A DNA stretch of 64,000 nt from an uncultured Gemmataceae bacterium (GCA_963750165.1 CAVVPN010000003.1:800001-864000), one strand, 5' to 3'; positions 1 to 64,000 are shown, numbered from the stretch's first letter. Numbers and translations are program-made. The notes: generated by a model from the sequence alone, not told the origin.

Positions 1-5
1 GACGT

Positions 6-1346
6 TCAATCACGTGCCGCCTTCCCTTCCGCCAGCAACCGCTGCACCAGTTCCAGCGCCTGCTTCGGCGTCGTGATCGTGCCCTCCAGCTGCGCCTCGC
101 GCGCCGCGTCCAGCAGCCGCTTGAACACCGGCCCCGGCACCAACCCCAGCCGCGTCAACTCATGCCCGGTAATCAGCGGCGGCGGGTTCAGGTCCGCGGC
201 CGTCCACTCGCGCAGCAAATACTCGCAATATTCCACGTGCTCCACACTGCGGCCGCTGGCCAGCGCGTCGGCGCGGTGCAGCGCCAGCAACTCGCCGATG
301 CCGGGGTGGATCAGCGTCATCTTGAGCTTGCTCGTGCGCATCTGGCGAACGTCGCACAAAAATTGATGCTTCTCCACCAGCCAGGTCACGCGCTCGCGCT
401 CCGCGTTCGACAGCCGCAGCCGCTCCGCGATCTCGCCCGCCAGCCGGGCGCCGACGTGCTCGTGGTAGTAGAAGGTGTAGCGCTCCGGCGTGCGGCCGAC
501 GGTGCGCGGCTTGCCCACATCGTGCAGCAGCGCCGCCAGCGCCAGCGGAAACGACGGCTCCGGCCCCAGCAACTCCATCACACGCATCACGTGATCCCAC
601 AGGTCGCCCGTCGGCGCCGCCGGCGGCCCCTGTGGCAGGCCGCGCATCGGCAGCAGTTCCGGCAGCACCGGCGCCACCAGCCCCAGTTCGAGCAGCAGGT
701 TCAGGCCACGCACTCGCCGCGGATGGACCAGCAGTTGCCGCAGCTCTTCCGCGATACGCTCGGCACTGACGACGGTGATCTGCGCCGCCATCTCGCGCAC
801 CGCCGCCTCGGTCGGCGGGTCGATGGCCAGGTCGAAGCGCGTCGCCATGCGCACCGCGCAGCAGCCGCAGCTTGTCCTCGCCAAAGCGCACCCGCGGCTC
901 ACCGATGGCGCGCAGCAGCGAGCGCTCCAGGTCCGCCCGGCCGCCCACGTAGTCCACGAGTTCCCGTGTCAGCGGGTCGAAGAACATGCCGTTGATGGTG
1001 AAGTCGCGCCGCTCCGCGTCCTCGGCGCCGACGAGAAACGCACCGCGTCGGGGTGCCGGCCGTCACTGTAGCCAACATCGGTGCGGAAGGTCGCCACCTG
1101 CACCATGAGTGGCTTGCCCTGGCCGCGCGGCCCCAGCACCTCGACGACGCCAAAGCTCGCTCCCACCGCGACCGTGCGGCGGAACAGCTGGCGCACCTGG
1201 TGCGGCGTGGCCGACGTGGCGATGTCGTAGTCCTTCGGCGGCAGGCCGAGCAGTTCGTCGCGCACGCAGCCGCCGGCCCAGAGCGCCTGATGGCCGGCCT
1301 CCTGGAGCTGGCGCACGACCTGGGTGGCGAAGTCACGTTGCGTCAT
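6..1346 (-). CDS. cca: CCA tRNA nucleotidyltransferase with HD domain (two apparent frameshifts, ~1025 and ~860)
   Basis: Motifs spread over three frames: GGCVRD..KDYDIAT, RRDFTINGM..EDKLRLLR, and LLHDVGK (HD). Confidence 0.85.
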
Positions 1347-1947
1347 GGTCGGCGGCCCCGTTGGCCAGCGGGTCAGGCGGCAGCTCCTTGACCCAGAGCA
1401 GCAGTTCGTTGCGGCCGTAGCGGCGCCGGTCCCACGCCTCCGGCTCCGGCAGGTGGTCGCCAAACACGCCCTTTTCCGATTGCAGCACCAGCACCGACTC
1501 GCCCGGCAGCCGCTCCTGGAACCCGCGGATCACCGCGGCCATGTCGTCGGCGCGGTTCACCAGATCGGCGAACGGCGGGCTGAGGTAGACGTTGACGGGC
1601 TCGTCCGGCGGCAGCCAGTGGGCGGCCCAGCGATACACGTCGCCGCGGATGACCTGGCCGCGCTCGGCGACGCGGAAGTCCGTCAGGTTGCGTTCGATGT
1701 CCTGGGCCAGCCGGAAGTCGCGCTCGAGGAACTGACAGAAGCTGGCGCCGCGGCTGATCGCCTCCAGGCCGATGACGCCACTGCCGGCGAAGGCGTCGAA
1801 GAAGGGCCGCTCCGGCACCGCGTTGCCGAGGATGCTGAACAGGGCCTCGCGCACCTTGTCCGGCGTCGGCCGCAGCCCCGGATGCACCTGACACGTCAGC
1901 TTGCGACCGCGCAAGGAACCGGACACGATTCGGAGTTGTACGCGCAT
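1333..1947 (-). CDS. rsmD: 16S rRNA m2G966 methyltransferase RsmD family
   Basis: LRIVSG..RGRKL, LRPTPDKVREALFSIL, DAFAGSG..GLEAISRGA, SPPF, RRYG. Confidence 0.9.
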   Translation of the reverse strand: MRVQLRIVSGSLRGRKLTCQVHPGLRPTPDKVREALFSILGNAVPERPFFDAFAGSGVIGLEAISRGASFCQFLERDFRLAQDIERNLTDFRVAERGQVIRGDVYRWAAHWLPPDEPVNVYLSPPFADLVNRADDMAAVIRGFQERLPGESVLVLQSEKGVFGDHLPEPEAWDRRRYGRNELLLWVKELPPDPLANGAADHDAT

Positions 1948-2271
1948 ACTTCTGCCTACCGAGACCCCCGCTCCCGGGTAATGGCCGGTCGAAAACCCGC
2001 CACCTCAAAGGTAAACAAAGGACGCGGGGCGGTCCAGGGGGGTTCACGCAGGGTCGTTCCCCGGAAGCGGCCTGGGCGGTATAACAAAGAGGTAGTGCCA
2101 GGGAAGGCTTGGCTCTCATATCATCTCACAGACACCCCTGCCAGCCCCAGGGGCAGCGCAGAGTCCCCACTCACAACCCCGACGCCGTCCAGGGAACCCC
2201 CCACCAGGGGCAGCGAGCAAGAAGCGAACGATCCTGGCGCGGCCGTTTTCGCGGCCAATTGCCCTTGTGGC

Positions 2272-2286
2272 CGGCACATGATTTGC
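2272..2286 (+). promoter_or_regulatory. sigma-54 -24/-12 promoter motif
   Basis: CGGCAC-ATGAT-TTGC, ~80 nt upstream of the diguanylate cyclase. Confidence 0.65.
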
Positions 2287-2364
2287 TACGGTAACAGAAG
2301 TCTCCTCTACCCGGCCGCTTCCCCTGTACGCGGCCCTGCTTCCCCGAGACGCCACGGGACTTGC

Positions 2365-3311
2365 ATGAGTCCGACCATGAGACTGCTGATCGCGGAAGAC
2401 CACCTCCAGACCAGTCGCTTGTTGCAAGACCTGCTGGCGCGCTGGGGTTACGAATCGACAGCGGTTCCGGACGGCCTGACCGCTCTGGAGGCCCTGCGCG
2501 CCCGGACGCGCCGCGCCTGGCCCTGCTCGACTGGGGGCTGCCGGGTCTGGACGGCATCCAGGTTTGCCGGGCTCTGCGCCAGGAAGCGGATCGTCCTTAC
2601 ACCTATGTCGTGCTGGTGACCGGCCAGGGCGGCAAGCAGGAGATGCTCGAGGGTATGGAGGCCGGGGCCGACGACTACCTGGTGAAGCCCATTGACGCGC
2701 TGGAACTGCGGGCCCGGCTCAACGCGGGGCAGCGCATCGTCGTGTTGCAGGAGCAACTACTGGCCATGCAGCGGCGGTTCCGCGAACAGGCGCTGCACGA
2801 CGGTCTAACGGGGCTGTGGAACCGCACGGCCATCCTGGACATCCTGGAGCGCGAGCTGGCGCGGGGCCGGCGGTCGGCGAACCCGGTGGGGGTGGTCATG
2901 GCGGACCTGGACCATTTCAAGCGCATCAACGATGCGCATGGCCACCTGGCCGGCGACGAGGTGCTGCGGCAGGCGGCGCGGCGGCTGCTGTCGATGCTGC
3001 GGCCCTACGACACCGTGGGCCGCTACGGCGGCGAGGAGTTTCTGGTCGTGCTGCCGGGTTGCGACGCGGCGACGACACTGGGCCTGGCGGATCGGTTGTG
3101 CCGGCACATGGCCGCCGAGCCGGTGGACTGGGAGCAGACGCGGGTGCCGATCACGCTCAGCCTGGGGGTCGCGGCCTGGGCGGGCGGTCCGGGCGAGGCC
3201 GCCGAGCTGCTCCGCACGGCCGACGTGGCCCTGTATCGGGCCAAGCGCGACGGTCGCAACCGGGTGGCGCTCGGCGGCCCAGTGCCCGACCCGGTGAACC
3301 TGCCCGACTGA
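2365..3311 (+). CDS. REC-GGDEF diguanylate cyclase (frameshift ~2500)
   Basis: MRLLIAED.. in one frame, continuing as LALLDWGLPGLDG; DLDHFKRIND, RPYD I-site, GGEEF. Confidence 0.9.
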
Positions 3312-3327
3312 GGCCACCGCGGGCTCC

Positions 3328-3355
3328 TTGAAAGCGGCCGGGTGCCGTCTACAAT
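3328..3355 (+). promoter_or_regulatory. sigma-70-like promoter of tRNA-Lys
   Basis: TTGAAA-16nt-TACAAT, ending 9 nt before the tRNA. Confidence 0.55.
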
Positions 3356-3364
3356 GCGGGCAGA

Positions 3365-3675
3365 GAGCCGGTAGCTCAGTCGGTAGAGCAACGGACTTTA
3401 ATGGGAGTGCCCGGGACCGAAAGGCCCGAGGTAGAACCGCTCCAAATGCTGGAACCCCCTGAGAGCCGGCGGTACGCAAGGCGTGACAATCTGCCGGATT
3501 GGGCAATCAGCAGGAAAGGCCGACGCGAGTCGGAATCCTCAGAGACTTGACGAGCGGCTCCCCAGCGGGTCAGGCCGGGGGAGGTGGTAAAGTCCAGACC
3601 GCAACGGCAACGGCGGGCGAAAGCCCGTGCGGTAGGTTAATCCGTAGGTCCTGGGTTCGAGTCCCAGCCGGCTCA
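3365..3675 (+). tRNA. tRNA-Lys(UUU), intron-containing; exons 3365-3398 and 3637-3675; CCA not encoded
   Basis: Joined exons give a 73-nt cloverleaf: GAGCCGG/CCGGCTC acceptor stem, A73, anticodon arm ACGGA-CTTTTAA-TCCGT, GTTCGAGTC T-loop. Confidence 0.9.
3399..3636 (+). ncRNA. Group I self-splicing intron (238 nt, no homing endonuclease ORF)
   Basis: P (AAATGCTGGAA), Q (AATCAGCAGG), R (TCAGAGACTTGA), S (GTAAAGTCC); P3 CCGCTC/GAGCGG; P7 GACTT/AAGTC; P1 ACUU/GAGU with U.G at the splice site; terminal G. Confidence 0.9.
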
Positions 3676-3779
3676 CTGGTGCCGCAAGGTGCCCGGAAGT
3701 GCCATCAGATGAATTCGCAAGGGGTTGCGGCAACGCAGCCCCTTCTTCGTTTACCATCCCCTGAGTGCCTGCCGATGCC

Positions 3780-4063
3780 GCGGAATGCCCTTGGTTGCAC
3801 GGAGTTTGTGCAACCAGTGTGCAACCAAAACCGTCTCCGTCGGTCCCCGTTGCGGCCAACGATGCGGCTTCGACGGGGCCAGTGGGCAGGAAGCTCGGCA
3901 ACTTCTCGACGGCTCCGGCCAGATCGTGCAATCGGCGGTGCGAGTAGCGTGCGGTGAGGTTGGGGCTGCTCTGCCCGGCCAGTTCCTGTAGGGTCCGCAG
4001 GTCGATGCCAGGCCGGCCGCCCAGGGTCAGGCGGTAGGACGGGACGGATGGATGGCGGGGCAT
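3780..4063 (-). pseudogene. Tyrosine integrase remnant with internal deletion
   Basis: N-terminal MPRHPSVPSYRL joined directly to C-terminal box-II-like DLRTLQELAGQSSPNLTARYSH. Confidence 0.7.
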
Positions 4064-4173
4064 GCGGTGCAACCCTTTCTGCGGAAGACTTCCGCAAAAT
4101 CGAAGAGTTCTGTGCCGCACTCCCGAACATCGAGAGGTACTGTAACTTCAGTTCAACTAAGGACTTGCTCTAG

Positions 4174-4247
4174 TACGCCCGAAGGGATTCGAACCCCTAA
4201 CCTATGGCTCCGTAGGCCATTGCTCTATCCAGTTGAGCTACGGGCGC
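4174..4247 (-). tRNA. tRNA-Arg(ACG); CCA not encoded
   Basis: GCGCCCGTAGCTCAACTGGATAGAGCA-ATGGC-CTACGGA-GCCAT..GGTTCGAATCC. Confidence 0.95.
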
Positions 4248-4404
4248 AAGTGTTTGCTTCACTTCAATTTGCGTCGATCCTTGTCGCTTCATCCTTGTGG
4301 TTGTTACAACCCCTCACAACCTTGGTAGAAATGGGAAAGTGGCCGATTCGCCGTTACCGAATCGGCCATGAACACAGTCACCAGCGTTTCAAGGAGAAAG
4401 CCAC

Positions 4405-4540
4405 CATCTCCAAAATCAATTCTATCCCATCCGCCGTTCCTGGCAAGCCCGCCAAACCGTCCGCCGATTTTCCGCTGATCCCTCACGCCACCGACCTCTG
4501 GTGCAAGAAGATCGAGGCAAACTCCGCTACTTCGGCCGCT
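4405..4540 (+). pseudogene. Second integrase N-terminal fragment
   Basis: KPAKPSADFPLIPHAT..WCKKI[fs]GKLRYFG resembles N-termini of planctomycete integrases; AGGAGA followed by ATC instead of ATG. Confidence 0.55.
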
Positions 4541-4762
4541 GAGATGACTGAGATCCTCCACGGCTTTCAGACCACTCGCCCTTGCGGCGAGGTTGAGGGG
4601 AGTTGCCTGACCCAAAGCCTTTTTTGGCGTATTCAACCACTCGTCGGCCAAGTCCAAATTACCCGCAAACAGGCTGATGGCTTTGGCCCTGATGATTTGC
4701 TGTCGTTGGAGAGGGTCGGTTCCTTGATCTCCCTGAAAACCCTCATCGCAATCAGATGTCAT
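4530..4762 (-). pseudogene. Xre/MbcA/ParS antitoxin C-terminal domain, orphan or truncated
   Basis: AISLFAGNLDLADEWLNTPKKALGQATPLNLA..GLKAVEDL. Confidence 0.6.
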
Positions 4763-4779
4763 CGCTGTTCCTTTCGTAA

Positions 4780-6108
4780 TCAAAACAACCCCGCATAGTC
4801 CTCCTCGATGCGCTTCAGCGACAGCCGGTTCAGAAAATTCGCATAACACATCCACGCCGACAGCGCGTGCAGGTCAGTGAACTGCGGCGGCACGAACCGC
4901 GGCGGCACCACCAACCCCTCCTCCACGAGTTGGCTAATCATCTTGATGTCCGCCAGCGTCGTCTTGCCGCAGAACAGCAGCGGCACGCGCCGCACCAATC
5001 CGCGGCTCACCGCCAGGCGAATGTAGTTGTAGACCAGCACGAAACCCTTGCTGTAACACAAATCCTTGGTGAACGGCCCGCAGTTCTCCGGCAGACTGCC
5101 GCGGAAGATGCGCATCGTGTGCTGATAACTCTCGTGGGCGTCGTAGCCCTCCTGCACGAAGTAGCGGTACACCTCCAGGAAGTTGGCGCCTGTCTCGGCC
5201 AGGGCGACGCCTTCGATGCGGTTCGTCAGCCGCCGCACCCGCGCCGGGTGCGACGCGAATGCCATGATCTCCATGATGACCGCCAACCCCTCCTGCGTGA
5301 TCGTCGAGGACGGCGGCCCCTTGCTCAGGAACGTACACACCGGCTGATGCTGGCCGTTCAGCGTCGTGGCCAGGTGGACCCAACCTTCATGCACCTCCAG
5401 CAGCCGCACCTCACGCGGCGAGAAACGGGCGTTGTTGCGGATCTTCAAATAATCGCTGCCCGCCGCCGCGTCGGCGACGATGCCATCAGACAACTGCACG
5501 CGCACCGCGCACGGGTCGCCAAAGTAACTGGTCAGCCGCTCCGTCAACTGCGCCACCGTCTGCGGCGCGTCCAGCGTACACTCCTCCCGGCCAAAGATCG
5601 TCTCGTGCGACAGGTTGTCCAGAATGTCCGACATCATGTGGCCGAGGTCGGCCAGGTTCGGGTCGCCGGCGTGGAAACTGTCGGAGGCGCTGCCGTAGAG
5701 CCGCTCCGAAATCTCCGCGAAGGCGCGTGTGCCGCGGCACTTCAGCAGCCGCACCACCTCGCGATACTCCTGGCACATGCGCGCCATGATCTGCCCCGGG
5801 GCGTTGAACTCGCCCAGCTGGCGGCGGAGGTCGCGCTCGATGGTGTGCAGCTCGTGCAGCTTCTCTTCCGGGTCGAAGGGCAGCGGCCGCTTCTGGTAGT
5901 AGTCGCGCGTCACCGCCGGCAGCTCACGGCAGCCCTGCGCGAAGAACGTGCGCTCGATGTCATCGTCCCACTTGATGGCGTCCAGGACGCGGATGGGCCG
6001 TTGGGCCTCCACCAGGCGCTCGCTCAGGTTCCGCACCAGTGTCTCGTAGGCGTTCAGGGGCCGCTGGTACAGAGGGTGGTTACCGTTGACCGCCGTGGCT
6101 GTGCCCAT
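4780..6108 (-). CDS. DUF1704 / QEGLA-motif metallopeptidase-like protein
   Basis: HEGWVH and TQEGLA motifs; FTKDLCY. Confidence 0.85.
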   Translation of the reverse strand: MGTATAVNGNHPLYQRPLNAYETLVRNLSERLVEAQRPIRVLDAIKWDDDIERTFFAQGCRELPAVTRDYYQKRPLPFDPEEKLHELHTIERDLRRQLGEFNAPGQIMARMCQEYREVVRLLKCRGTRAFAEISERLYGSASDSFHAGDPNLADLGHMMSDILDNLSHETIFGREECTLDAPQTVAQLTERLTSYFGDPCAVRVQLSDGIVADAAAGSDYLKIRNNARFSPREVRLLEVHEGWVHLATTLNGQHQPVCTFLSKGPPSSTITQEGLAVIMEIMAFASHPARVRRLTNRIEGVALAETGANFLEVYRYFVQEGYDAHESYQHTMRIFRGSLPENCGPFTKDLCYSKGFVLVYNYIRLAVSRGLVRRVPLLFCGKTTLADIKMISQLVEEGLVVPPRFVPPQFTDLHALSAWMCYANFLNRLSLKRIEEDYAGLF

Positions 6109-6151
6109 CGCTTTCGTCGTGCTCCGCCTCAGTTCCGGGTCTTGTTCTTGG

Positions 6152-6209
6152 TCCGAGCCCGAGCGCCAGCGAGGTGGCTGCTGGCCCCGCGCTGGCGCTC
6201 GGGCTCGGA
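6152..6209. repeat. REP-like palindrome, family A (GAGCCCGAGCGCCAGCG)
   Basis: Inverted repeat; copies at 25827-25879 and 59638-59698; variant at 56086-56156. Confidence 0.8.
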
Positions 6210-6274
6210 ATCACCGCGAATCATCATGGCGATTTCGTATTAGCTAATTCTAACTCACTGGCTCGCGGGGGAAA

Positions 6275-7102
6275 TCACAAATCGCCCATATTCGCCAGCC
6301 CCAGCAGTCGCCGCAGCGCCGTGATGCCCGCCTCCGCCACCTGCACCGGCTTGATCTGCCACAGCGCCGGATTCAGCACCTCCAGCGACACGTACCCCTC
6401 GTAGCCGATCTGCCGGAATTTGTCCAGCAACGGTTGCAGCCGAAAATCGCCCTCGCCCGGCAGGATGCGGTCGGCGTCCGTGGCCAGCTCGCGCGGCACC
6501 CCGGCCAGGTCGCACAGCTGCACGTGCGCCAGCCGCGCCGCCGTCAGCAGGTCCAGGTCCTCGAATTTGCTCGGCCCGGTGTAGTAGTGGAACACGTCAA
6601 AATTGATGCCGACGTTCGCCTCGCCGCACTGCGCCGTCAGCTGCAGGGCCGTGTCGAGGCTGGCGCAAAAGGTGTCGCGGCCGCGGAACTCCAGGGCCAG
6701 CGTCACGCCGTAGGCCGCCGCCCACTGCGCCGCCTGTGCCAGCGACACCACCGCCCGCTCCAGGTCCGTCAGCTCCACCCGGTTCACGAAGTCCGCGACC
6801 ACCAGCAGCGTACGGACGCCGAACGCCTGGCACAGGTCGAGCCGGCGGCGGTAGTGATCGAAGTGGGCGGCGCGCTGCTCGCCCTGCGACAGCAGCAACC
6901 CGCCCTGATACGCGGCCGCGGCCAGCGCCAGGCCGCGGTCGGTCAACAGCTTCTGCGTGTCGGCAACGGCGTGGGTTTGCAGGTGCGTTTCGAGCTTGGT
7001 GAGCCAGACCTCCAGGGCGTCGCAGCCGGCGTCGGCGTAGGCGGCCACGTCCTCGGCGAAGGTGGCGGCCATGGTCGTCGCTGCGCTGATGCACGGCTTC
7101 AT
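6275..7102 (-). CDS. Sugar phosphate isomerase/epimerase (AP_endonuc_2 TIM barrel)
   Basis: LALEF, FDVFH, HVQLCD, PGEG, GYEGYVSLE. Confidence 0.85.
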   Translation of the reverse strand: MKPCISAATTMAATFAEDVAAYADAGCDALEVWLTKLETHLQTHAVADTQKLLTDRGLALAAAAYQGGLLLSQGEQRAAHFDHYRRRLDLCQAFGVRTLLVVADFVNRVELTDLERAVVSLAQAAQWAAAYGVTLALEFRGRDTFCASLDTALQLTAQCGEANVGINFDVFHYYTGPSKFEDLDLLTAARLAHVQLCDLAGVPRELATDADRILPGEGDFRLQPLLDKFRQIGYEGYVSLEVLNPALWQIKPVQVAEAGITALRRLLGLANMGDL

Positions 7103-7276
7103 GGGGGGACTCCGACGCGGCAGGTTGCGGTTGCAAATCTCGGGCGTGGAGTTACTATACCGCCCATCCGGTTGGCGGCACGAAGTCATGGACGACTTCC
7201 CCTGTGCCACGATCGGCACGGGGGCTCGTTCAACGGATTGGACGATACCCTCTTTTTTTTCCTCGCGAGGTGGCCG

Positions 7277-7921
7277 ATGCTGACGCTGATGCTGGGGTTG
7301 GAGCTGGCGACGGGCTTCACCGGGGCGCTGGCGCTCGTGTTCGGCTTGCGGGCGCTGAAGCGCAAGTTCGGCTGGGAACCGGTCATCGAGGCGCTGTTCT
7401 CGCCCAAGGGCGGCTGCCAGGAGGCGGTGGTACGCGAGCTGAAGAAGGCCCGTCGCGAAATTTTGGTGCAGGCGTACAGCTTCACCGCCGACGCGCTGTC
7501 GCTGGCCCTGGTCGAGGCCAAGAAACGCGGCGTCCACCTCGACATCGTTCTCGACAAGAGCAACGAGGTGGAAAAATATTCCGACCTGCGCATCTTCCTG
7601 GACCAGGGGCTGGCGCCGCTGATCGACTCGCACCACGCGATCGCGCACAACAAGGTCATCATCATCGACCAGAAGGTGCTCATCACCGGCAGCTACAACT
7701 TCACCAACCAGGCGGAGACGGAGAACGCGGAGAACCTGGTCATCCTCAAGGGCCATCCCGAGCTGGTCCGTCAGTACCGGCAGAATTTCCTGACGCACAA
7801 GGCGCACAGCAAGCCAGCTCAGCTGCGCGAACCGACGGGCGCGGGGGCCAGGCCGACGATGGCCGCCCCTCGGCCCGCCATCCACCAACACGAGGCGGGG
7901 CCGGCCGGCAAGGCGGCGTGA
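7277..7921 (+). CDS. Single-HKD phospholipase D / Nuc-like protein with N-terminal TM segment
   Basis: FSPKGG, AYSFT, AHNKVIIID..TGSYNFT..NAEN. Confidence 0.85.
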   Translation: MLTLMLGLELATGFTGALALVFGLRALKRKFGWEPVIEALFSPKGGCQEAVVRELKKARREILVQAYSFTADALSLALVEAKKRGVHLDIVLDKSNEVEKYSDLRIFLDQGLAPLIDSHHAIAHNKVIIIDQKVLITGSYNFTNQAETENAENLVILKGHPELVRQYRQNFLTHKAHSKPAQLREPTGAGARPTMAAPRPAIHQHEAGPAGKAA

Positions 7922-8079
7922 TTGCTTTTCTGCCGCTGGCGGCAGAACCCCTATAATGACCACCCGGTCAACCGCGGCGCCGGCATGAAACCTGGCAACC
8001 TGATCCCGGGTAAAAACCCCGCGTCCAATCCGGATTCGCTTGCGCGTGTTCCATCGCTTTCCACCTGGGAGAACATCTC

Positions 8080-9822
8080 ATGCGGCACCCCGTTGTTGTT
8101 CGCCTGCTCCCGCTCCTTTGCGTCGGCCTTCTTTTGGCAGGTGACCCGACGCGGGCCGGCGCCCAGGACCGCAAGGCCATCGCCCCGTTCGTGCTGCCCG
8201 ACGCCGCCGGCAAGTCATGGGCGCTGGCCGATCACAAGGGCCAGAAAGCCTACGTCGTCCTCTTCCTCGGTACACAATGCCCCATCAACAACAGCTACGT
8301 GCCGCGCCTGGCCGAGCTGCACAGGCAGTACGCGGATAAAGGTGTGCTCTTCCTCGCCATCAACAGCAACCACCACGACACCGCCCAGGACATCGCCGCC
8401 CACGCCAAAAAGTTCGGCCTGCCCTTCGCCGTACTGCGCGACCCCGGCCAGAAGATTGCCGACCGCTTCGGCGCCACGCGCGTGCCGGAGGCGTTCGTCC
8501 TGGACGCCAACCTGAAAGTGGCTTACCAGGGGCGCATCGACGACCAGTTTGGTCTCGGCTTTACCCGGCCGCAGCCGATGCGACACGATTTGACCGTCGC
8601 TCTTGATGAAGTGCTGGCGGGCAAGCAGGTGTCGCAGGCCAATCTGCCCGTGGCCGGCTGTTATATCACCCGCGCGCCGAAGCCCAGGGCCGCGGCCACC
8701 GTCACCTATGCCCGGGACGTGTCCCGCATCCTGCAGCAGCGCTGCCAGGAGTGCCATCGCCCCGGCCAGATCGGGCCGATGCCGCTGCTGACCTACGACG
8801 ATGCCGCCAGCTGGTCGGCCATGATCCGCGACGTGGTGCAGGAGAAGCGCATGCCGCCCTGGCACGCGGACCCCAGGCACGGCAAGTTCGCCAACGACCG
8901 CAGCCTGAGCCGCAAGGAACTCACCACGCTGCTGGCCTGGATCGACCAGGGCTGTCCCAGGGGCGATGACAGGGACCTGCCGGCGCCGCGGAAATTCGTC
9001 GAGGGCTGGAGCATCGGCAAGCCGGACATCGTGCTCAGCATTCCGAAGCCGTATGCGGTGCCCGCCAGGGCGCCCAAGGGGGGCGTGCCGTATCAGCACT
9101 TCCTGGTGAAGACCAACTTCAAGCAGGACATGTACGTCGAGGCCGTGGAGTGCAAGCCGGGGGCGCCCGGTGTCGTCCACCACATCGTCCTGTACGTGCT
9201 CGGCAACGGCGGCGGTATCGACGGCACGACCCCGCTGGCTACCTGGGTGCCTGGTGACCGCGGTCTGCGCTGCCCGCCGGGCACCGCCCGCAAGATCCCC
9301 AAGGGCGCCACCCTGGTCTTCCAGATGCACTACACGCCCAACGGCTTCGCCCAGGAGGACAAATCTTCGGTGGGCCTGATCCTCGCCAAAAAAGCGACCG
9401 CCGTGCTGCAGTCCAAGATCATTTACAGCACGAACTTCGCCATCCCACCGGGGGCCGACAACTACAAGATCACGGGCTCGATGACGTTCAGCAAGGACGT
9501 GCTGCTGTGGCAGCTGATGCCGCACATGCACCTGCGCGGCAAGAGCTTTGAATACTCGGTGGTTTACCCCGACGGCAAGCGCGAGGTGTTGCTGTGGGTG
9601 CCGCGCTACGACTTCGGCTGGCAGACGACGTACGTGCTGACTGAACCGAAGCGGCTGCCGGCCGGCACGAAGCTGGAGTGCGTCGGCCGCTTCGACAACT
9701 CCACGGCGAACCCGAACAACCCCGACCCGACCGCGACCGTCCGTTTCGGCCTGCAAACCTGGCAGGAGATGCTGGCCGGAGTGGTCGATTTTCAGTACGC
9801 CGAGGAGGCCGCTCCGAAGTAG
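8080..9822 (+). CDS. Exported redoxin + cytochrome c + copper-monooxygenase-like multidomain protein
   Basis: Signal peptide, TQCPI redoxin, CQECH heme motif, VHH and PHMHLRG. Confidence 0.8.
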   Translation: MRHPVVVRLLPLLCVGLLLAGDPTRAGAQDRKAIAPFVLPDAAGKSWALADHKGQKAYVVLFLGTQCPINNSYVPRLAELHRQYADKGVLFLAINSNHHDTAQDIAAHAKKFGLPFAVLRDPGQKIADRFGATRVPEAFVLDANLKVAYQGRIDDQFGLGFTRPQPMRHDLTVALDEVLAGKQVSQANLPVAGCYITRAPKPRAAATVTYARDVSRILQQRCQECHRPGQIGPMPLLTYDDAASWSAMIRDVVQEKRMPPWHADPRHGKFANDRSLSRKELTTLLAWIDQGCPRGDDRDLPAPRKFVEGWSIGKPDIVLSIPKPYAVPARAPKGGVPYQHFLVKTNFKQDMYVEAVECKPGAPGVVHHIVLYVLGNGGGIDGTTPLATWVPGDRGLRCPPGTARKIPKGATLVFQMHYTPNGFAQEDKSSVGLILAKKATAVLQSKIIYSTNFAIPPGADNYKITGSMTFSKDVLLWQLMPHMHLRGKSFEYSVVYPDGKREVLLWVPRYDFGWQTTYVLTEPKRLPAGTKLECVGRFDNSTANPNNPDPTATVRFGLQTWQEMLAGVVDFQYAEEAAPK

Positions 9823-9832
9823 TGAAGGCGCT

Positions 9833-9894
9833 CTTCCGTGGGGCAGACAGGAATGTCTGCCCCACGGCAGACTGGAAAGCCTGCCCCACGGAAG
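9833..9894. repeat. REP-like palindrome, family B (GTGGGGCAGAC..GTCTGCCCCAC)
   Basis: Between convergent genes; second copy at 19198-19253. Confidence 0.8.
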
Positions 9895-9898
9895 AAGC

Positions 9899-10972
9899 TC
9901 AGTCATACCGCCCGCTGGCCTCGATTGACCACAGCGCCGCCACCCGACCGCCGCGCACCGCGACGCACGCCCGGTGCAGATTCATCGTCGCACAGCAGTG
10001 CGCCGGCAGCACCTCCCGATGGTCGCCGACCTTCACGCTGTCGTCGGTCGTCTCGACCAGCGTGTGCTCCTCCGACAGCTTCAACACGCACTCCTGCGGC
10101 CGGCCCTTGATGACCGGCGTGCCGAAATCCTTGGAGATCGCCTTGCTGCCGGCGTCGAGCACGTAGCCGCCCGACCGCCGGCTGATGACCGTCGCCCAGA
10201 TCGACAGCGAACAGCCGAACTCCGGCCGCACCGTGTGGTACGCCGCGTCCATCAGCACGAACGAGCCCGGCTGAATCTCCGTGATGCCCGGCGTCGCGGC
10301 CACGAACTCCCAGGTGCCGGTGCCGGCGCCGGTCACCACTTCAACCGGGATGCCGTGCTGCTCCAGCAACCGCCGCGACGCGAGCAACGGCTCCAGCGCC
10401 TGCCGGCAGCGGCTGCCGCGCTCGGCCGCGTCCGGCACCTGCTGTAAATGGCCGTCGTAACCCTGCAGGCCGACGAAGCGCAGCCCCGGACTCTCGCAGA
10501 TGCGCCGCGCCAGCGCCAGCACCGGCTCGCCCGGCGCGACGCCACAGCGGCGCATGCCGATGTCCACCTCGACCAGCACACCAATGGTCACGCCCGCCGC
10601 CTGGGCCGCGCTCGACAGCGCCGCGCTGTTGTCGGCGTCGTCCACGCAAACGCGCACCGTCGCCCGCCGGGCCAGCTCCGCCAGCCGCCGCAGCTTGATC
10701 GGGCCGACGAGCTGGTTGGCGATGAAGATGTCGGTCAGCCCGGCGTCGGCGAGCACTTCCGCCTCACACAGCTTGGCGCACAGAAAGCCGTCCGCTCCCG
10801 CCGCGGAGATGTGCTTCGCCAGGCCGGCGCACTTGAGTGACTTGAAATGCACGCGCACCTGGACGCCCCGCGGCCGGCAGGCGTCGAACATGCGCCGCAG
10901 GTTGGCGTCCACGATGTCCAGGTCGATGAGCAGTTGCGGAGAATCCAGGGTGTCCAGCGGTTGGCCGAGCAT
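9899..10972 (-). CDS. DSD1/D-threonine aldolase family PLP enzyme
   Basis: LDSPQLLID, RVHFKSLK, GLQGYDGH, EIQPGSF, LSEEH, HCC. Confidence 0.85.
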   Translation of the reverse strand: MLGQPLDTLDSPQLLIDLDIVDANLRRMFDACRPRGVQVRVHFKSLKCAGLAKHISAAGADGFLCAKLCEAEVLADAGLTDIFIANQLVGPIKLRRLAELARRATVRVCVDDADNSAALSSAAQAAGVTIGVLVEVDIGMRRCGVAPGEPVLALARRICESPGLRFVGLQGYDGHLQQVPDAAERGSRCRQALEPLLASRRLLEQHGIPVEVVTGAGTGTWEFVAATPGITEIQPGSFVLMDAAYHTVRPEFGCSLSIWATVISRRSGGYVLDAGSKAISKDFGTPVIKGRPQECVLKLSEEHTLVETTDDSVKVGDHREVLPAHCCATMNLHRACVAVRGGRVAALWSIEASGRYD

Positions 10973-11077
10973 GAAGGCTCCTTGGGTTGAGGTTACCGGT
11001 TCATTTATGGTTCCGCACGGGCAGAGGCCGCGCGAAACCATTAAATGAAAACAGTCGCAAAATCCGCAGATCGCGTC

Positions 11078-11106
11078 TTGACAGTCGCGGTGTCGGTAAG
11101 TAGCTT
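11078..11106 (+). promoter_or_regulatory. sigma-70 promoter of the S10 operon
   Basis: TTGACA-17nt-TAGCTT upstream of rpsJ. Confidence 0.6.
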
Positions 11107-11159
11107 TACACTTTCGCTTTGTACGAAAAGCGTCAGGCTTTCGATTGAAGGAGACACCG

Positions 11160-11498
11160 TTGGCTGGCTTCTCGAACGAGCGCATCCGCATCCGGATGGA
11201 AGCGTTTGACCATGAGGTGCTCGACCGCACCGCCCACGAGATCGTGGACACTGCGAAGAAGACCGGCGCCATGGTCCACGGCCCGATCCCGCTGCCGACG
11301 CGCATCGAACGCTACACGGTGTTGCGCAGCCCACACATCGACCGCAAGTCGCGCGAACAGTTTGAAATTCGCACGCACAAGCGGTTGATCGACATCCTGC
11401 AACCAACGGGCAAGACCATTGAAGCGCTGAACAAGGGCCTGAGCCTGCCGCCCGGCGTGGACATCAAGATTCGGGTGATGGCCGCGTCGGCGAGTTGA
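11160..11498 (+). CDS. rpsJ: 30S ribosomal protein S10
   Basis: [33 protein letters not shown] start after GAAGGAG. Confidence 0.97.
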
Positions 11499-11596
11499 GC
11501 CGGTTGGGCAGTACAGAGCGGACGACAGCATCATTCATGGTCGCGTGGAAGTGGGAATCTGTCCACGCGACCATGCTCTTGTTTGAGGAAGGCACC

Positions 11597-12283
11597 GTGG
11601 CTACCGCAGAAACGAAACCGCTGAGCCTGCCCGTGTACAACACGCAGGGTGTGGCGACCGCGACCGTGGAACTGGACCCCGGCGAGTTCGGCGGCGAGAT
11701 CAACCGCCAGCTGCTGCACGAGGTTGTGCTGATGTACCTGGCCAACCAGCGCGCCGGCACGCACTCGACCAAGCGTCGCGGCGAGGTGGCCGGCAGCACC
11801 AAGAAGGTGTTCCGCCAGAAGGGCACCGGTAACGCCCGCATCGGCACCAAGCGCACCAACAAGCGCCGCGGCGGCGGCACCGCCAAGGGCCCCAAGCCGC
11901 GCGACTATGAATATCACCTGCCGAAGAAGGCCGTCCGTGCCGCCACGCGCATGGCCATCCTCAGCAAGTTGCAGGACCAGGAGACGATCATCGTCGAGGA
12001 GCTGAAGTTCCCCGAGATCAAGACCAAGCAGGTGGCCCAGGCACTCAAGGCCCTGAAGGTTGATGAACTGACCTGCCTGATTGGCCTGGGGGCCAGCGAC
12101 ATCGACGAGCAGCGCACGGTGTACATGTCGGCGCGCAACATCAAGGGTGTGTCGATCCGCCCGGCGACGGAGTTCAACGCCTACAACGTGCTCAAGCCCA
12201 AACGGCTGGTGCTGACGAAGGCGGCCCTGGAAGAGTTATGCGCGAACGTGAAATACGGGCCGGCACCCACGGCCCAGGCGTGA
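11597..12283 (+). CDS. rplD: 50S ribosomal protein L4
   Basis: [29 protein letters not shown]. Confidence 0.97.
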
Positions 12284-12299
12284 GTAAAGGACGGGCAGC

Positions 12300-12632
12300 A
12301 TGGCGACACCCCAACAGCAACCGCGGCAGCGGCAGTCCGGCCCCAAGCTGGAAGCGCACCAGATCATCCTGCGCCCGCTCATCACCGAGAAGGGCACGCA
12401 CCAATCGACGCACGAGCACCACAACGCCTACTCGTTCCAGGTGAACCTGTGGGCCGACAAGCACCAGATCCGGGCCGCGGTGCAGGAGTTGTTCAACGTG
12501 CGCGTCGAGAAGGTGCGGACGCAGACCCGGCTCGGCAAGAAACGCCGCTTCCGCTTCCGTCACGGCAAGCTATCGAACTGGAAGAAGGCCATCGTCAAAC
12601 TGCACCCGGAAGACAAGATTGATTTCTTCTGA
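12300..12632 (+). CDS. rplW: 50S ribosomal protein L23
   Basis: ILRPLITEK..WKKAIVKL. Confidence 0.95.
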   Translation: MATPQQQPRQRQSGPKLEAHQIILRPLITEKGTHQSTHEHHNAYSFQVNLWADKHQIRAAVQELFNVRVEKVRTQTRLGKKRRFRFRHGKLSNWKKAIVKLHPEDKIDFF

Positions 12633-12693
12633 GATTCCTGCTCCCCTCTCCCCCAGGTAGGGGAGCGGGGAGGAAGACGAAGGGTACACCGTC

Positions 12694-13548
12694 ATGGGCA
12701 TTCGCTACTACAAGCCGACGACGCCGGGCCGCCGCCAGGGCTCCGTCAGCGACTTCGCGGACATCACCGACCGCAAGAAGAAGCCGGAAAAGACGCTGCT
12801 CAAACCGCACAAGGCCAAGGGCGGGCGCAACTTCCAGGGCGTCACCTGCACGCGCTTCCGCGGCGGCGGCCACAAGCGCATGTATCGCGTCATCGACTTC
12901 AAGCGCCGCAAGGACAACGTCTGGGCGACGGTCCTCTCCATTGAGTACGACCCCAACCGTACGCCGCGCATCGCCCTGCTCCAGTACGAGGACGGCGAAA
13001 AGGCGTACATCCTGGCGCCTGAGGGCCTCAAGGCCGGCGACCGCGTCATCAGTGGCGAGGACGTGGAGCCGCGTGTCGGCAACTGTATGCCGCTCAAGAA
13101 GGTGCCGCCGGGCATGGAAGTCCACAACGTCGAGTTGCAGCCGGGCCGCGGCGGTCAGCTGGGTCGCAGTGCCGGCACCGGCATCAACATCAGTGCCCGC
13201 GAGGGCGACTGGGCGCAGATCACGCTGCCCTCCGGTGAGGTGCGCCGCGTCAGCTCGAACTGCCGGGCGACCATCGGCACGCTCGGCAATGCGGATCACA
13301 TGAACATTAGCCTGGGCAAGGCCGGGCGCGTGCGCTGGAAGGGCCGGCGGCCGCACAACCGTGGCACGTCGATGAACCCGGTCAACCACCCGATGGGCGG
13401 CGGCGAGGGCCGTACCGCTGGCGGCCGGCACCCGTGCAGCCCGACCGGTGTGCTTGCCAAGGGTGGCAAGACGCGCAAGAAACGCAAGCCGTCCAACTCG
13501 GCCATCATCCGCCGCCGCCGGCCGGGCCCGCACTATGCGGAAAAATAA
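12694..13548 (+). CDS. rplB: 50S ribosomal protein L2
   Basis: [20 protein letters not shown]. Confidence 0.98.
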
Positions 13549-13617
13549 TGAATTGCCCTGGCCGCTTTGCGGTCGTGAGCTACAATAAAAAACTTGGTAC
13601 TCAAGGTGGAGTGAGCG

Positions 13618-13887
13618 ATGAGTCGTTCGCTGAAAAAAGGCCCGTATGTGGACGCCCGGCTGCTGGCCAAGGTCGAAAAGCAGAACACCGGCCATCGCGA
13701 GCCGATCAAAACCTGGTCCCGCGACTGCGTGATCGTGCCCGATTTCATCGGCTTCACCTTTCTGGTTCACAACGGCCAGAAGTTCATGAAACTGTTCGTG
13801 ACCGAGGAAATGATTGGGCACAAGCTCGGTGAGTTTGCCCCGACGCGGCTCTTCAAGTCGCACAGCGGCGGCAAGGGGAAGAAGTAA
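13618..13887 (+). CDS. rpsS: 30S ribosomal protein S19
   Basis: [23 protein letters not shown]. Confidence 0.98.
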
Positions 13888-13888
13888 C

Positions 13889-13951
13889 AGCGAGCGGGGT
13901 CGCGTCAGCGCCCCGTGCAACCCACGGGCGCTGACGCGACCCCGCTCGCTG
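13889..13951. repeat. REP-like palindrome, family C (GCGTCAGC..GCTGACGC)
   Basis: Inverted repeat; related copy at 38196-38265. Confidence 0.7.
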
Positions 13952-13965
13952 GACGAGATACATAA

Positions 13966-14037
13966 CCCGGGGTGGAGCAGTGGTAGCTCGCCAGGCTCAT
14001 AACCTGGAGGTCGTCGGTTCAAATCCGGCCCCCGGAA
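13966..14037 (+). tRNA. Initiator-type tRNA-Met(CAU); CCA not encoded
   Basis: C1xA72 mismatch, A11-U24, CTCATAA loop, GTCGGTTCAAATCCGGC T-arm as in tRNA-fMet; anticodon stem CCAGG/CCTGG. Confidence 0.9.
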
Positions 14038-14151
14038 TTTTTTAACCCCCCGCGCACACCACGTCGGCAGGGACGTGCCGCTCCCCTGGGGGATGATCGA
14101 ATCCCCAAGGGGGTCGTTCGCGTTTATGGGTTGAGGTTGTTGAGGTTTGTC

Positions 14152-14487
14152 ATGGACTACAAAGCACTGCACCGCTACGCCGACGTGACCGCCCGCAAGC
14201 TGCGGCCCTTCGCCCAGCTGATCCGCGGCAAGTACGCCGACGAGGCACTGGAGTTGCTGCGTTTTCTGCCCAACAAGAGCGCCCGGCTGCTGGAAGCGGT
14301 GCTCAAGAGCGCCCTGGGCAACGCCGAGGATCGCGGCGCCACTGACATGGATGATTTGTATGTCAAGGAGTCGCGCATTGATGGCGGCCCCATCATGAAA
14401 CGCATCATGCCGCGCGCCCGCGGCACCGCGTACCCGATCAAGAAGCGCTATGCCCACATCCACATTGTCCTGTCGGATGAGGAATAG
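14152..14487 (+). CDS. rplV: 50S ribosomal protein L22
   Basis: TARKLR..IRGK..KSALGNA..PRARG. Confidence 0.95.
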   Translation: MDYKALHRYADVTARKLRPFAQLIRGKYADEALELLRFLPNKSARLLEAVLKSALGNAEDRGATDMDDLYVKESRIDGGPIMKRIMPRARGTAYPIKKRYAHIHIVLSDEE

Positions 14488-14568
14488 CGCAGAACGGAAC
14501 GGGGAGCCAATGTCGTCCCGACCGGGGTGAGGTTGGCTCCGGTTTTTTTGCAAGCGAGAGAGGTTCGT

Positions 14569-15273
14569 ATGGGTCAAAAAGTTCGGCCCACCGGCTTCCG
14601 CACCGGCATCATGGTGGACTGGCTCAGCCGCTGGTACGCCAACAAGCAGGACTTCGCCGAGTTGCTGGTTGAGGACTTTCGCATCCGGGCGTTCATCAAG
14701 AAGCGCTACGGCCACTCCGGCATCGCGCGCATCAAGATCGAGCGCACCCGCGAGAAAGTCGTCGTCTACATTTACGCGGAGCGGGTTGGCATCATCATCG
14801 GCAAGAAGGGCGCCGAGGTTGATAAACTGACCAAGGACCTGGAAAACCTGGCCCATCGTCACATCGAAGTCAAGACGATGGAGGTCAACAACCCGCTGCG
14901 CGACGCCCAGCTCGTGGCGGAGCGCATCGCCGAGCAACTGGAAAAGCGGGCCAGCTTCCGCCGCACCATGAAGCGGGCGATGGACGAGACGATGGAGGCC
15001 GGCGCCAAGGGCGTGCGCTTGCAGTTGTCGGGGCGGCTGGGCGGGGCGGAAATGGCCCGCTGCGAGAAGAGCATGGAGGGCAGCATTCCGCTGTCCACCC
15101 TGCGGGCGAAGGTCGAATACGGTTTCAGCGAGGCCAAGACGGCGCAGGGCCACATTGGCATCAAAGTCTGGGTGAACAACGGGGACTACCTGGACCCCGA
15201 GGAGGCGAACGATGCCGCTCATGCCCAAACGGGTAAAGTTCCGAAAAAGCCAACGCGGCAAGGTAAAAGGTAA
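14569..15273 (+). CDS. rpsC: 30S ribosomal protein S3
   Basis: MGQKVRPTGFR, SGRLGGAEMAR, IPLSTLRA. Confidence 0.97.
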   Translation: MGQKVRPTGFRTGIMVDWLSRWYANKQDFAELLVEDFRIRAFIKKRYGHSGIARIKIERTREKVVVYIYAERVGIIIGKKGAEVDKLTKDLENLAHRHIEVKTMEVNNPLRDAQLVAERIAEQLEKRASFRRTMKRAMDETMEAGAKGVRLQLSGRLGGAEMARCEKSMEGSIPLSTLRAKVEYGFSEAKTAQGHIGIKVWVNNGDYLDPEEANDAAHAQTGKVPKKPTRQGKR

Positions 15274-15631
15274 CGCCCAGCGCGGCAACACCGTCTCCTA
15301 CGGCGAGTTCGGGTTGCAGTCGCTGGAGGCCGGTTGGTTGAGCGCCGAGGCCATCGAGGCCGGGCGCATCACCGCGGCGCACTCGGTGCGCGGCGAGGGC
15401 CGGTTGTACATCCGCGTCTTCCCGCACAAGTCGGTGACATCCATCCCCGCCGAGACGCGCATGGGCAAGGGCAAGGGTGAGCCCGAATTCTGGGCCGCTG
15501 TGGTCAAGCCGGGCATGATCCTGTTCGAGATCGCCGGCCTACCCGAGGCCCAGGCCCGCAACGCCCTGGCCAGCGTCGCGTACAAGATGCCGTTCAAGTG
15601 CCGGTTTGTCAGCCGCCGGCCGAACATTTAA
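15212..15631 (+). CDS. rplP: 50S ribosomal protein L16
   Basis: MPKRVKFRK, RMGKGKG. Confidence 0.97.
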   Translation: MPLMPKRVKFRKSQRGKVKGNAQRGNTVSYGEFGLQSLEAGWLSAEAIEAGRITAAHSVRGEGRLYIRVFPHKSVTSIPAETRMGKGKGEPEFWAAVVKPGMILFEIAGLPEAQARNALASVAYKMPFKCRFVSRRPNI

Positions 15632-15709
15632 GGTAGCTCTGCCGTTTGCGGCTTGGCGGGGTTGAAGCGCGTGAAGCCGCAAGCGGCAGAGAAGAAGGAC
15701 GCGGGAGCC

Positions 15710-15952
15710 ATGAAGAACGTCGACCTGCGGCAGATGACCGACGAGCAACTGGAACTGCAACTGCGCGAGGTTGTCAAGAACCTCTTTCACCTGCGCTTCC
15801 AGTCCGCGACGGAACGACTGGAGACGCCCAGCGAAATGTTGAAGGCACGCCGGGAAGTGGCCCGGATCAAGACCATTCAGCGCGAGCGGCAGCTGGCGGT
15901 GGAGCGCGAGCGACAGTTGGTCGCGGCGAGCACGCCGGCGACGGGAGGCTAA
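15710..15952 (+). CDS. rpmC: 50S ribosomal protein L29
   Basis: LFHLRFQ..RREVARIKT. Confidence 0.93.
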   Translation: MKNVDLRQMTDEQLELQLREVVKNLFHLRFQSATERLETPSEMLKARREVARIKTIQRERQLAVERERQLVAASTPATGG

Positions 15953-15959
15953 CGGAACG

Positions 15960-16304
15960 ATGGCGGACACCCAAACCCCGACCCCGACGCAGGAACGCGG
16001 CAAGCGGCGCACGGCGATCGGCATTGTCACGAGCGACAAGATGATGAAGACGCGCCGGGTCGAAATCCCCCGGTTGGTCAAGCACCAGCGCTACGGCAAA
16101 TACATCAAGCGCCGCACCGTCTGCCACGTCCACGACGAGAACAACGAGTCGCACACCGGCGACACCGTGGAGATCATGGAGACGCGGCCGATCTCGAAAC
16201 TGAAGTGCTGGCGGATGGTGCGCATCGTCACCAAGTCAGCCCAGGCTCTGCTCGCCGAGCAGCAGGCCGCCGCCGCGGCCAACCCGGCGCCGCCGACGCC
16301 GTGA
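15960..16304 (+). CDS. rpsQ: 30S ribosomal protein S17
   Basis: SDKMMKT, HVHDE..GDTVEIMETRPISK. Confidence 0.96.
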   Translation: MADTQTPTPTQERGKRRTAIGIVTSDKMMKTRRVEIPRLVKHQRYGKYIKRRTVCHVHDENNESHTGDTVEIMETRPISKLKCWRMVRIVTKSAQALLAEQQAAAAANPAPPTP

Positions 16305-16400
16305 TCCCGTTGTAAGTTTCGGTCGCGCCCGACCAGCGGCAGCGCGACCCTGGCAGAAGCAGACGGACTCGTGGTCGAGTCGGAAGGCAGGTAGTTGTTC

Positions 16401-16772
16401 ATGATTCAGATGTATACGTACCTGGATGTTGCCGATAACACCGGCGCCAAGGAGTGCATGTGCATCAAGGTGCTGGGCGGCACGCGGCGGCGCTACGCCG
16501 GCCTGGGGGACGTGATTATCGCCAGCGTCAAGAAGGCGATCCCCGGTGGCGACGTGAAGCCGGGCGATGTGGTCAAGGGCGTCGTCGTCCGCATCAAGAA
16601 GCCGACGCGCCGCGAAGACGGCAGCTATGTCCGCTTCGACCGCAACGCCCTGGTGCTGATTAACAAGGAAGACCAGGAGCCGCGCGGCACCCGTATCTTC
16701 GGCGCCGTGGCCCGCGAGCTGCGCGAACGCGGCTTCATGAAGATCGTCAGCCTGGCGGCGGAAGTCGTTTGA
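16401..16772 (+). CDS. rplN: 50S ribosomal protein L14
   Basis: [21 protein letters not shown]. Confidence 0.98.
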
Positions 16773-16826
16773 TCAAAAACCAGTCGAGATGACGGCTCCA
16801 AGCTGTCCCTTGTGGGTGAGGTTGTC

Positions 16827-17369
16827 ATGGCGCGGTTGATGGATCGTTACCAGAAAGAGATCATCAAGCAGCTGTCGGACAAGCTGGGGCGCAAGAACGT
16901 TCACAGCATTCCGAAGCTGCAGAAGATCGTCGTCAACATGGGCGTCGGCAAGGCGCTGCAGGACAAGAACCGCATGGAGCAGGCGGCCGAGAACCTGACG
17001 CAGATCACCGGCCAGCGCGCCCAGGTCACCAAGGCCAAACTCGCCGTCAGCGGTTTCCGTCTGCGCGAGGGTAATGAAATCGGTTGCCGGGTCACCCTCC
17101 GCGGTCGGCGCATGTATGAGTTCCTGGACCGGCTCATCAGCATTGCCCTGCCGCGTATCCGCGACTTCCGCGGCGTGAATCCCAAGAGTTTCGATGGCCA
17201 CGGCAACTACAGCATGGGCCTGACCGAGCAAATGGTCTTCCCGGAGATCGACCCGGACAAGGTGACGTTCACCCAGGGCATGGACGTGACCTTCGTCACC
17301 AGCACCACCAACGACGACGAGGCCCGTGAACTGCTGCGGGCGTTTGGCATGCCGTTCCGCGAGGCGTAA
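16827..17369 (+). CDS. rplE: 50S ribosomal protein L5
   Basis: [23 protein letters not shown]. Confidence 0.98.
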
Positions 17370-17387
17370 AATCCCAGGGCCCCCGTT

Positions 17388-17495
17388 GTGGCCTGGTCTC
17401 CGGACCAGGCCACTGGACCTGACCGAAGGTCTCAAAAAGTGGCAGTGGAGACCTTCGGTCGTAAGCGTGGCACGGTCGGGAGACCGTGCCACAAC
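17388..17495. repeat. Compound REP-like palindrome in the rplE-rpsN spacer
   Basis: GTGGCC..GGCCAC, GACCGAAGGTCTC/GAGACCTTCGGTC and GTGGCACGGTC/GACCGTGCCAC stems. Confidence 0.7.
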
Positions 17496-17504
17496 GAGGC
17501 GTAC

Positions 17505-17741
17505 ATGACCACCGAAGCGAAAAACGTCGAGTTCAAGCGCGACCTGGCGCGGCTGGAGGCGAACAAGCGCGATCCGGTCAAGAACAAGCTGCGGCCGCGC
17601 GATAAGATCCGCATCCGCCTGCGCTGCCGGCTGTGCGGCCGCGCCCGCGCCGTGTACCGCAAGTTCGGCATCTGTCGCATCTGTTTCCGGGACATGGCCA
17701 GCAGCGGCCTCATCCCTGGCGTGAAAAAAGCGAGCTGGTGA
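17505..17741 (+). CDS. rpsN: 30S ribosomal protein S14, zinc-binding type, 78 aa
   Basis: [16 protein letters not shown]. Confidence 0.95.
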
Positions 17742-17751
17742 GACCCGTACC

Positions 17752-18198
17752 ATGATGACCGACCCGATCGCTGACATGTTGACGCGCATCCGCAACGCCA
17801 ACCGCATCGAGCGGCCCGCCGTGGACATGCCGGCCACGCACCTCAAGGCCCGTATCGCCCAGGTGCTCAAGGATGAGGGTTTCATCCTCGACTTCCAGCT
17901 GGGCAAGTCCGTCAAGGACGAGCAGGGCGCCATGACGTTCCAGCCAATCAGCGACCTGAAGGAGCCGCACGTCGTCCTGCGCGTGTACCTGAAGTACGGC
18001 CCCGACGGCGAAAAAGTGCTGCGCCGCATCGACCGCGCCAGCCGGCCGGGACGACGGCTGTACCGCGGCTACGCGGACCTCAAGCCGGTGCTCGACGGGC
18101 TGGGCATCGCCATCCTCAGCACCAGCCACGGCGTCATGAGCGATCGCCAGGCCCGCGCCCAACGGCTCGGCGGCGAACTGCTCTGCACCGTGTACTAA
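17752..18198 (+). CDS. rpsH: 30S ribosomal protein S8
   Basis: DPIADMLTRIRNA, SRPGRRLY, GGELLC. Confidence 0.97.
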   Translation: MMTDPIADMLTRIRNANRIERPAVDMPATHLKARIAQVLKDEGFILDFQLGKSVKDEQGAMTFQPISDLKEPHVVLRVYLKYGPDGEKVLRRIDRASRPGRRLYRGYADLKPVLDGLGIAILSTSHGVMSDRQARAQRLGGELLCTVY

Positions 18199-18243
18199 TT
18201 CCTCTGCCGCTGGCGGCAGAAAAGACAGCTAGGAGTGACGGCC

Positions 18244-18795
18244 ATGTCACGTATCGGCAAACAACCCATCGCGCTGCCGGTCGGCGTCAAGGCGAACATC
18301 GCCGACGGCAAGGTGCGCGTCGAGGGGCCCAAGGGCAAACTGGAGCTGGCGTACCACCCCGCCATGCAGGTCCAGATCGACGATAAGACCAAGGCCATCC
18401 AGGTGACGCGGCCTAATGATGATCGCCAGAATCGCTCCCTGCACGGCCTGACGCGCAGCCTGATCGCCAACATGGTCGAGGGCGTCACCAAGGGCTTCGA
18501 GAAGAAGCTCAAGATCGAGGGCATCGGCTACCAGGCCCGCATGGACAAGACCGCGGTGGTGTTGACGGTCGGCTTCGCCAACCCCATCAGCATGATGCCG
18601 CCGCCGGGCGTCACCGTCGAACTGACGGACCCGACGACCATCATTATCAAGGGTGCCGACAAGCAGAAGGTCGGCCAGTTCGCCGCCGAGGTCCGCGCCG
18701 CCCGCAAGCCGGAGCCCTACAAGGGCAAGGGCATTCGCTACGAAAACGAACAGGTGCGCCGCAAGGAAGGCAAGTCCTTCGCCGCCGGCGGTTAA
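18244..18795 (+). CDS. rplF: 50S ribosomal protein L6
   Basis: MSRIGK, PEPYKGKGIRY. Confidence 0.98.
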   Translation: MSRIGKQPIALPVGVKANIADGKVRVEGPKGKLELAYHPAMQVQIDDKTKAIQVTRPNDDRQNRSLHGLTRSLIANMVEGVTKGFEKKLKIEGIGYQARMDKTAVVLTVGFANPISMMPPPGVTVELTDPTTIIIKGADKQKVGQFAAEVRAARKPEPYKGKGIRYENEQVRRKEGKSFAAGG

Positions 18796-18825
18796 TCAGC
18801 GTAGACCGACTCACGAGTGAATGTC

Positions 18826-19194
18826 ATGGATCATCACAAGGCCATCGCCAAGCAACGGCTCCGGCGCCGGCATCACGTCCGCCGCAAGATCGTCGGCACG
18901 ACCGAACGGCCGCGGTTGACCGTGTTCCGCAGTTCCAAGCACATTTACGCCCAGCTGATTGACGACCTCCAGGGCGTGACCCTGGCGGCCGCCAGCAGTT
19001 CCACGGCGGACGTGCGCAAGGACGTGCCCTATGGCGGCAACGTCAAGGCCGCCGCCGCGGTCGGCAAGCAGCTGGCCGAGGCCGCCAAAACCAAGGGCAT
19101 CACCCAGGCCGCCTTCGACCGCGGCCACTATCGCTACCACGGCCGCATCAAGGCGCTGGCCGACGCCGCCCGCGAAGGCGGGTTGCAGTTTTAA
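18826..19194 (+). CDS. rplR: 50S ribosomal protein L18
   Basis: [19 protein letters not shown]. Confidence 0.97.
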
Positions 19195-19278
19195 TCTGTG
19201 GGGCAGACATTCCTGTCTGCCGAACTACTGGCAGACAGGAATGTCTGCCCCACGAAGACAACGCAGGAACCCTGAGTC

Positions 19279-19776
19279 ATGGCCAGAGATCGCGATAACC
19301 GCCCCGAAGATTTGATCGACAAGGTCGTGAAGATCCGCCGCTGCGCCGCCGTGGTCAAGGGCGGTCGCCGCTTCAGCTTCAACGCCCTGGTCGTGGTCGG
19401 CGACCGCCGCGGCCGCGTCGCCTGGGGCTACGGCAAGGCCAACGAGGTGCCGCCCGCCGTCGATAAGGCCACCAAGGACGCCGAGGAAACGCTGCGCCGC
19501 CAGAAGAAGATTCAGCTCCGTGGCGAAACCATCCCGCACCGCGTCATCGGCCGCTTTGGCGGCAGCCGCGTCGTCCTGGTGCCGGCCGGCCCCGGCACTG
19601 GTGTCAAGGCGGGGCCTGGTGTCCGCGACGTGCTCGAAGCCTGCGGTATCCACAACATCCTGACCAAGACGCACGGTTCGACCAACCCGATTAACCTCGT
19701 CAAGGCCACCATCGACGGCCTGATGCAGTTGCGGACGCGCGAAGAGACGGCGCGCCTGCGAGGAGTGACGATCTAA
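19279..19776 (+). CDS. rpsE: 30S ribosomal protein S5
   Basis: VVKGGRRFSF, PAGPGTGV. Confidence 0.97.
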   Translation: MARDRDNRPEDLIDKVVKIRRCAAVVKGGRRFSFNALVVVGDRRGRVAWGYGKANEVPPAVDKATKDAEETLRRQKKIQLRGETIPHRVIGRFGGSRVVLVPAGPGTGVKAGPGVRDVLEACGIHNILTKTHGSTNPINLVKATIDGLMQLRTREETARLRGVTI

Positions 19777-20276
19777 TGGACCTGAGCACGATTCACCACG
19801 GCATCGTCCGTCGCAAGCGCAAGAAGCGCGTCGGCCGCGGTGTCGGCAGCGGCCGCGGCAAGCAGTCCACGCGCGGCGCCAAGGGCCAGTGGGCCAGCGC
19901 CGGCGCCAAGCGACCGGTGCCGGTCTTTGAAGGCGGCCAGATGCCGCTGTTCCGCCGCATCCCGAAACGCGGCTTCAGCCATGCCACCTGGGACAAGTTC
20001 TTCCTCGTCGTCAACGTCGGCGATCTCGACGCGAACTTTGAAGACGGTGACACGGTGAACCACCAGGCGCTCAAGGAGAGGGGGTTGGCCAAGGGCCCCG
20101 CCGACGGCGTGCGCATCCTCGGCACCGGCGAGCTGACCAGGAAGTTGATCGTTCACGCCCACCACTTTTCGAAGTCCGCTGCCGAGAAGATCACCGCCCG
20201 CGGCGGCACCGCCGAGGTGATTCCGCCGCCCAAAAAGCCCAAGCGCAACAAGATGAAACCCCGTCCCACCAAGTAA
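19776..20276 (+). CDS. rplO: 50S ribosomal protein L15
   Basis: RVGRGVGSG, FEGGQMPL.RRIPKRGF. Confidence 0.97.
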   Translation: MDLSTIHHGIVRRKRKKRVGRGVGSGRGKQSTRGAKGQWASAGAKRPVPVFEGGQMPLFRRIPKRGFSHATWDKFFLVVNVGDLDANFEDGDTVNHQALKERGLAKGPADGVRILGTGELTRKLIVHAHHFSKSAAEKITARGGTAEVIPPPKKPKRNKMKPRPTK

Positions 20277-20393
20277 TATCGCCGCGAGCAAGGGGGAAAG
20301 GAAAAAGGCGAGAGGGTCGGTCGGGTAACCGAGTTCTCTTGCCTTTTTCCTTCTTCTGTTTTACGTTGCATGCAACCCTTGCGAGGAACGCTT

Positions 20394-21797
<1,404 letters not shown>

Positions 21798-21810
21798 AGC
21801 GGTTCGCAGT

Positions 21811-21880
21811 TGGGTGTAGCGGAAGTCGCCAGACTTCCGTCCGGTGCTGCTCGGAAGTCTGGCGACTTCCGCTACACCCA
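21811..21880. repeat. REP-like palindrome, family D (GTAGCGGAAGTCGCCAGACTTCCG)
   Basis: Inverted repeat; second copy at 44350-44406. Confidence 0.8.
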
Positions 21881-22073
21881 TTCGCAATCTGCAATCTGCA
21901 ATTCCAGCCAGGCAACCGGAACCAGGCGCTGAAGTCCTGTGTCCCGGTTGCCTTTTTCGCGCCCCCCTTCTTGCGGTTCGACATGAAGTTTCCGAGAATG
22001 GATAAGTTGGATTAATAACAAGGCCCGCGCCGGCACTGGCCCGGCGGGTTGGTTTCGCGAAAGTGACTCCCTC

Positions 22074-22739
22074 ATGAGCTTGATACTCATTGGCCCTCCC
22101 GGGAGCGGTAAAGGCACACAAGCCAAGAAGCTCAGTCAAGGTCTGCACCTCTGTCACATCGGCACGGGGGACCTGCTGCGCCAGGCGGTGCTGCTCGGCA
22201 GCCCGGCCGGCCGCCGCGCTAAACCCTACATCGATGCCGGCCAGCTGGTGCCCGACGACCTCGTCAACGACCTGGTCTTCGACCGCTTCCGCGCGGAGCC
22301 CCGGCCCGAGCATTTCGTCATGGACGGCTACCCGCGCACCGTCCCGCAGGCGTCCGCCTTCGACCAGGTGCTGCGGCAGCAGTTTCTCAGCCTGGATGTC
22401 GTCATCGAGATGATTGTTCCGGACGAGGACATTGTCCGCCGCATCAGCGGCCGCTGGACCTGCCCCAAGCCGAACTGCCAAACCAGCTACCATACTGTGT
22501 TCAAGCCGCCGCGCGTTCCGGGCATCTGTGACGTGTGCGGCAGCCCGCTGATGCAGCGCGAGGACGACCGCGAGGCCACCGTGCGCGAGCGCCTGCGCGT
22601 CTTCCACCAGAGCAGCGCCGACCTGCTGGCCTACTACCGCGACCGGGGCCTGCTCCGCCAGGTCAGCGGCGAGGGCGACGTTGAAACCATTTACGCCAAT
22701 CTGGTAAAAGTAGTAAGTGAGGCGAAACGTCCGCAGTGA
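22074..22739 (+). CDS. adk: Adenylate kinase with zinc-type lid
   Basis: GPPGSGKGTQA, DGYPR, C..C/CDVC, QREDD. Confidence 0.95.
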   Translation: MSLILIGPPGSGKGTQAKKLSQGLHLCHIGTGDLLRQAVLLGSPAGRRAKPYIDAGQLVPDDLVNDLVFDRFRAEPRPEHFVMDGYPRTVPQASAFDQVLRQQFLSLDVVIEMIVPDEDIVRRISGRWTCPKPNCQTSYHTVFKPPRVPGICDVCGSPLMQREDDREATVRERLRVFHQSSADLLAYYRDRGLLRQVSGEGDVETIYANLVKVVSEAKRPQ

Positions 22740-22801
22740 GCCCCTCACCCCCGACCAGGGGGCGAGGGGAGCAAGACGGCAGAGCAACAGGCAGCGTCAT
22801 C

Positions 22802-23608
22802 ATGCGAAAAGCGGCGTTCCAGCGAGCCCCGGAGCTCAAATCCACCCGTGAAATCGGCTTGATGCGCGAGGCCGGCAAGCTGGTCGCCGCCGCCCTGCGC
22901 ATGTGCCGCGACATGGCCAAACCGGGCGTGCGCACCATCGAGATCGATCAGGCCGTCGAGGCCCTGTACGCCCGCCACGGGGCGACACCGCTGTTCAAGG
23001 GCTACCCCGGTCAGAAGGTGCCGTTCCCAGCCTGCACCTGCATCTCCCTCAACGAACAGGTCGTCCACGGCATCCCAGGGCCGCGGCAGATCAAGGAGGG
23101 CGACCTGGTGAAGATCGACACCGCCTGCAAGCTGAACGGCTGGTGCGCCGACGCGGCCGTCACGCTGCAGATCGGCGAGGTGCGGCCCGAGCGGCGGCGG
23201 TTGGTCCGGGTCGCCGAGGAGGTGCTGCAAATCGCCATCGACGAGATGGGCCGGCGGCAGTGGTGGTCCGAGGTGGCAGCGCGGATGCAGCGGCACGCCG
23301 AGAGCAACGGTTTCAGCGTCGTGCAGCAATACGTCGGCCACGGCATCGGCCGCATCATGCACGAGAACCCGCAGGTGCCCAATTTCGTCAGCCGCGAGCT
23401 GCGTGAACAGGACTTCCGGCTGGAAGAGGGCCTGGTCCTGGCGGTTGAGCCGATGGTCAACATGGGCCGGCCCGACACGCGCGTGCTCTCGGATCACTGG
23501 ACTGTCGTCACGCGCGACGGGCTACCGAGCGTTCACGTCGAGCACACACTGGCCGTCACCCGTGGCGGCGTGCAGGTCATCACCGCGGACGAGGCGCCGG
23601 TCGCGTGA
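22802..23608 (+). CDS. map: Methionine aminopeptidase type I
   Basis: VVHGIP, GHGIG..MHE.P, AVEPM, HVEHT. Confidence 0.95.
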   Translation: MRKAAFQRAPELKSTREIGLMREAGKLVAAALRMCRDMAKPGVRTIEIDQAVEALYARHGATPLFKGYPGQKVPFPACTCISLNEQVVHGIPGPRQIKEGDLVKIDTACKLNGWCADAAVTLQIGEVRPERRRLVRVAEEVLQIAIDEMGRRQWWSEVAARMQRHAESNGFSVVQQYVGHGIGRIMHENPQVPNFVSRELREQDFRLEEGLVLAVEPMVNMGRPDTRVLSDHWTVVTRDGLPSVHVEHTLAVTRGGVQVITADEAPVA

Positions 23609-23645
23609 GAGCCACGGCCGATTCCTTGTGGTCGTGGATGGCCCA

Positions 23646-23741
23646 ATGCTGACCTTCATCGACGAGTCCGGTGACTGCGGTTGGACCGACCCGGACTCAA
23701 AGCCCTACCTCACCTTATATCACCAGGGTGTTTGTCACTGA
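23646..23741 (+). pseudogene. Possible DUF3800-type N-terminal fragment
   Basis: MLTFIDESGDCG resembles the (F/Y)IDESG start of this family; stops after ~31 aa. Confidence 0.4.
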
Positions 23742-23917
23742 CACACCCTTTCCGCCGCCAAATAGCCAGTCATGTTTCTCCCCTTGCCCGCCTTGCGCCA
23801 GCCCGGACCGCCGGGCCGCGAATCCCGCTGGACGAATCGCCCTCCCCACGCTAAGGTGCCCGCGCGCTGCGATCCCGTCGCCGGTTGTTCTGACCATCGC
23901 CAGCAAGGAGGCTGTCC

Positions 23918-25814
23918 ATGTCCCAGTTCCTGAGTTCCCTGTGGGCCCGCTGGAGGCACCGCCCGACCCGCGTCCACCCCGCCGCCCGCGCCGCTTACCG
24001 GCCCCGGGTGGAGTGCCTGGAAACCCGCGCCCTGCCGTCCATCACGCTGCCGACCAACGGCACCTTCGGCCCGGCCACGGTCATGGGCACCAGCAGCGCC
24101 GACCAGTTCGTGCTGCAACTGCAGGCCGGCAACAACGGCATGCTGCAAATCAGCGACAACGGCGGCACCACCTTCAGCAGCGTGTCGCTGTACGCGCTCA
24201 GCGCCGTCAACGTCTACGGCTACGCCGGCGATGACACGTTGACCCTGAACAACGCGAACGGCCTGGTTGGCTACGCTGGCGGTCTGACCATCAACTTCGA
24301 CGGCGGCACCGGCCGCAACCAGATCGTGATGACCGGCAACCCCAACACAATCGTCGCCGAGAACTACCAGGTCGGCGACACCGCGGATGCCGGCTACCTC
24401 AGCGCCAACTCCGCCACTGGCGGCTCCTTCACGTTCAACTTCCAGAACACCGCCAGCATCATCGACACCCTGAACGCCACCGATTTCACCGTGGCGTTCA
24501 ACAACAACAACAACTACGTCACCGTCGGCACGGGCCTCGCCCAGGGCAGCCTGACGACAATGAAGCTCTCTGGCATCGACTACCAGAACAACAACATCAT
24601 GACGGACGACGTGTTCGTGGACGCCTCGGGCGTGCCCGCCGGGACTCCGGCCGCGGCGAGCTTCGTGCCGATCACCTTCGCCAACAAGTCCAACGTCCTG
24701 ATCGACGGCCAGGGCGGCGCCGACCAGTTCGTCCTCGATGACAACAGCGCGGTCAGCGGCCTGAGCACGCTGGCCATTAATGGCAACACCGGCACCGACC
24801 GCGTGACTGGCGACATGGTGCCGCCGGGCGTGTCGTTCGCCACCACCAACATCTACCAGACGCTCACCGGCGTCACGGATCGGATTTTCATTCAGCAGTT
24901 GTACGTGCAGCGGCTGCAGCGCGTGGCCAACGACACCGAGGTGGCCGACTGGCTGCCGGTGCTGCACAGCGACGGCATCGCCGCGGTCGTGCAGGGCATC
25001 GACCAGTCCGTCGAGGCGGAGACGCGCATGGTGAGCGAGTGGTATCAGCTGTACCTGGGCCGTCCCGCCGACGCGGACGGGCTGGGGGGGTTCGTGAACG
25101 GGTTGCAGGCGGGTGTCGGCGAGGAGTCGGCGCTGGCGGGCCTGCTCAGCTCGCCGGAATTCATCGCCCTGCAGGGCCAGACGTATGCGACCGGCAGCGC
25201 GAACGACCGCTTCATCCGCGGCCTGTACGTGGACCTGCTGGGCCGCACGCCGAATTCGACGGAGGTGACGAACTGGGAGAAGGTGATGCAGGTTTACAGC
25301 CCGTACCAGGCGGCGCTGGCCTTCGTGACCGGCGCCGAGGTGCGGCAGCGGGCGTTCACCGCGGACTACGACGCCTACCTGAACCGCAACCCGGATGCCA
25401 CCACGATGAAGACGCTGCTGGCCGCCAACTACAGCCTCGAGCAGGTGCGCGAGGGGATCCTGGGCAGCATGGAGTTCTTCGACCCGCGCAAGCACGCAGC
25501 GACGCCAGTGACGTTCAACGTGTCCCTGCAGGCGCAGGCTGACGGGCGCGTCCGTCAACACCAGCGACCAGCAAATTTACTCCTTCATCGTGGGCAAGAC
25601 GCACGTGCTCAACCTGGTGTCGTCCAGCAGCAACGGCCTGAACGCGACGGTGCAGCTGGAGGACGCAACGGGCACGGTGCTGGCATCGACGAACCCGGCC
25701 AGCTCGGTGCTGTCCTTCCGCACCACAGTGCAGCCGGGCCAGACGTATTACCTGCGCGTGGCGTCCTCGGACGTGACGCCGTCGGACTACACGATCAACC
25801 TGGCGCTGGTGTGA
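23918..25814 (+). CDS. Planctomycete surface protein: LE-x-R signal, beta-rich region, DUF4214-like repeats, C-terminal PPC-like domain (frameshift ~25540)
   Basis: RPRVECLETRALPS; LYLGRPADADGL..SPEF; LYVDLLGR; C-terminal GQTYYLRV in another frame. Confidence 0.75.
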
Positions 25815-25879
25815 GCCCGCAGCGTGGGTCGGAGCCCGAGCGCCAGCGCTGGCCCCGCGCTGGCGCTCGGGCTCCGACC

Positions 25880-26044
25880 ATCACCGTCGCCACGGACATC
25901 GCGCTGGGCTACGGCGACCCGCCGGAAGAGGTCATCGACCTCAATTTCCAGGCAAGCCGCGACGCGGACCTGGTGCGACGGGTGCTGCTTTACGCGGCGC
26001 TGCTGCACTACCGCTTCGGGGTGCCGGTCCACAGCGTCCCTTGA
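25880..26044 (+). pseudogene. Fragment of Rpn/PD-(D/E)XK-like protein
   Basis: [34 protein letters not shown], with no start, next to a REP. Confidence 0.45.
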
Positions 26045-26093
26045 CCCGAGGCAACCGATTGCCAGGCCGGCGCGGCGCGGTTACACTCACGGT

Positions 26094-27554
26094 ATGAACC
26101 ACCGCACCCCCGCACCGACCCCGCACCTGCCGGCCGTCCAGTCCCGCCGCGACTTCCTGTGCCGCGCCGGCGGCGGCTTCGGCTCCCTGGCGCTGGCCTG
26201 GCTGCTGGCCCGCGACCGCCGCGGCGGCGCCGACCAGCCCGCGCGCCCCGCCGTCAACCCGCTGACCGCCCGGACGCCACACTTCCCTGCCCGTGCCCGC
26301 TCCGTGATCTTCCTGTTCATGGTCGGCGGCCCCAGCCAGGTCGATCTGTTCGACCCCAAGCCCGAACTGACGCGCTGCCACGGCCGGCCGCTGCCGCCAA
26401 GCTTCGGTATGCCGGTCAGCCAGTTCACGCGCGGCGACACACCACTGTTGCGCAGCACGCGCCGTTTCCGCAAACACGGCCAGTCCGGCCTCGAATTCTC
26501 CGATCTGCTGCCGCACCTGGCGACCTGCGCCGACGACATCGCCCTGCTGCGGTCGTGCTGGTGTACGAGCACGGTGCATGCGCCGGCCATGTATGAGTTG
26601 CACAGCGGCCGCACCGCGATGGGCTACCCCAGCCTGGGCTCGTGGGTGACGTACGGCCTGGGCAGCGTCAGTGAGAACCTGCCGGCGTACTGCGTGATGA
26701 TCCAGCCGGAGGGCACGCCCGAGGGCGGTGCGCCGTGCTGGGGGGCGGGCTTCCTGCCGGCGGTCTACCAGGGCACACTGCTGCGACGCGGCCCGAGTCC
26801 GCTGTTGAACCTGCAACCGCCCGCCGGCGTGGACAGCGAACGCCAGCGCCGCACCCTTGACTTCACGCGGCGGCTGAACGAGGCGGACCTCGATCCGGCG
26901 GACGGCGAGTTGTCGGCACGGATCGCGTCATACGAGCTGGCGTTCCGCATGCAGCAGCATGCGCCGGAGGCAGTGGACCTGGCGCGCGAGAGCGCCGCGA
27001 CACGGCGGGCTTACGGCCTGGAGGACGCACGCACCGCCGACTTCGGCACGCGCTGCCTGCTGGCGCGGCGGTTGGTGGAGCGCGGCGTCCGCTTCGTGCA
27101 GCTGTACTCCGGCGGCGGCCCGCTGATCACGCAGTGGGACGCGCACGACAACATCAACAGCAACCATGAGACGATGTGCGGCCATGTTGATCGGCCGGTT
27201 GCGGCGCTGTTGCGTGACCTGAAGCAGCGCGGCCTGCTGGACACGACGCTGGTGGTGTGGGCGAGCGAGTTCGGCCGCATGCCGACGTCGCAGGGCGGCC
27301 GCGGCCGCGACCACAACCCTTACGGCTATACGATGTGGCTGGCGGGCGGCGGCGTCAAGGGCGGCCAGGCCATCGGCGCCACCGACGAGTTTGGGCTGAA
27401 CGCGGTGCAGGAGCGCATCAGCGTCAACGATTTCCACGCGACGATCCTGCACCTGCTCGGGCTGGACCACGAGCAGTTGACGTTCCTGCACAACAGCCGG
27501 GATGAGCGATTGACGGATGTGGCCGGCCGCGTGGTCCGCAAGGTGCTGGCGTGA
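26094..27554 (+). CDS. DUF1501 sulfatase-like protein with Tat signal
   Basis: [50 protein letters not shown]. Confidence 0.92.
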
Positions 27555-27984
27555 ACTCCGCGGCACGAAGGGCAAAGGAGGGTAGACCCATGACGACCCC
27601 GGTCATTCCCGACCCGCGCGTCCGGGAGCGCTTCCAGCGGCTCGCGGCCCAGTGGAAGGAGCAGGCCCGCTACCTGTCCAACACCGCGCTTCCTGCCACT
27701 GGCGGCGTAGCGAACGCAGCTGCGCCGCTCCGAGCGCCAACGTTTTTCGCACGGTCGCGTTACTACAGGATAGCGGGTGTGGTACACTCGTGCGGTTGGG
27801 CCGTCGGTAGCGTCGGCAACATTCCTGCCGACCGGCGCGGGGCTTGCTCCGGCAAGATTGCGCTAATTTGGTAAATTTTTCCTGGCACAAAGAGGTTGAT
27901 TTCCTTTACAATCTCTACTGTAAGAACAATTACTGGGGCGTCCGAGGCATGGTCCCTCAGTTTTTCCAGAAGGGGGTCTGCAAG

Positions 27985-30900
27985 ATGACCAGGGTACGTC
28001 GGTTGGCGGCCCTCCTGGCCGCACTGGCCGGGATCGCCGTTCTGTCTTCCGCGCAGTCGTGGGGCGACAACTCCAAGACCAAGGGCCCCGCACTGCTGCC
28101 CAGGGATGCCGGCAAACCGGTCAACCTGCAGGCCGCTCCGGCTGACATCGAAGTAAACAAGGTGCAGTCGCGGTTCGCGCAGGCGCCGGTGTTCACGTAC
28201 CGGCCGCTGCAGGGCGACGCCTACTTCGCGCTGCAGCTCAAGCCCGAACTGCCCGCCGGCCCGCGTCGGCCGCGCGACCTGCTTATCATGGTCTCGACCG
28301 ACGCCAGCCAGGCCGGCCCCAACTGGTTCGCCTCCCACGATCTGACCGAGGCGCTGCTGAAGGCGGCGGCCCCCGAGGACCGCGTTTCGCTCTGGACGGT
28401 CAGCACCCCCGAGGAGAAATTCACCACCAGCCTGACCAAAGGCTTCGTCCCCGTCAAGGACTCCGCCAAGGTCTTCAAGGCGGCGCTGACGCGGCTCAAG
28501 GAGCAGTTCCCGGCCGGCGACACCGACCTCAAACAGGCGCTGACCAGGGCGCTGAACAGCTTCGGCGGCGAGGCGGGCCGGCAGCGCGTCCTGATCTACC
28601 TGGGCAATGGCATGAGCACGCACGCCCCGCTCACCGCCTCTGACCGCAACGCCCTGAGCGCGTCGATGGTGGCGCGCAAGGTGACGTTCTTCCCGGTGCC
28701 GATGGGCCGGCACCTGCACCCGGACAACCTGCACGGCCTGGCCACTGGCTCGGGCGGTGCCGTTGTCCGCATCGAACTCTTCCAGGACCAGGCCGCCGAC
28801 GCGCTGAAGAAGCTGGAAACGACTCTGACCACACCTGTGCTCTACCCGGCGGAGTTCACGCTGTCGAAGGAAGTCACCGAATTCTATCCGACGAAACTGC
28901 CGCCGCTGCGCGGCGACCAGCCGACACTGGTGCTCGGCCGCATGAAGGCAGCCGAAAAGCTGACCTGGAAGGTCAGCGGCACCGTGGCCGGTCAGCCCGG
29001 CGCGGTGACGCGGACGCGCACGGAGGCGGTGCCGGAGTCGGAGATTGACAACTACTTCCTGGTGAACCTGGCGGCGCAGTGGGCGCGGGCGCGGGGGCAG
29101 TACGCGCTGTTCCGTGGCGACCGCGCGCTGGTGTTCGCCTACACGCGCGACCGGCTCGACCGGCAGGAGTTGCTGGCCGGCGGCGAACGCGCCCTGCAGG
29201 AGAACGACCTCGACGCCGCTGCCGCCCTGTTCCAGCAAGCGAAGCAATTGGCCCCCGAGGATCCGCAGGTCCGGGCCAATGTGAAAATCCTGGACAACCT
29301 CAAGAACGGTAAGTTGACGCGCCTGCAGCTGCTCCAGCAGCTGGACAGGGGCAACCGCAAGGCGGTCAAGATCGTGGTCAAGGACGGCAAGCTCCGCATG
29401 ACCAGGGGCGAACTGGTGGCGATGAACCAGGCAGCCGTGCCACCCGCCCAGCAGGGGCAGCCTGGGATCAAGGGCCCCAAGGATGAGGCGGCCGAACAGG
29501 ATCTGCTGAAGGCGCAGCGGGACCGTGCGCTGGTGGCGGAGCAGAAATTGGAGAGCAACGTCGAGGCCAGTCTGCGGCAGGCACGCAAGCTGCTGGCGAG
29601 CGACCCCGACAGCGCTTACGAAGCGATCCGCGCCGCCCTGGTGCGTGTCCGCGACTACCCCGACCTCAACGACAAGTTGCGCGACGATCTGCTGCGCACC
29701 CTGCAAAACACCCTGCGCGACGTGACCGTTCAGGGCACTCAGGTCAAGCTCAAGCAGGCCGAACGCCAGCAGCTTGAGGCCAAGATGATCGCGTCTCAGA
29801 ACGCGGGCATGCAGGCGCAGGCGGAGCAGACGCGCGTGGAAGCGCGGTTCAAGGTGTTCCGCAACATGATGAATGCGGCGCGGTTCGAGCGCTACACCGA
29901 GGAGAAGGTGTTGCAGGGCCTGCGCGACATGCAGACCGAGGCCATCTACAAAGGTCAGACGCCCCCTCTCGCCACCCAGGGCGCCTACGCACAGGTCTCG
30001 GCCAACTTCAACCTGCAGGTCGCGTCGGAGTTGAAACGTCGTCGGGAGCTGGGCTTCCTGGCGGTGATGCTGGAGGTGGAGAAGTCGCACGTGCCGTACC
30101 CGGACGAGCCGCCGATCCATTTCCCGCCGCTGGCGACCTGGGAGGCGATCCGCAAACTGCGCAAGGAGAAATATGAGGTGACCGGGCTGCCCGACGATGA
30201 GAAGGGCCGCCGCGAGGCACAGGCGATCTCCAAGCTGCTGGAAGAGCCGATTGAGATGAAGGACTTCCAGTTGCCGATGACGCTGAAAGAGGCGCTGGGA
30301 TTGTTCTACGAGAAGATGGCGGCCAAGGGGCTGGAACTGCCCATCCTCGTGGACACCGACGCCTTCAAGGACGGCAACCAGGATGCGCCAGACATTTACG
30401 ACACCCAGGTCAAGTTCCCACCGTTCCCCAGGCGCATGGCGCTGGCGACGGCGCTGCGCATGGCGCTGTCGAAGATCCCAACCGGCAACGCGACGTATCT
30501 GATCCGGCGCAACTTCATCGAGATCACCACCATCGAGCGCCAGACCAGCGAGCGCACGCTGCGCGTCTACCCCGTCGGCGACCTCGTCATCCCCATTAGC
30601 AGCCGTTACAACCCCTTCAGCATGACGGGTGGTGGCGGCATGATGGGTGGCGGCATGATGGGCATGATGGGCGGCATGAGCATGATGGGCGGCATGGGCA
30701 TGGGCATGATGAATGGTATGGGCATGATGGGTGGCATGGGCATGATGGGCGGTGGCATGGGCATGATGGGTGGCATGGGCATGAGAGGTGGCATGGGCAT
30801 GATGGGCGGTGGCATGGGCATGATGGGCGGTGGCATGGGCATGATGGGCGGTGGCATGGGCATGATGGGCATGGGCATGATGGGCGGTGGCATGGGCATG

Positions 30901-32832
30901 ATGGGTGGCATGGGCATGATGGGCGGCATGGGCATGATGGGTGGCATGGGCATGATGGGCGGCATGATGGGCGGCATGGGTATGAACTGCCTGGGGTACA
31001 ACCAGTTCAATGGCGGCCTGGGCGTGCTCGGCAGCACCATGAATCAGGGCCTCATCCTGCTCATCCAGCAGGTGGTCGCCCCTGGTGAATGGGGCGCCCA
31101 GCGTTGTCAGACGCAGCCCTACGGTGGCATGGGCGGCATTGGCGGTATTGGTGGCATGCCAGGCATCGGTGGACTTCCGCCTGGTGGCATGCCGCCGACG
31201 CCGACTGCCCTGGGCGGCCCGGCGCAGGACATCCGCAAATCGAACACCATCGGCTTCTACGCGCCCTCGCTGGCGCTGGTGGTGCGCGGCACCTCGCACA
31301 TGCACACCAAGTTCACCGGCGGCGTCCTCGGCGGCAATCAGGAGCGCAAGGAGCCCAACATGGAACAGGTCATGCTCCAGCCCGGCATGGATAAGGTCGG
31401 ACCGCGTGACAAATTCGCCAAGGTCGCTGGCAACAAGGAGAAGGACCAGATCGCTCAGAACGTCAAGCCGGGGATGAAGGTGGCGGGCAACAAGGAGCTG
31501 GACGACCTGGACCCGCGGACGATCTGGCAGGAGGCGCTGGCGGGCGGGTTGGAGGAGCCCGGTCTGATCATCGCTGCCGCCGACTTCCTGGCCGAGCGCG
31601 GCCTGTTCCTGGACGTGGCCGAGTTGCTCAAGGCCAACCTGCGGCAGGGCATCCTTGTCCGTCCCTGGGTCTACGAGGCCCTCGCCCTGGCGCTGGAGGC
31701 CAGCGGCGGCAACCAGGAGGAAATCCGTCGTGTCCGCCTCTCCGGCGTGGCGCTCGACCCGCAGGACGCCGACGGCTTCCTCAAGGCGGCCCGCGCCATG
31801 AGTGAGCACAAGCAGTACGACCGAGCTTTGGCCTTCTGCCGCCAGGCGGCGCAGTTGCAGCCGAACAATCCGCACGCCTACGCCAACGCCCTGGCCTACG
31901 CCGAACTGGGCAAGGACAGTCAGGGCATGGAGTGGGCCGCCGGGAATCTGCTCAACCAGGAATGGCCGGTGGATAACCACACGCTGCAACTGCGGGCGCA
32001 GGCCAAGCTGGACGCCCTGGCCGGCGCCCTGGAGGCCGAGCAGCGCAAGACCGAGGCGGCGCGACTGCGGTCAGCGCTGCAGAAGCTGCGGCAGCGCGAT
32101 CTGGTGGTTCACCTGAGCTGGGAGGCGGGTGCGAGCGGGCCAGCCGGGCTGGAGTTGTCGGTCAAGGAGGCGGCGGGCACGGTCTGCTCGACGGACCACC
32201 GCATGAGCCCCGGCGGCGGCACCCTGGCTGGCGGCGGTCTGTCCGAGAAGAAGGTGTCTTACCTGGCGGCCCAGGCGTTCACTGGTGACTATGAGGTCAC
32301 GGTGCGCCGGCTGTGGGGCCAGCCGCTGGGCAACAAGGCTCGCCTGGAGATCATCCGCCATCTCGGCACCGACAAGGAGTCGCGCCAGATCGAGACGATC
32401 AGCCTGAACGAGCCGGTGGTGACGCTCAAGATCGACCTTGAGGGCGGCCGGCGGACCAGTCTGGCGGTGATCGCGCCGGTGCCCTTCCGGCGGCCCGATG
32501 CCAAAACGGCGGGCCAGAAGGGCATCTCCACGCTGGAGAAGCTGCGGGACATGGCGGACCCGTATTACACGGGCCAGACGGGCGGGCTGAGCGTCAGCAG
32601 CCGGCCGTCGGTGTTGACCCGCGAGGAGGCGTTCGGCACCAGCAAGAAGACGAGCAACGTGGTATACCAGACCGGCATCGCGTCACAGGGCGGCACTGGT
32701 CTGAACCTCAACGCTCAGGTCATCAGCACCGACCGCGGTCTGGGGCTGACCATCAACCCCGTCTTCCAGCGCGGCGCCTTCATCCCGCGCAACGGCTCGA
32801 CCCTGCCCGGCATCCCCGGCGGTGGCAACTGA
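27985..32832 (+). CDS. Large secreted protein: degenerate VWA, coiled-coil, secretin-N-like segment, Gly/Met tract, TPR
   Basis: Signal peptide; RDLLIMVSTDASQ, GDTDL; RVYPVGDLVIPI; YDRALAFCRQAA. Confidence 0.75.
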   Translation: MTRVRRLAALLAALAGIAVLSSAQSWGDNSKTKGPALLPRDAGKPVNLQAAPADIEVNKVQSRFAQAPVFTYRPLQGDAYFALQLKPELPAGPRRPRDLLIMVSTDASQAGPNWFASHDLTEALLKAAAPEDRVSLWTVSTPEEKFTTSLTKGFVPVKDSAKVFKAALTRLKEQFPAGDTDLKQALTRALNSFGGEAGRQRVLIYLGNGMSTHAPLTASDRNALSASMVARKVTFFPVPMGRHLHPDNLHGLATGSGGAVVRIELFQDQAADALKKLETTLTTPVLYPAEFTLSKEVTEFYPTKLPPLRGDQPTLVLGRMKAAEKLTWKVSGTVAGQPGAVTRTRTEAVPESEIDNYFLVNLAAQWARARGQYALFRGDRALVFAYTRDRLDRQELLAGGERALQENDLDAAAALFQQAKQLAPEDPQVRANVKILDNLKNGKLTRLQLLQQLDRGNRKAVKIVVKDGKLRMTRGELVAMNQAAVPPAQQGQPGIKGPKDEAAEQDLLKAQRDRALVAEQKLESNVEASLRQARKLLASDPDSAYEAIRAALVRVRDYPDLNDKLRDDLLRTLQNTLRDVTVQGTQVKLKQAERQQLEAKMIASQNAGMQAQAEQTRVEARFKVFRNMMNAARFERYTEEKVLQGLRDMQTEAIYKGQTPPLATQGAYAQVSANFNLQVASELKRRRELGFLAVMLEVEKSHVPYPDEPPIHFPPLATWEAIRKLRKEKYEVTGLPDDEKGRREAQAISKLLEEPIEMKDFQLPMTLKEALGLFYEKMAAKGLELPILVDTDAFKDGNQDAPDIYDTQVKFPPFPRRMALATALRMALSKIPTGNATYLIRRNFIEITTIERQTSERTLRVYPVGDLVIPISSRYNPFSMTGGGGMMGGGMMGMMGGMSMMGGMGMGMMNGMGMMGGMGMMGGGMGMMGGMGMRGGMGMMGGGMGMMGGGMGMMGGGMGMMGMGMMGGGMGMMGGMGMMGGMGMMGGMGMMGGMMGGMGMNCLGYNQFNGGLGVLGSTMNQGLILLIQQVVAPGEWGAQRCQTQPYGGMGGIGGIGGMPGIGGLPPGGMPPTPTALGGPAQDIRKSNTIGFYAPSLALVVRGTSHMHTKFTGGVLGGNQERKEPNMEQVMLQPGMDKVGPRDKFAKVAGNKEKDQIAQNVKPGMKVAGNKELDDLDPRTIWQEALAGGLEEPGLIIAAADFLAERGLFLDVAELLKANLRQGILVRPWVYEALALALEASGGNQEEIRRVRLSGVALDPQDADGFLKAARAMSEHKQYDRALAFCRQAAQLQPNNPHAYANALAYAELGKDSQGMEWAAGNLLNQEWPVDNHTLQLRAQAKLDALAGALEAEQRKTEAARLRSALQKLRQRDLVVHLSWEAGASGPAGLELSVKEAAGTVCSTDHRMSPGGGTLAGGGLSEKKVSYLAAQAFTGDYEVTVRRLWGQPLGNKARLEIIRHLGTDKESRQIETISLNEPVVTLKIDLEGGRRTSLAVIAPVPFRRPDAKTAGQKGISTLEKLRDMADPYYTGQTGGLSVSSRPSVLTREEAFGTSKKTSNVVYQTGIASQGGTGLNLNAQVISTDRGLGLTINPVFQRGAFIPRNGSTLPGIPGGGN
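30622..30984 (+). repeat. Coding low-complexity Gly/Met tandem repeat (GGMGMM)n
   Basis: Imperfect repeats of GGCATG/ATGGGC over ~360 nt. Confidence 0.95.
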
Positions 32833-32855
32833 GCCGTCAACGTAGTGTGAACCCG

Positions 32856-32892
32856 ACCGCCCCGGTGAAGGTTGCCTTCACCGGGGCGGTTC
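32856..32892. terminator. Hairpin between convergent genes
   Basis: ACCGCCCCGGTGAAGG-ttg-CCTTCACCGGGGCGGT. Confidence 0.55.
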
Positions 32893-33024
32893 AGTTGCTG
32901 CTGACCGATTTATCGGTTCGCGGTCGTGCTCGGAGCACCAACCTGAGGTGACCCCTCGGGACGAACGCGGGACCAATCCCCATAGCGTCTCACGCCGCGA
33001 CCCCGGCGGCAAGGTGACACGGTG

Positions 33025-33735
33025 TCACCGTGTCACCCCCACCCCAACCTGCTGGCACATCGCCAGCAGCGGACAGCTCGAGCACTTCGGCGCCCGGCCG
33101 GTACACACGTGCTTGCCGAATGGCACCAACAGCGCGTTGATCTCCACCCAGTATTTTTGTGGCAGCAGGTCCTGCAGCGCCGCCATCGTCTTTTCCGGCG
33201 TCGTCGTCCGCACCAGGCCCCAGCGGTTGGTGACGCGGTGGACATGCACATCCACACCGATGAGAGCCTGGCCGCAGGCAATGCCGAGCGCCAGATTGGC
33301 ACACTTCGGCCCGACGCCGCGGAACGATTGCAGCACGTCCGCGTCGCACGGCAGCTCGCCGCCAAACTCCTCCGCCGTGCGCCGGGCGATGTCGTGAATC
33401 TGCCGGGCCTTCGGTTCGTGAAAGGTACACGCTCCGATCAATGCGTCGATCTGGTCGGCCGACAGCGCTGCCAGCGCCGCCGGCGTCCGCGCCCGGGCGA
33501 ACAGCCGGTGGGCAACCGGCAGCGTCGTCTCATCGCGGGTGCGGATGGAGAGGATGCACGCCACCAGCAGTTCGAAGACGGTCGTGTGGCCCTCCAGCGC
33601 CAGTTCGAACAGGGCCGTGCGCGGAAACGGGGCCACCGCCACGCGCAGCTGCCGCACTGCCTCGTCCACGTCGAACGGCTGCTTCGCGGCGCCGGCCGGC
33701 ACCACCTGCACTCGCGGCCGCTTCACATTTCCCAT
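33025..33735 (-). CDS. nth: Endonuclease III (HhH-GPD, 4Fe-4S)
   Basis: ILSIRTRDE, GVGPKCA, VDVHVHRV, C-x6-C-x2-C-x5-C. Confidence 0.9.
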   Translation of the reverse strand: MGNVKRPRVQVVPAGAAKQPFDVDEAVRQLRVAVAPFPRTALFELALEGHTTVFELLVACILSIRTRDETTLPVAHRLFARARTPAALAALSADQIDALIGACTFHEPKARQIHDIARRTAEEFGGELPCDADVLQSFRGVGPKCANLALGIACGQALIGVDVHVHRVTNRWGLVRTTTPEKTMAALQDLLPQKYWVEINALLVPFGKHVCTGRAPKCSSCPLLAMCQQVGVGVTR

Positions 33736-33956
33736 GACAACTCTCAATTGTCGATTTTTGGTCCAGATTTTGCCTGGAAGAAAACCCCCAGTGCAACATC
33801 AAGACCACACCCGCCCTTTGTGGCCGCCTCCCGGAGTCAGACACGCTGCGGCTGCGCACTTCCATGCGGGCCGCCAGGAGCGGCGTTGCGCAAGGAACGC
33901 GGCCACTGCCTCACGTCCGCGAAGGCGACGTGCTGGGCGCAGCCCTCAACCCTGGC

Positions 33957-34693
33957 TTATGGTGTCGGGCTTGGTGGCCACCATGGCTTGCATGCGCGCA
34001 GGTGCGAGTCCACGAACAGCACGTTCGGGATCAGGATTTCTTCGCGCGCGCGCCCGTGGTGACGATGTGCATGTCGCCCGAGCCCAGGCCGAGGAGCCAG
34101 TGGCGAAACAGATCCTGCTGCTCTTTCTCGAAGACCATGCCGCGCGTGTCGAAACTCCGCTCGCCGCCGCCGATCAGGACCGTGTGCGTGAGTTGCCCGG
34201 CCTGCAGCCGCCAGTAACTCAGGCGGTCGAAGAAGAACACCGTCAGAAACCAGGCGATGAACAGCGCCGCTGAGAAGGAGACGTAGAACCCAAGGTTGAT
34301 GTAGCCCGCCAGGTGGGGCATCAGGTTCAGGATGTGGGTCCACCAGCCCAGGTAGGCGAACAGGACCGTGAGGAACATGGCCGCCAGCACCACGATGACT
34401 GAAGCCAGGCCGCGCACCGTCGTGTTGGTAATCAGGATGACCAGGAACAGCACCACTCCGAACACCACGCCGAGATCCTTGCTCGGGTGTATGTGTACTT
34501 CCACGTTCGACTCCGGGAAGGTGACCTTGTTGCCGTCCAGGAGCGTAATCAGCGCCAGGATGAAGCCGACCACCCAGACCGGCCACCAGTAAAAGAGCAT
34601 CGAATGGCTGTAGATGCGCAGTTCCCTCCCACTGAGGTCATTCGCGCGTTCTTCCAGTTGTTCGGGCGTGATTTCGGTGTTGGGGCCGGCCAT
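33957..34693 (-). CDS. Hypothetical membrane protein (probable frameshift ~34045; true 3' end uncertain)
   Basis: YSHSMLFYWWPVW, ~4 TM segments, DLFRHWLLGLGSGD; continues as EEILIPNVLFV in another frame. Confidence 0.7.
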
Positions 34694-34776
34694 GATGGCT
34701 CTCCTTCAAGGAGCGAAGTTCCAGTACAATGGGCGGCCCGTCCAGGCTCCGCAGTGCCGGGCGCCAGGATAGGGAA

Positions 34777-34791
34777 GCAACGGCCGTGCCA
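34777..34791 (-). promoter_or_regulatory. sigma-54 -24/-12 promoter motif
   Basis: TGGCAC-GGCCG-TTGC, ~85 nt upstream of the ATG at 34693. Confidence 0.7.
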
Positions 34792-34844
34792 ATCGCGACA
34801 CTGGCCACATCCCGGGGCAGACGTGGCTTTTCTCGGGTGCCCCC

Positions 34845-37800
34845 TCATGTGCCGGGGGAAACCGCCGCCGGCGGCGCGGCAAGAGCGCCCGGTTCGACCT
34901 TGCCGGAGGTTGGCGGCGAGAGCGCCGGCGGCGGAGCCCTCAAGCGCTTCACTTCCGCATGGAGCACTTCCAGCACCGCACGCACTTCCGCCTCCTCCTC
35001 GGCCTGAACCCGTTCAACCACCACCGCCGCGAAGGACAACATGCTGTCGCCGAGCGTGCTGAGCAACTCGGCCCCCTGGCGGCGCAGCTTCGGCAGCGGG
35101 TCCGCCAGCGCCGCGGCCACCACCGCGGCGGCCGCTGTGTTATCCGGCTCGCTCAGCAGCAGCGCGTGGGCCGCCTCCAACCGCACCTGGAAGTTGGGGT
35201 CCTGCACCAGCCGCTGGCACACCTCGCGCCGACCCTCGTAGTGCAGCGCCTTCAGGGCACGCACGGCGTTCAAGCGCACCGCGTCGTCCGAGCGCGTCGT
35301 ACACTCGGCCAGCAGCGGCCCCGCCGCGGCCGGCATCTCGGCCAGCCGCAGCAGCACCTGGGCGACGTTGGCCCGCACGCGGTCCTCGGGATCCTTCAGG
35401 CCCTCGAGCATCACCGGGGCCGCCTCCGGCGGCAGCGCCGGCGCCTCCATCAGGCCCGCGGACGCCACCTTGCGCAGGTCGGCGTCCGGGTCAGCCATGC
35501 CGGCCAGAAACGCGGCCAGTCCCTCCGGCGGCTGGATCTTGACAAGCGCCCGCAGGGCCTGCTCGCGCACCGGCCCCTCGCTCGACTGGAAGGCACGGAG
35601 CAGCGCCGCCCCCGCCGCAGCCGCAGCCGATCCCAGCCTGCCCAGCGCCTGGGCCGCGACGACCTGCACCTCTTCTGTGTCATCCTCCAGCAGTTTGCCC
35701 AACTCCTCCAGCACCGCGGGCGTCGCCCCGGCCACCTCCGGTAGCGCTCGCGCCGCCTCGATCTTCACCTGGTCGTTGGCGTCACCCAGCGCCGCCAGCA
35801 GGTCGCCCACCGCCTCCGGATCCTTGCCCAGCGCCCGCACCGCGGCGGCCCGCACCTGCGGGTCGGGCTGGCGCAGGAATGCCCGGGCGACCGCGCGCAC
35901 GCGCCCGGCGGGCGCCTCCAGTTCCACCAGCGTCAACAGCGCCTGACTGCGCTCCGGACCGTCCGCGTTGCACGCCGCCGCTTCCAGCGCGGCAAGCACT
36001 GTCTCGCCAGCATCGCCCAGCCGGCCCAGCGCCCACGCCGCCGCGGCACGCACCTCCGGGTTGACGTGCGCCAGTGCCTGGACCAGTCCAGACGCCGCCG
36101 GCCGCGCCGCCGGCCCGACCTCGCCCAGGGCGTGCGCCGCCAGGGCGTTGATGTGATTGTCCGGGTCGTCCAGTAGTCGGCCGAGCGCCGGCACCGCCTC
36201 TGCCGCGGCCGGCCCCATCTTGCCCAGCGCCTCCGCCGCCCGCGCTCGCACCCGATCGCTGGGGTCGGCCAGCGCCTGCACCAGCGCCGGGATCGACTCC
36301 GCCGCGGACGCCCCGATGGCGCCCAGCACCTCCGCCGTCTGAGCCCGCACCAGGTTGTCCGCGCTGGCCAGCCCCTCCGTCAGCCGCGACTCCGTGCCCT
36401 CCACCGGGCCGATCTGCTTGATCGCCTCGGCCACCGCCTGACGCACCACCTTCTCGCGATCCTGCATCAGTTCCACCAGCCGCGGCAGGGCCGGCCGGGC
36501 TTCGGCGCCCAGGGCGCCCAGCGCCAGCGCTGCCGCCGACCGCACCGCGGCGCTGGCGTCGTCCAGCAGCGGCCGCAGCCCTTGCAACCGGGCCGCCGGG
36601 TCGCCGCCGACCTTGCCCAGCGTTTCCGCCGCGCAGATGCGCACCGATTCGTCAGCGTCCGCCAGCAGGCCCACCAGTTCCGGCACCGCCGTGGCGGCCG
36701 CGGCACCGAACTCGGCCAGCGCAGCGACCGCCCGGGCGCGCACCTCCGCCGCCGGGTCGGCCAGCAACAGCCGCAGCGCCGCCACCACCGCCGCCACCGG
36801 GTTCTGCTCGCGCAACCGCAGCAGCCAGCGCTTCCACTGAAGCGCCAACCCCACCCAGCGCCGCGACTCCCGCAGTGCCCGGCGGAGCTGCCATTGTTTG
36901 CGGATCGCCCGCGTGCCGGGGCTGGCCAGCGTCGCCAGTGCCTCGACCAGGCTCTGCCGTACCAGCGGGCTCGGGTCCTGCGCCAGCCGGGCCAGCGCCG
37001 GCAACGCGTCCAGGGTGTGCAGCTGCCCCAGGGCCGCGGCCGCCACCGCCCGCGCCGACTCCTCCGGCCGGCGCAACTCGCGGACCAGCAACGGCACCGC
37101 CGCCGGCCCCATGTTGGCCAGCACCGTCGCCACCTCCTCGCGCTGCGTCGGCGTTGGCACTCCGGCGCCGCCCAGCGAGCGCAACAGCGGCACCACCGCG
37201 TTGGCCCCGAACGACGCCAGCGCCAGGCCAGCCCGCTCGTGGATCGGTGCGTGGGGGCTCCAGTAATCACGGATCGTCTCACCAAGGTCCTTCGAGCGCC
37301 GCACCGCCGCGAACACCTGTTGCAGCAGCACCAGCGTGAAGAAGCTGCGGAACAGCACGAGCAGCGCCTTCGCCGGCCATTGCGCCTGGTGGACGTAGGT
37401 GAGATGGACGACGTTAAACGTGTTAATCACGTTGAGCAGGTCGGCTACCTGGAGCAGGTTGATGAGCGTGTACGCCAGGAAATCGGGGTAATTCGGCCCC
37501 TCTTGAGTCCATTCCAGGAGCAGGCCGCGCAGCGTCCACGGGCTGGCCTCCACGGTCAGCGTGTACCAGGAGCGGCCGACCGTGTGGTACAGCCCCTGGT
37601 TGAGCAGGGCGAAACCGCTGATGACCGCCAGGGTCGCCACCACCATCAACGGGATGCCGGCGCGATGGCCGTAACGCACCAGGTTGGTGGCCAGCTCCTG
37701 GCCCTTGACAGGGTTGTGCAGCGCCTTGTAGCCGCGGCGCACGTCCACGCGCTCCAGGTCGATGTAGATGTAGGCCATGCAGGTCACGACCCCCAGGAAG

Positions 37801-38105
37801 ATCAGGACCAGGCCGCAGAAGACGGCGCGGACGGGATTCTGCGTGCCGTCGAACCAGGCCAGGTAGTGCAGCGCCGCCACCAGCGCCAGGAACATCGGCC
37901 AGGGCGCCCAGGACAGCAGCCGTCGCCACAGGGCGAACCCCGTCTTCAGGGCGGTCTGCATCCCCCGGCTCGCCAGCCGCACGGCGCCGCCGAGCAGCCC
38001 CACCTGATAGGCGAGGCCGGCCAGCACCAGGACGCCAGCGAACCCGCCCAGCAGTGTCGTCGTCGAGCCCAGCGTGTCCAGCGCGATCAGCGCGGCGGCG
38101 AACAT
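34845..38105 (-). CDS. Membrane-anchored HEAT-repeat protein
   Basis: N-terminal multi-TM region followed by many L.D....VR..AA.ALG repeats. Confidence 0.85.
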   Translation of the reverse strand: MFAAALIALDTLGSTTTLLGGFAGVLVLAGLAYQVGLLGGAVRLASRGMQTALKTGFALWRRLLSWAPWPMFLALVAALHYLAWFDGTQNPVRAVFCGLVLIFLGVVTCMAYIYIDLERVDVRRGYKALHNPVKGQELATNLVRYGHRAGIPLMVVATLAVISGFALLNQGLYHTVGRSWYTLTVEASPWTLRGLLLEWTQEGPNYPDFLAYTLINLLQVADLLNVINTFNVVHLTYVHQAQWPAKALLVLFRSFFTLVLLQQVFAAVRRSKDLGETIRDYWSPHAPIHERAGLALASFGANAVVPLLRSLGGAGVPTPTQREEVATVLANMGPAAVPLLVRELRRPEESARAVAAAALGQLHTLDALPALARLAQDPSPLVRQSLVEALATLASPGTRAIRKQWQLRRALRESRRWVGLALQWKRWLLRLREQNPVAAVVAALRLLLADPAAEVRARAVAALAEFGAAAATAVPELVGLLADADESVRICAAETLGKVGGDPAARLQGLRPLLDDASAAVRSAAALALGALGAEARPALPRLVELMQDREKVVRQAVAEAIKQIGPVEGTESRLTEGLASADNLVRAQTAEVLGAIGASAAESIPALVQALADPSDRVRARAAEALGKMGPAAAEAVPALGRLLDDPDNHINALAAHALGEVGPAARPAASGLVQALAHVNPEVRAAAAWALGRLGDAGETVLAALEAAACNADGPERSQALLTLVELEAPAGRVRAVARAFLRQPDPQVRAAAVRALGKDPEAVGDLLAALGDANDQVKIEAARALPEVAGATPAVLEELGKLLEDDTEEVQVVAAQALGRLGSAAAAAGAALLRAFQSSEGPVREQALRALVKIQPPEGLAAFLAGMADPDADLRKVASAGLMEAPALPPEAAPVMLEGLKDPEDRVRANVAQVLLRLAEMPAAAGPLLAECTTRSDDAVRLNAVRALKALHYEGRREVCQRLVQDPNFQVRLEAAHALLLSEPDNTAAAAVVAAALADPLPKLRRQGAELLSTLGDSMLSFAAVVVERVQAEEEAEVRAVLEVLHAEVKRLRAPPPALSPPTSGKVEPGALAAPPAAVSPGT

Positions 38106-38277
38106 GATTGCTCCGTGTTGGATTCGGGGGAAAGCCGGGAAGCAAAGCGGCACAGGCCCCTTGACCTGTGCCGCTCGTGATGTCTGTAGAAGGCTGCGGC
38201 GAGCGGCGCGGCGTCAGCCCGCCGGTGTTTGAAAGTATCGGCGGGCTGACGCCGCGCCGCTCGCCACGCACGACGAG

Positions 38278-38751
38278 TTAGCTGCCCGCCACCTGGTTGT
38301 TCGAGCCCAGCGCCAACTGGCCGGCGGCGCCGACACCGGCGGCGGGCGCGACCGCCACCGGGGCGGGCTGGCTGGCCGGCGTCTGGTTGGTGGCTACCTG
38401 ATTGGTGGGCGCCTGGCCGGGCGGAAGCTGGTTCGCGGCCACTGGATTGGCAGCCGCCTGCGGCGTGGGAGCTGGGGCCACATTGGGCTGGGCGGTGACG
38501 ACGGCCGGCGGCGTCGCCTCGGCTTGCCGGGTTACACGGCCGATCTGGCCAATCCCCAGGCCGATGACCAACAGGGCCAGGCCCGTCGCCATGAAGCCCG
38601 TGATCCAGTAATACGGCACCGGGTCGTTGTCGGTCGCGTTCTGGGAGCGGTACGCCCAGTACACCCCTGTCCAGACCATCATCAGGATGCCCACCGTAAT
38701 GTACGTCAGGGCCGTTTTCGCGGGCGAAGAGGTCGGTCGCACAAATTGCAT
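38278..38751 (-). CDS. Small 2-TM protein with Pro/Ala/Gln-rich tail
   Basis: Two hydrophobic helices, then low-complexity C-terminus. Confidence 0.7.
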   Translation of the reverse strand: MQFVRPTSSPAKTALTYITVGILMMVWTGVYWAYRSQNATDNDPVPYYWITGFMATGLALLVIGLGIGQIGRVTRQAEATPPAVVTAQPNVAPAPTPQAAANPVAANQLPPGQAPTNQVATNQTPASQPAPVAVAPAAGVGAAGQLALGSNNQVAGS

Positions 38752-38840
38752 GACATGGTCTCCCTTCACGTCAAAATGTCAAACTTCGTTTATGTCAAAC
38801 TCCGGAACGGCGGAGGCTCAGGACTTCGCCCTCCCAAATT

Positions 38841-38855
38841 GCAAACGGAGTGCCG
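38841..38855 (-). promoter_or_regulatory. sigma-54 -24/-12 promoter motif
   Basis: CGGCAC-TCCGT-TTGCA upstream of 38751. Confidence 0.7.
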
Positions 38856-39203
38856 GTTGCCATCTCGGGCCTGAACTTTGTCACCGCAGCGTAGACGCCC
38901 CATTGTTCAATTCGCTGCGCAATTTGCTGGACACGGACGCCCGCATTCCCGAACAATTGAAGCAAACAACAACCGGCTGCGTCCCGCGCCGCGCCCTGCG
39001 GAAAAACAGCTGGAAGCCAACTTCCCAAAATCGGACGAGGCGGTTCTCGAACCCAGGGCCGGTCGCGCCGCGGCCGTGGGCCGTTCTGGAAGTCCAGATT
39101 GTCCTCCTCCCGGTCGGGCGGAAAACGGTATCATGGTTATCGCCTGCCGCGGGGTTGGTCCGCGGCGTCGCAACCTGTGTGTGTGTGAGCGGAAGGGGGC
39201 GCG

Positions 39204-39971
39204 ATGAGCCAGGAAGCCCAACCGGTGCCCGCAGGGGCTGCGCTGGAAGACTTGCGGCGGCTGGCCGACGCCGGGGAGATCGCCGGCCCGCTGGCCCACG
39301 AAGTCAACAACTTCCTGAACGTCCTGGTGCTGAACGTGGCGGTGCTGGAGCAGGTGATGCCCGAGGCGCAGCGCGGCGAACTGCAGCAGATCCGCCGTCA
39401 GGGCGTGGCCGTCGCGGAGCTGGTGCGTCAGTTCCAGCTGTGCCGGCGGCGGCCGCCACTGCCGCTCGAACCGCTCGACCTGCACCAGATACTGCACGAG
39501 GTGCTGTCGGCCCTGGCCGCCGCGGCGCCGGAGTTGGGCCAGGCGCCGCCGATCCATGTCGTCAGGCCGGGTGGCCCCGCCGCCGCGCCGGGCACGGTGC
39601 CGGTCGTCCTGGAGCTGGCGGCAGACCTGCCGCCGGTGCTCGGGCTGGCGGCGGACCTGCGGCGGCTGCTGTCCTTCTTGCTGGCGAACGCCGCGGCCGC
39701 GTCGGCGCGGATCGACGGCCGGGTGCGGGTGCGCACCGGGCGCGGTGCGAACGGCGTGCTGCTGCGGGTGGAGGACGGCGGCCCGCTGGTGGACGTGGAT
39801 CGGCTGGCGCACTTCTTCGATGCGTCGGTGCCAGCGCGGGAGGGGGTGAACCGGCTGGAGCTGGCGGCGTGCAAGGCGCTCGCGCGGCGGTTGCAGGGCA
39901 AGATCGAAGCCCAGCCGTGTTTGGAGGCGGGGGCCGCCGTCGTGGTCGAGTTGAAGACTGCCGGAGGATGA
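39204..39971 (+). CDS. Sensorless histidine-kinase-like protein with degenerate ATP-binding boxes
   Basis: H-box LAHEVNN, N-box LLANA, G1 EDGGP; G2 box replaced by NRLEL. Confidence 0.75.
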   Translation: MSQEAQPVPAGAALEDLRRLADAGEIAGPLAHEVNNFLNVLVLNVAVLEQVMPEAQRGELQQIRRQGVAVAELVRQFQLCRRRPPLPLEPLDLHQILHEVLSALAAAAPELGQAPPIHVVRPGGPAAAPGTVPVVLELAADLPPVLGLAADLRRLLSFLLANAAAASARIDGRVRVRTGRGANGVLLRVEDGGPLVDVDRLAHFFDASVPAREGVNRLELAACKALARRLQGKIEAQPCLEAGAAVVVELKTAGG

Positions 39972-40052
39972 GGGATGACTGGGTGACTGGGTGAGGGGGT
40001 GAGAGAATGTTGTCTTTCACCCCCTCACCCAGTCACCCAGTCACCCTCATCC

Positions 40053-41537
<1,485 letters not shown>

Positions 41538-41988
41538 CGCTGGTCTCCGTTGCTGGTGAATAGGGCCGACCCCGACCGCTTCTCCACGGCTGTCGGTCCC
41601 TCGCCCCGGACAGATTTCCTGCGTCCGGCGGTGAGCAACTAGCTTCTCGTTTTTGTTATAACCAGTGCGCAACTGCGCCCGGTTTGTCGGACCCACTGCC
41701 AGCTGCTAGCGGCGGTGGGGCCAGTGCCGTTGGACACGGTAAGAAAACTCGGAAGCTAGCAAAATCCCCGATGTTTTCCTGGGAAAAGAAGACCATTCGC
41801 TAGTCTTCGCTGCCCGGCGGACAGTTCGGCAAGAATCGGCAATGACTGGAATCAAACCCCTCTCCATCAATGTTATGAGAGATTGAATTGAGCAATTTCC
41901 AGGCCAATTGCGGGCAAGGCTGGTGTCAAGAAATGTTCAGGAGCATGCCTCCCGCTTCGGGAAGCGGTGCGCCGGCCGCGGGACTGGT

Positions 41989-42004
41989 TGGCACACTTCT
42001 TGCA
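41989..42004 (+). promoter_or_regulatory. sigma-54 -24/-12 promoter motif
   Basis: TGGCAC-ACTTC-TTGCA, full consensus, divergent from the NtrC-like gene. Confidence 0.8.
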
Positions 42005-42115
42005 CCCTGAACCCTCGCACTCACAGGAATCGGGCTTGCCTTCTGCGTGGATCCGCTCCAGTGGTTGGGGCGACGTTTGAACCGAGGGCGACCCCTGGAG
42101 AAGGAGGGAGAAATC

Positions 42116-42547
42116 ATGGCAAATCAGACGACCAGCTCGAAGGGGAACGATCCCCGCAGCACGGCCGGCCAGGCCGTGGACAAGGCCAAGGACGTGGCTG
42201 CGCAGGCGATGGACAAGGCCCGGGACGCCGCGTCCTCGGTGGGCGAGATGGCCAGCAATGTCGCCTCGACCGTGGGCCGCAAGGCCGACGACTACACCCA
42301 CGCGGCGGGCAGCGGCATCAAAAACATCGGCGATACCATCCGCGAGCACGGCCCTCAGGAGGGCATGCTCGGCCAGGCGACCAAGTCCGTCGCCAGCACC
42401 ACCAAGGATGTCGGCCGCTATCTGGAGGAAGAGGGCCTGAGCGGCATGATGGAAGACGTGACCACCCTGATCAAGCGGAACCCCATTCCGGCCATCCTGG
42501 TCGGTCTCGGTGTGGGCGTGTTGCTGGGTCGCTTGCTGAGGAGTTAG
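42116..42547 (+). CDS. LEA-like / ElaB-YqjD-like C-tail-anchored stress protein
   Basis: DKAKD repeats; IKRNPIPAILVGLGVGVLLGRLL tail. Confidence 0.7.
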   Translation: MANQTTSSKGNDPRSTAGQAVDKAKDVAAQAMDKARDAASSVGEMASNVASTVGRKADDYTHAAGSGIKNIGDTIREHGPQEGMLGQATKSVASTTKDVGRYLEEEGLSGMMEDVTTLIKRNPIPAILVGLGVGVLLGRLLRS

Positions 42548-42551
42548 TGTC

Positions 42552-42995
42552 ATGGCTACCGAGGTCCAGAATCATCAGGACAACGCCAGCGTGGCGACGC
42601 TGGTCAGTGGCATCGTCACCGATGTCCAGGACCTCATCAAGCAGCAGCTGCAACTGACGCGCAAGGAGATCGAGGCGGACTTCCGGAAAACCCGGGAAGC
42701 TGCCTCGGTCCTGATCCTCGGGATCGGGCTTTTCTCCCTCGGCGGTATCGCACTGGTCTTGATGCTGGCCCACTTAATCCACCGCCTGACACTGCCCGCC
42801 GGGCAGGTCCACAGTTTCGATCCGGCTACCGTCCCGTTGTGGGGCTGCTTTGGCATCGTCGCTGCCGTGTTCCTGGTGGTTGGCGGCGCCCTGGCCTTCG
42901 CGGGCAAGAAGAAGTTTGACTCCTTCAACCCGCTTCCCGATGAATCCGCCCAGGCTTTGAAGGAGAATGTCGAATGGATCGCGAACAAGAGGTAA
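42552..42995 (+). CDS. Phage-holin-family (YqjE/DUF1469-like) membrane protein
   Basis: SVATLVSGIVTDVQDLIKQQLQLTRKEI, 2 TM, LKENVEWI. Confidence 0.75.
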   Translation: MATEVQNHQDNASVATLVSGIVTDVQDLIKQQLQLTRKEIEADFRKTREAASVLILGIGLFSLGGIALVLMLAHLIHRLTLPAGQVHSFDPATVPLWGCFGIVAAVFLVVGGALAFAGKKKFDSFNPLPDESAQALKENVEWIANKR

Positions 42996-43843
42996 TCCAC
43001 AAGCAAATGGAAGAGACGCGCGCAGACCTGACCGAGAAGCTGTCCGAACTGGAACAGCAGGTAGGCGGCACGGTCGCGGCGGCCACCAGTGCTGTCGAGA
43101 CCACCAAGGAGGCCGTCACCGATACCGTTGAGGCCGTGAGCAACACGGTCGAAAACGTCAAGGAAAGCTTTGAAACCACCGTCGATACCGTCAAGGACAC
43201 CGTCCAGGAGACGGTGTCCGCAGTCAAGGAGTCGGTGCGGGAGACGGTGCAGTCGGTGGCGGACACGTTCAACCTGCGGCTGCAAACCGAACGCCACCCC
43301 TGGGCGATGTTCGGCGGCTCGATCGCGGTGGGGGCGCTGGCCGGCTACTTGCTGGGGGGCAGTTCCCGGGGCAGACGGTTCCGCTACAACGCCGAGCAGA
43401 TGCGGCCGCAGCGTCTGCCGGAGCGGACGCCAGCCGAGCATGAGTCGATGTTCGGCAGCGCCGCCAGCGCCGTTGAACACGCGGCCGGCAACGTCGCCAG
43501 CACCGTGGGCCACGCGACCAGCAGCGCCGCCAGCGCCGCCGGCAAGGTGGCGAGCAAGGCCGGCGGCCTGTTCAGCGGCTGGCTCGGCGAGCAGCTCGGC
43601 GGCCTCAAGGGCCTGGCGGTCGGCGCCATGATGGGCGTGGTCCGCGACCTGGCCAGGCAGGTCGTGCCCGAGTCCGTCAAGGAGCGCGTGGCCGAGGAAA
43701 TGGACAAGTTCACGCGCAGTCTGGGCGGCGAGCCGATCAAGGGCTCGCTGCTGCCCGAGAACAACGACCAACCGGAACCGCCGCCGCACAACGGCCACGG
43801 CCAGCGCCAGGGCCAGCCGGAGACGGCCGGAGTCCGGTACTGA
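42974..43843 (+). CDS. DUF3618/LEA-like stress protein
   Basis: MEETRADLTEKL, 11-mer V..TV..VKE repeats, HPWAMFGG. Confidence 0.7.
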   Translation: MDREQEVIHKQMEETRADLTEKLSELEQQVGGTVAAATSAVETTKEAVTDTVEAVSNTVENVKESFETTVDTVKDTVQETVSAVKESVRETVQSVADTFNLRLQTERHPWAMFGGSIAVGALAGYLLGGSSRGRRFRYNAEQMRPQRLPERTPAEHESMFGSAASAVEHAAGNVASTVGHATSSAASAAGKVASKAGGLFSGWLGEQLGGLKGLAVGAMMGVVRDLARQVVPESVKERVAEEMDKFTRSLGGEPIKGSLLPENNDQPEPPPHNGHGQRQGQPETAGVRY

Positions 43844-43849
43844 GACGCG

Positions 43850-44410
43850 CAGGCAGCGCGCCAAGCCGCAAGCGGCAGAAAGATGGGTTCGCGCGAAACC
43901 ATCTTTCTGCCGCTTGCGGCTTGGTGCGCTGCCAGGCGCCGCATCTCGACGTATGAAAAAGTTGGCGTTCTTGGCGTCCTTGCTGTGGCAACCGCCGCCG
44001 GTGGTGGTCGCGCCGTGCCAGCCGCACGGGGCCAGGGGGCCGAATCTCGACATGTGAAAAAGTTGGCCCCCTTGGCCTCCTTGGCCCCCTTGCTGCGACA
44101 GCGCAGGCCCCTGCTGGTCAAGCTGTGCCCGCCGTCCCACCCCGTGCGCGATCCGCGTGCGAACCGCTCAAGTGCGTTCGGAAGCAAGGAGCGCCTCCGA
44201 GCCGCGCACGCAGCGTACGCGCGGAGTAAGGAGGCGCCGAACAACAACTTCGTAGGACGGCTCTCCAGAGCCGTCTCGACGGCTCTGGAGAGCCGTCCTA
44301 CTCTTGGAAGTTGTTGTTCGGCGCCTCCTAGAGCGATTTGCGTTTGGGTGTAGCGGAAGTCGCCAGACTTCCGAAGCCGCTACGGAAGTCTGGCGACTTC
44401 CGCTACGAGC
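43850..44410. repeat. Stacked intergenic palindromes and repeats
   Basis: GCAAGCGGCAGAAAGATGG inverted repeat; two ATCTCGAC..GAAAAAGTTGGC direct copies; nested inverted repeat 44229-44329; family D copy. Confidence 0.75.
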
Positions 44411-44594
44411 AAGCCGCTACACTCGACCGCAAAGTGCTCTAAGTGAGCGTCCGCTTACTCCGTGCGTACGCTGCGTGCGCGGCTCGGACGAGTCGTCGTT
44501 GTTTCCGAACGCTCTTGGCGCTTCCGCCCACCAAGAAAAAAAGCGGTGAGGAAAACCCTCACCGCCTCTCCCCCCTTTGCACGTCACCGTGGCG

Positions 44595-45146
44595 TTAGCA
44601 ACTGCAGGTGAAGATGTCCTCACCGTTGAGGTCCGCGAACTGCTCACGGATCTTGCTATCCTCGTCGTCGTCGTGCGGGTGAACGCCGAGGACGACGCCG
44701 CCGTCGCGGAGCGCCGCCTCGTAAGCCCTGGCGTTATCCTCCGGGATGCCCCAGCCGACCAGGACGCCGATGAGGCCGCCAGTCACGGCGCCGATGCCGC
44801 CGCCGGCGAAAGCCCCGGCCAGGGGGCCAGCGATGAACCAGGTCGCGGCGGCGGTGCCGATGCCCGGCAGCACGATGGTGCTGCCGATCATCGCGATGGC
44901 GCCCAGCGTGGCGCCGACCGCCGTGCCGATGGCGCCGCCAACGCCCAGGCCCTCGCCGGCGTGGCTGCCGGCGGTGATCTTGTCCGGTTTTTCCTTGCCC
45001 GCGTAGTAGATCGAACGGGTCTTGTCGGACATCAGGACGTTAATCTCGTTGTCCGTGTAGCCGCGGCTGTGCAGCATGTCGAGCGCGCGCTCGGCGTTCA
45101 GGCGGTCGCGAAACACTGCCGTCACCATCTTCCGATTGTCCGCCAT
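44595..45146 (-). CDS. General-stress-protein-like glycine-zipper membrane protein
   Basis: VTAVF..AERAL, EGLGVGGAIG, IAGPLAG, GLIGVLVGWGIPED.ARAYE. Confidence 0.75.
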   Translation of the reverse strand: MADNRKMVTAVFRDRLNAERALDMLHSRGYTDNEINVLMSDKTRSIYYAGKEKPDKITAGSHAGEGLGVGGAIGTAVGATLGAIAMIGSTIVLPGIGTAAATWFIAGPLAGAFAGGGIGAVTGGLIGVLVGWGIPEDNARAYEAALRDGGVVLGVHPHDDDEDSKIREQFADLNGEDIFTCSC

Positions 45147-45236
45147 GTGATTCCCCTCGCGAAAATCCAGGTCGAGTGGTCCCTCTCGCGAACCGCTCAC
45201 GGGAACAACCACCCCCATGTTGACCTGTCTTCGTTT

Positions 45237-45251
45237 GCAAACATCGTACCG
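45237..45251 (-). promoter_or_regulatory. sigma-54 -24/-12 promoter motif
   Basis: CGGTAC-GATGT-TTGCA upstream of 45146. Confidence 0.6.
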
Positions 45252-45462
45252 TTGGCGCGACCGTGGCGGTCCCCAGGGCTGCCGCGGAAATCATGGGCCC
45301 ACTCGCGAGGTCACTGGCGGCACGGTGCCGCGCTGAAGTTGGTTAGGTATTCACCTTCCTCACTTTGGGTATCCTCCTGCACCGCGATCTGCCGATCTAT
45401 AGTGGGGGTGCGCGATGAAGCTAACGACACGGCGGATATGGGTTCTCCGTCAATGATGGAGC

Positions 45463-45477
45463 CGGCATATGAATTGC
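45463..45477 (+). promoter_or_regulatory. sigma-54 -24/-12 promoter motif
   Basis: CGGCAT-ATGAA-TTGCT upstream of 45548. Confidence 0.65.
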
Positions 45478-45547
45478 TCCCGTGAATTCGCGATGCTGGC
45501 CCACAGGGGGCGAGCCTTGAGGGAACCTCATGCGAAAGGGAGCTACG

Positions 45548-46059
45548 ATGATGAGGACCGTGAAGCTGGCGACGTTGCTGGTGGTGGGGTTGACGGCGGT
45601 GGGGTGGGCCCGCGCCGGCGGCCAGGTGCTGAGCAAGGAACAGTTCGTCGCCAAGGCAATCGACATCAACCTCACGGAGGAAGACCTGGCCAAACGGGCC
45701 GTCAAGAACGCCCAGTCCGCCGAGGTGCGCAAGTATGCCGAGCACCTGATCCGCGACCACGAGAAGCTGAACCGCAAGCCCCTGGAAATGGCCAGGGAAA
45801 TGAAACTCGGCGTCGTCACGGCCGCCAGCAAGGCCAGCAAGGACGCCCAGCTCAAGCTCGGCACAGCCAGGGCGCGGACTTCGACCAGAAGTTCCTCCAC
45901 ATCATGGTGAGCGGCCACGAGAAGGCGGTCAAGCTGTTCGAGGCCAACGCCAAGGACAACAATGACCCGGTGGTGCGCAAGCTGGCCGCCGATGCGCTGC
46001 CGACGATCCGCGCTCACCTCGAAGAGGCCCGCAAACTGGAAAAAAGCCTCACCAAGTAA
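45548..46059 (+). CDS. Secreted DUF4142 protein (frameshift ~45870)
   Basis: QFVAKA..EVRKYA..LIRDH, then GADFDQKFL..MVSGH..LPTIRAHLEEA. Confidence 0.8.
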
Positions 46060-46195
46060 CCCGCACCGGGGCGGCCGCGACGGCCGCCCCGGCCTACTCC
46101 CCTTTCCTATGGTCCGGCGCTCCAATGGCGATAGAATAAGTCTGGAAGCATGTTGGCCGGCCGTTCGTGCCGGCCCAAATCTGAGGAGGTCTGCC

Positions 46196-46471
46196 ATGTT
46201 CAAGAAGTTGTTGGCGGCGGTGGTGCTGTTTACGGCCGTGGGCTTCGCCACTCTGGTCACGCCCCTCGCAGCCGACGCCCAGGTGATCCGGCCGTATAAC
46301 GGCGGCTGGCACGGCGGCTACTATGGACAGGTCTACCGGAACGGGTTCTCCCAGGGTTACTACTGGGTGCCGAACACCTACATCGGCACCAACGGCCGCG
46401 CGTACTTCGGCACCTACAGCTACCCGGGCTACTACGGCGGCACCCCACCGTACTCCGGCATGCGCCGGTGA
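46196..46471 (+). CDS. Small secreted Tyr/Gly-rich protein
   Basis: GAGGAGG RBS, signal peptide ending in ADA, Y/G-rich mature part. Confidence 0.7.
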   Translation: MFKKLLAAVVLFTAVGFATLVTPLAADAQVIRPYNGGWHGGYYGQVYRNGFSQGYYWVPNTYIGTNGRAYFGTYSYPGYYGGTPPYSGMRR

Positions 46472-46503
46472 CACGGACAGCGGTGAAACGCACCGGCCGA
46501 TTT

Positions 46504-46518
46504 CGGCACCCGAATTGC
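46504..46518 (+). promoter_or_regulatory. sigma-54 -24/-12 promoter motif
   Basis: CGGCAC-CCGAA-TTGCA upstream of 46588. Confidence 0.7.
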
Positions 46519-46587
46519 ATTGTCATCCCATGGGAATTCGGAGAAGACCGGCAAACGGTGCCGGCCGGAATCAGTGGGAGGTGCGTT

Positions 46588-46827
46588 ATGTTGAAGAAAG
46601 CACTGCTCGCCCTGGCTCTGTTCGTGACGGTGGGGTTCGCCACGCTGGCCACTCCAGACACCGCGGACGCGCGGATCTTCGGGCGTCGCTTTGGGTACTA
46701 CGGCGGGTTCTACCGGCCGTACTACGGCGGGTATTACGGCTCCTACTCGCCGTACTACTATGGCAGTTACTACCGTCCCTACTACAGCGGCTTCTACACC
46801 GCGCCGTATTACTACTATGGCTGGTGA
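46588..46827 (+). CDS. Small secreted Tyr/Gly-rich protein, paralog of the previous gene
   Basis: GGGAGG RBS; signal peptide homologous to the upstream gene (VGFATL.TP..ADA); 20 Tyr in 51 mature residues. Confidence 0.75.
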   Translation: MLKKALLALALFVTVGFATLATPDTADARIFGRRFGYYGGFYRPYYGGYYGSYSPYYYGSYYRPYYSGFYTAPYYYYGW

Positions 46828-46938
46828 GCCGCACAGTGCCGCAACCCAATCTGCCCGCACCCCCGCTGAGGCCAGTCCGTTTGCACGTGGGCTGGCCTCA
46901 CGGGGGTCTTCCGTTCATCCCAACTCTGGAGGTCTTGC

Positions 46939-47445
46939 ATGGCTACGCAGCAGAAGACAACGTCCAGCAACAACGCGGCCGCCAGCGGCCAGGTCACGCG
47001 CGAGGAGCTGATCCGCCTGCTCAACGAGGATCTGTCCCGCGAGTACCAGGCCATCATCGCCTACGTCGTCTACTCGCAGGTGCTCAAGGGCGCCGAGTAC
47101 ATGAACATTGCCCAGGAGTTGGAGAAGCACGCCGCCCAGGAACTGAAGCACGCCCTGATCGTCTCCAGCCAGATCGATTACCTGGGCGGTATGCCGAGTG
47201 TCACCCCCAAGCCGGTGCGGACCTCCGAGGACGCCCGCGAAATGCTGCGTTTCGACCTGGACAACGAGAACGAGACCATCCGCAACTACCGCGAGCGCGT
47301 CCGCCAGTGCGAGGCGCTGGGCGAGTACGCCATCGCCGAGCACCTCCGCGCCATCCTCGTCAACGAGCAGGAGCACCAGATTGATCTGGCGACCGCTCTG
47401 GGCGAGGACGTGCCCGATGTGACCACAGCTGAGCAGCGGGCGTGA
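46939..47445 (+). CDS. Ferritin-like (bacterioferritin-related) diiron protein
   Basis: LNEDLSREYQAII, QELKHA, ENETI..Y, EQEH. Confidence 0.85.
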   Translation: MATQQKTTSSNNAAASGQVTREELIRLLNEDLSREYQAIIAYVVYSQVLKGAEYMNIAQELEKHAAQELKHALIVSSQIDYLGGMPSVTPKPVRTSEDAREMLRFDLDNENETIRNYRERVRQCEALGEYAIAEHLRAILVNEQEHQIDLATALGEDVPDVTTAEQRA

Positions 47446-47483
47446 ATGGATTTTCTGCCGCCAGCGGCAGAAAAGCAGCCGCG

Positions 47484-47532
47484 GCGCGCAACAAAAACCC
47501 CCACCAGTCAGGTGGGGGTTTTTGTTGCGCGC
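47484..47532. terminator. Bidirectional intrinsic terminator
   Basis: GCGCGCAACAAAAACCCCCACC-agtca-GGTGGGGGTTTTTGTTGCGCGC between convergent genes. Confidence 0.8.
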
Positions 47533-47556
47533 TGCGCTTATGGTTCGGGGCCGCCG

Positions 47557-48207
47557 TTACACCGTGATGCGCGGCTGCCCAGGAGGGGCGGTGCTGGCCC
47601 ACGCCGAGCGGACTCCGAAGCCCACCAGCCGCAACGTGGGGCCCGAGCCCGCCAACGCTCCGGCGATGGCCGCGAGCATCGACAGCACGATACCGCCGAA
47701 CGTCCACCACGCGGCGCTGACCATCCGCGAATTGCGGGCGCTGTCCTCCGCCTGCCGCTGGGCGGTCTCGGTGCGCACCGTGGTTGTCGTCGTGACCTGC
47801 ACGTTCTGGTTTGACGCCGTCGCGGGGTTGAACGTCTCGCCCATCACGCCCACGAAGCCGACGTTGACGCGCGTGGCCATCAGCGCCAGCAGCATTGTGA
47901 AGATGGTGCCCCACAGGATGACGCCGTAGATCACCGACTCCTCCTTGGTCTCGCCAGCGGTACAGCGGCTGACCACGCAGCCGCCGCTGAACAGCGCCAG
48001 GATCAGCGTCAGGATCGCCCAGATGGCGGCGCCCATGCTGATGTCAGTGTCGCCCTGCTTGTACAGGATGGTGGCGCCGATCGCCGTGCCCAGCACGCTG
48101 AGCAGGAAAAGGACGGCCACAGTGGTCATCGCGCCGCCCAGGATCGCCCCCCAGCTGACGCGGCTGCGCACGCCCGCCACGTCCTGCAATTGCACTTCGT
48201 TCGTCAT
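47557..48207 (-). CDS. Conserved stress-associated membrane protein (RVSWGAI motif)
   Basis: SRVSWGAILGG, 4 TM segments, AAWWTF. Confidence 0.7.
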   Translation of the reverse strand: MTNEVQLQDVAGVRSRVSWGAILGGAMTTVAVLFLLSVLGTAIGATILYKQGDTDISMGAAIWAILTLILALFSGGCVVSRCTAGETKEESVIYGVILWGTIFTMLLALMATRVNVGFVGVMGETFNPATASNQNVQVTTTTTVRTETAQRQAEDSARNSRMVSAAWWTFGGIVLSMLAAIAGALAGSGPTLRLVGFGVRSAWASTAPPGQPRITV

Positions 48208-48276
48208 CGGTGTTCTCCCTCGGTTCAGGTGTCGTCTTCCGGATCAGTCCGGGTTACGTTCGCATCCCTTCCTCTT

Positions 48277-48291
48277 GCAAACGATGTGCCT
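48277..48291 (-). promoter_or_regulatory. sigma-54 -24/-12 promoter motif
   Basis: AGGCAC-ATCGT-TTGCA upstream of 48207. Confidence 0.7.
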
Positions 48292-48470
48292 TCGCTGGCG
48301 CCGCCGTGTGTGCGGTGGGGTTCGCTCGGCAATCCCCAATGCCCCTGCCCCCGTTGACAGCCGCGGCCGTGCGCGAGAAACTACCCCAACGCGGCAATCC
48401 AGGCCCACCCGCAGATGGACGGTCGCGAACGCTGACCTACCACCCTGATCCGTCCCCGGAGGCCCCCATC

Positions 48471-51400
48471 ATGTTGCACCGTTCTCCGCGCCGCCTCGGC
48501 CTGGCGCTGGTGAGTCCCATTGTCGCCGTCGCCCTGGCATTGTGGCCCGCGGCCGCCGGCGACAAGGGCGGCCTCGACATCATCGCCACCCTCAAGGGCC
48601 ACGACCAGGAGGTGTACGCCATCGCCTTCAGCCCCGACGGCAAGCAGGTCGTGACCGGCAGCTTCGACCACAAGGCCAAGCTCTGGGATGCCGCCACCGG
48701 CAAGGAACTGCGCACCTTCGCCGGGCCGCAGGGCCACACCAAGCAGGTGCTCACCGTCGCCTTCAGCCCCGACGGCCATCACATCGCCACCGGCGGCGCC
48801 GACAACACCCTCAAACTGTGGGACGTGCCCAGTAATTCGCCGCTGCGGGCGCTGCTCGAAAAGGACGCGGTGAACGGCATCGCCCTGAGCGCCGACGGCA
48901 CCAAGCTGGCGACTGCCGGCAAGGACGGCCTGGTCAAGCTGTGGAACGCCGCCGATTTCAAGCCGCTGTTCACGATGAGCGGCCACAGCGGCCCCGTCAC
49001 CGCGGTCGCGTTCAGCGCCAACGGCCAGACGCTCGCCAGCAGCGGTAGTGACCGGACGGTGCGCTTCTGGGCCGTCGCCAACGGCCAGTCGGTCGGCGTC
49101 ATCGGGGCGCACACCGCGGCGGCGAACAACGTCGTCTTCCACCCGAACAACACCACCGCCTACAGCGTCGGCGGCGACGGCATGCTGAAGTTCTGGCAGG
49201 TGCCGCCGCCGGCGTCGCGGTCGCTGGCCGGCCACACCGACGCGGTGACGGCGCTGGCGCTCAGCTCCGACAACAGCCAGGTGCTGACCGCCGGCGCGGA
49301 CAAGACGGTGCGCGGCTTCACGTTCGCCAACGGCCAGCTGGCGCGGACGCTGACCGGCGCCACCGCGGCGGTCAACGCGGTGGCGGTCAACAGCAACACG
49401 TCGCTGGTCGTCGGCGGCGCGGCGGACGGCCAGGTGTTTTACTGGAACGGCGCGGACAACAAGCTTATCGGGCACCAGTTGGCCCACGCGGGCGGTGTCA
49501 CGGGCGTGAGCGTGCATCCGCAGAACACGCAGTCTGCTGACGGGCGGGGCGGACGGGCTGGCCAAGCTGTGGGCGCTGCCGCCGGTGCCGCCGCGGACGT
49601 TCGCGCACCCGGAGCCGGTGCAGTATGCGGTCGCCAGCGCTGACGGCAAGAAGGTGTACACCGCGGCGGGCAACAAGGTCCGCACCTGGGACGTGGCCAA
49701 GGGCGCCATCGAGAAGGAGTACGCGGGCCACGCGGCGGCGGTCACCGCGGTGGCGGTCAGTCCGAACGGGCAAATCCTCGTCTCCGGCGGCGCCGACCCG
49801 GCCATCCGCTTCCGGGATCAGAAGACCGGCAAGGAGGAACACCAGTACGGTCACGACGGCGGCGCCATCACGTCGCTGGCGATCAACGCCGCCGGGAATC
49901 AGCTGCTGTCGGCGGAGGCGAAGGGCCATGTGAAAGTGTGGTCGCTGCCGCCGGTGCCGCCGAAGGCGCTGCCGCACGGCGACGCGGTGACGTGCGTGGC
50001 CGTCAGCGCCGACGGGGCGAAGGTGCTGACCGGCGGCAGCGACAAGACGGTGCGACTGTGGAACGCCGCCACCGGGGCGAAGGAGCGCGACTTCACCGGC
50101 CCGGCTGGCAAGGTGCTGGCGGTGGCGTTCAGCCCGGATGGCAAGTACATCGCGGCGGCCAGCGAGGACAAGGCCGTGACGGTGTGGACGACCGCCGACG
50201 GCAAGCAGGTGAAGAAGTACGCATTGCCCGCGGCGGGGGCGGCGGTGGCGTTCAGCCCGGCCAACAAGACGTTCGCGGTCGGCGGTGCGGATAACATCAT
50301 TCGCGTGTTTGACGTGACCAAGGACAAGGAGGAAAAGGCGCTCACGGGCCACACGGGGACGGTGACGGGTTTGGCGTACCTCGGCAAGGGCGAGCAACTG
50401 CTGTCGGGCAGCGCGGACGCCACGGTGCAGCTGTGGAACGTCGCCCAGGCGAAATCCGAGAAGCAATTCAAGCTCAACGCGCCGGTGCTCAGCCTGAGCG
50501 TGAGCAAGAACGGCGGCACGTTCGCCGCCGCGATGGAGAAGATGGTGCTTGTCCGTGCGCTGGACGCCAAGGGCGACGGTGACGGCTTCGCGGCCAACAA
50601 GGTTCGCTCCGCCAGCCTGTCGCCGGACGGTGCGAAGCTCGCCGTCGCCACGGCGGACAACCGCGTCACCGTCTACAACGCTGCCGCGGGCCGGGCCTAC
50701 GGCGTCAGCACCGAGTTCTTCACTCACGACGGCGTGCAGGCAGTCGCGTTCCACCCGGACGGCAAGCGCCTCGTGAGCGGCGGCGGCGACAAGGCGGCGC
50801 GTGTCTGGACGCAGGCGCTGCTGTGGCAAACCCAGCGAACCGGGAAGCCGGAGGTCGCCATCTACAGCCCCAAGGGCGACCTGATCATCGCCGCCGGCGA
50901 CAAGGCCATCAAAATCTACCAGGCGGCCGACGGCAAGGAACTGCGCACCATCGCTGCGAACGACGGCCCGGTGAACAGACTGAGCCTCAGCGCCGACGGC
51001 ACGCGCCTCACAGCCGCCGGCGCGAGGGACAAGCTCGTCAAGGTGTGGGACACCGCCGCCAAGGGCGATGATCCGCTGGCTACGTTCGAGGTGGGCGCGA
51101 ATGCGCACGCGGTTATCAGCCCCAACGGCCAGCGTGTGGCGGTCACCAGCGTCGGGCAGGACCTGATCACCAACCTGCAAGTCTTTGACCTGGTGCTGGG
51201 CCGCGAGGTGCAGACCTTCCGCGACAAGCAGCTGTACGCCGAGGGCTTCCTGCCCGACAACCGCACGCTGCTGGTCAGCAGCCCGGCCGGGAAAAACGTC
51301 CAGTTGCTGGACGTGAACGTGCTGACCGCCTTCGATGCCCACAAGGGCGGCGTCGTCAGCGCCCAGTATCACAGCAGCGGCGCCTTGATCCTGACCGCCG

Positions 51401-53119
51401 GCAAGGACAACACCGTCAAACTCTGGGATGTGGTCAAAAGCAACGTGCTGAAAACGAAGACCTTCGGCCCCTTCCCCGACCCGGTGCGCGCCGCCGTGTT
51501 CAGCCGTGATTTCACGCAGGTCGGCGCCGCGGTCGGCAAGAGCGTCAAGGTGTGGAACGTCGCCGACGGCAAGGAAGTGCTGACGCTGCCGCACCCGGCG
51601 GAGGTCGCGGCGCTATCGTTCAGCGCCGACAAGACGCGCATCGCCACCGCCGCGGCGGACAAACAAACGCGGCTCTGGGACGCGGCCACCGGCAAGGAAC
51701 TACAATTCTTCGCGCAGCCCGGTGCCGTGCAGACGGTCCTCTATCACCCGAACAACGCGGCGATCCTGAGCGGCGGCACCGACAAGGTGGTCAGCATCGA
51801 CGCGCCGGCGATTCAACGGTTGATCCCCGCCGCGACGGCACCGCTGCACGCGCTGACGCTGACGCCGAACGCCACACACGTCGTCACCGCCGGGGCTGAT
51901 AAAACCGTGACGTTCTGGAACCTCGCCAACGGCAACAAGGAAAAAACCTTCGGCGGCGCGACGGTCACGCTGTTCGCGGTGGCGCTCAACAAGGCCAACA
52001 CGCTGCTCGCGGCCGGCGGCGCCGACAAGCGCGTGCGCTTGTATAACCTCGCGGACGGCAAGGAAATCAAGGCCGTGGCGCTGGGCGGCGCAGTCAAGAC
52101 GCTACAGTTCAGCCCGAACAACCTGGCGCTGGCGGCCGGAAGTGCGGACAAAACGCTGCAAGTGTGGAGCACGCCGTTCACACCCGGACAGCCGTTGTCG
52201 CCGGACCTGCTGAAGCCGCTGCAAACCTTCACGCACGACGGCGCCGTGACCGATGTGGCCTTCGCCGCGGACAATGCCACGCTGTACGCCAGCAGTCTCG
52301 GCAACAGCGTCAAGGCGTTCCGCGTTGCGGCGGACGCACCGACCAAGAGTTTCGGGCACCCGAACCAGGTGTACGCGGTGGCGTTCAGCCCCAACGGCAA
52401 CCTGCTGGCGACCGGCAATGTCGATGGCAAAATCCGCATTTACGACGTGGCCAAGGCCACGCTGGTCAAGGAGATCAACGCCCACACGGTCAAGGACATG
52501 ACGCAGATTTACAACGTCGCCTTCACGCCGGACGGCAAGCAGATCGCCAGCTGCAGCTACGACAACAGCATCAAACTGTTCGACGCCACGAGCGGGGCGC
52601 TGGTCAAGGAGTTCAAGGCGTACAAGGTGAAGGACTTCGAGAAGGGTCACCGCGACCCGGTCTTCAGCATCGCGATCAGCCCGGACGGCAAATTTCTGGC
52701 AAGCGGCTCGGGCGGCATCGAGCGCGTCATCAAAATCTGGAACCTCGCCGACGGCAGTGTGGTGCGCGACCTGAACAACCCGAAGCTGAAGCGCTTCGGC
52801 GTGAAGCCGCCACCGAAGTCGCACCCGGGCTGGATCTACGCCCTGCGCTTCACGAAGGACGGCAAGCTCGTCAGCGTCGGCGACGCGCCGATCAACAAGG
52901 GCTACCTGGCGGTCTGGAACCCGCAAGACGGCAAGCTGCTCTACGGCGAAGAACTGCCGCTGGGCTCGTTCTACGCGCTGGCACTGACGGCGAACGGCGA
53001 CCGCTTGGCCATCGCCGCGGGGCCGCGGCAGACCGACGCCGGGGTTCAACAGTGGGTATGTGGTCAAGATGCCCGTGAAGGGAGCGCCAAGCGGCAAGCC
53101 GCAGAAACAGGAGCGCTAA
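48471..53119 (+). CDS. Large secreted WD40-repeat protein (frameshifts ~49530 and ~53025)
   Basis: Signal peptide; many GH..V..VAFSPDG..D.TVKLWD repeats across frames. Confidence 0.85.
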
Positions 53120-53208
53120 GCGGCAAGCCGCAGAAAGAAGGCACCGAGCGCCGGGTCTTTTCTTTCTGCGGCTTGCCGCTTAGCGCTTCCGCCATCAAGG
53201 GAGTGAGC

Positions 53209-53813
53209 ATGAAAACCATCGTCTTCGACTTCGGCAACGTCCTCGGCTTCTTCGACCATTACCGCACGCTGAACAAGCTGACGCCGTACACCGACATGGC
53301 CGCCGCGGACATGCTCGCCGCGGTCTACGGCGCCGAACTGGAGGACGACTTCGAGTCGGGCGCATCAGCGCCGCGGAGTTCCTGCGGCAGTACCGCGCCC
53401 TGTGCCGGCTCACCTGCGAAGACGACTTCCTCCGCGCCGCCTGCGCCGACATCTTCCGGCCGAACGAACCCGTCTGCGCCCTGGTGCCGCGGCTCAAGGC
53501 GCAGGGCTACACCCTGCTGCTCGGCAGCAACACCAATGAAATCCACTCGGCCCACTTCCGCCAGCAGTTCGCGGACACGCTGCGGCACTTCGACGCCCTG
53601 GTGCTCTCGCACGAGGCCGGCGTGCGCAAGCCGCGGCCGGAGTTCTTCGCGCACTGTCAGCGTTTGGCGGGCTGCCCGCCGCGGGAGTGCGTCTTCATTG
53701 ACGACCTGGCCGCGAACGTCGCGGGGGCCGTGGCGTGCGGCTGGCACGGCATCGTGTATATTGACGCCGAAGACTTGCAGACGCGGCTGAAACAACTGGG
53801 CGTGCGACTGTGA
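53209..53813 (+). CDS. HAD-family phosphatase (frameshift ~53365)
   Basis: FDFGNVL, LGSNTN, RKPRP, FIDD. Confidence 0.85.
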
Positions 53814-53822
53814 GGGCGTGTC

Positions 53823-56090
53823 ATGGAGACCCCGTTGATTGTGGCGCTGGTCGTCGGCGGGCTGGGGTTGCTCGCGTTCCTGTGGTGGGGCAGCCCGCCG
53901 GCCCGCTGTTTCGCCGCCCACGGCGCCGCCAGCCGGGCGTACAACGCGGGCCGTTACGACGAGGCGGAACGACACGCGCGGCGGGCACTCGACCTGGTCG
54001 AGCGGCACCACCTGGACGAGCGGCTCTACCTCGCCGCCCTGAACCTGCTCGGCCAGATCAACATGGCCCAGGGGAAGCTCGACGAGGCGGAGGAACTGCT
54101 CAGGGACTCGCTGGAGGGGATGAAGCGGCGGCTGCGGCCGGATCACCCGGACGTGGCGGCCGGGCTGAACAACCTCGGCAAGCTCTGCAGCGAGCGCGGC
54201 CACTACGACGCGGCGGAGATGTACTACCGCCAGGCGCTGGAAATCTGGCAGAAGGCCCACGGGCCGGACCACGACCACGTTACCACGGCCCTGAACAACC
54301 TCGGCAACGTCTACCTGCAACAGTCCCGCTACGCGGAAGCCGCGGTCGTCCTGGAGCGCAGCCTGGCCGTCCGCGAGCGGCGCCACGGCCCCGGCCACGC
54401 CGAGGTCGCCCAGGCCCGCAACAACCTCGCCAACTGCTACGCCAGCCAGGGCGACTACGCCGCGGCGGAAGCCCTTTACGAGAAGGCGCTGGCCGACGCC
54501 GAGCGCGCACTGGGGCCGGACCACCCGACGGTGGCGCACGTCTGGCAGAACCTGGGCAGCCTTTACTCGAAGCAGGGGAAGTACGACGCGGCCGACGCGG
54601 CCCAGCAGCGGTCCCTGGCCATCAAGCAGCGGGCCTTCGGCGGCGACCACGCGGAGATCGCCAGCGCGCTGAACAACGAGGCGGTGCTGTGCCATAGGCG
54701 CGGCGACTACCGCACGGCCGAGCAGCTCTGGCGGCAGGCGCTGGCCATGAAGGAGCGCCTGCTCGGCCCGGACCACCCGCAGGTGGCACTGGGGCTGAAC
54801 AACCTGGGGGCCGTGGCCCAGGCGCAGGCCCGGTACGACGAGGCCGAGGCATACTTCCGCCGCGCCCTCGCCGTCCACGAGTGCAACGACCCGAACCACC
54901 CGAACGTGGCCAAATGCCTGAACAACCTCGGCATGGTGCAGTCCACCCGCGGGCACCACGCGCAGGCCCGGGCGCTGCTCGAACGGTCGCTCGCCGCCGA
55001 CGAGCGCACGCGGGGGCCGGACCACCCCGAGGTCGCCCACCGCCTCAACAACCTGGCGGTGCTGTGCATCCGCGAAGGCAAGTACGCCCAGGCCGAGCAG
55101 CTGCTGCGCCGCGCGCTGGCCATCCGCGAAAAAGCGCTCGGCCCGGACCACCCGGACGTGGGCCAGGCCCTGCTCAACCTGTCGTCCGTCTACCTCGAAC
55201 TGGGCAAACCCGCCGACGCCCTGCCGCTGTGCCGGCGCGGCCTGGAGGTGCAGGAAAAGCGGCTGGGGCCGGAGCACCCGCACCTGGCGCAGGCGTTCAA
55301 CAACCTGTGCGTCATCTACCAGCAGCAGGCCCGCTTCGACGAGGCGGAGCCGCCGGGCCGGCGGGCGCTGGCCATCCGGCAGAAGGCGCTGCCGCCGGGC
55401 CACCCGGACGTGGGCGAGTGCCTGATGAACCTCGGGTCGCTGCTGCTGCGCCGCGGGCGCTACGACGAGGCGGAGCCGTACTACCGCGATTCGGTGGCGC
55501 TGTTCGCGACGGCGCTGGGCCAGGGGCACGCGCGCTACGCGGCGGCGGTCAACAACCTGGGGGCGCTGCACGCGCGGCAGGGCCGTTACGCCGAGGCGGA
55601 GCCGCTGCTGCGGGAGGCGCTGGACGTCCGCCGGCAAGCGCTGGGGCCGGACCACCACACGCTGGGCGAGACGTGGACGCGGCTGGCCGAGCTGTATCTG
55701 TGGCAGGGCCGGCCCGCGGAGGCGGAGGCTGTGGCCCGTCAGGCGGTGGTGGCCCGTGGGGCGGGACTGGGGCCGGACCATCCTTCCGTGGGGCAGAGTT
55801 TGGTGGTGCTGGGGGATGCTTGCCGCGACCAGGGCCGGCAGGATGAGGCGGAGCCGCTGTACCGCCAGGCCCTCGGCATCCTGGAAGCGGCGTGGGGGGC
55901 AGAGCACCCCGAGGTGGCGAAGGCGCTGCGCGGCTGGGGCCGGCTGCACCTGGCCCGCGGCGACCGCGGCGCGGCCGAGCCGCTGCTGAGCCGCGCCTTC
56001 GTGATCCGCGAACGAACACTCGGGGGGGAGCATCCCGAGACGACCGAGAGCCGGCGCGATTGCGACGAGTGCGGGCGGGGCGGTTCTTGA
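53823..56090 (+). CDS. Membrane-anchored TPR protein (kinesin-light-chain-type 42-aa repeats)
   Basis: Repeated LGPDHP.VA..LNNLG. Confidence 0.9.
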   Translation: METPLIVALVVGGLGLLAFLWWGSPPARCFAAHGAASRAYNAGRYDEAERHARRALDLVERHHLDERLYLAALNLLGQINMAQGKLDEAEELLRDSLEGMKRRLRPDHPDVAAGLNNLGKLCSERGHYDAAEMYYRQALEIWQKAHGPDHDHVTTALNNLGNVYLQQSRYAEAAVVLERSLAVRERRHGPGHAEVAQARNNLANCYASQGDYAAAEALYEKALADAERALGPDHPTVAHVWQNLGSLYSKQGKYDAADAAQQRSLAIKQRAFGGDHAEIASALNNEAVLCHRRGDYRTAEQLWRQALAMKERLLGPDHPQVALGLNNLGAVAQAQARYDEAEAYFRRALAVHECNDPNHPNVAKCLNNLGMVQSTRGHHAQARALLERSLAADERTRGPDHPEVAHRLNNLAVLCIREGKYAQAEQLLRRALAIREKALGPDHPDVGQALLNLSSVYLELGKPADALPLCRRGLEVQEKRLGPEHPHLAQAFNNLCVIYQQQARFDEAEPPGRRALAIRQKALPPGHPDVGECLMNLGSLLLRRGRYDEAEPYYRDSVALFATALGQGHARYAAAVNNLGALHARQGRYAEAEPLLREALDVRRQALGPDHHTLGETWTRLAELYLWQGRPAEAEAVARQAVVARGAGLGPDHPSVGQSLVVLGDACRDQGRQDEAEPLYRQALGILEAAWGAEHPEVAKALRGWGRLHLARGDRGAAEPLLSRAFVIRERTLGGEHPETTESRRDCDECGRGGS

Positions 56091-56170
56091 AGGGAGCCCG
56101 CAGCGCCAGCAAGGGTAGGACCTCTACCCTTGCTGGCGCTGCGGGCTCCCTTCAAGCAAGGGCCGCCGCG

Positions 56171-56485
56171 TCACGAGGACGCCCTGGCGGCGTTGCGCTT
56201 GCGGGTGGCCGCCGCCTTCTTCGCGGAGGCGGAGCGCGCCGCGGCCGGTCGTGCCGCCGACGCCTGGCCGCCCTTGTGGCCGCCCTTCTTGCTCGACTCG
56301 TTCGTGTCCTCTTTGCCGCGGCCACTGCCCGACTTGTTGCCGCCGCCGGTCTCCTTGTTGACCGTCGCCCAGGCCCGCCGCGCGGCCTCTTGCTCATCCA
56401 CGCCGCGGCTCTCGTAGCCCTCCTCGATGTGCTCCGCCTGGCGTTTCTGCTTGTCCGTGTACTTCGACTTGTCCCCGCGTGGCAT
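56171..56485 (-). CDS. Small basic hydrophilic stress protein (KGG motif; often labelled plasmid stabilization protein)
   Basis: MPRGDKSKYTDKQKRQAEHIEEGY..AWATVNK..KKGG. Confidence 0.8.
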   Translation of the reverse strand: MPRGDKSKYTDKQKRQAEHIEEGYESRGVDEQEAARRAWATVNKETGGGNKSGSGRGKEDTNESSKKGGHKGGQASAARPAAARSASAKKAAATRKRNAARASS

Positions 56486-56586
56486 GGCCTTACCCTCCTT
56501 CTCGGTGCAAAATCAGATCACGGCCCCGGCGCTTGCCGGGCGCCTGGCTGCGATCAACGCATGGTTCCGACCAGTAAGATTACATG

Positions 56587-56601
56587 GCAAATCGTGTGCC
56601 G
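56587..56601 (-). promoter_or_regulatory. sigma-54 -24/-12 promoter motif
   Basis: CGGCAC-ACGAT-TTGC upstream of 56485. Confidence 0.7.
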
Positions 56602-56636
56602 CCCGTCTCGGACGGACCTGTCACAGCAGGGCATCC

Positions 56637-56781
56637 AATCTCGACGTATGAAAAAGATGGCCCCCTTGGCCCAACCGCACTGGCTATCTTCGGCTTGCCC
56701 AAGTCGTTGGCAGTGGCTAGGTTTTCTCCTGGCCCCGGGCGGGTTGGGCCAAGGGGGCCAACTTTTTCATACGTCGAGATT
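56637..56781. mobile_element. MITE-like element with ~40-bp terminal inverted repeats
   Basis: AATCTCGACGTATGAAAAAG.TGGCCCCCTTGGCCCAACC and its reverse complement; related ends at 43943 and 44043. Confidence 0.55.
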
Positions 56782-56817
56782 TGGCACCCTTCACCGCCAC
56801 TTCCGGAGAGCATCGTC

Positions 56818-57378
56818 ATGCGGCCGCACTGGATCGAGCGTTACCGCGAGCACTTCCGCGCCTACTTCGGCGCACCGTTCGACAGCCGGCCCTATCGGCA
56901 GGAGGACGGCACGCCAATCGAGGTCGTCACCTACGACCAGCGCTATCCGAAATTCCGGGTGTTCGTGTCGCTGGGCCTGGTCAACTACGCCCTGGACGTG
57001 AAGGAGGTGGCGGAGGTAATCGCGCTGACGGACGCGGCGTGGAAGGAAGTACCGCTGCTGTTCGTCAACACCCTGTTCTTCGCGGTGCAGCAGCGCATCC
57101 CGCTGGATTCGCGCTTCGCGGTCGGCGTGTCGGCGCTGGATCCGGCGTTCGCGGAGCACTACGACAAGAGCGCTCTGTTCTTCACAACCGCGGACGGCTT
57201 CGGCGAGGGCTTCGAGCAACTGGACCTGGGCGACGCCACCGGCGCGGTCTACCAGGCCCTGTTCATCTCGCCGGCGGAGAAGGATTTTCTCGGGCGCCAC
57301 GGCGGCCCGGCGCTGGAGGCGAAACTGCGGGCCCAGGACGCCGACCTGTGCAGCCTGCGGCGGCCGTCGTGTGTGTAA
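56818..57378 (+). CDS. Suppressor-of-fused (SUFU)-domain-like protein
   Basis: YREHFRAYFG, FVSLGL, LFISPAEKDF..GG.ALE, RRPSCV. Confidence 0.6.
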   Translation: MRPHWIERYREHFRAYFGAPFDSRPYRQEDGTPIEVVTYDQRYPKFRVFVSLGLVNYALDVKEVAEVIALTDAAWKEVPLLFVNTLFFAVQQRIPLDSRFAVGVSALDPAFAEHYDKSALFFTTADGFGEGFEQLDLGDATGAVYQALFISPAEKDFLGRHGGPALEAKLRAQDADLCSLRRPSCV

Positions 57379-57384
57379 AACATA

Positions 57385-57545
57385 TTCACCACAGAGAACG
57401 CAGAGCGCGGAGTCAAGACAAAAAGAGGATCCACAGATGACACAGATAAAGACAAATTCAAATGTCTTTATCTGTGTCATCTGTGTCATCTGTGGATCAA
57501 TTCTTCTGTCTGTTCTCTGCGCTCTCCGCGTGCTCCGTGGTGAAT
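57385..57545. repeat. Nested inverted repeat (CACAGATGACACAGAT / CACAGAG types)
   Basis: Inner and outer inverted repeats between convergent genes. Confidence 0.7.
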
Positions 57546-57549
57546 TTTT

Positions 57550-58017
57550 TCAATGGTCGTTCTTCTTCGCCTCGTCCGGGTACACGTCCGGCAGCGCGTT
57601 GGCTTGCACCTCCAGTGCGGGTAGATCGTCCGAGCTGTCGTCGGCCACATGCGTGCGGCGGTCGAGAAGACGCTCCAGGTCGCGCTGGTTGATTTGCTCG
57701 GTGCGCTCGTTCGGCGACACCGGTGGCGGCAGGTCGGGACCGAAATCGACCTTGTAGCGGAACTGGGCGATGCTGAGCTGGTCGTTTGGCAGCAGCGCCG
57801 CCCGCCGCACCCGCGCGCCGTTGACGCGCGTGCCGTTGGTGCTACCGAGGTCGCGCAGCAACAGCAGGCCGTCCGTCTTGACGATGACGCAGTGCATCTT
57901 CGAGACGCTCTTGTGGTCGATGCGCAGGTCGCAGCCCTCCGTGCGGCCCACCAGCGTCATGTCCTTGACGATGGCGATGGGCTGACCGCCCTCCAGAGGT
58001 ATCAGTTGGGCGCGCAT
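57550..58017 (-). CDS. FHA-domain protein
   Basis: VGR, SVSKMHC, DLGSTNGTRVNG. Confidence 0.9.
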   Translation of the reverse strand: MRAQLIPLEGGQPIAIVKDMTLVGRTEGCDLRIDHKSVSKMHCVIVKTDGLLLLRDLGSTNGTRVNGARVRRAALLPNDQLSIAQFRYKVDFGPDLPPPVSPNERTEQINQRDLERLLDRRTHVADDSSDDLPALEVQANALPDVYPDEAKKNDH

Positions 58018-58127
58018 GGCCCCTCCCACGACGACAGACAACCTTCGATCATTGGTTGTATTATAATGGACGGATCGCGCGGAAGTCGATTCGTCAAGGC
58101 CCGTCGCCAGAAAAGGCAGGGACGCCG

Positions 58128-59420
58128 ATGCATGTTGTTCATTTTGTGCAGCGTTATCCGCCCGCCCTGGGCGGCTCCGAGGCGTACTTCGCCCGGCTCG
58201 GCCGCTTCCTGGCCGGCCACGGCGACCGCGTCACCGTCTTCACCACCACCGCGCTCGACCTCGAAGCGTTCTGGTCGCCACACGCCGCGGCGCTGCCGCC
58301 CGGTGTCGCCACCATGGACGGCGTCACGGTGCGCCGCTACCCCGTGACGCACTGGCCCGGCCGCCGCTACGTCCTCAAGGCGCTGTCGCTGCTGCCCTGG
58401 CGTCCCCTGCAAGCGCTGGGCCTGCCCTGCAATCCGATCAGCTGGCCCATGCGCTGCGCCGCCGACCACTGGGACGAGCCCGTCGATGTCGTCCACGCCA
58501 GCGCCCTGCCCTACACCTGGCCGCTCTGGTGCGGCCTGCGTCTGGCGCGGCGCCGCCGTGTGCCGTTTGTGCTGACGCCGTTCCTGCACGCCGGCGACCC
58601 CGCCGACCCGCACGACCCGATCCGCCGCGCTTACACCCGGCCGGGACTGCGCTGGCTGCTGCGGCAGGCGGACGTGCTGTTCGCGCAGACGGAACTGGAG
58701 CGGGCCGCTTTGCTCGACGTGGGCGTCGCGGCGGGGCGCGTGGTCCTGCAAGGGCTCGGCGTCGATGCTTCGGAGTGTACCGGCGGCGACCGCGCTGCGG
58801 CCCGGCAGCGCTGGGGTTGTGACGACGCGGATGTGGTCATCGGCCATCTGGCGAACCACAGCCGTGAGAAGGGCACCGTGGACCTGGTGTGTGCGTTCGA
58901 GCGGCTGGCGCGGCTGAACGGAGCGTGCCGGCTGATGCTGGCGGGGCCGGAGATGCCGAATTTTCGGCACTTCTGGCAGGACTGGTCCGGCCGACAGCCG
59001 CTGGCGCTGCTGGAGCGCGTGCGCCGGCTGGGCGTGCTGGACGAAACCGGGAAGCGCGATTTCTTCGCGGGGATTGATGTGTTCGCGCTGCCGAGCCGGT
59101 CGGACTCGTTCGGCCTGGTGCTGCTGGAGGCGTGGGCCAACGGTGTGCCCAACGTCGCCTACCGGGCTGGCGGTGTCGCGGAAGTGGTGCGGCACGAGGA
59201 GGACGGGTTGCTGGTGCGCTGTGGCGCAGTGGATGAACTGGCGGAGAGGCTGCGGCGGCTGGCGGAACAACCGGAGTTACGGCACACGCTGGGCGAGCGC
59301 GGCCGGCGGCGGGCATTGGATGAATTACGGTGGGAAGAGCGGTTGGAGGTGGTGAGGCGGACGTGCCAGGAGGCAACGAACCCTTGCGGCGCGTTTCACT
59401 ATTGCGACTCGCATGGTTGA
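58128..59420 (+). CDS. Glycosyltransferase family 4
   Basis: YPPALGGSE, PSRSDSFGLVLLEAW..P. Confidence 0.9.
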   Translation: MHVVHFVQRYPPALGGSEAYFARLGRFLAGHGDRVTVFTTTALDLEAFWSPHAAALPPGVATMDGVTVRRYPVTHWPGRRYVLKALSLLPWRPLQALGLPCNPISWPMRCAADHWDEPVDVVHASALPYTWPLWCGLRLARRRRVPFVLTPFLHAGDPADPHDPIRRAYTRPGLRWLLRQADVLFAQTELERAALLDVGVAAGRVVLQGLGVDASECTGGDRAAARQRWGCDDADVVIGHLANHSREKGTVDLVCAFERLARLNGACRLMLAGPEMPNFRHFWQDWSGRQPLALLERVRRLGVLDETGKRDFFAGIDVFALPSRSDSFGLVLLEAWANGVPNVAYRAGGVAEVVRHEEDGLLVRCGAVDELAERLRRLAEQPELRHTLGERGRRRALDELRWEERLEVVRRTCQEATNPCGAFHYCDSHG

Positions 59421-59723
59421 TTTTGGGAATTGGGTCGATTGCACTCGCATGGCGCTCAACTTTCCCCAAAGGCGGAGTTTGACCGTGGCCATCGATCCTG
59501 AGGAATTCGCGAGGTTGCTCGGCGCGGTCCCGATGTAGACGGCGGCCCGTTCGGAATGGTGCGGCTGGCTTGCGACCTCCTCTCTTGATAAGTCACGTCC
59601 GCTTCCGCGGCAAGGGCTCTCCTTTGTGATGTGGTATGTCCGAGCCCGAGCGCCAGCGCGGGGCCAGCGTTGCCCCGCGCTGGCGCTCGGGCTCGGACCC
59701 AGAATCACCAGCGCGATGCCGCC

Positions 59724-60491
59724 TCAGCCGTCGCGCCGCGCCGCCGCGGGCCGGCTCTCCAGCGGCACCACCTTCGGGTGCGGCACCACCACCGCCTCGA
59801 CGCCCCCGTGCCGCCGTTGCAGCTGCGCGAAGTCCAGCCGCAGGAACGCGAACAGCATCGGGTCGGGACCGTTGGCCAGATACTCCCGCGCCAGCGCCGC
59901 CATCTGCTCGTCGTAGCGCTTCTGGCTGCGCGAGTGCAGGGCATAGCGGCCCTCGTGGCGGCGCAGGTCGCCGTCGAACGCCGGGCTGAGGTGGAACAGC
60001 TCGTGGAAGATGGTGATGAACTTGTCGTCGAAACTCTGGTCGAGGAAGCGCGGCAGGCAGAACGTCATCAGGTACAGGAATTCGCGGCCGTCCAGGGCGT
60101 AGCGCTGCACCGTGTAGGTGACGCCGCGGCGCTCGCGAGTGAGGCTGCCGTCGGTGAAGCGCAGCGGCGTGACGCGGGCCTGCAAGCCGTGCGTGCGACC
60201 GCTGCGCGCCTGCGTGGCCGCGATCAGCAGCCGCTCCGGGTCCACGTGCCGTAGTTCGCGGCAGCGTTCGGCCACGTCGGCGAGGAGGCGGCGGACGTGA
60301 CCGCAGAAGTCGAAGGGGGCGTTGCGCAGACCGGTGGGCAGGCGCGGGTCGGCGTCCACGGGGGGCCGGCCGCCGCGGCGGCCGGTTGGGGCGCGGATGA
60401 GGCGCACCGGCAACGGCGCCTCGGGCTCGTGCCAGTGGAAGAGCAGCTGGGGCTGGGCGGCGGTCGCGGGGTTCGTGCAAGACGCGGCCAC
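59724..60491 (-). CDS. Putative phage-type metallopeptidase-like protein
   Basis: TIFHELFH (HExxH); GTG start after AGGAGA. Confidence 0.65.
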   Translation of the reverse strand: MAASCTNPATAAQPQLLFHWHEPEAPLPVRLIRAPTGRRGGRPPVDADPRLPTGLRNAPFDFCGHVRRLLADVAERCRELRHVDPERLLIAATQARSGRTHGLQARVTPLRFTDGSLTRERRGVTYTVQRYALDGREFLYLMTFCLPRFLDQSFDDKFITIFHELFHLSPAFDGDLRRHEGRYALHSRSQKRYDEQMAALAREYLANGPDPMLFAFLRLDFAQLQRRHGGVEAVVVPHPKVVPLESRPAAARRDG

Positions 60492-60775
60492 GGTCGATCT
60501 CCTGGAGCCCCGGATTATGGGCGGTCCGTCCCGACCCATCTCCCCGCAGATGATACCGCGCCGCGCCGGCGACACACGGGAAAAAATTTTAATCTTCGCC
60601 AGCTGCGAAGGGCGTGGGGTTCGGAGTGCTGACGTTTGGGGAGCAGCCGGCAAATGCGTTAAACTCCGCACTGTCGGCCGGTCGATACATCCACAGCACA
60701 ACTCTCCGAAGCGTGTGGATAGCGGAACGAACCTGGGCCGACCGCCGGCCCCGTCGGGTGGGCGAGGAGGAAGTC

Positions 60776-61036
60776 ATGAAACGCACGCGCCGCTGGCCGT
60801 GGTTGCTCGTGAGCGGCTTCGCTCTGGCGACGCTGGTCGGCTGTCAGACCTACGTCCCCGAAGCGAGCCTGACCCTGCCGTCGGGCTTTTATCTGAAGCA
60901 TCCGCCGCAGTACATCCCGCCCTCGCCGGCGTACCCGCTGAGCCGCGAATTGACCCACCTGGAAGAGGCGTCGCTGCAGCAGCAGGCGCCGCCGGTGCCG
61001 CCGCAGCTGGCGCCGGGCGGCGGGGCGCTGCCGTGA
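60776..61036 (+). CDS. Small lipoprotein
   Basis: GAGGAGG RBS; LVGC lipobox; TLPSG.YL.HPPQY. Confidence 0.7.
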   Translation: MKRTRRWPWLLVSGFALATLVGCQTYVPEASLTLPSGFYLKHPPQYIPPSPAYPLSRELTHLEEASLQQQAPPVPPQLAPGGGALP

Positions 61037-61157
61037 GGATGAGGGGGTGAGGGGGTGAATGGGTGAGGGGGTGAAAGAGCGATACTTGCGTCTTTCACCC
61101 CCTCACCCATTCACCCCCTCACCCCCTCACCCATTCACCTCCTCATACGATAAAGGC

Positions 61158-61565
61158 ATGGCACGTTTCACCATCCTCGAACACGACCACCCCACGCTGC
61201 ACTGGGACCTGCTGCTGGAAGCGGGTGAAACGCTGCGCACCTGGCGGTTGGCCCAGCCGCCCGAAGGTCCGCAGCCCATCCCGGCCACGCCGCTGCCCGA
61301 TCACCGCCTTGTTTACCTCGACTACGAAGGCCCCGTCAGCGGCAACCGTGGCGTCGTCCGCGCCTGGGACCGCGGCACCTTCGCACCGGACCTGCCCGCC
61401 GCGAACCCGGCACGCCTGGAACTGCGCTTGCACGGCGGCCGCGTCAATGGCACCGCCCTCCTGTGGCGGCAGGAGGGCGGGGACTGGGTGTTTCAGTGGA
61501 TCGGGGAAGACACCGCGGTCAGTTGCCGGCCGGCGGCGCCGCCAGATGCACTGGCGGCAGACTGA
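61158..61565 (+). CDS. LigD 3'-phosphoesterase-like stand-alone domain
   Basis: RFTILEH..HWDLLLE, DHRLVYLDYEG, WDRG. Confidence 0.8.
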   Translation: MARFTILEHDHPTLHWDLLLEAGETLRTWRLAQPPEGPQPIPATPLPDHRLVYLDYEGPVSGNRGVVRAWDRGTFAPDLPAANPARLELRLHGGRVNGTALLWRQEGGDWVFQWIGEDTAVSCRPAAPPDALAAD

Positions 61566-62242
61566 GGGCGGCCCCTTCCAGCGAACGGCCAACGATGGTC
61601 AGCACGCCCGGCCGCACATCCACCTGCCGCAGCACCACGCTGGGCCGGTCCTTGTCGCCGCGGAACTGAATGGCGGCCGTCGGGTGGCCGTTGTAGCGAA
61701 ACCAGGTCACATCGATATTCGGGCCGCGGACCACTTCGGAGAGCTGTTCGAGGAACGGCTGCGGCGCGATCGGCAGCGCCCCCGCCTGCATCCCATGCAA
61801 CTCCAGTACGACGACGTTCGGCTCCTTGGCGGCCATCCACACCTTGAACTCGGCGGACAGGATGGTGCTGAAAAAGCCTTCGCCGTAGCGGAAGGCCAGG
61901 CGCAGCGCGCTGATCCTGCTCCAGGACGAGACGGGGGCCGCTGAAGTTGGCGGGCAGGAGCTTGTCGGCGATGCCCATGCGGATGAAGTCTTCCTCGAAA
62001 AAGCTGTTGATCTGGGCCTCGTTGAACGAGAGCTGCCATTTCGGCTCCAGGGCGATGGAGGCCAGACGGCCGGACTCGGTGACGAAGGCGGCGGACCACT
62101 GCTGCCGCTGTTTGCCTGGCTTGATGCTGACCCGGTTGTAAAAGCTGGGCTCGTGTTTGACCAGCAGGCCAAGCGTCAGCACAACGCCGGTGAACAGCCC
62201 GAGCCCAATTGCCGCGCCCACGAGCCATCGCTTGCGACGCAT
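61519..62242 (-). CDS. Hypothetical membrane-anchored protein (frameshift ~61910)
   Basis: N-terminal TM; coherent continuation LRLAFRYG..AGALPI in a second frame. Confidence 0.6.
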
Positions 62243-62596
62243 ACGCGCCCCCGGCTTGAAGAGGAAGGGTGACCAGGTGACACGGTGCCACTCCAGGGCG
62301 GCGTATAACCGGCGGCTGGTGATGGGTCAACGCCTTCTTCAGTCTGTCAACCTGTGGCAGTCATTTTTCCCGTCTTGCCGCTGGCGTCCCCTTCCCGCCT
62401 CTGTTACAATTTCTTCATAACCTGCCTGTGATCCGCCCTGTGCCCACACGACCGCGGACCTGCCGAAGAAGTTGTTGCGTTGCCGACCGTCACCGACAAC
62501 AATGGAAGCAATACTGCCAGCTTTCCGACCACGATGCCACAGGCGCGACCGGTTCCGCGGTCGCCCTGTCCGTGTCACCAACGAGGGGGGAAACTC

Positions 62597-64000
62597 ATGA
62601 AAGGACGTACCGTTCGCTGGCTCGTACCAGCCGCGATCGCATTGACCCTGGTGGCGCGCAGCCACCTCGGTGCCCAGAACGCCGACAAGACGAAGACCGC
62701 CACCGAGGCCGTCATTCCCGGCCCGGGCGCCATCCAGTCCGTCGCGATTCACCCGACGGCGGTGAACCTCAAGGGCGAGGATGATTCCGCCCAGTTGATT
62801 GTCACCGGCACGCTGGCCGGCAACCGCCTGCAGGATTTGACCGGCGACGTGAAGTACGAGGTCGCCAACCCCAAACTGGCGCGCGTCACCACGACAGGGC
62901 GCATCATCCCGCTGGCCGACGGCGCCACGCAGGTGACCGCCCGCTACGGCAACCATGCCGTGACGGTGCCGCTCAAGATGGAGAAGATGACGGAGAACCT
63001 GCCGATCAACTTCACCAACCATATCGTGCCGATCTTCACAAAACTGGGCTGCAACGGCGGCGGTTGCCACGGCAAGTCCGGCGGCCAGAACGGCTTTGCC
63101 CTGAGCCTGCTCGGCTTCGTGCCGGAGCTGGACTATCAAGCGCTGGTCAAGGAGAACCGCGGTCGCCGGCTGTTCCTGGCGGCGCCGGCGCAGAGCCTGC
63201 TGCTGACCAAGGCGACCGGCACCATGGCGCACGCCGGCGGCAAGCGCATGGAGGTCGGCTCGGACGAATACAAGCTCGTCAAGCGCTGGATCGCCTCCGG
63301 TACGCCGTTCGGCAAGGACAGCGATCCGAAGGTCACGAAGATCACGGTGTACCCCGAGCACCGCATCATCCCGCGCAACAACCGTCAGCAATTCGCGGTT
63401 TACGCTCACTACAGTGACGGCAACGTCCTGGACGTGACGCAGCGGGCGCAGTACGAGAGCAACGAACCGGATGTGGCGGTGGTGGACGGCAACGGCCTGG
63501 TGCGGACGCTGGAGCTGAGCGGCGAGGCGGCGGTCATGGCCCGCTACCAGGGCCAGGTGACCGTCTTCCGCGCCACGGTGCCGCTGGGCATGAAGATCCC
63601 GGACTACAAGTTCGCGTATCAAACGGTCGTGGACCGCTACACGCACAAGCAGTGGCAGCAGCTGGGCATCGTGCCGTCGGAGCTGTGCAGCGATGAGCAG
63701 TTCATTCGGCGCGCGTCGCTGGACATCACCGGCACGCTGCCGACGCCGGCGCAGATCAAGGAGTTCCTGGCCGACAAGGCGCCGGACAAGCGCGACCGGT
63801 TGATCGACCGTCTGGTGGACACGCCGGAGTACAGCTATTACTTCGCGAACCGCTGGGCAGACCTGCTGCGTGTGCGTCGCGGCAAGAACGTCAACCGGGC
63901 CTTCGGCACCTTCGCGTTCCACAACTGGATTCGCGCGAGCCTGGCCGCGGACAAGCCGTACAACGACTTCGCTCGCGAAATCCTGGGCGCCGTCGGCGAC
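62597..64000 (+). CDS. DUF1549/DUF1553 planctomycete protein with Ig-like domains (runs off the window end)
   Basis: Signal peptide, GCNGGGCHGK..GQNGF.LSL, FIRRASLDITGTLPT, DKRDRLIDRL. Confidence 0.88.
   Translation, partial: MKGRTVRWLVPAAIALTLVARSHLGAQNADKTKTATEAVIPGPGAIQSVAIHPTAVNLKGEDDSAQLIVTGTLAGNRLQDLTGDVKYEVANPKLARVTTTGRIIPLADGATQVTARYGNHAVTVPLKMEKMTENLPINFTNHIVPIFTKLGCNGGGCHGKSGGQNGFALSLLGFVPELDYQALVKENRGRRLFLAAPAQSLLLTKATGTMAHAGGKRMEVGSDEYKLVKRWIASGTPFGKDSDPKVTKITVYPEHRIIPRNNRQQFAVYAHYSDGNVLDVTQRAQYESNEPDVAVVDGNGLVRTLELSGEAAVMARYQGQVTVFRATVPLGMKIPDYKFAYQTVVDRYTHKQWQQLGIVPSELCSDEQFIRRASLDITGTLPTPAQIKEFLADKAPDKRDRLIDRLVDTPEYSYYFANRWADLLRVRRGKNVNRAFGTFAFHNWIRASLAADKPYNDFAREILGAVGD

Follow-up and report, generated by a model that had tools for sequence, protein, structure and literature searches.

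A predicted island of sigma-54-type promoters at stress-protection genes of an uncultured Gemmataceae bacterium

We know of no general stress regulator described in planctomycetes. An earlier note on a stretch of DNA from an uncultured Gemmataceae bacterium (the window, meaning the whole 64,000 nucleotides analysed) proposed that nine motifs with -24/-12 spacing constitute a sigma-54 general-stress or dormancy regulon with its own activator. The locus raises the question of whether these motifs are promoters, whether stress protection in this bacterium depends upon sigma-54, and whether a single activator could govern all of them. The best explanation, which we consider probable, is that the window holds an island of sigma-54 promoters and that stress protection runs largely through sigma-54, with a local module and other activators serving the promoters, probably not as a single regulon.

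Sigma-54-type motifs in the window and in the genome

The strict pattern GGYAY-N5-TTGC was found 11 times in the window, against 2.50 matches expected (s.d. 1.47), and none of 100 dinucleotide shuffles of the window reached 11. The loose form GG-N10-GC alone was not enriched in the window (1522 seen, 1533.8 expected). Two of the strict matches (14244+ and 25386-) lay within genes, about the number predicted by chance. The remaining nine (2273+, 34777-, 38841-, 41990+, 45237-, 45464+, 46505+, 48277- and 56587-) were those of the earlier note, all recovered at the positions claimed, some shifted by one base because a leading N had been counted earlier. As had been described, with a distance of about 70–115 nt, all nine were intergenic and pointed at a start codon, which we found 70–113 nt from the GC (the intergenic and start assignments are based on the gene calls of our own crude caller). 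A ribosome site, GGAG/GAGG, stood before most of these start codons. The GG and GC doublets were exactly 10 nt apart and the site fitted GGYAY-N5-TTGC in every case (consensus TGGCAC-N5-TTGCW); eight of the nine had A or T after TTGC, and only two had T before GG, a base common there in relatives.

Across the whole genome, the strict pattern occurred 298 times, 159 of them within the 18% of the DNA called intergenic; 124 sites pointed at a same-strand start no more than 300 nt away, 75 of them at 40–130 nt. Control patterns (the reversed motif, and spacers of 4, 6 and 7) gave 39–70 intergenic matches, 13–27 pointing at a start and 3–10 in the 40–130 nt band. The genome-wide count at promoter positions was about ten-fold above these reversed and wrong-spacing controls, and the excess was gone when the spacer was altered by one or two bases; about 15–25 of the 124 oriented sites are expected by chance. 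The 78 well-placed sites also agreed with the sigma-54 consensus at bases outside the searched pattern: A or T followed TTGC in 60 of the 78, compared with 45 of 139 matches within genes. We estimate that the genome has roughly one hundred putative sigma-54-type promoters, eight of them in a 22-kb island of the window. These eight sites form the densest cluster of the genome (Poisson mean 0.28), the next unrelated cluster having four.

The genome also encodes the sigma factor itself: rpoN was detected (PF04552, Sigma54_DBD, 202.2 bits; contig 4:508564-509034), and its 506-aa product ends in the RpoN-box-like ARRTVTKYR. Matches to PF00158 numbered 33, of which 24 were strong, and the 22 called proteins with an AAA+ domain comprised 19 with GAFTGA, two with GSFTGA (including the activator of the window) and one with neither. 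Of the three computable points upon which the earlier note had let its proposal hang, two are motifs more frequent than controls and an rpoN gene in the genome, and both were found, the former in the window (11 against 2.5) as well as genome-wide. The idea that the motifs are chance matches, or sites of another DNA-binding protein unrelated to sigma-54, could appeal to the unenriched loose form, the two of 11 strict window matches within genes and the 15–25 oriented genome sites expected by chance, but is already contradicted by the spacing, orientation and distance controls, the consensus bases at positions not searched, the presence of rpoN plus activators, and the conservation in orthologous promoters described below, and is scarcely credible.

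Genes behind the motifs and their conservation

The motif GGCACATGATTTGC (2273..2286, plus strand; score 20.1 with a matrix derived from the strict matches of this same genome) precedes a REC-GGDEF gene (2365-3311; GGDEF 156.9 bits) by 78 nt, counted to the ATG at 2365; the frame of this gene is broken near codon 45-50. The next one, GGCACGGCCGTTGC (34777..34790, minus strand, score 19.0), is 84 nt upstream of a gene (34031..34693, minus strand) for a 220-aa multi-pass membrane protein without a Pfam or NCBIfam family, which is present in 57 of the 60 relatives searched. Ninety nucleotides separate GGCACTCCGTTTGC (38841..38854, minus strand, score 21.0) from a small membrane protein gene (38278-38751, minus strand), after which comes a HEAT-repeat gene on the same strand (34845-38105). 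The site GGCACACTTCTTGC (41990..42003, plus strand, score 15.8) stands 113 nt upstream of a three-gene operon (42116..43843, plus strand), encoding a helical protein of 143 aa that carries a membrane anchor at its C-terminus, a membrane protein of the holin-X family (PF07332, Phage_holin_3_6, 71.9 bits, above the cut-off) and a 289-aa helical, apolipoprotein-like protein. A YflT-like glycine-zipper protein (44595-45146, minus strand; YflT 24.8 bits, just below the Pfam cut-off of 26.2) is encoded 91 nt downstream of GGTACGATGTTTGC (45237..45250, minus strand, score 17.6), and a DUF4142 gene (45548-46059; frame broken, 46.4 and 40.5 bits on two fragments) begins 71 nt downstream of GGCATATGAATTGC (45464..45477, plus strand, score 18.6); these two motifs are placed back to back. 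The motif GGCACCCGAATTGC (46505..46518, plus strand, score 21.3) lies 70 nt upstream of the gene for a secreted Tyr/Gly-rich protein of 79 aa (46588-46827), which is followed after 112 nt by a Dps/ferritin-like gene (46939-47445; Ferritin 80.1 bits). Finally, GGCACATCGTTTGC (48277..48290, minus strand, score 17.2) is 70 nt upstream of a membrane protein gene (47557-48207, minus strand), and GGCACACGATTTGC (56587..56600, minus strand, score 19.1) is 102 nt upstream of the gene for a 104-aa hydrophilic Lys/Gly-rich protein (56171-56485), for which no family was found, only weak leads.

Several of the 'stress' labels given to window proteins are resemblances and not profile matches. Among the labels of the earlier note, holin-X, DUF4142, ferritin-like and GGDEF were borne out by profiles; KGG and DUF3618 were not, as no profile of DUF883/ElaB, DUF3618 or KGG matched the target proteins of the window at E≤0.01. 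The ElaB-like label of the first operon product reduces to a language-model lead (CsbD/DUF883_C, 0.80–0.86), and we call this protein ElaB/YqjD/CsbD-like by resemblance only.

Conservation was scored as a matrix score of at least 12 upstream of orthologues, a level that 2.3% of some 1500 genes drawn at random from this genome attain. The motif was kept in 10 of 13 YflT-like orthologues (12 of 13 at a score of at least 9), in 18 of 24 relatives for gene 42116, the leader of the ElaB-like operon, in 9 of 13 close orthologues and none of 11 distant paralogues of the 34031 membrane protein, and at 11 of 18 Dps loci, in ten of these 36–90 nt upstream. Conservation was weaker for gene 47557 (3 of 17, with four more at 8.8–11.6), and in another family of the phylum two of four loci scored at least 9 (18.3 and 9.4). 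In three relatives (G002, G065 and G066) the motif is followed by the same three genes as in the window operon. The third computable point of the earlier note, conservation in orthologous promoters, also came out in its favour, with motifs recurring upstream of orthologues in other genera for four gene families. Because of their match to the consensus, their placement at 70–113 nt and this recurrence, the nine motifs are likely working sigma-54 promoters; it is from these features of the DNA that we infer transcription from the sites. Sigma-54 holoenzyme would sit at each site in a closed complex until an AAA+ enhancer-binding activator remodelled it, and only then would the promoter fire.

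Stress proteins were also found behind motifs elsewhere. Among 76 downstream proteins outside the window, 12 were GroEL, GroES, two Hsp20, four Usp, the ribosome hibernation factor S30AE, Mn-catalase, DJ-1/PfpI and Transgly_assoc proteins. The enrichment upstream of stress families that the earlier note had proposed to test by a genome-wide scan was seen: of 40 paralogues of these families other than the seeds, 11 had a motif, compared with 3.3% of all genes. Given stress proteins behind motifs both in the island and elsewhere, stress protection is predicted to run largely via sigma-54. The YflT, Dps and 34031 paralogues at contig 3:1994214-1997138 had no strong motifs, and sigma-54 is therefore not the sole route. 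For RpoH, no match in the genome exceeded the cut-off (159.7 against 323.1 bits), and HrcA was not found in the genome.

The stress paralogues that lack strong motifs are what one would expect if the sigma-54 sites were real, with a minor or conditional input, and the genes were transcribed mainly from sigma-70 or ECF promoters, in which case the stress programme would not be run through sigma-54. We regard this as quite improbable: four gene families retain the motif at a constant distance in different genera, and neither RpoH nor HrcA was found for the chaperone genes.

The local kinase and activator, and a candidate activator site

The gene divergent from the 41990+ motif (40053..41537, minus strand) encodes an NtrC-type enhancer-binding protein with a receiver domain (PF00072, 104 bits), an AAA+ domain (PF00158, 244 bits; Walker A GETGTGK at 200, GSFTGA at 248) and a Fis-type HTH (PF02954, HTH_8, 34.9 bits). 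The earlier note had described it in the same way, as NtrC-type, with GSFTGA and divergent from the motif, except that it took this motif for the best, and by our matrix 41990+ is the weakest of the nine. The protein is not an equivalog of AtoC, NtrC, ZraR or PspF, the best NCBIfam match being AtoC at 511 bits, against a cut-off of 714, and every other match to a named regulator likewise falling short of its cut-off. Its partner is likely the short soluble histidine kinase (HATPase_c) encoded at 39204..39971 (plus strand; the gene call starts from 39225, with an in-frame ATG at 39204), in which no sensor domain was seen; of the 29 relative loci, 5 have such a kinase beside the orthologue of the activator.

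In six other genera (G002, G037, G047, G060, G065 and G066) no more than 2.5 kb separates the orthologues of the activator and of 42116, and in three more relatives the two are on one contig. The activator was present in 23 of 28 relatives with 42116, compared with 11 of 32 without it, and a motif was within 1.5 kb at 21 of the 29 activator orthologue loci. Some relatives keep the promoters without an activator orthologue at E≤1e-150, a cut that does not part the activator from its 62%-identical paralogue lineage.

An 18-bp dyad, TGAGCAATTTCCAGGCCA (41889..41906; two mismatches to TGRGCAR-N4-YTGCYCA), lies 101 nt upstream of the 41990+ motif and is a candidate binding site of the activator. 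A second dyad-like site (41632..41649, two mismatches) precedes the start codon of the activator by about 95 nt. Two overlapping weak copies (38904..38933, three mismatches each) lie ahead of the 38841- motif at a distance of 50–79 nt, with a CAATTG and two GARCAAT words close by. In this genome, dyad-like sites (2-3 mismatches) were confined to the two intergenic stretches on either side of the kinase/activator pair. Allowing at most two mismatches, we found the dyad at 5 of 17 YflT-like promoters and at 6 of the 17 for 42116, including two from which it had been derived; in control sets of other promoters it turned up at 0 of 9, 0 of 5 and 3 of 115, and the genome background is one site per 11 kb. 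It sits at -91 to -167 of the 42116 promoters in several genera, with a perfect copy 167 nt upstream in G002. The dyad at 41889-41906 could, alternatively, be a secondary promoter, because on the minus strand the same DNA forms a weak sigma-54-like site (ATTGGCCTGGAAATTGCTCAA, score 12.1) pointing at the activator gene, and its left half, TGGGCA, is similar to a -24 element. Three relatives, G006 (95% complete), G049 (one contig, 97%) and G016, have dyad-bearing promoters and no activator orthologue at E≤1e-150, and a different activator may recognize the dyad.

Might the kinase/activator pair turn on all nine promoters, and perhaps others, so that they make up one programme of general stress or dormancy? 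Only one activator gene is found within the 22-kb island with its eight promoters, the activator orthologue of G004 and G060 lies amid YflT, 34031, 47557, Dps and 42116 orthologues, and relatives carry the dyad at both the YflT-like and the 42116 promoters. We nevertheless think a single programme unlikely, for neither the dyad nor any other upstream element is common to the eight upstream regions of the window that are independent of one another. The dyad (at most two mismatches) was absent at seven of the nine motifs (45237-, 45464+, 46505+, 48277-, 34777-, 56587- and 2273+) and was not found at the Dps, 34031 and 47557 promoters of relatives, and five relatives have 42116 without the activator at the threshold used. 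Thus, of the earlier proposal, the sigma-54 promoters and their stress flavour stand, the single regulon is not supported, as there is no shared dyad, and the claim of one dedicated activator is only partly supported.

In the reading that we prefer, a promoter island served by a local module and by other activators, the local kinase and the REC-AAA-HTH activator would drive the adjacent operon for the ElaB-like, holin-X and apolipoprotein-like proteins plus the activator's own gene, and possibly the 38841- promoter, acting via the 18-bp dyad about 100 nt upstream. The remaining promoters would be served by others among the approximately two dozen activators. The genes served would encode small membrane-anchored or secreted protection proteins, Dps, the DUF4142 protein and a diguanylate cyclase. 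The pairing of activators with sites, and the signals that would induce them, are what we infer from this arrangement.

Relation to known stress systems

Dps, YflT-like, ElaB/YqjD/CsbD-like, Usp, hibernation factor, Mn-catalase, holin-X and DUF4142 proteins are typical members of the RpoS, SigB or EcfG regulons, in which one sigma-70-family factor is the master switch. The effector types of RpoS (E. coli), SigB (Bacillus) and EcfG (Alphaproteobacteria) overlap with the sigma-54 set of this genome; in contrast to these systems, the promoters here are of a sigma-54 type that would require activators driven by ATP, and we see no evidence of a single master among them. Enhancer-dependent promoters stay tightly shut as long as there is no signal. 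A tentative extension, which we think possible though somewhat doubtful as a whole, is that, in the family of this planctomycete, sigma-54 and some two dozen activators took over the jobs of RpoH/HrcA and of RpoS/SigB/EcfG, splitting the stress response into ATP-gated, signal-specific modules. Chaperones, Dps, the hibernation factor, Usp and membrane-anchored protection proteins would then all fire from enhancer-dependent promoters, and the 22-kb island with its kinase/activator/dyad unit would be the best-defined module. Should the prediction prove right, an enhancer-dependent sigma factor would serve the genes of heat shock, hibernation and general protection throughout the family, each module being gated by its own sensor, a logic that differs from the single stress sigma factor of model bacteria. 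Several small conserved proteins of unknown function gain a predicted regulatory context, and tests can start from around a hundred candidate promoters, the conserved island, the single kinase/activator pair and the 18-bp candidate binding site.

The link between stress and sigma-54 extends one already predicted in print. A PSSM survey of 2025 (PMC12316311) found predicted sigma-54 promoters enriched at GroEL/ES, IbpA, DnaK/J, GrpE, protease, Usp, CsrA and activator genes in Planctomycetia, and the statement of the earlier note that it knew of no description in the phylum was too strong. As in that survey, GroEL, GroES, IbpA/Hsp20, Usp, CsrA and NtrC-type activator genes are among the classes behind motifs in this genome. 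The survey works by COG categories; its main text nowhere mentions Dps, ferritin, general stress, dormancy, hibernation or Gemmata, and gives no promoter island, per-gene conservation within this family or activator site. A second paper (PMC2754498) cites an in-silico study of 2004 (Studholme and Dixon) of sigma-54 activators in Pirellula sp. strain 1. It also describes RB4432-4438 of Rhodopirellula baltica (ferritin/Dps) as a general stress cluster induced by several stresses; no rpoN induction was seen there and a sigma-54 promoter was proposed only for a thioredoxin gene. Our island resembles this cluster as a planctomycete gene cluster containing Dps/ferritin, the comparison being one of gene content.

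In Proteobacteria, psp, rtc and zra are local sigma-54 stress modules, in which the activator is divergent from an operon of small membrane-associated stress proteins. The proteins of operon 42116-43843 are unrelated to PspA-E and, unlike PspF, which has no receiver domain, the activator of the window has a receiver domain and a neighbouring kinase. The arrangement is, however, reminiscent of PspF and psp, with an activator that is divergent from a putative sigma-54 operon and probably controls its own gene, and with a candidate site some 100 nt upstream.

Sigma-54-type motifs in the window and across the genome

We found that the strict pattern GGYAY-N5-TTGC occurs 11 times in the window, against 2.5 expected, and none of 100 dinucleotide shuffles reached 11; the loose form GG-N10-GC was not enriched there (1522 matches against 1534 expected). 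Nine of these matches are the sites singled out in the earlier note, which described them as intergenic and pointing at start codons. By our own gene calls (a codon-bias caller; 7552 genes, 82% coverage) all nine are indeed intergenic, with a start codon 70–113 nt away that in most cases is preceded by a GGAG or GAGG site. The remaining two (14244+ and 25386−) are intragenic, a count at about chance level. Eight of the nine lie within 22 kb, a stretch we call the island, which is the densest motif cluster of the genome (the next unrelated cluster has four sites; Poisson mean 0.28); the ninth, 2273+, lies outside it.

The source genome (9.62 Mb, 66.5% G+C, 12 contigs), in which the window is contig 3:800001–864000, contains 298 strict matches. 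Although our calls leave just 18% of the DNA intergenic, 159 of the matches fall there; 124 are directed at a start on the same strand no more than 300 nt away, 75 of these at 40–130 nt. Four control patterns of the same composition (the reversed pattern, and spacers of 4, 6 and 7) gave just 39–70 intergenic matches, 13–27 pointing at a start and 3–10 in the 40–130 nt band. About 100 genome sites are therefore in excess, and 15–25 of the 124 are likely due to chance. The base after TTGC is A or T in 60 of 78 well-placed sites versus 45 of 139 genic matches, and T precedes TTGC in 35 of 78 versus 24 of 139; both positions lie outside the search pattern, yet behave as the sigma-54 consensus predicts. 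The genome does encode RpoN, whose product ends in the RpoN-box-like ARRTVTKYR, and has 33 matches to PF00158, 24 of them strong. Among 22 called proteins with this domain, 19 carry GAFTGA and two GSFTGA, one of the latter being the activator encoded in the window. Judged from sequence, the motifs are very probably working sigma-54 promoters.

Genes behind the motifs and their conservation in the family

The 2273+ motif precedes a gene for a REC-GGDEF protein (2365–3311). Within the island, 34777− lies ahead of gene 34031 (34031–34693, minus strand; a 220-aa membrane protein), and 38841− ahead of a 157-aa membrane protein followed by a 1086-aa HEAT-repeat protein (34845–38105). The latter has a 43%-identical orthologue in the relative G004 (locus L005), where an ElaB-like gene adjoins it and the activator is close by. 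Behind 41990+ is a three-gene operon (42116–43843, plus strand) encoding a 143-aa helical protein with a C-terminal anchor (gene 42116), a holin-X family protein and a 289-aa apolipoprotein-like protein. The divergent motifs 45237− and 45464+ precede, respectively, a YflT-like glycine-zipper protein (44595–45146, minus strand; 24.8 bits, just below the Pfam cut-off of 26.2) and a DUF4142 protein (45548–46059). A secreted Tyr/Gly-rich peptide (46588–46827) and then Dps/ferritin (46939–47445) follow 46505+, a 216-aa membrane protein (gene 47557; 47557–48207, minus strand) follows 48277−, and a 104-aa Lys/Gly-rich hydrophilic protein (gene 56171) follows 56587−. The labels ElaB-like, DUF3618-like and KGG used in the earlier note found no supporting profile matches; ESM Atlas searches with 42116 and 56171 returned leads below 0.9 only, CsbD/DUF883_C among them.

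Several genes read as if frameshifted. The REC-GGDEF gene changes frame near codon 45–50, the DUF4142 gene is broken into two pieces, and three activator genes elsewhere (contig 4:341423–341922, contig 12:834819–835318 and contig 3:3046124–3046625) are all split at PF00158 position ~44–51. These could be indel errors of the assembly or real pseudogenes; a break point common to three paralogous genes is odd.

We searched 60 genomes of the same family, one per genus, with a scoring matrix made from the well-placed sites of this genome; as background, a score of at least 12 within 300 nt upstream is reached by ~2.3% of 1500 genes drawn at random from this genome. Orthologues of the YflT-like gene (47–57% tblastn identity) score at least 12 in 10 of 13 cases and at least 9 in 12 of 13, with the motif 66–92 nt upstream. 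The motif is likewise present ahead of 18 of 24 orthologues of 42116, one of those lacking it being located directly downstream of a YflT gene that carries it, and ahead of 9 of 13 close orthologues of 34031 versus none of 11 more distant paralogues. For Dps it was found in 11 of 18, ten times at 36–90 nt upstream and once, as in the window, ahead of a small upstream gene. Conservation is weak for 47557: just 3 of 17 orthologues have the motif, and four more score 8.8–11.6. Beyond the family, only 3 of 200 searched genomes of the phylum contain the YflT-like gene (E≤1e-20), and its conservation was therefore judged only within the family; two of four such outside loci score at least 9 (18.3 and 9.4), both in one genome and each 62 nt upstream. 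The YflT-like gene, 42116, 34031, 47557, Dps and the activator also tend to be found together, sharing contigs in G004, G006, G012, G013, G016, G031, G037 and G060.

Some neighbouring features were noted in passing. Small secreted Tyr/Gly-rich proteins of no known family are encoded at 46196–46471 and 46588–46827 in the window, and at contig 3:3258217–3259026 and contig 3:2446713–2447126; three of the four are directly behind a sigma-54 motif, while 46196–46471 lacks its own and, at most, comes after 45464+. Between island promoters, 48471–56090 encodes two WD40 proteins (390 and 1401 aa) and a 755-aa TPR protein with no motif of their own; the two WD40 calls overlap by 59 nt and thus may be one gene. 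Immediately upstream of the 56587− promoter, and extending to the start of a SUFU-like gene at 56818, is a 64-nt inverted repeat (56613–56676 and 56742–56805; 81% complementary, arms 65 nt apart), which might serve as an activator platform, or represent a miniature mobile element or an RNA structure.

The local activator and a candidate binding site

The activator gene (40053–41537, minus strand) encodes an NtrC-type enhancer-binding protein with REC, AAA+ and HTH_8 domains, and is convergent with the gene for a short soluble histidine kinase (39204–39971, plus strand). A 62%-identical paralogue lies at contig 3:357347–358825. In relatives, no more than 2.5 kb separates the activator orthologue from that of 42116 in G002, G037, G047, G060, G065 and G066, and 10–18 kb on the same contig in G004, G031 and G045; most other assemblies are too fragmented to judge. 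Matches at E≤1e-150, a cut that mixes the two paralogue lineages, occur in 23 of 28 relatives with 42116 versus 11 of 32 without it, these relatives being kin and not independent. A sigma-54 motif lies within 1.5 kb outside the gene at 21 of 29 orthologue loci, and the kinase is adjacent in five.

Comparison of 42116 promoters across relatives revealed an 18-bp dyad, TGRGCAR-N4-YTGCYCA. With at most two mismatches it occurs in 6 of 17 of these promoters, at −91 to −126 (two of the six defined it), and in 5 of 17 YflT-like promoters, which had no part in its definition. It was absent from the control promoters of 34031 (0 of 9) and 47557 (0 of 5), and present in 3 of 115 motif-bearing promoters of this genome; the genome background is 863 sites in 9.62 Mb, or ~0.015 per promoter region. 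In G002 a perfect copy lies 167 nt ahead of the 42116 promoter, and in G034 a one-mismatch copy lies 97 nt ahead of the promoter adjoining the activator gene. In the island, intergenic dyad-like sites are confined to the surroundings of the kinase/activator pair: 41889–41906 (two mismatches, 101 nt upstream of 41990+), 41632–41649 (two mismatches), and two overlapping copies at 38904–38933 upstream of 38841− (three mismatches each). The other seven window promoters have nothing comparable.

These observations suggest a model in which the local kinase would phosphorylate the activator, which would bind the dyad and open the 41990+ promoter, allowing transcription of the ElaB-like/holin-X/apolipoprotein-like operon. 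We consider binding at the candidate dyad and opening of this promoter somewhat more probable than the contrary. The activator may perhaps also act on 38841− and on its own gene. Read on the minus strand, 41889–41906 is also a weak sigma-54-like site (score 12.1) aimed at the activator gene, with similar TGGCC[T/C] sites ahead of the activator orthologues in G047 and G060, and it could therefore be a secondary promoter. The two-fold symmetry of the dyad, however, fits a dimeric activator better. G006, G016 and G049 have dyad-bearing promoters, yet no activator match at E≤1e-150.

The single regulon with a dedicated activator envisaged in the earlier note was not supported, as no common upstream element was found among the window promoters and, in the island, intergenic dyad-like sites occur only around the kinase/activator pair. 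Searches of the window promoters for exact k-mers, and for a common dyad (half-sites of 4–6 nt, spacers 0–12), yielded only GC-rich noise. We consider it unlikely that the local activator is responsible for the majority of the nine promoters. The island would rather be a co-location of sigma-54-driven protection genes, its remaining promoters being served by other activators.

A home-made seed-and-refine motif search of the window promoters was confounded by the overlapping divergent pair 45237−/45464+, and the same search on 17 promoters of 42116 reached 12.75 bits versus 11.6–11.8 in shuffles, a slight margin. TGAGCA, GARCAAT and CAATTG were discarded as activator sites, being parts of the dyad or local features of two activator-adjoining promoters, and one TGCTCA in G031 proved to be a terminator hairpin loop.

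Many activator genes genome-wide adjoin a sigma-54 motif, lying divergent from it or sharing its operon (for instance contig 11:177839/179046, contig 12:178921/180349, contig 12:818096/818828 and contig 11:1324771/1326080). Local pairing of activator and target therefore seems to be the rule, and might help in assigning sub-regulons.

The wider predicted sigma-54 gene set

Outside the window, 78 first genes behind well-placed motifs were selected; 76 were searched against Pfam, each trimmed to 180 residues, after two identical transposase copies were dropped. At E≤1e-4, 42 had a family and 34 had none. Twelve of the 76 are classical protection proteins (GroEL, GroES, two Hsp20, four Usp, an S30AE/hibernation factor, Mn-catalase, DJ-1/PfpI and Transgly_assoc). 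Regulators include two CsrA, a DksA-like protein, STAS, PilZ, two receivers, PAS, protoglobin and CBS; the set also holds a LigD 3′-phosphoesterase, an alpha-glucan phosphorylase-like protein, CBM48, HypF and two RND pumps. Among the 40 non-seed members of families found with local jackhmmer, 11 carry a motif, their own or that of the operon leader (two of the 11 are in an operon with a seed), versus 3.3% of all genes. In this genome, 93% complete, no RpoH scored above the cut-off (best 159.7 versus 323.1 bits), and HrcA was not found.

The earlier note knew of no description in the phylum of a general-stress programme run through sigma-54, but the broad link between sigma-54 and stress genes there has already been published as a prediction: PMC12316311 reports predicted sigma-54 promoters enriched in Planctomycetia, with GroEL, GroES, IbpA, GrpE, DnaJ/K, ATP-dependent proteases, Usp, CsrA, MscS and NtrC-type regulators among the enriched classes. 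The main text of that paper makes no use of the words Dps, ferritin, general stress, dormancy, hibernation and Gemmata. For Rhodopirellula baltica, PMC2754498 reports that heat did not induce rpoN, describes a general stress cluster that includes Dps and, with reference to Studholme and Dixon 2004, puts forward one sigma-54 promoter; PMC3906078 cites the cloning of Planctomyces limnophilus rpoN. Our analysis adds the predicted promoter island, a set of putative conserved targets in the family (small proteins of general-stress type, and Dps), and the candidate kinase/activator/dyad module.

A second island (contig 3:1994214–1997138 and 2009489–2010532) contains YflT-like, 34031-like and Dps paralogues without a strong motif. 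Its best score is 8.7, for GGCACGTAATTCGC ahead of the Dps paralogue, and the edge of this second island has a strict motif (1994159−). The pattern points to a parallel set of stress genes that is controlled differently, and these motif-poor paralogues count against a sigma-54 monopoly. An identical transposase gene (HTH_33/HTH_32/HTH_23) is present in three copies (contig 1:435269, contig 10:280341 and contig 3:2375378), each with GGCATGAAAGTTGC 52 nt upstream, which is either the element's own sigma-54-like promoter or a repeated chance match.
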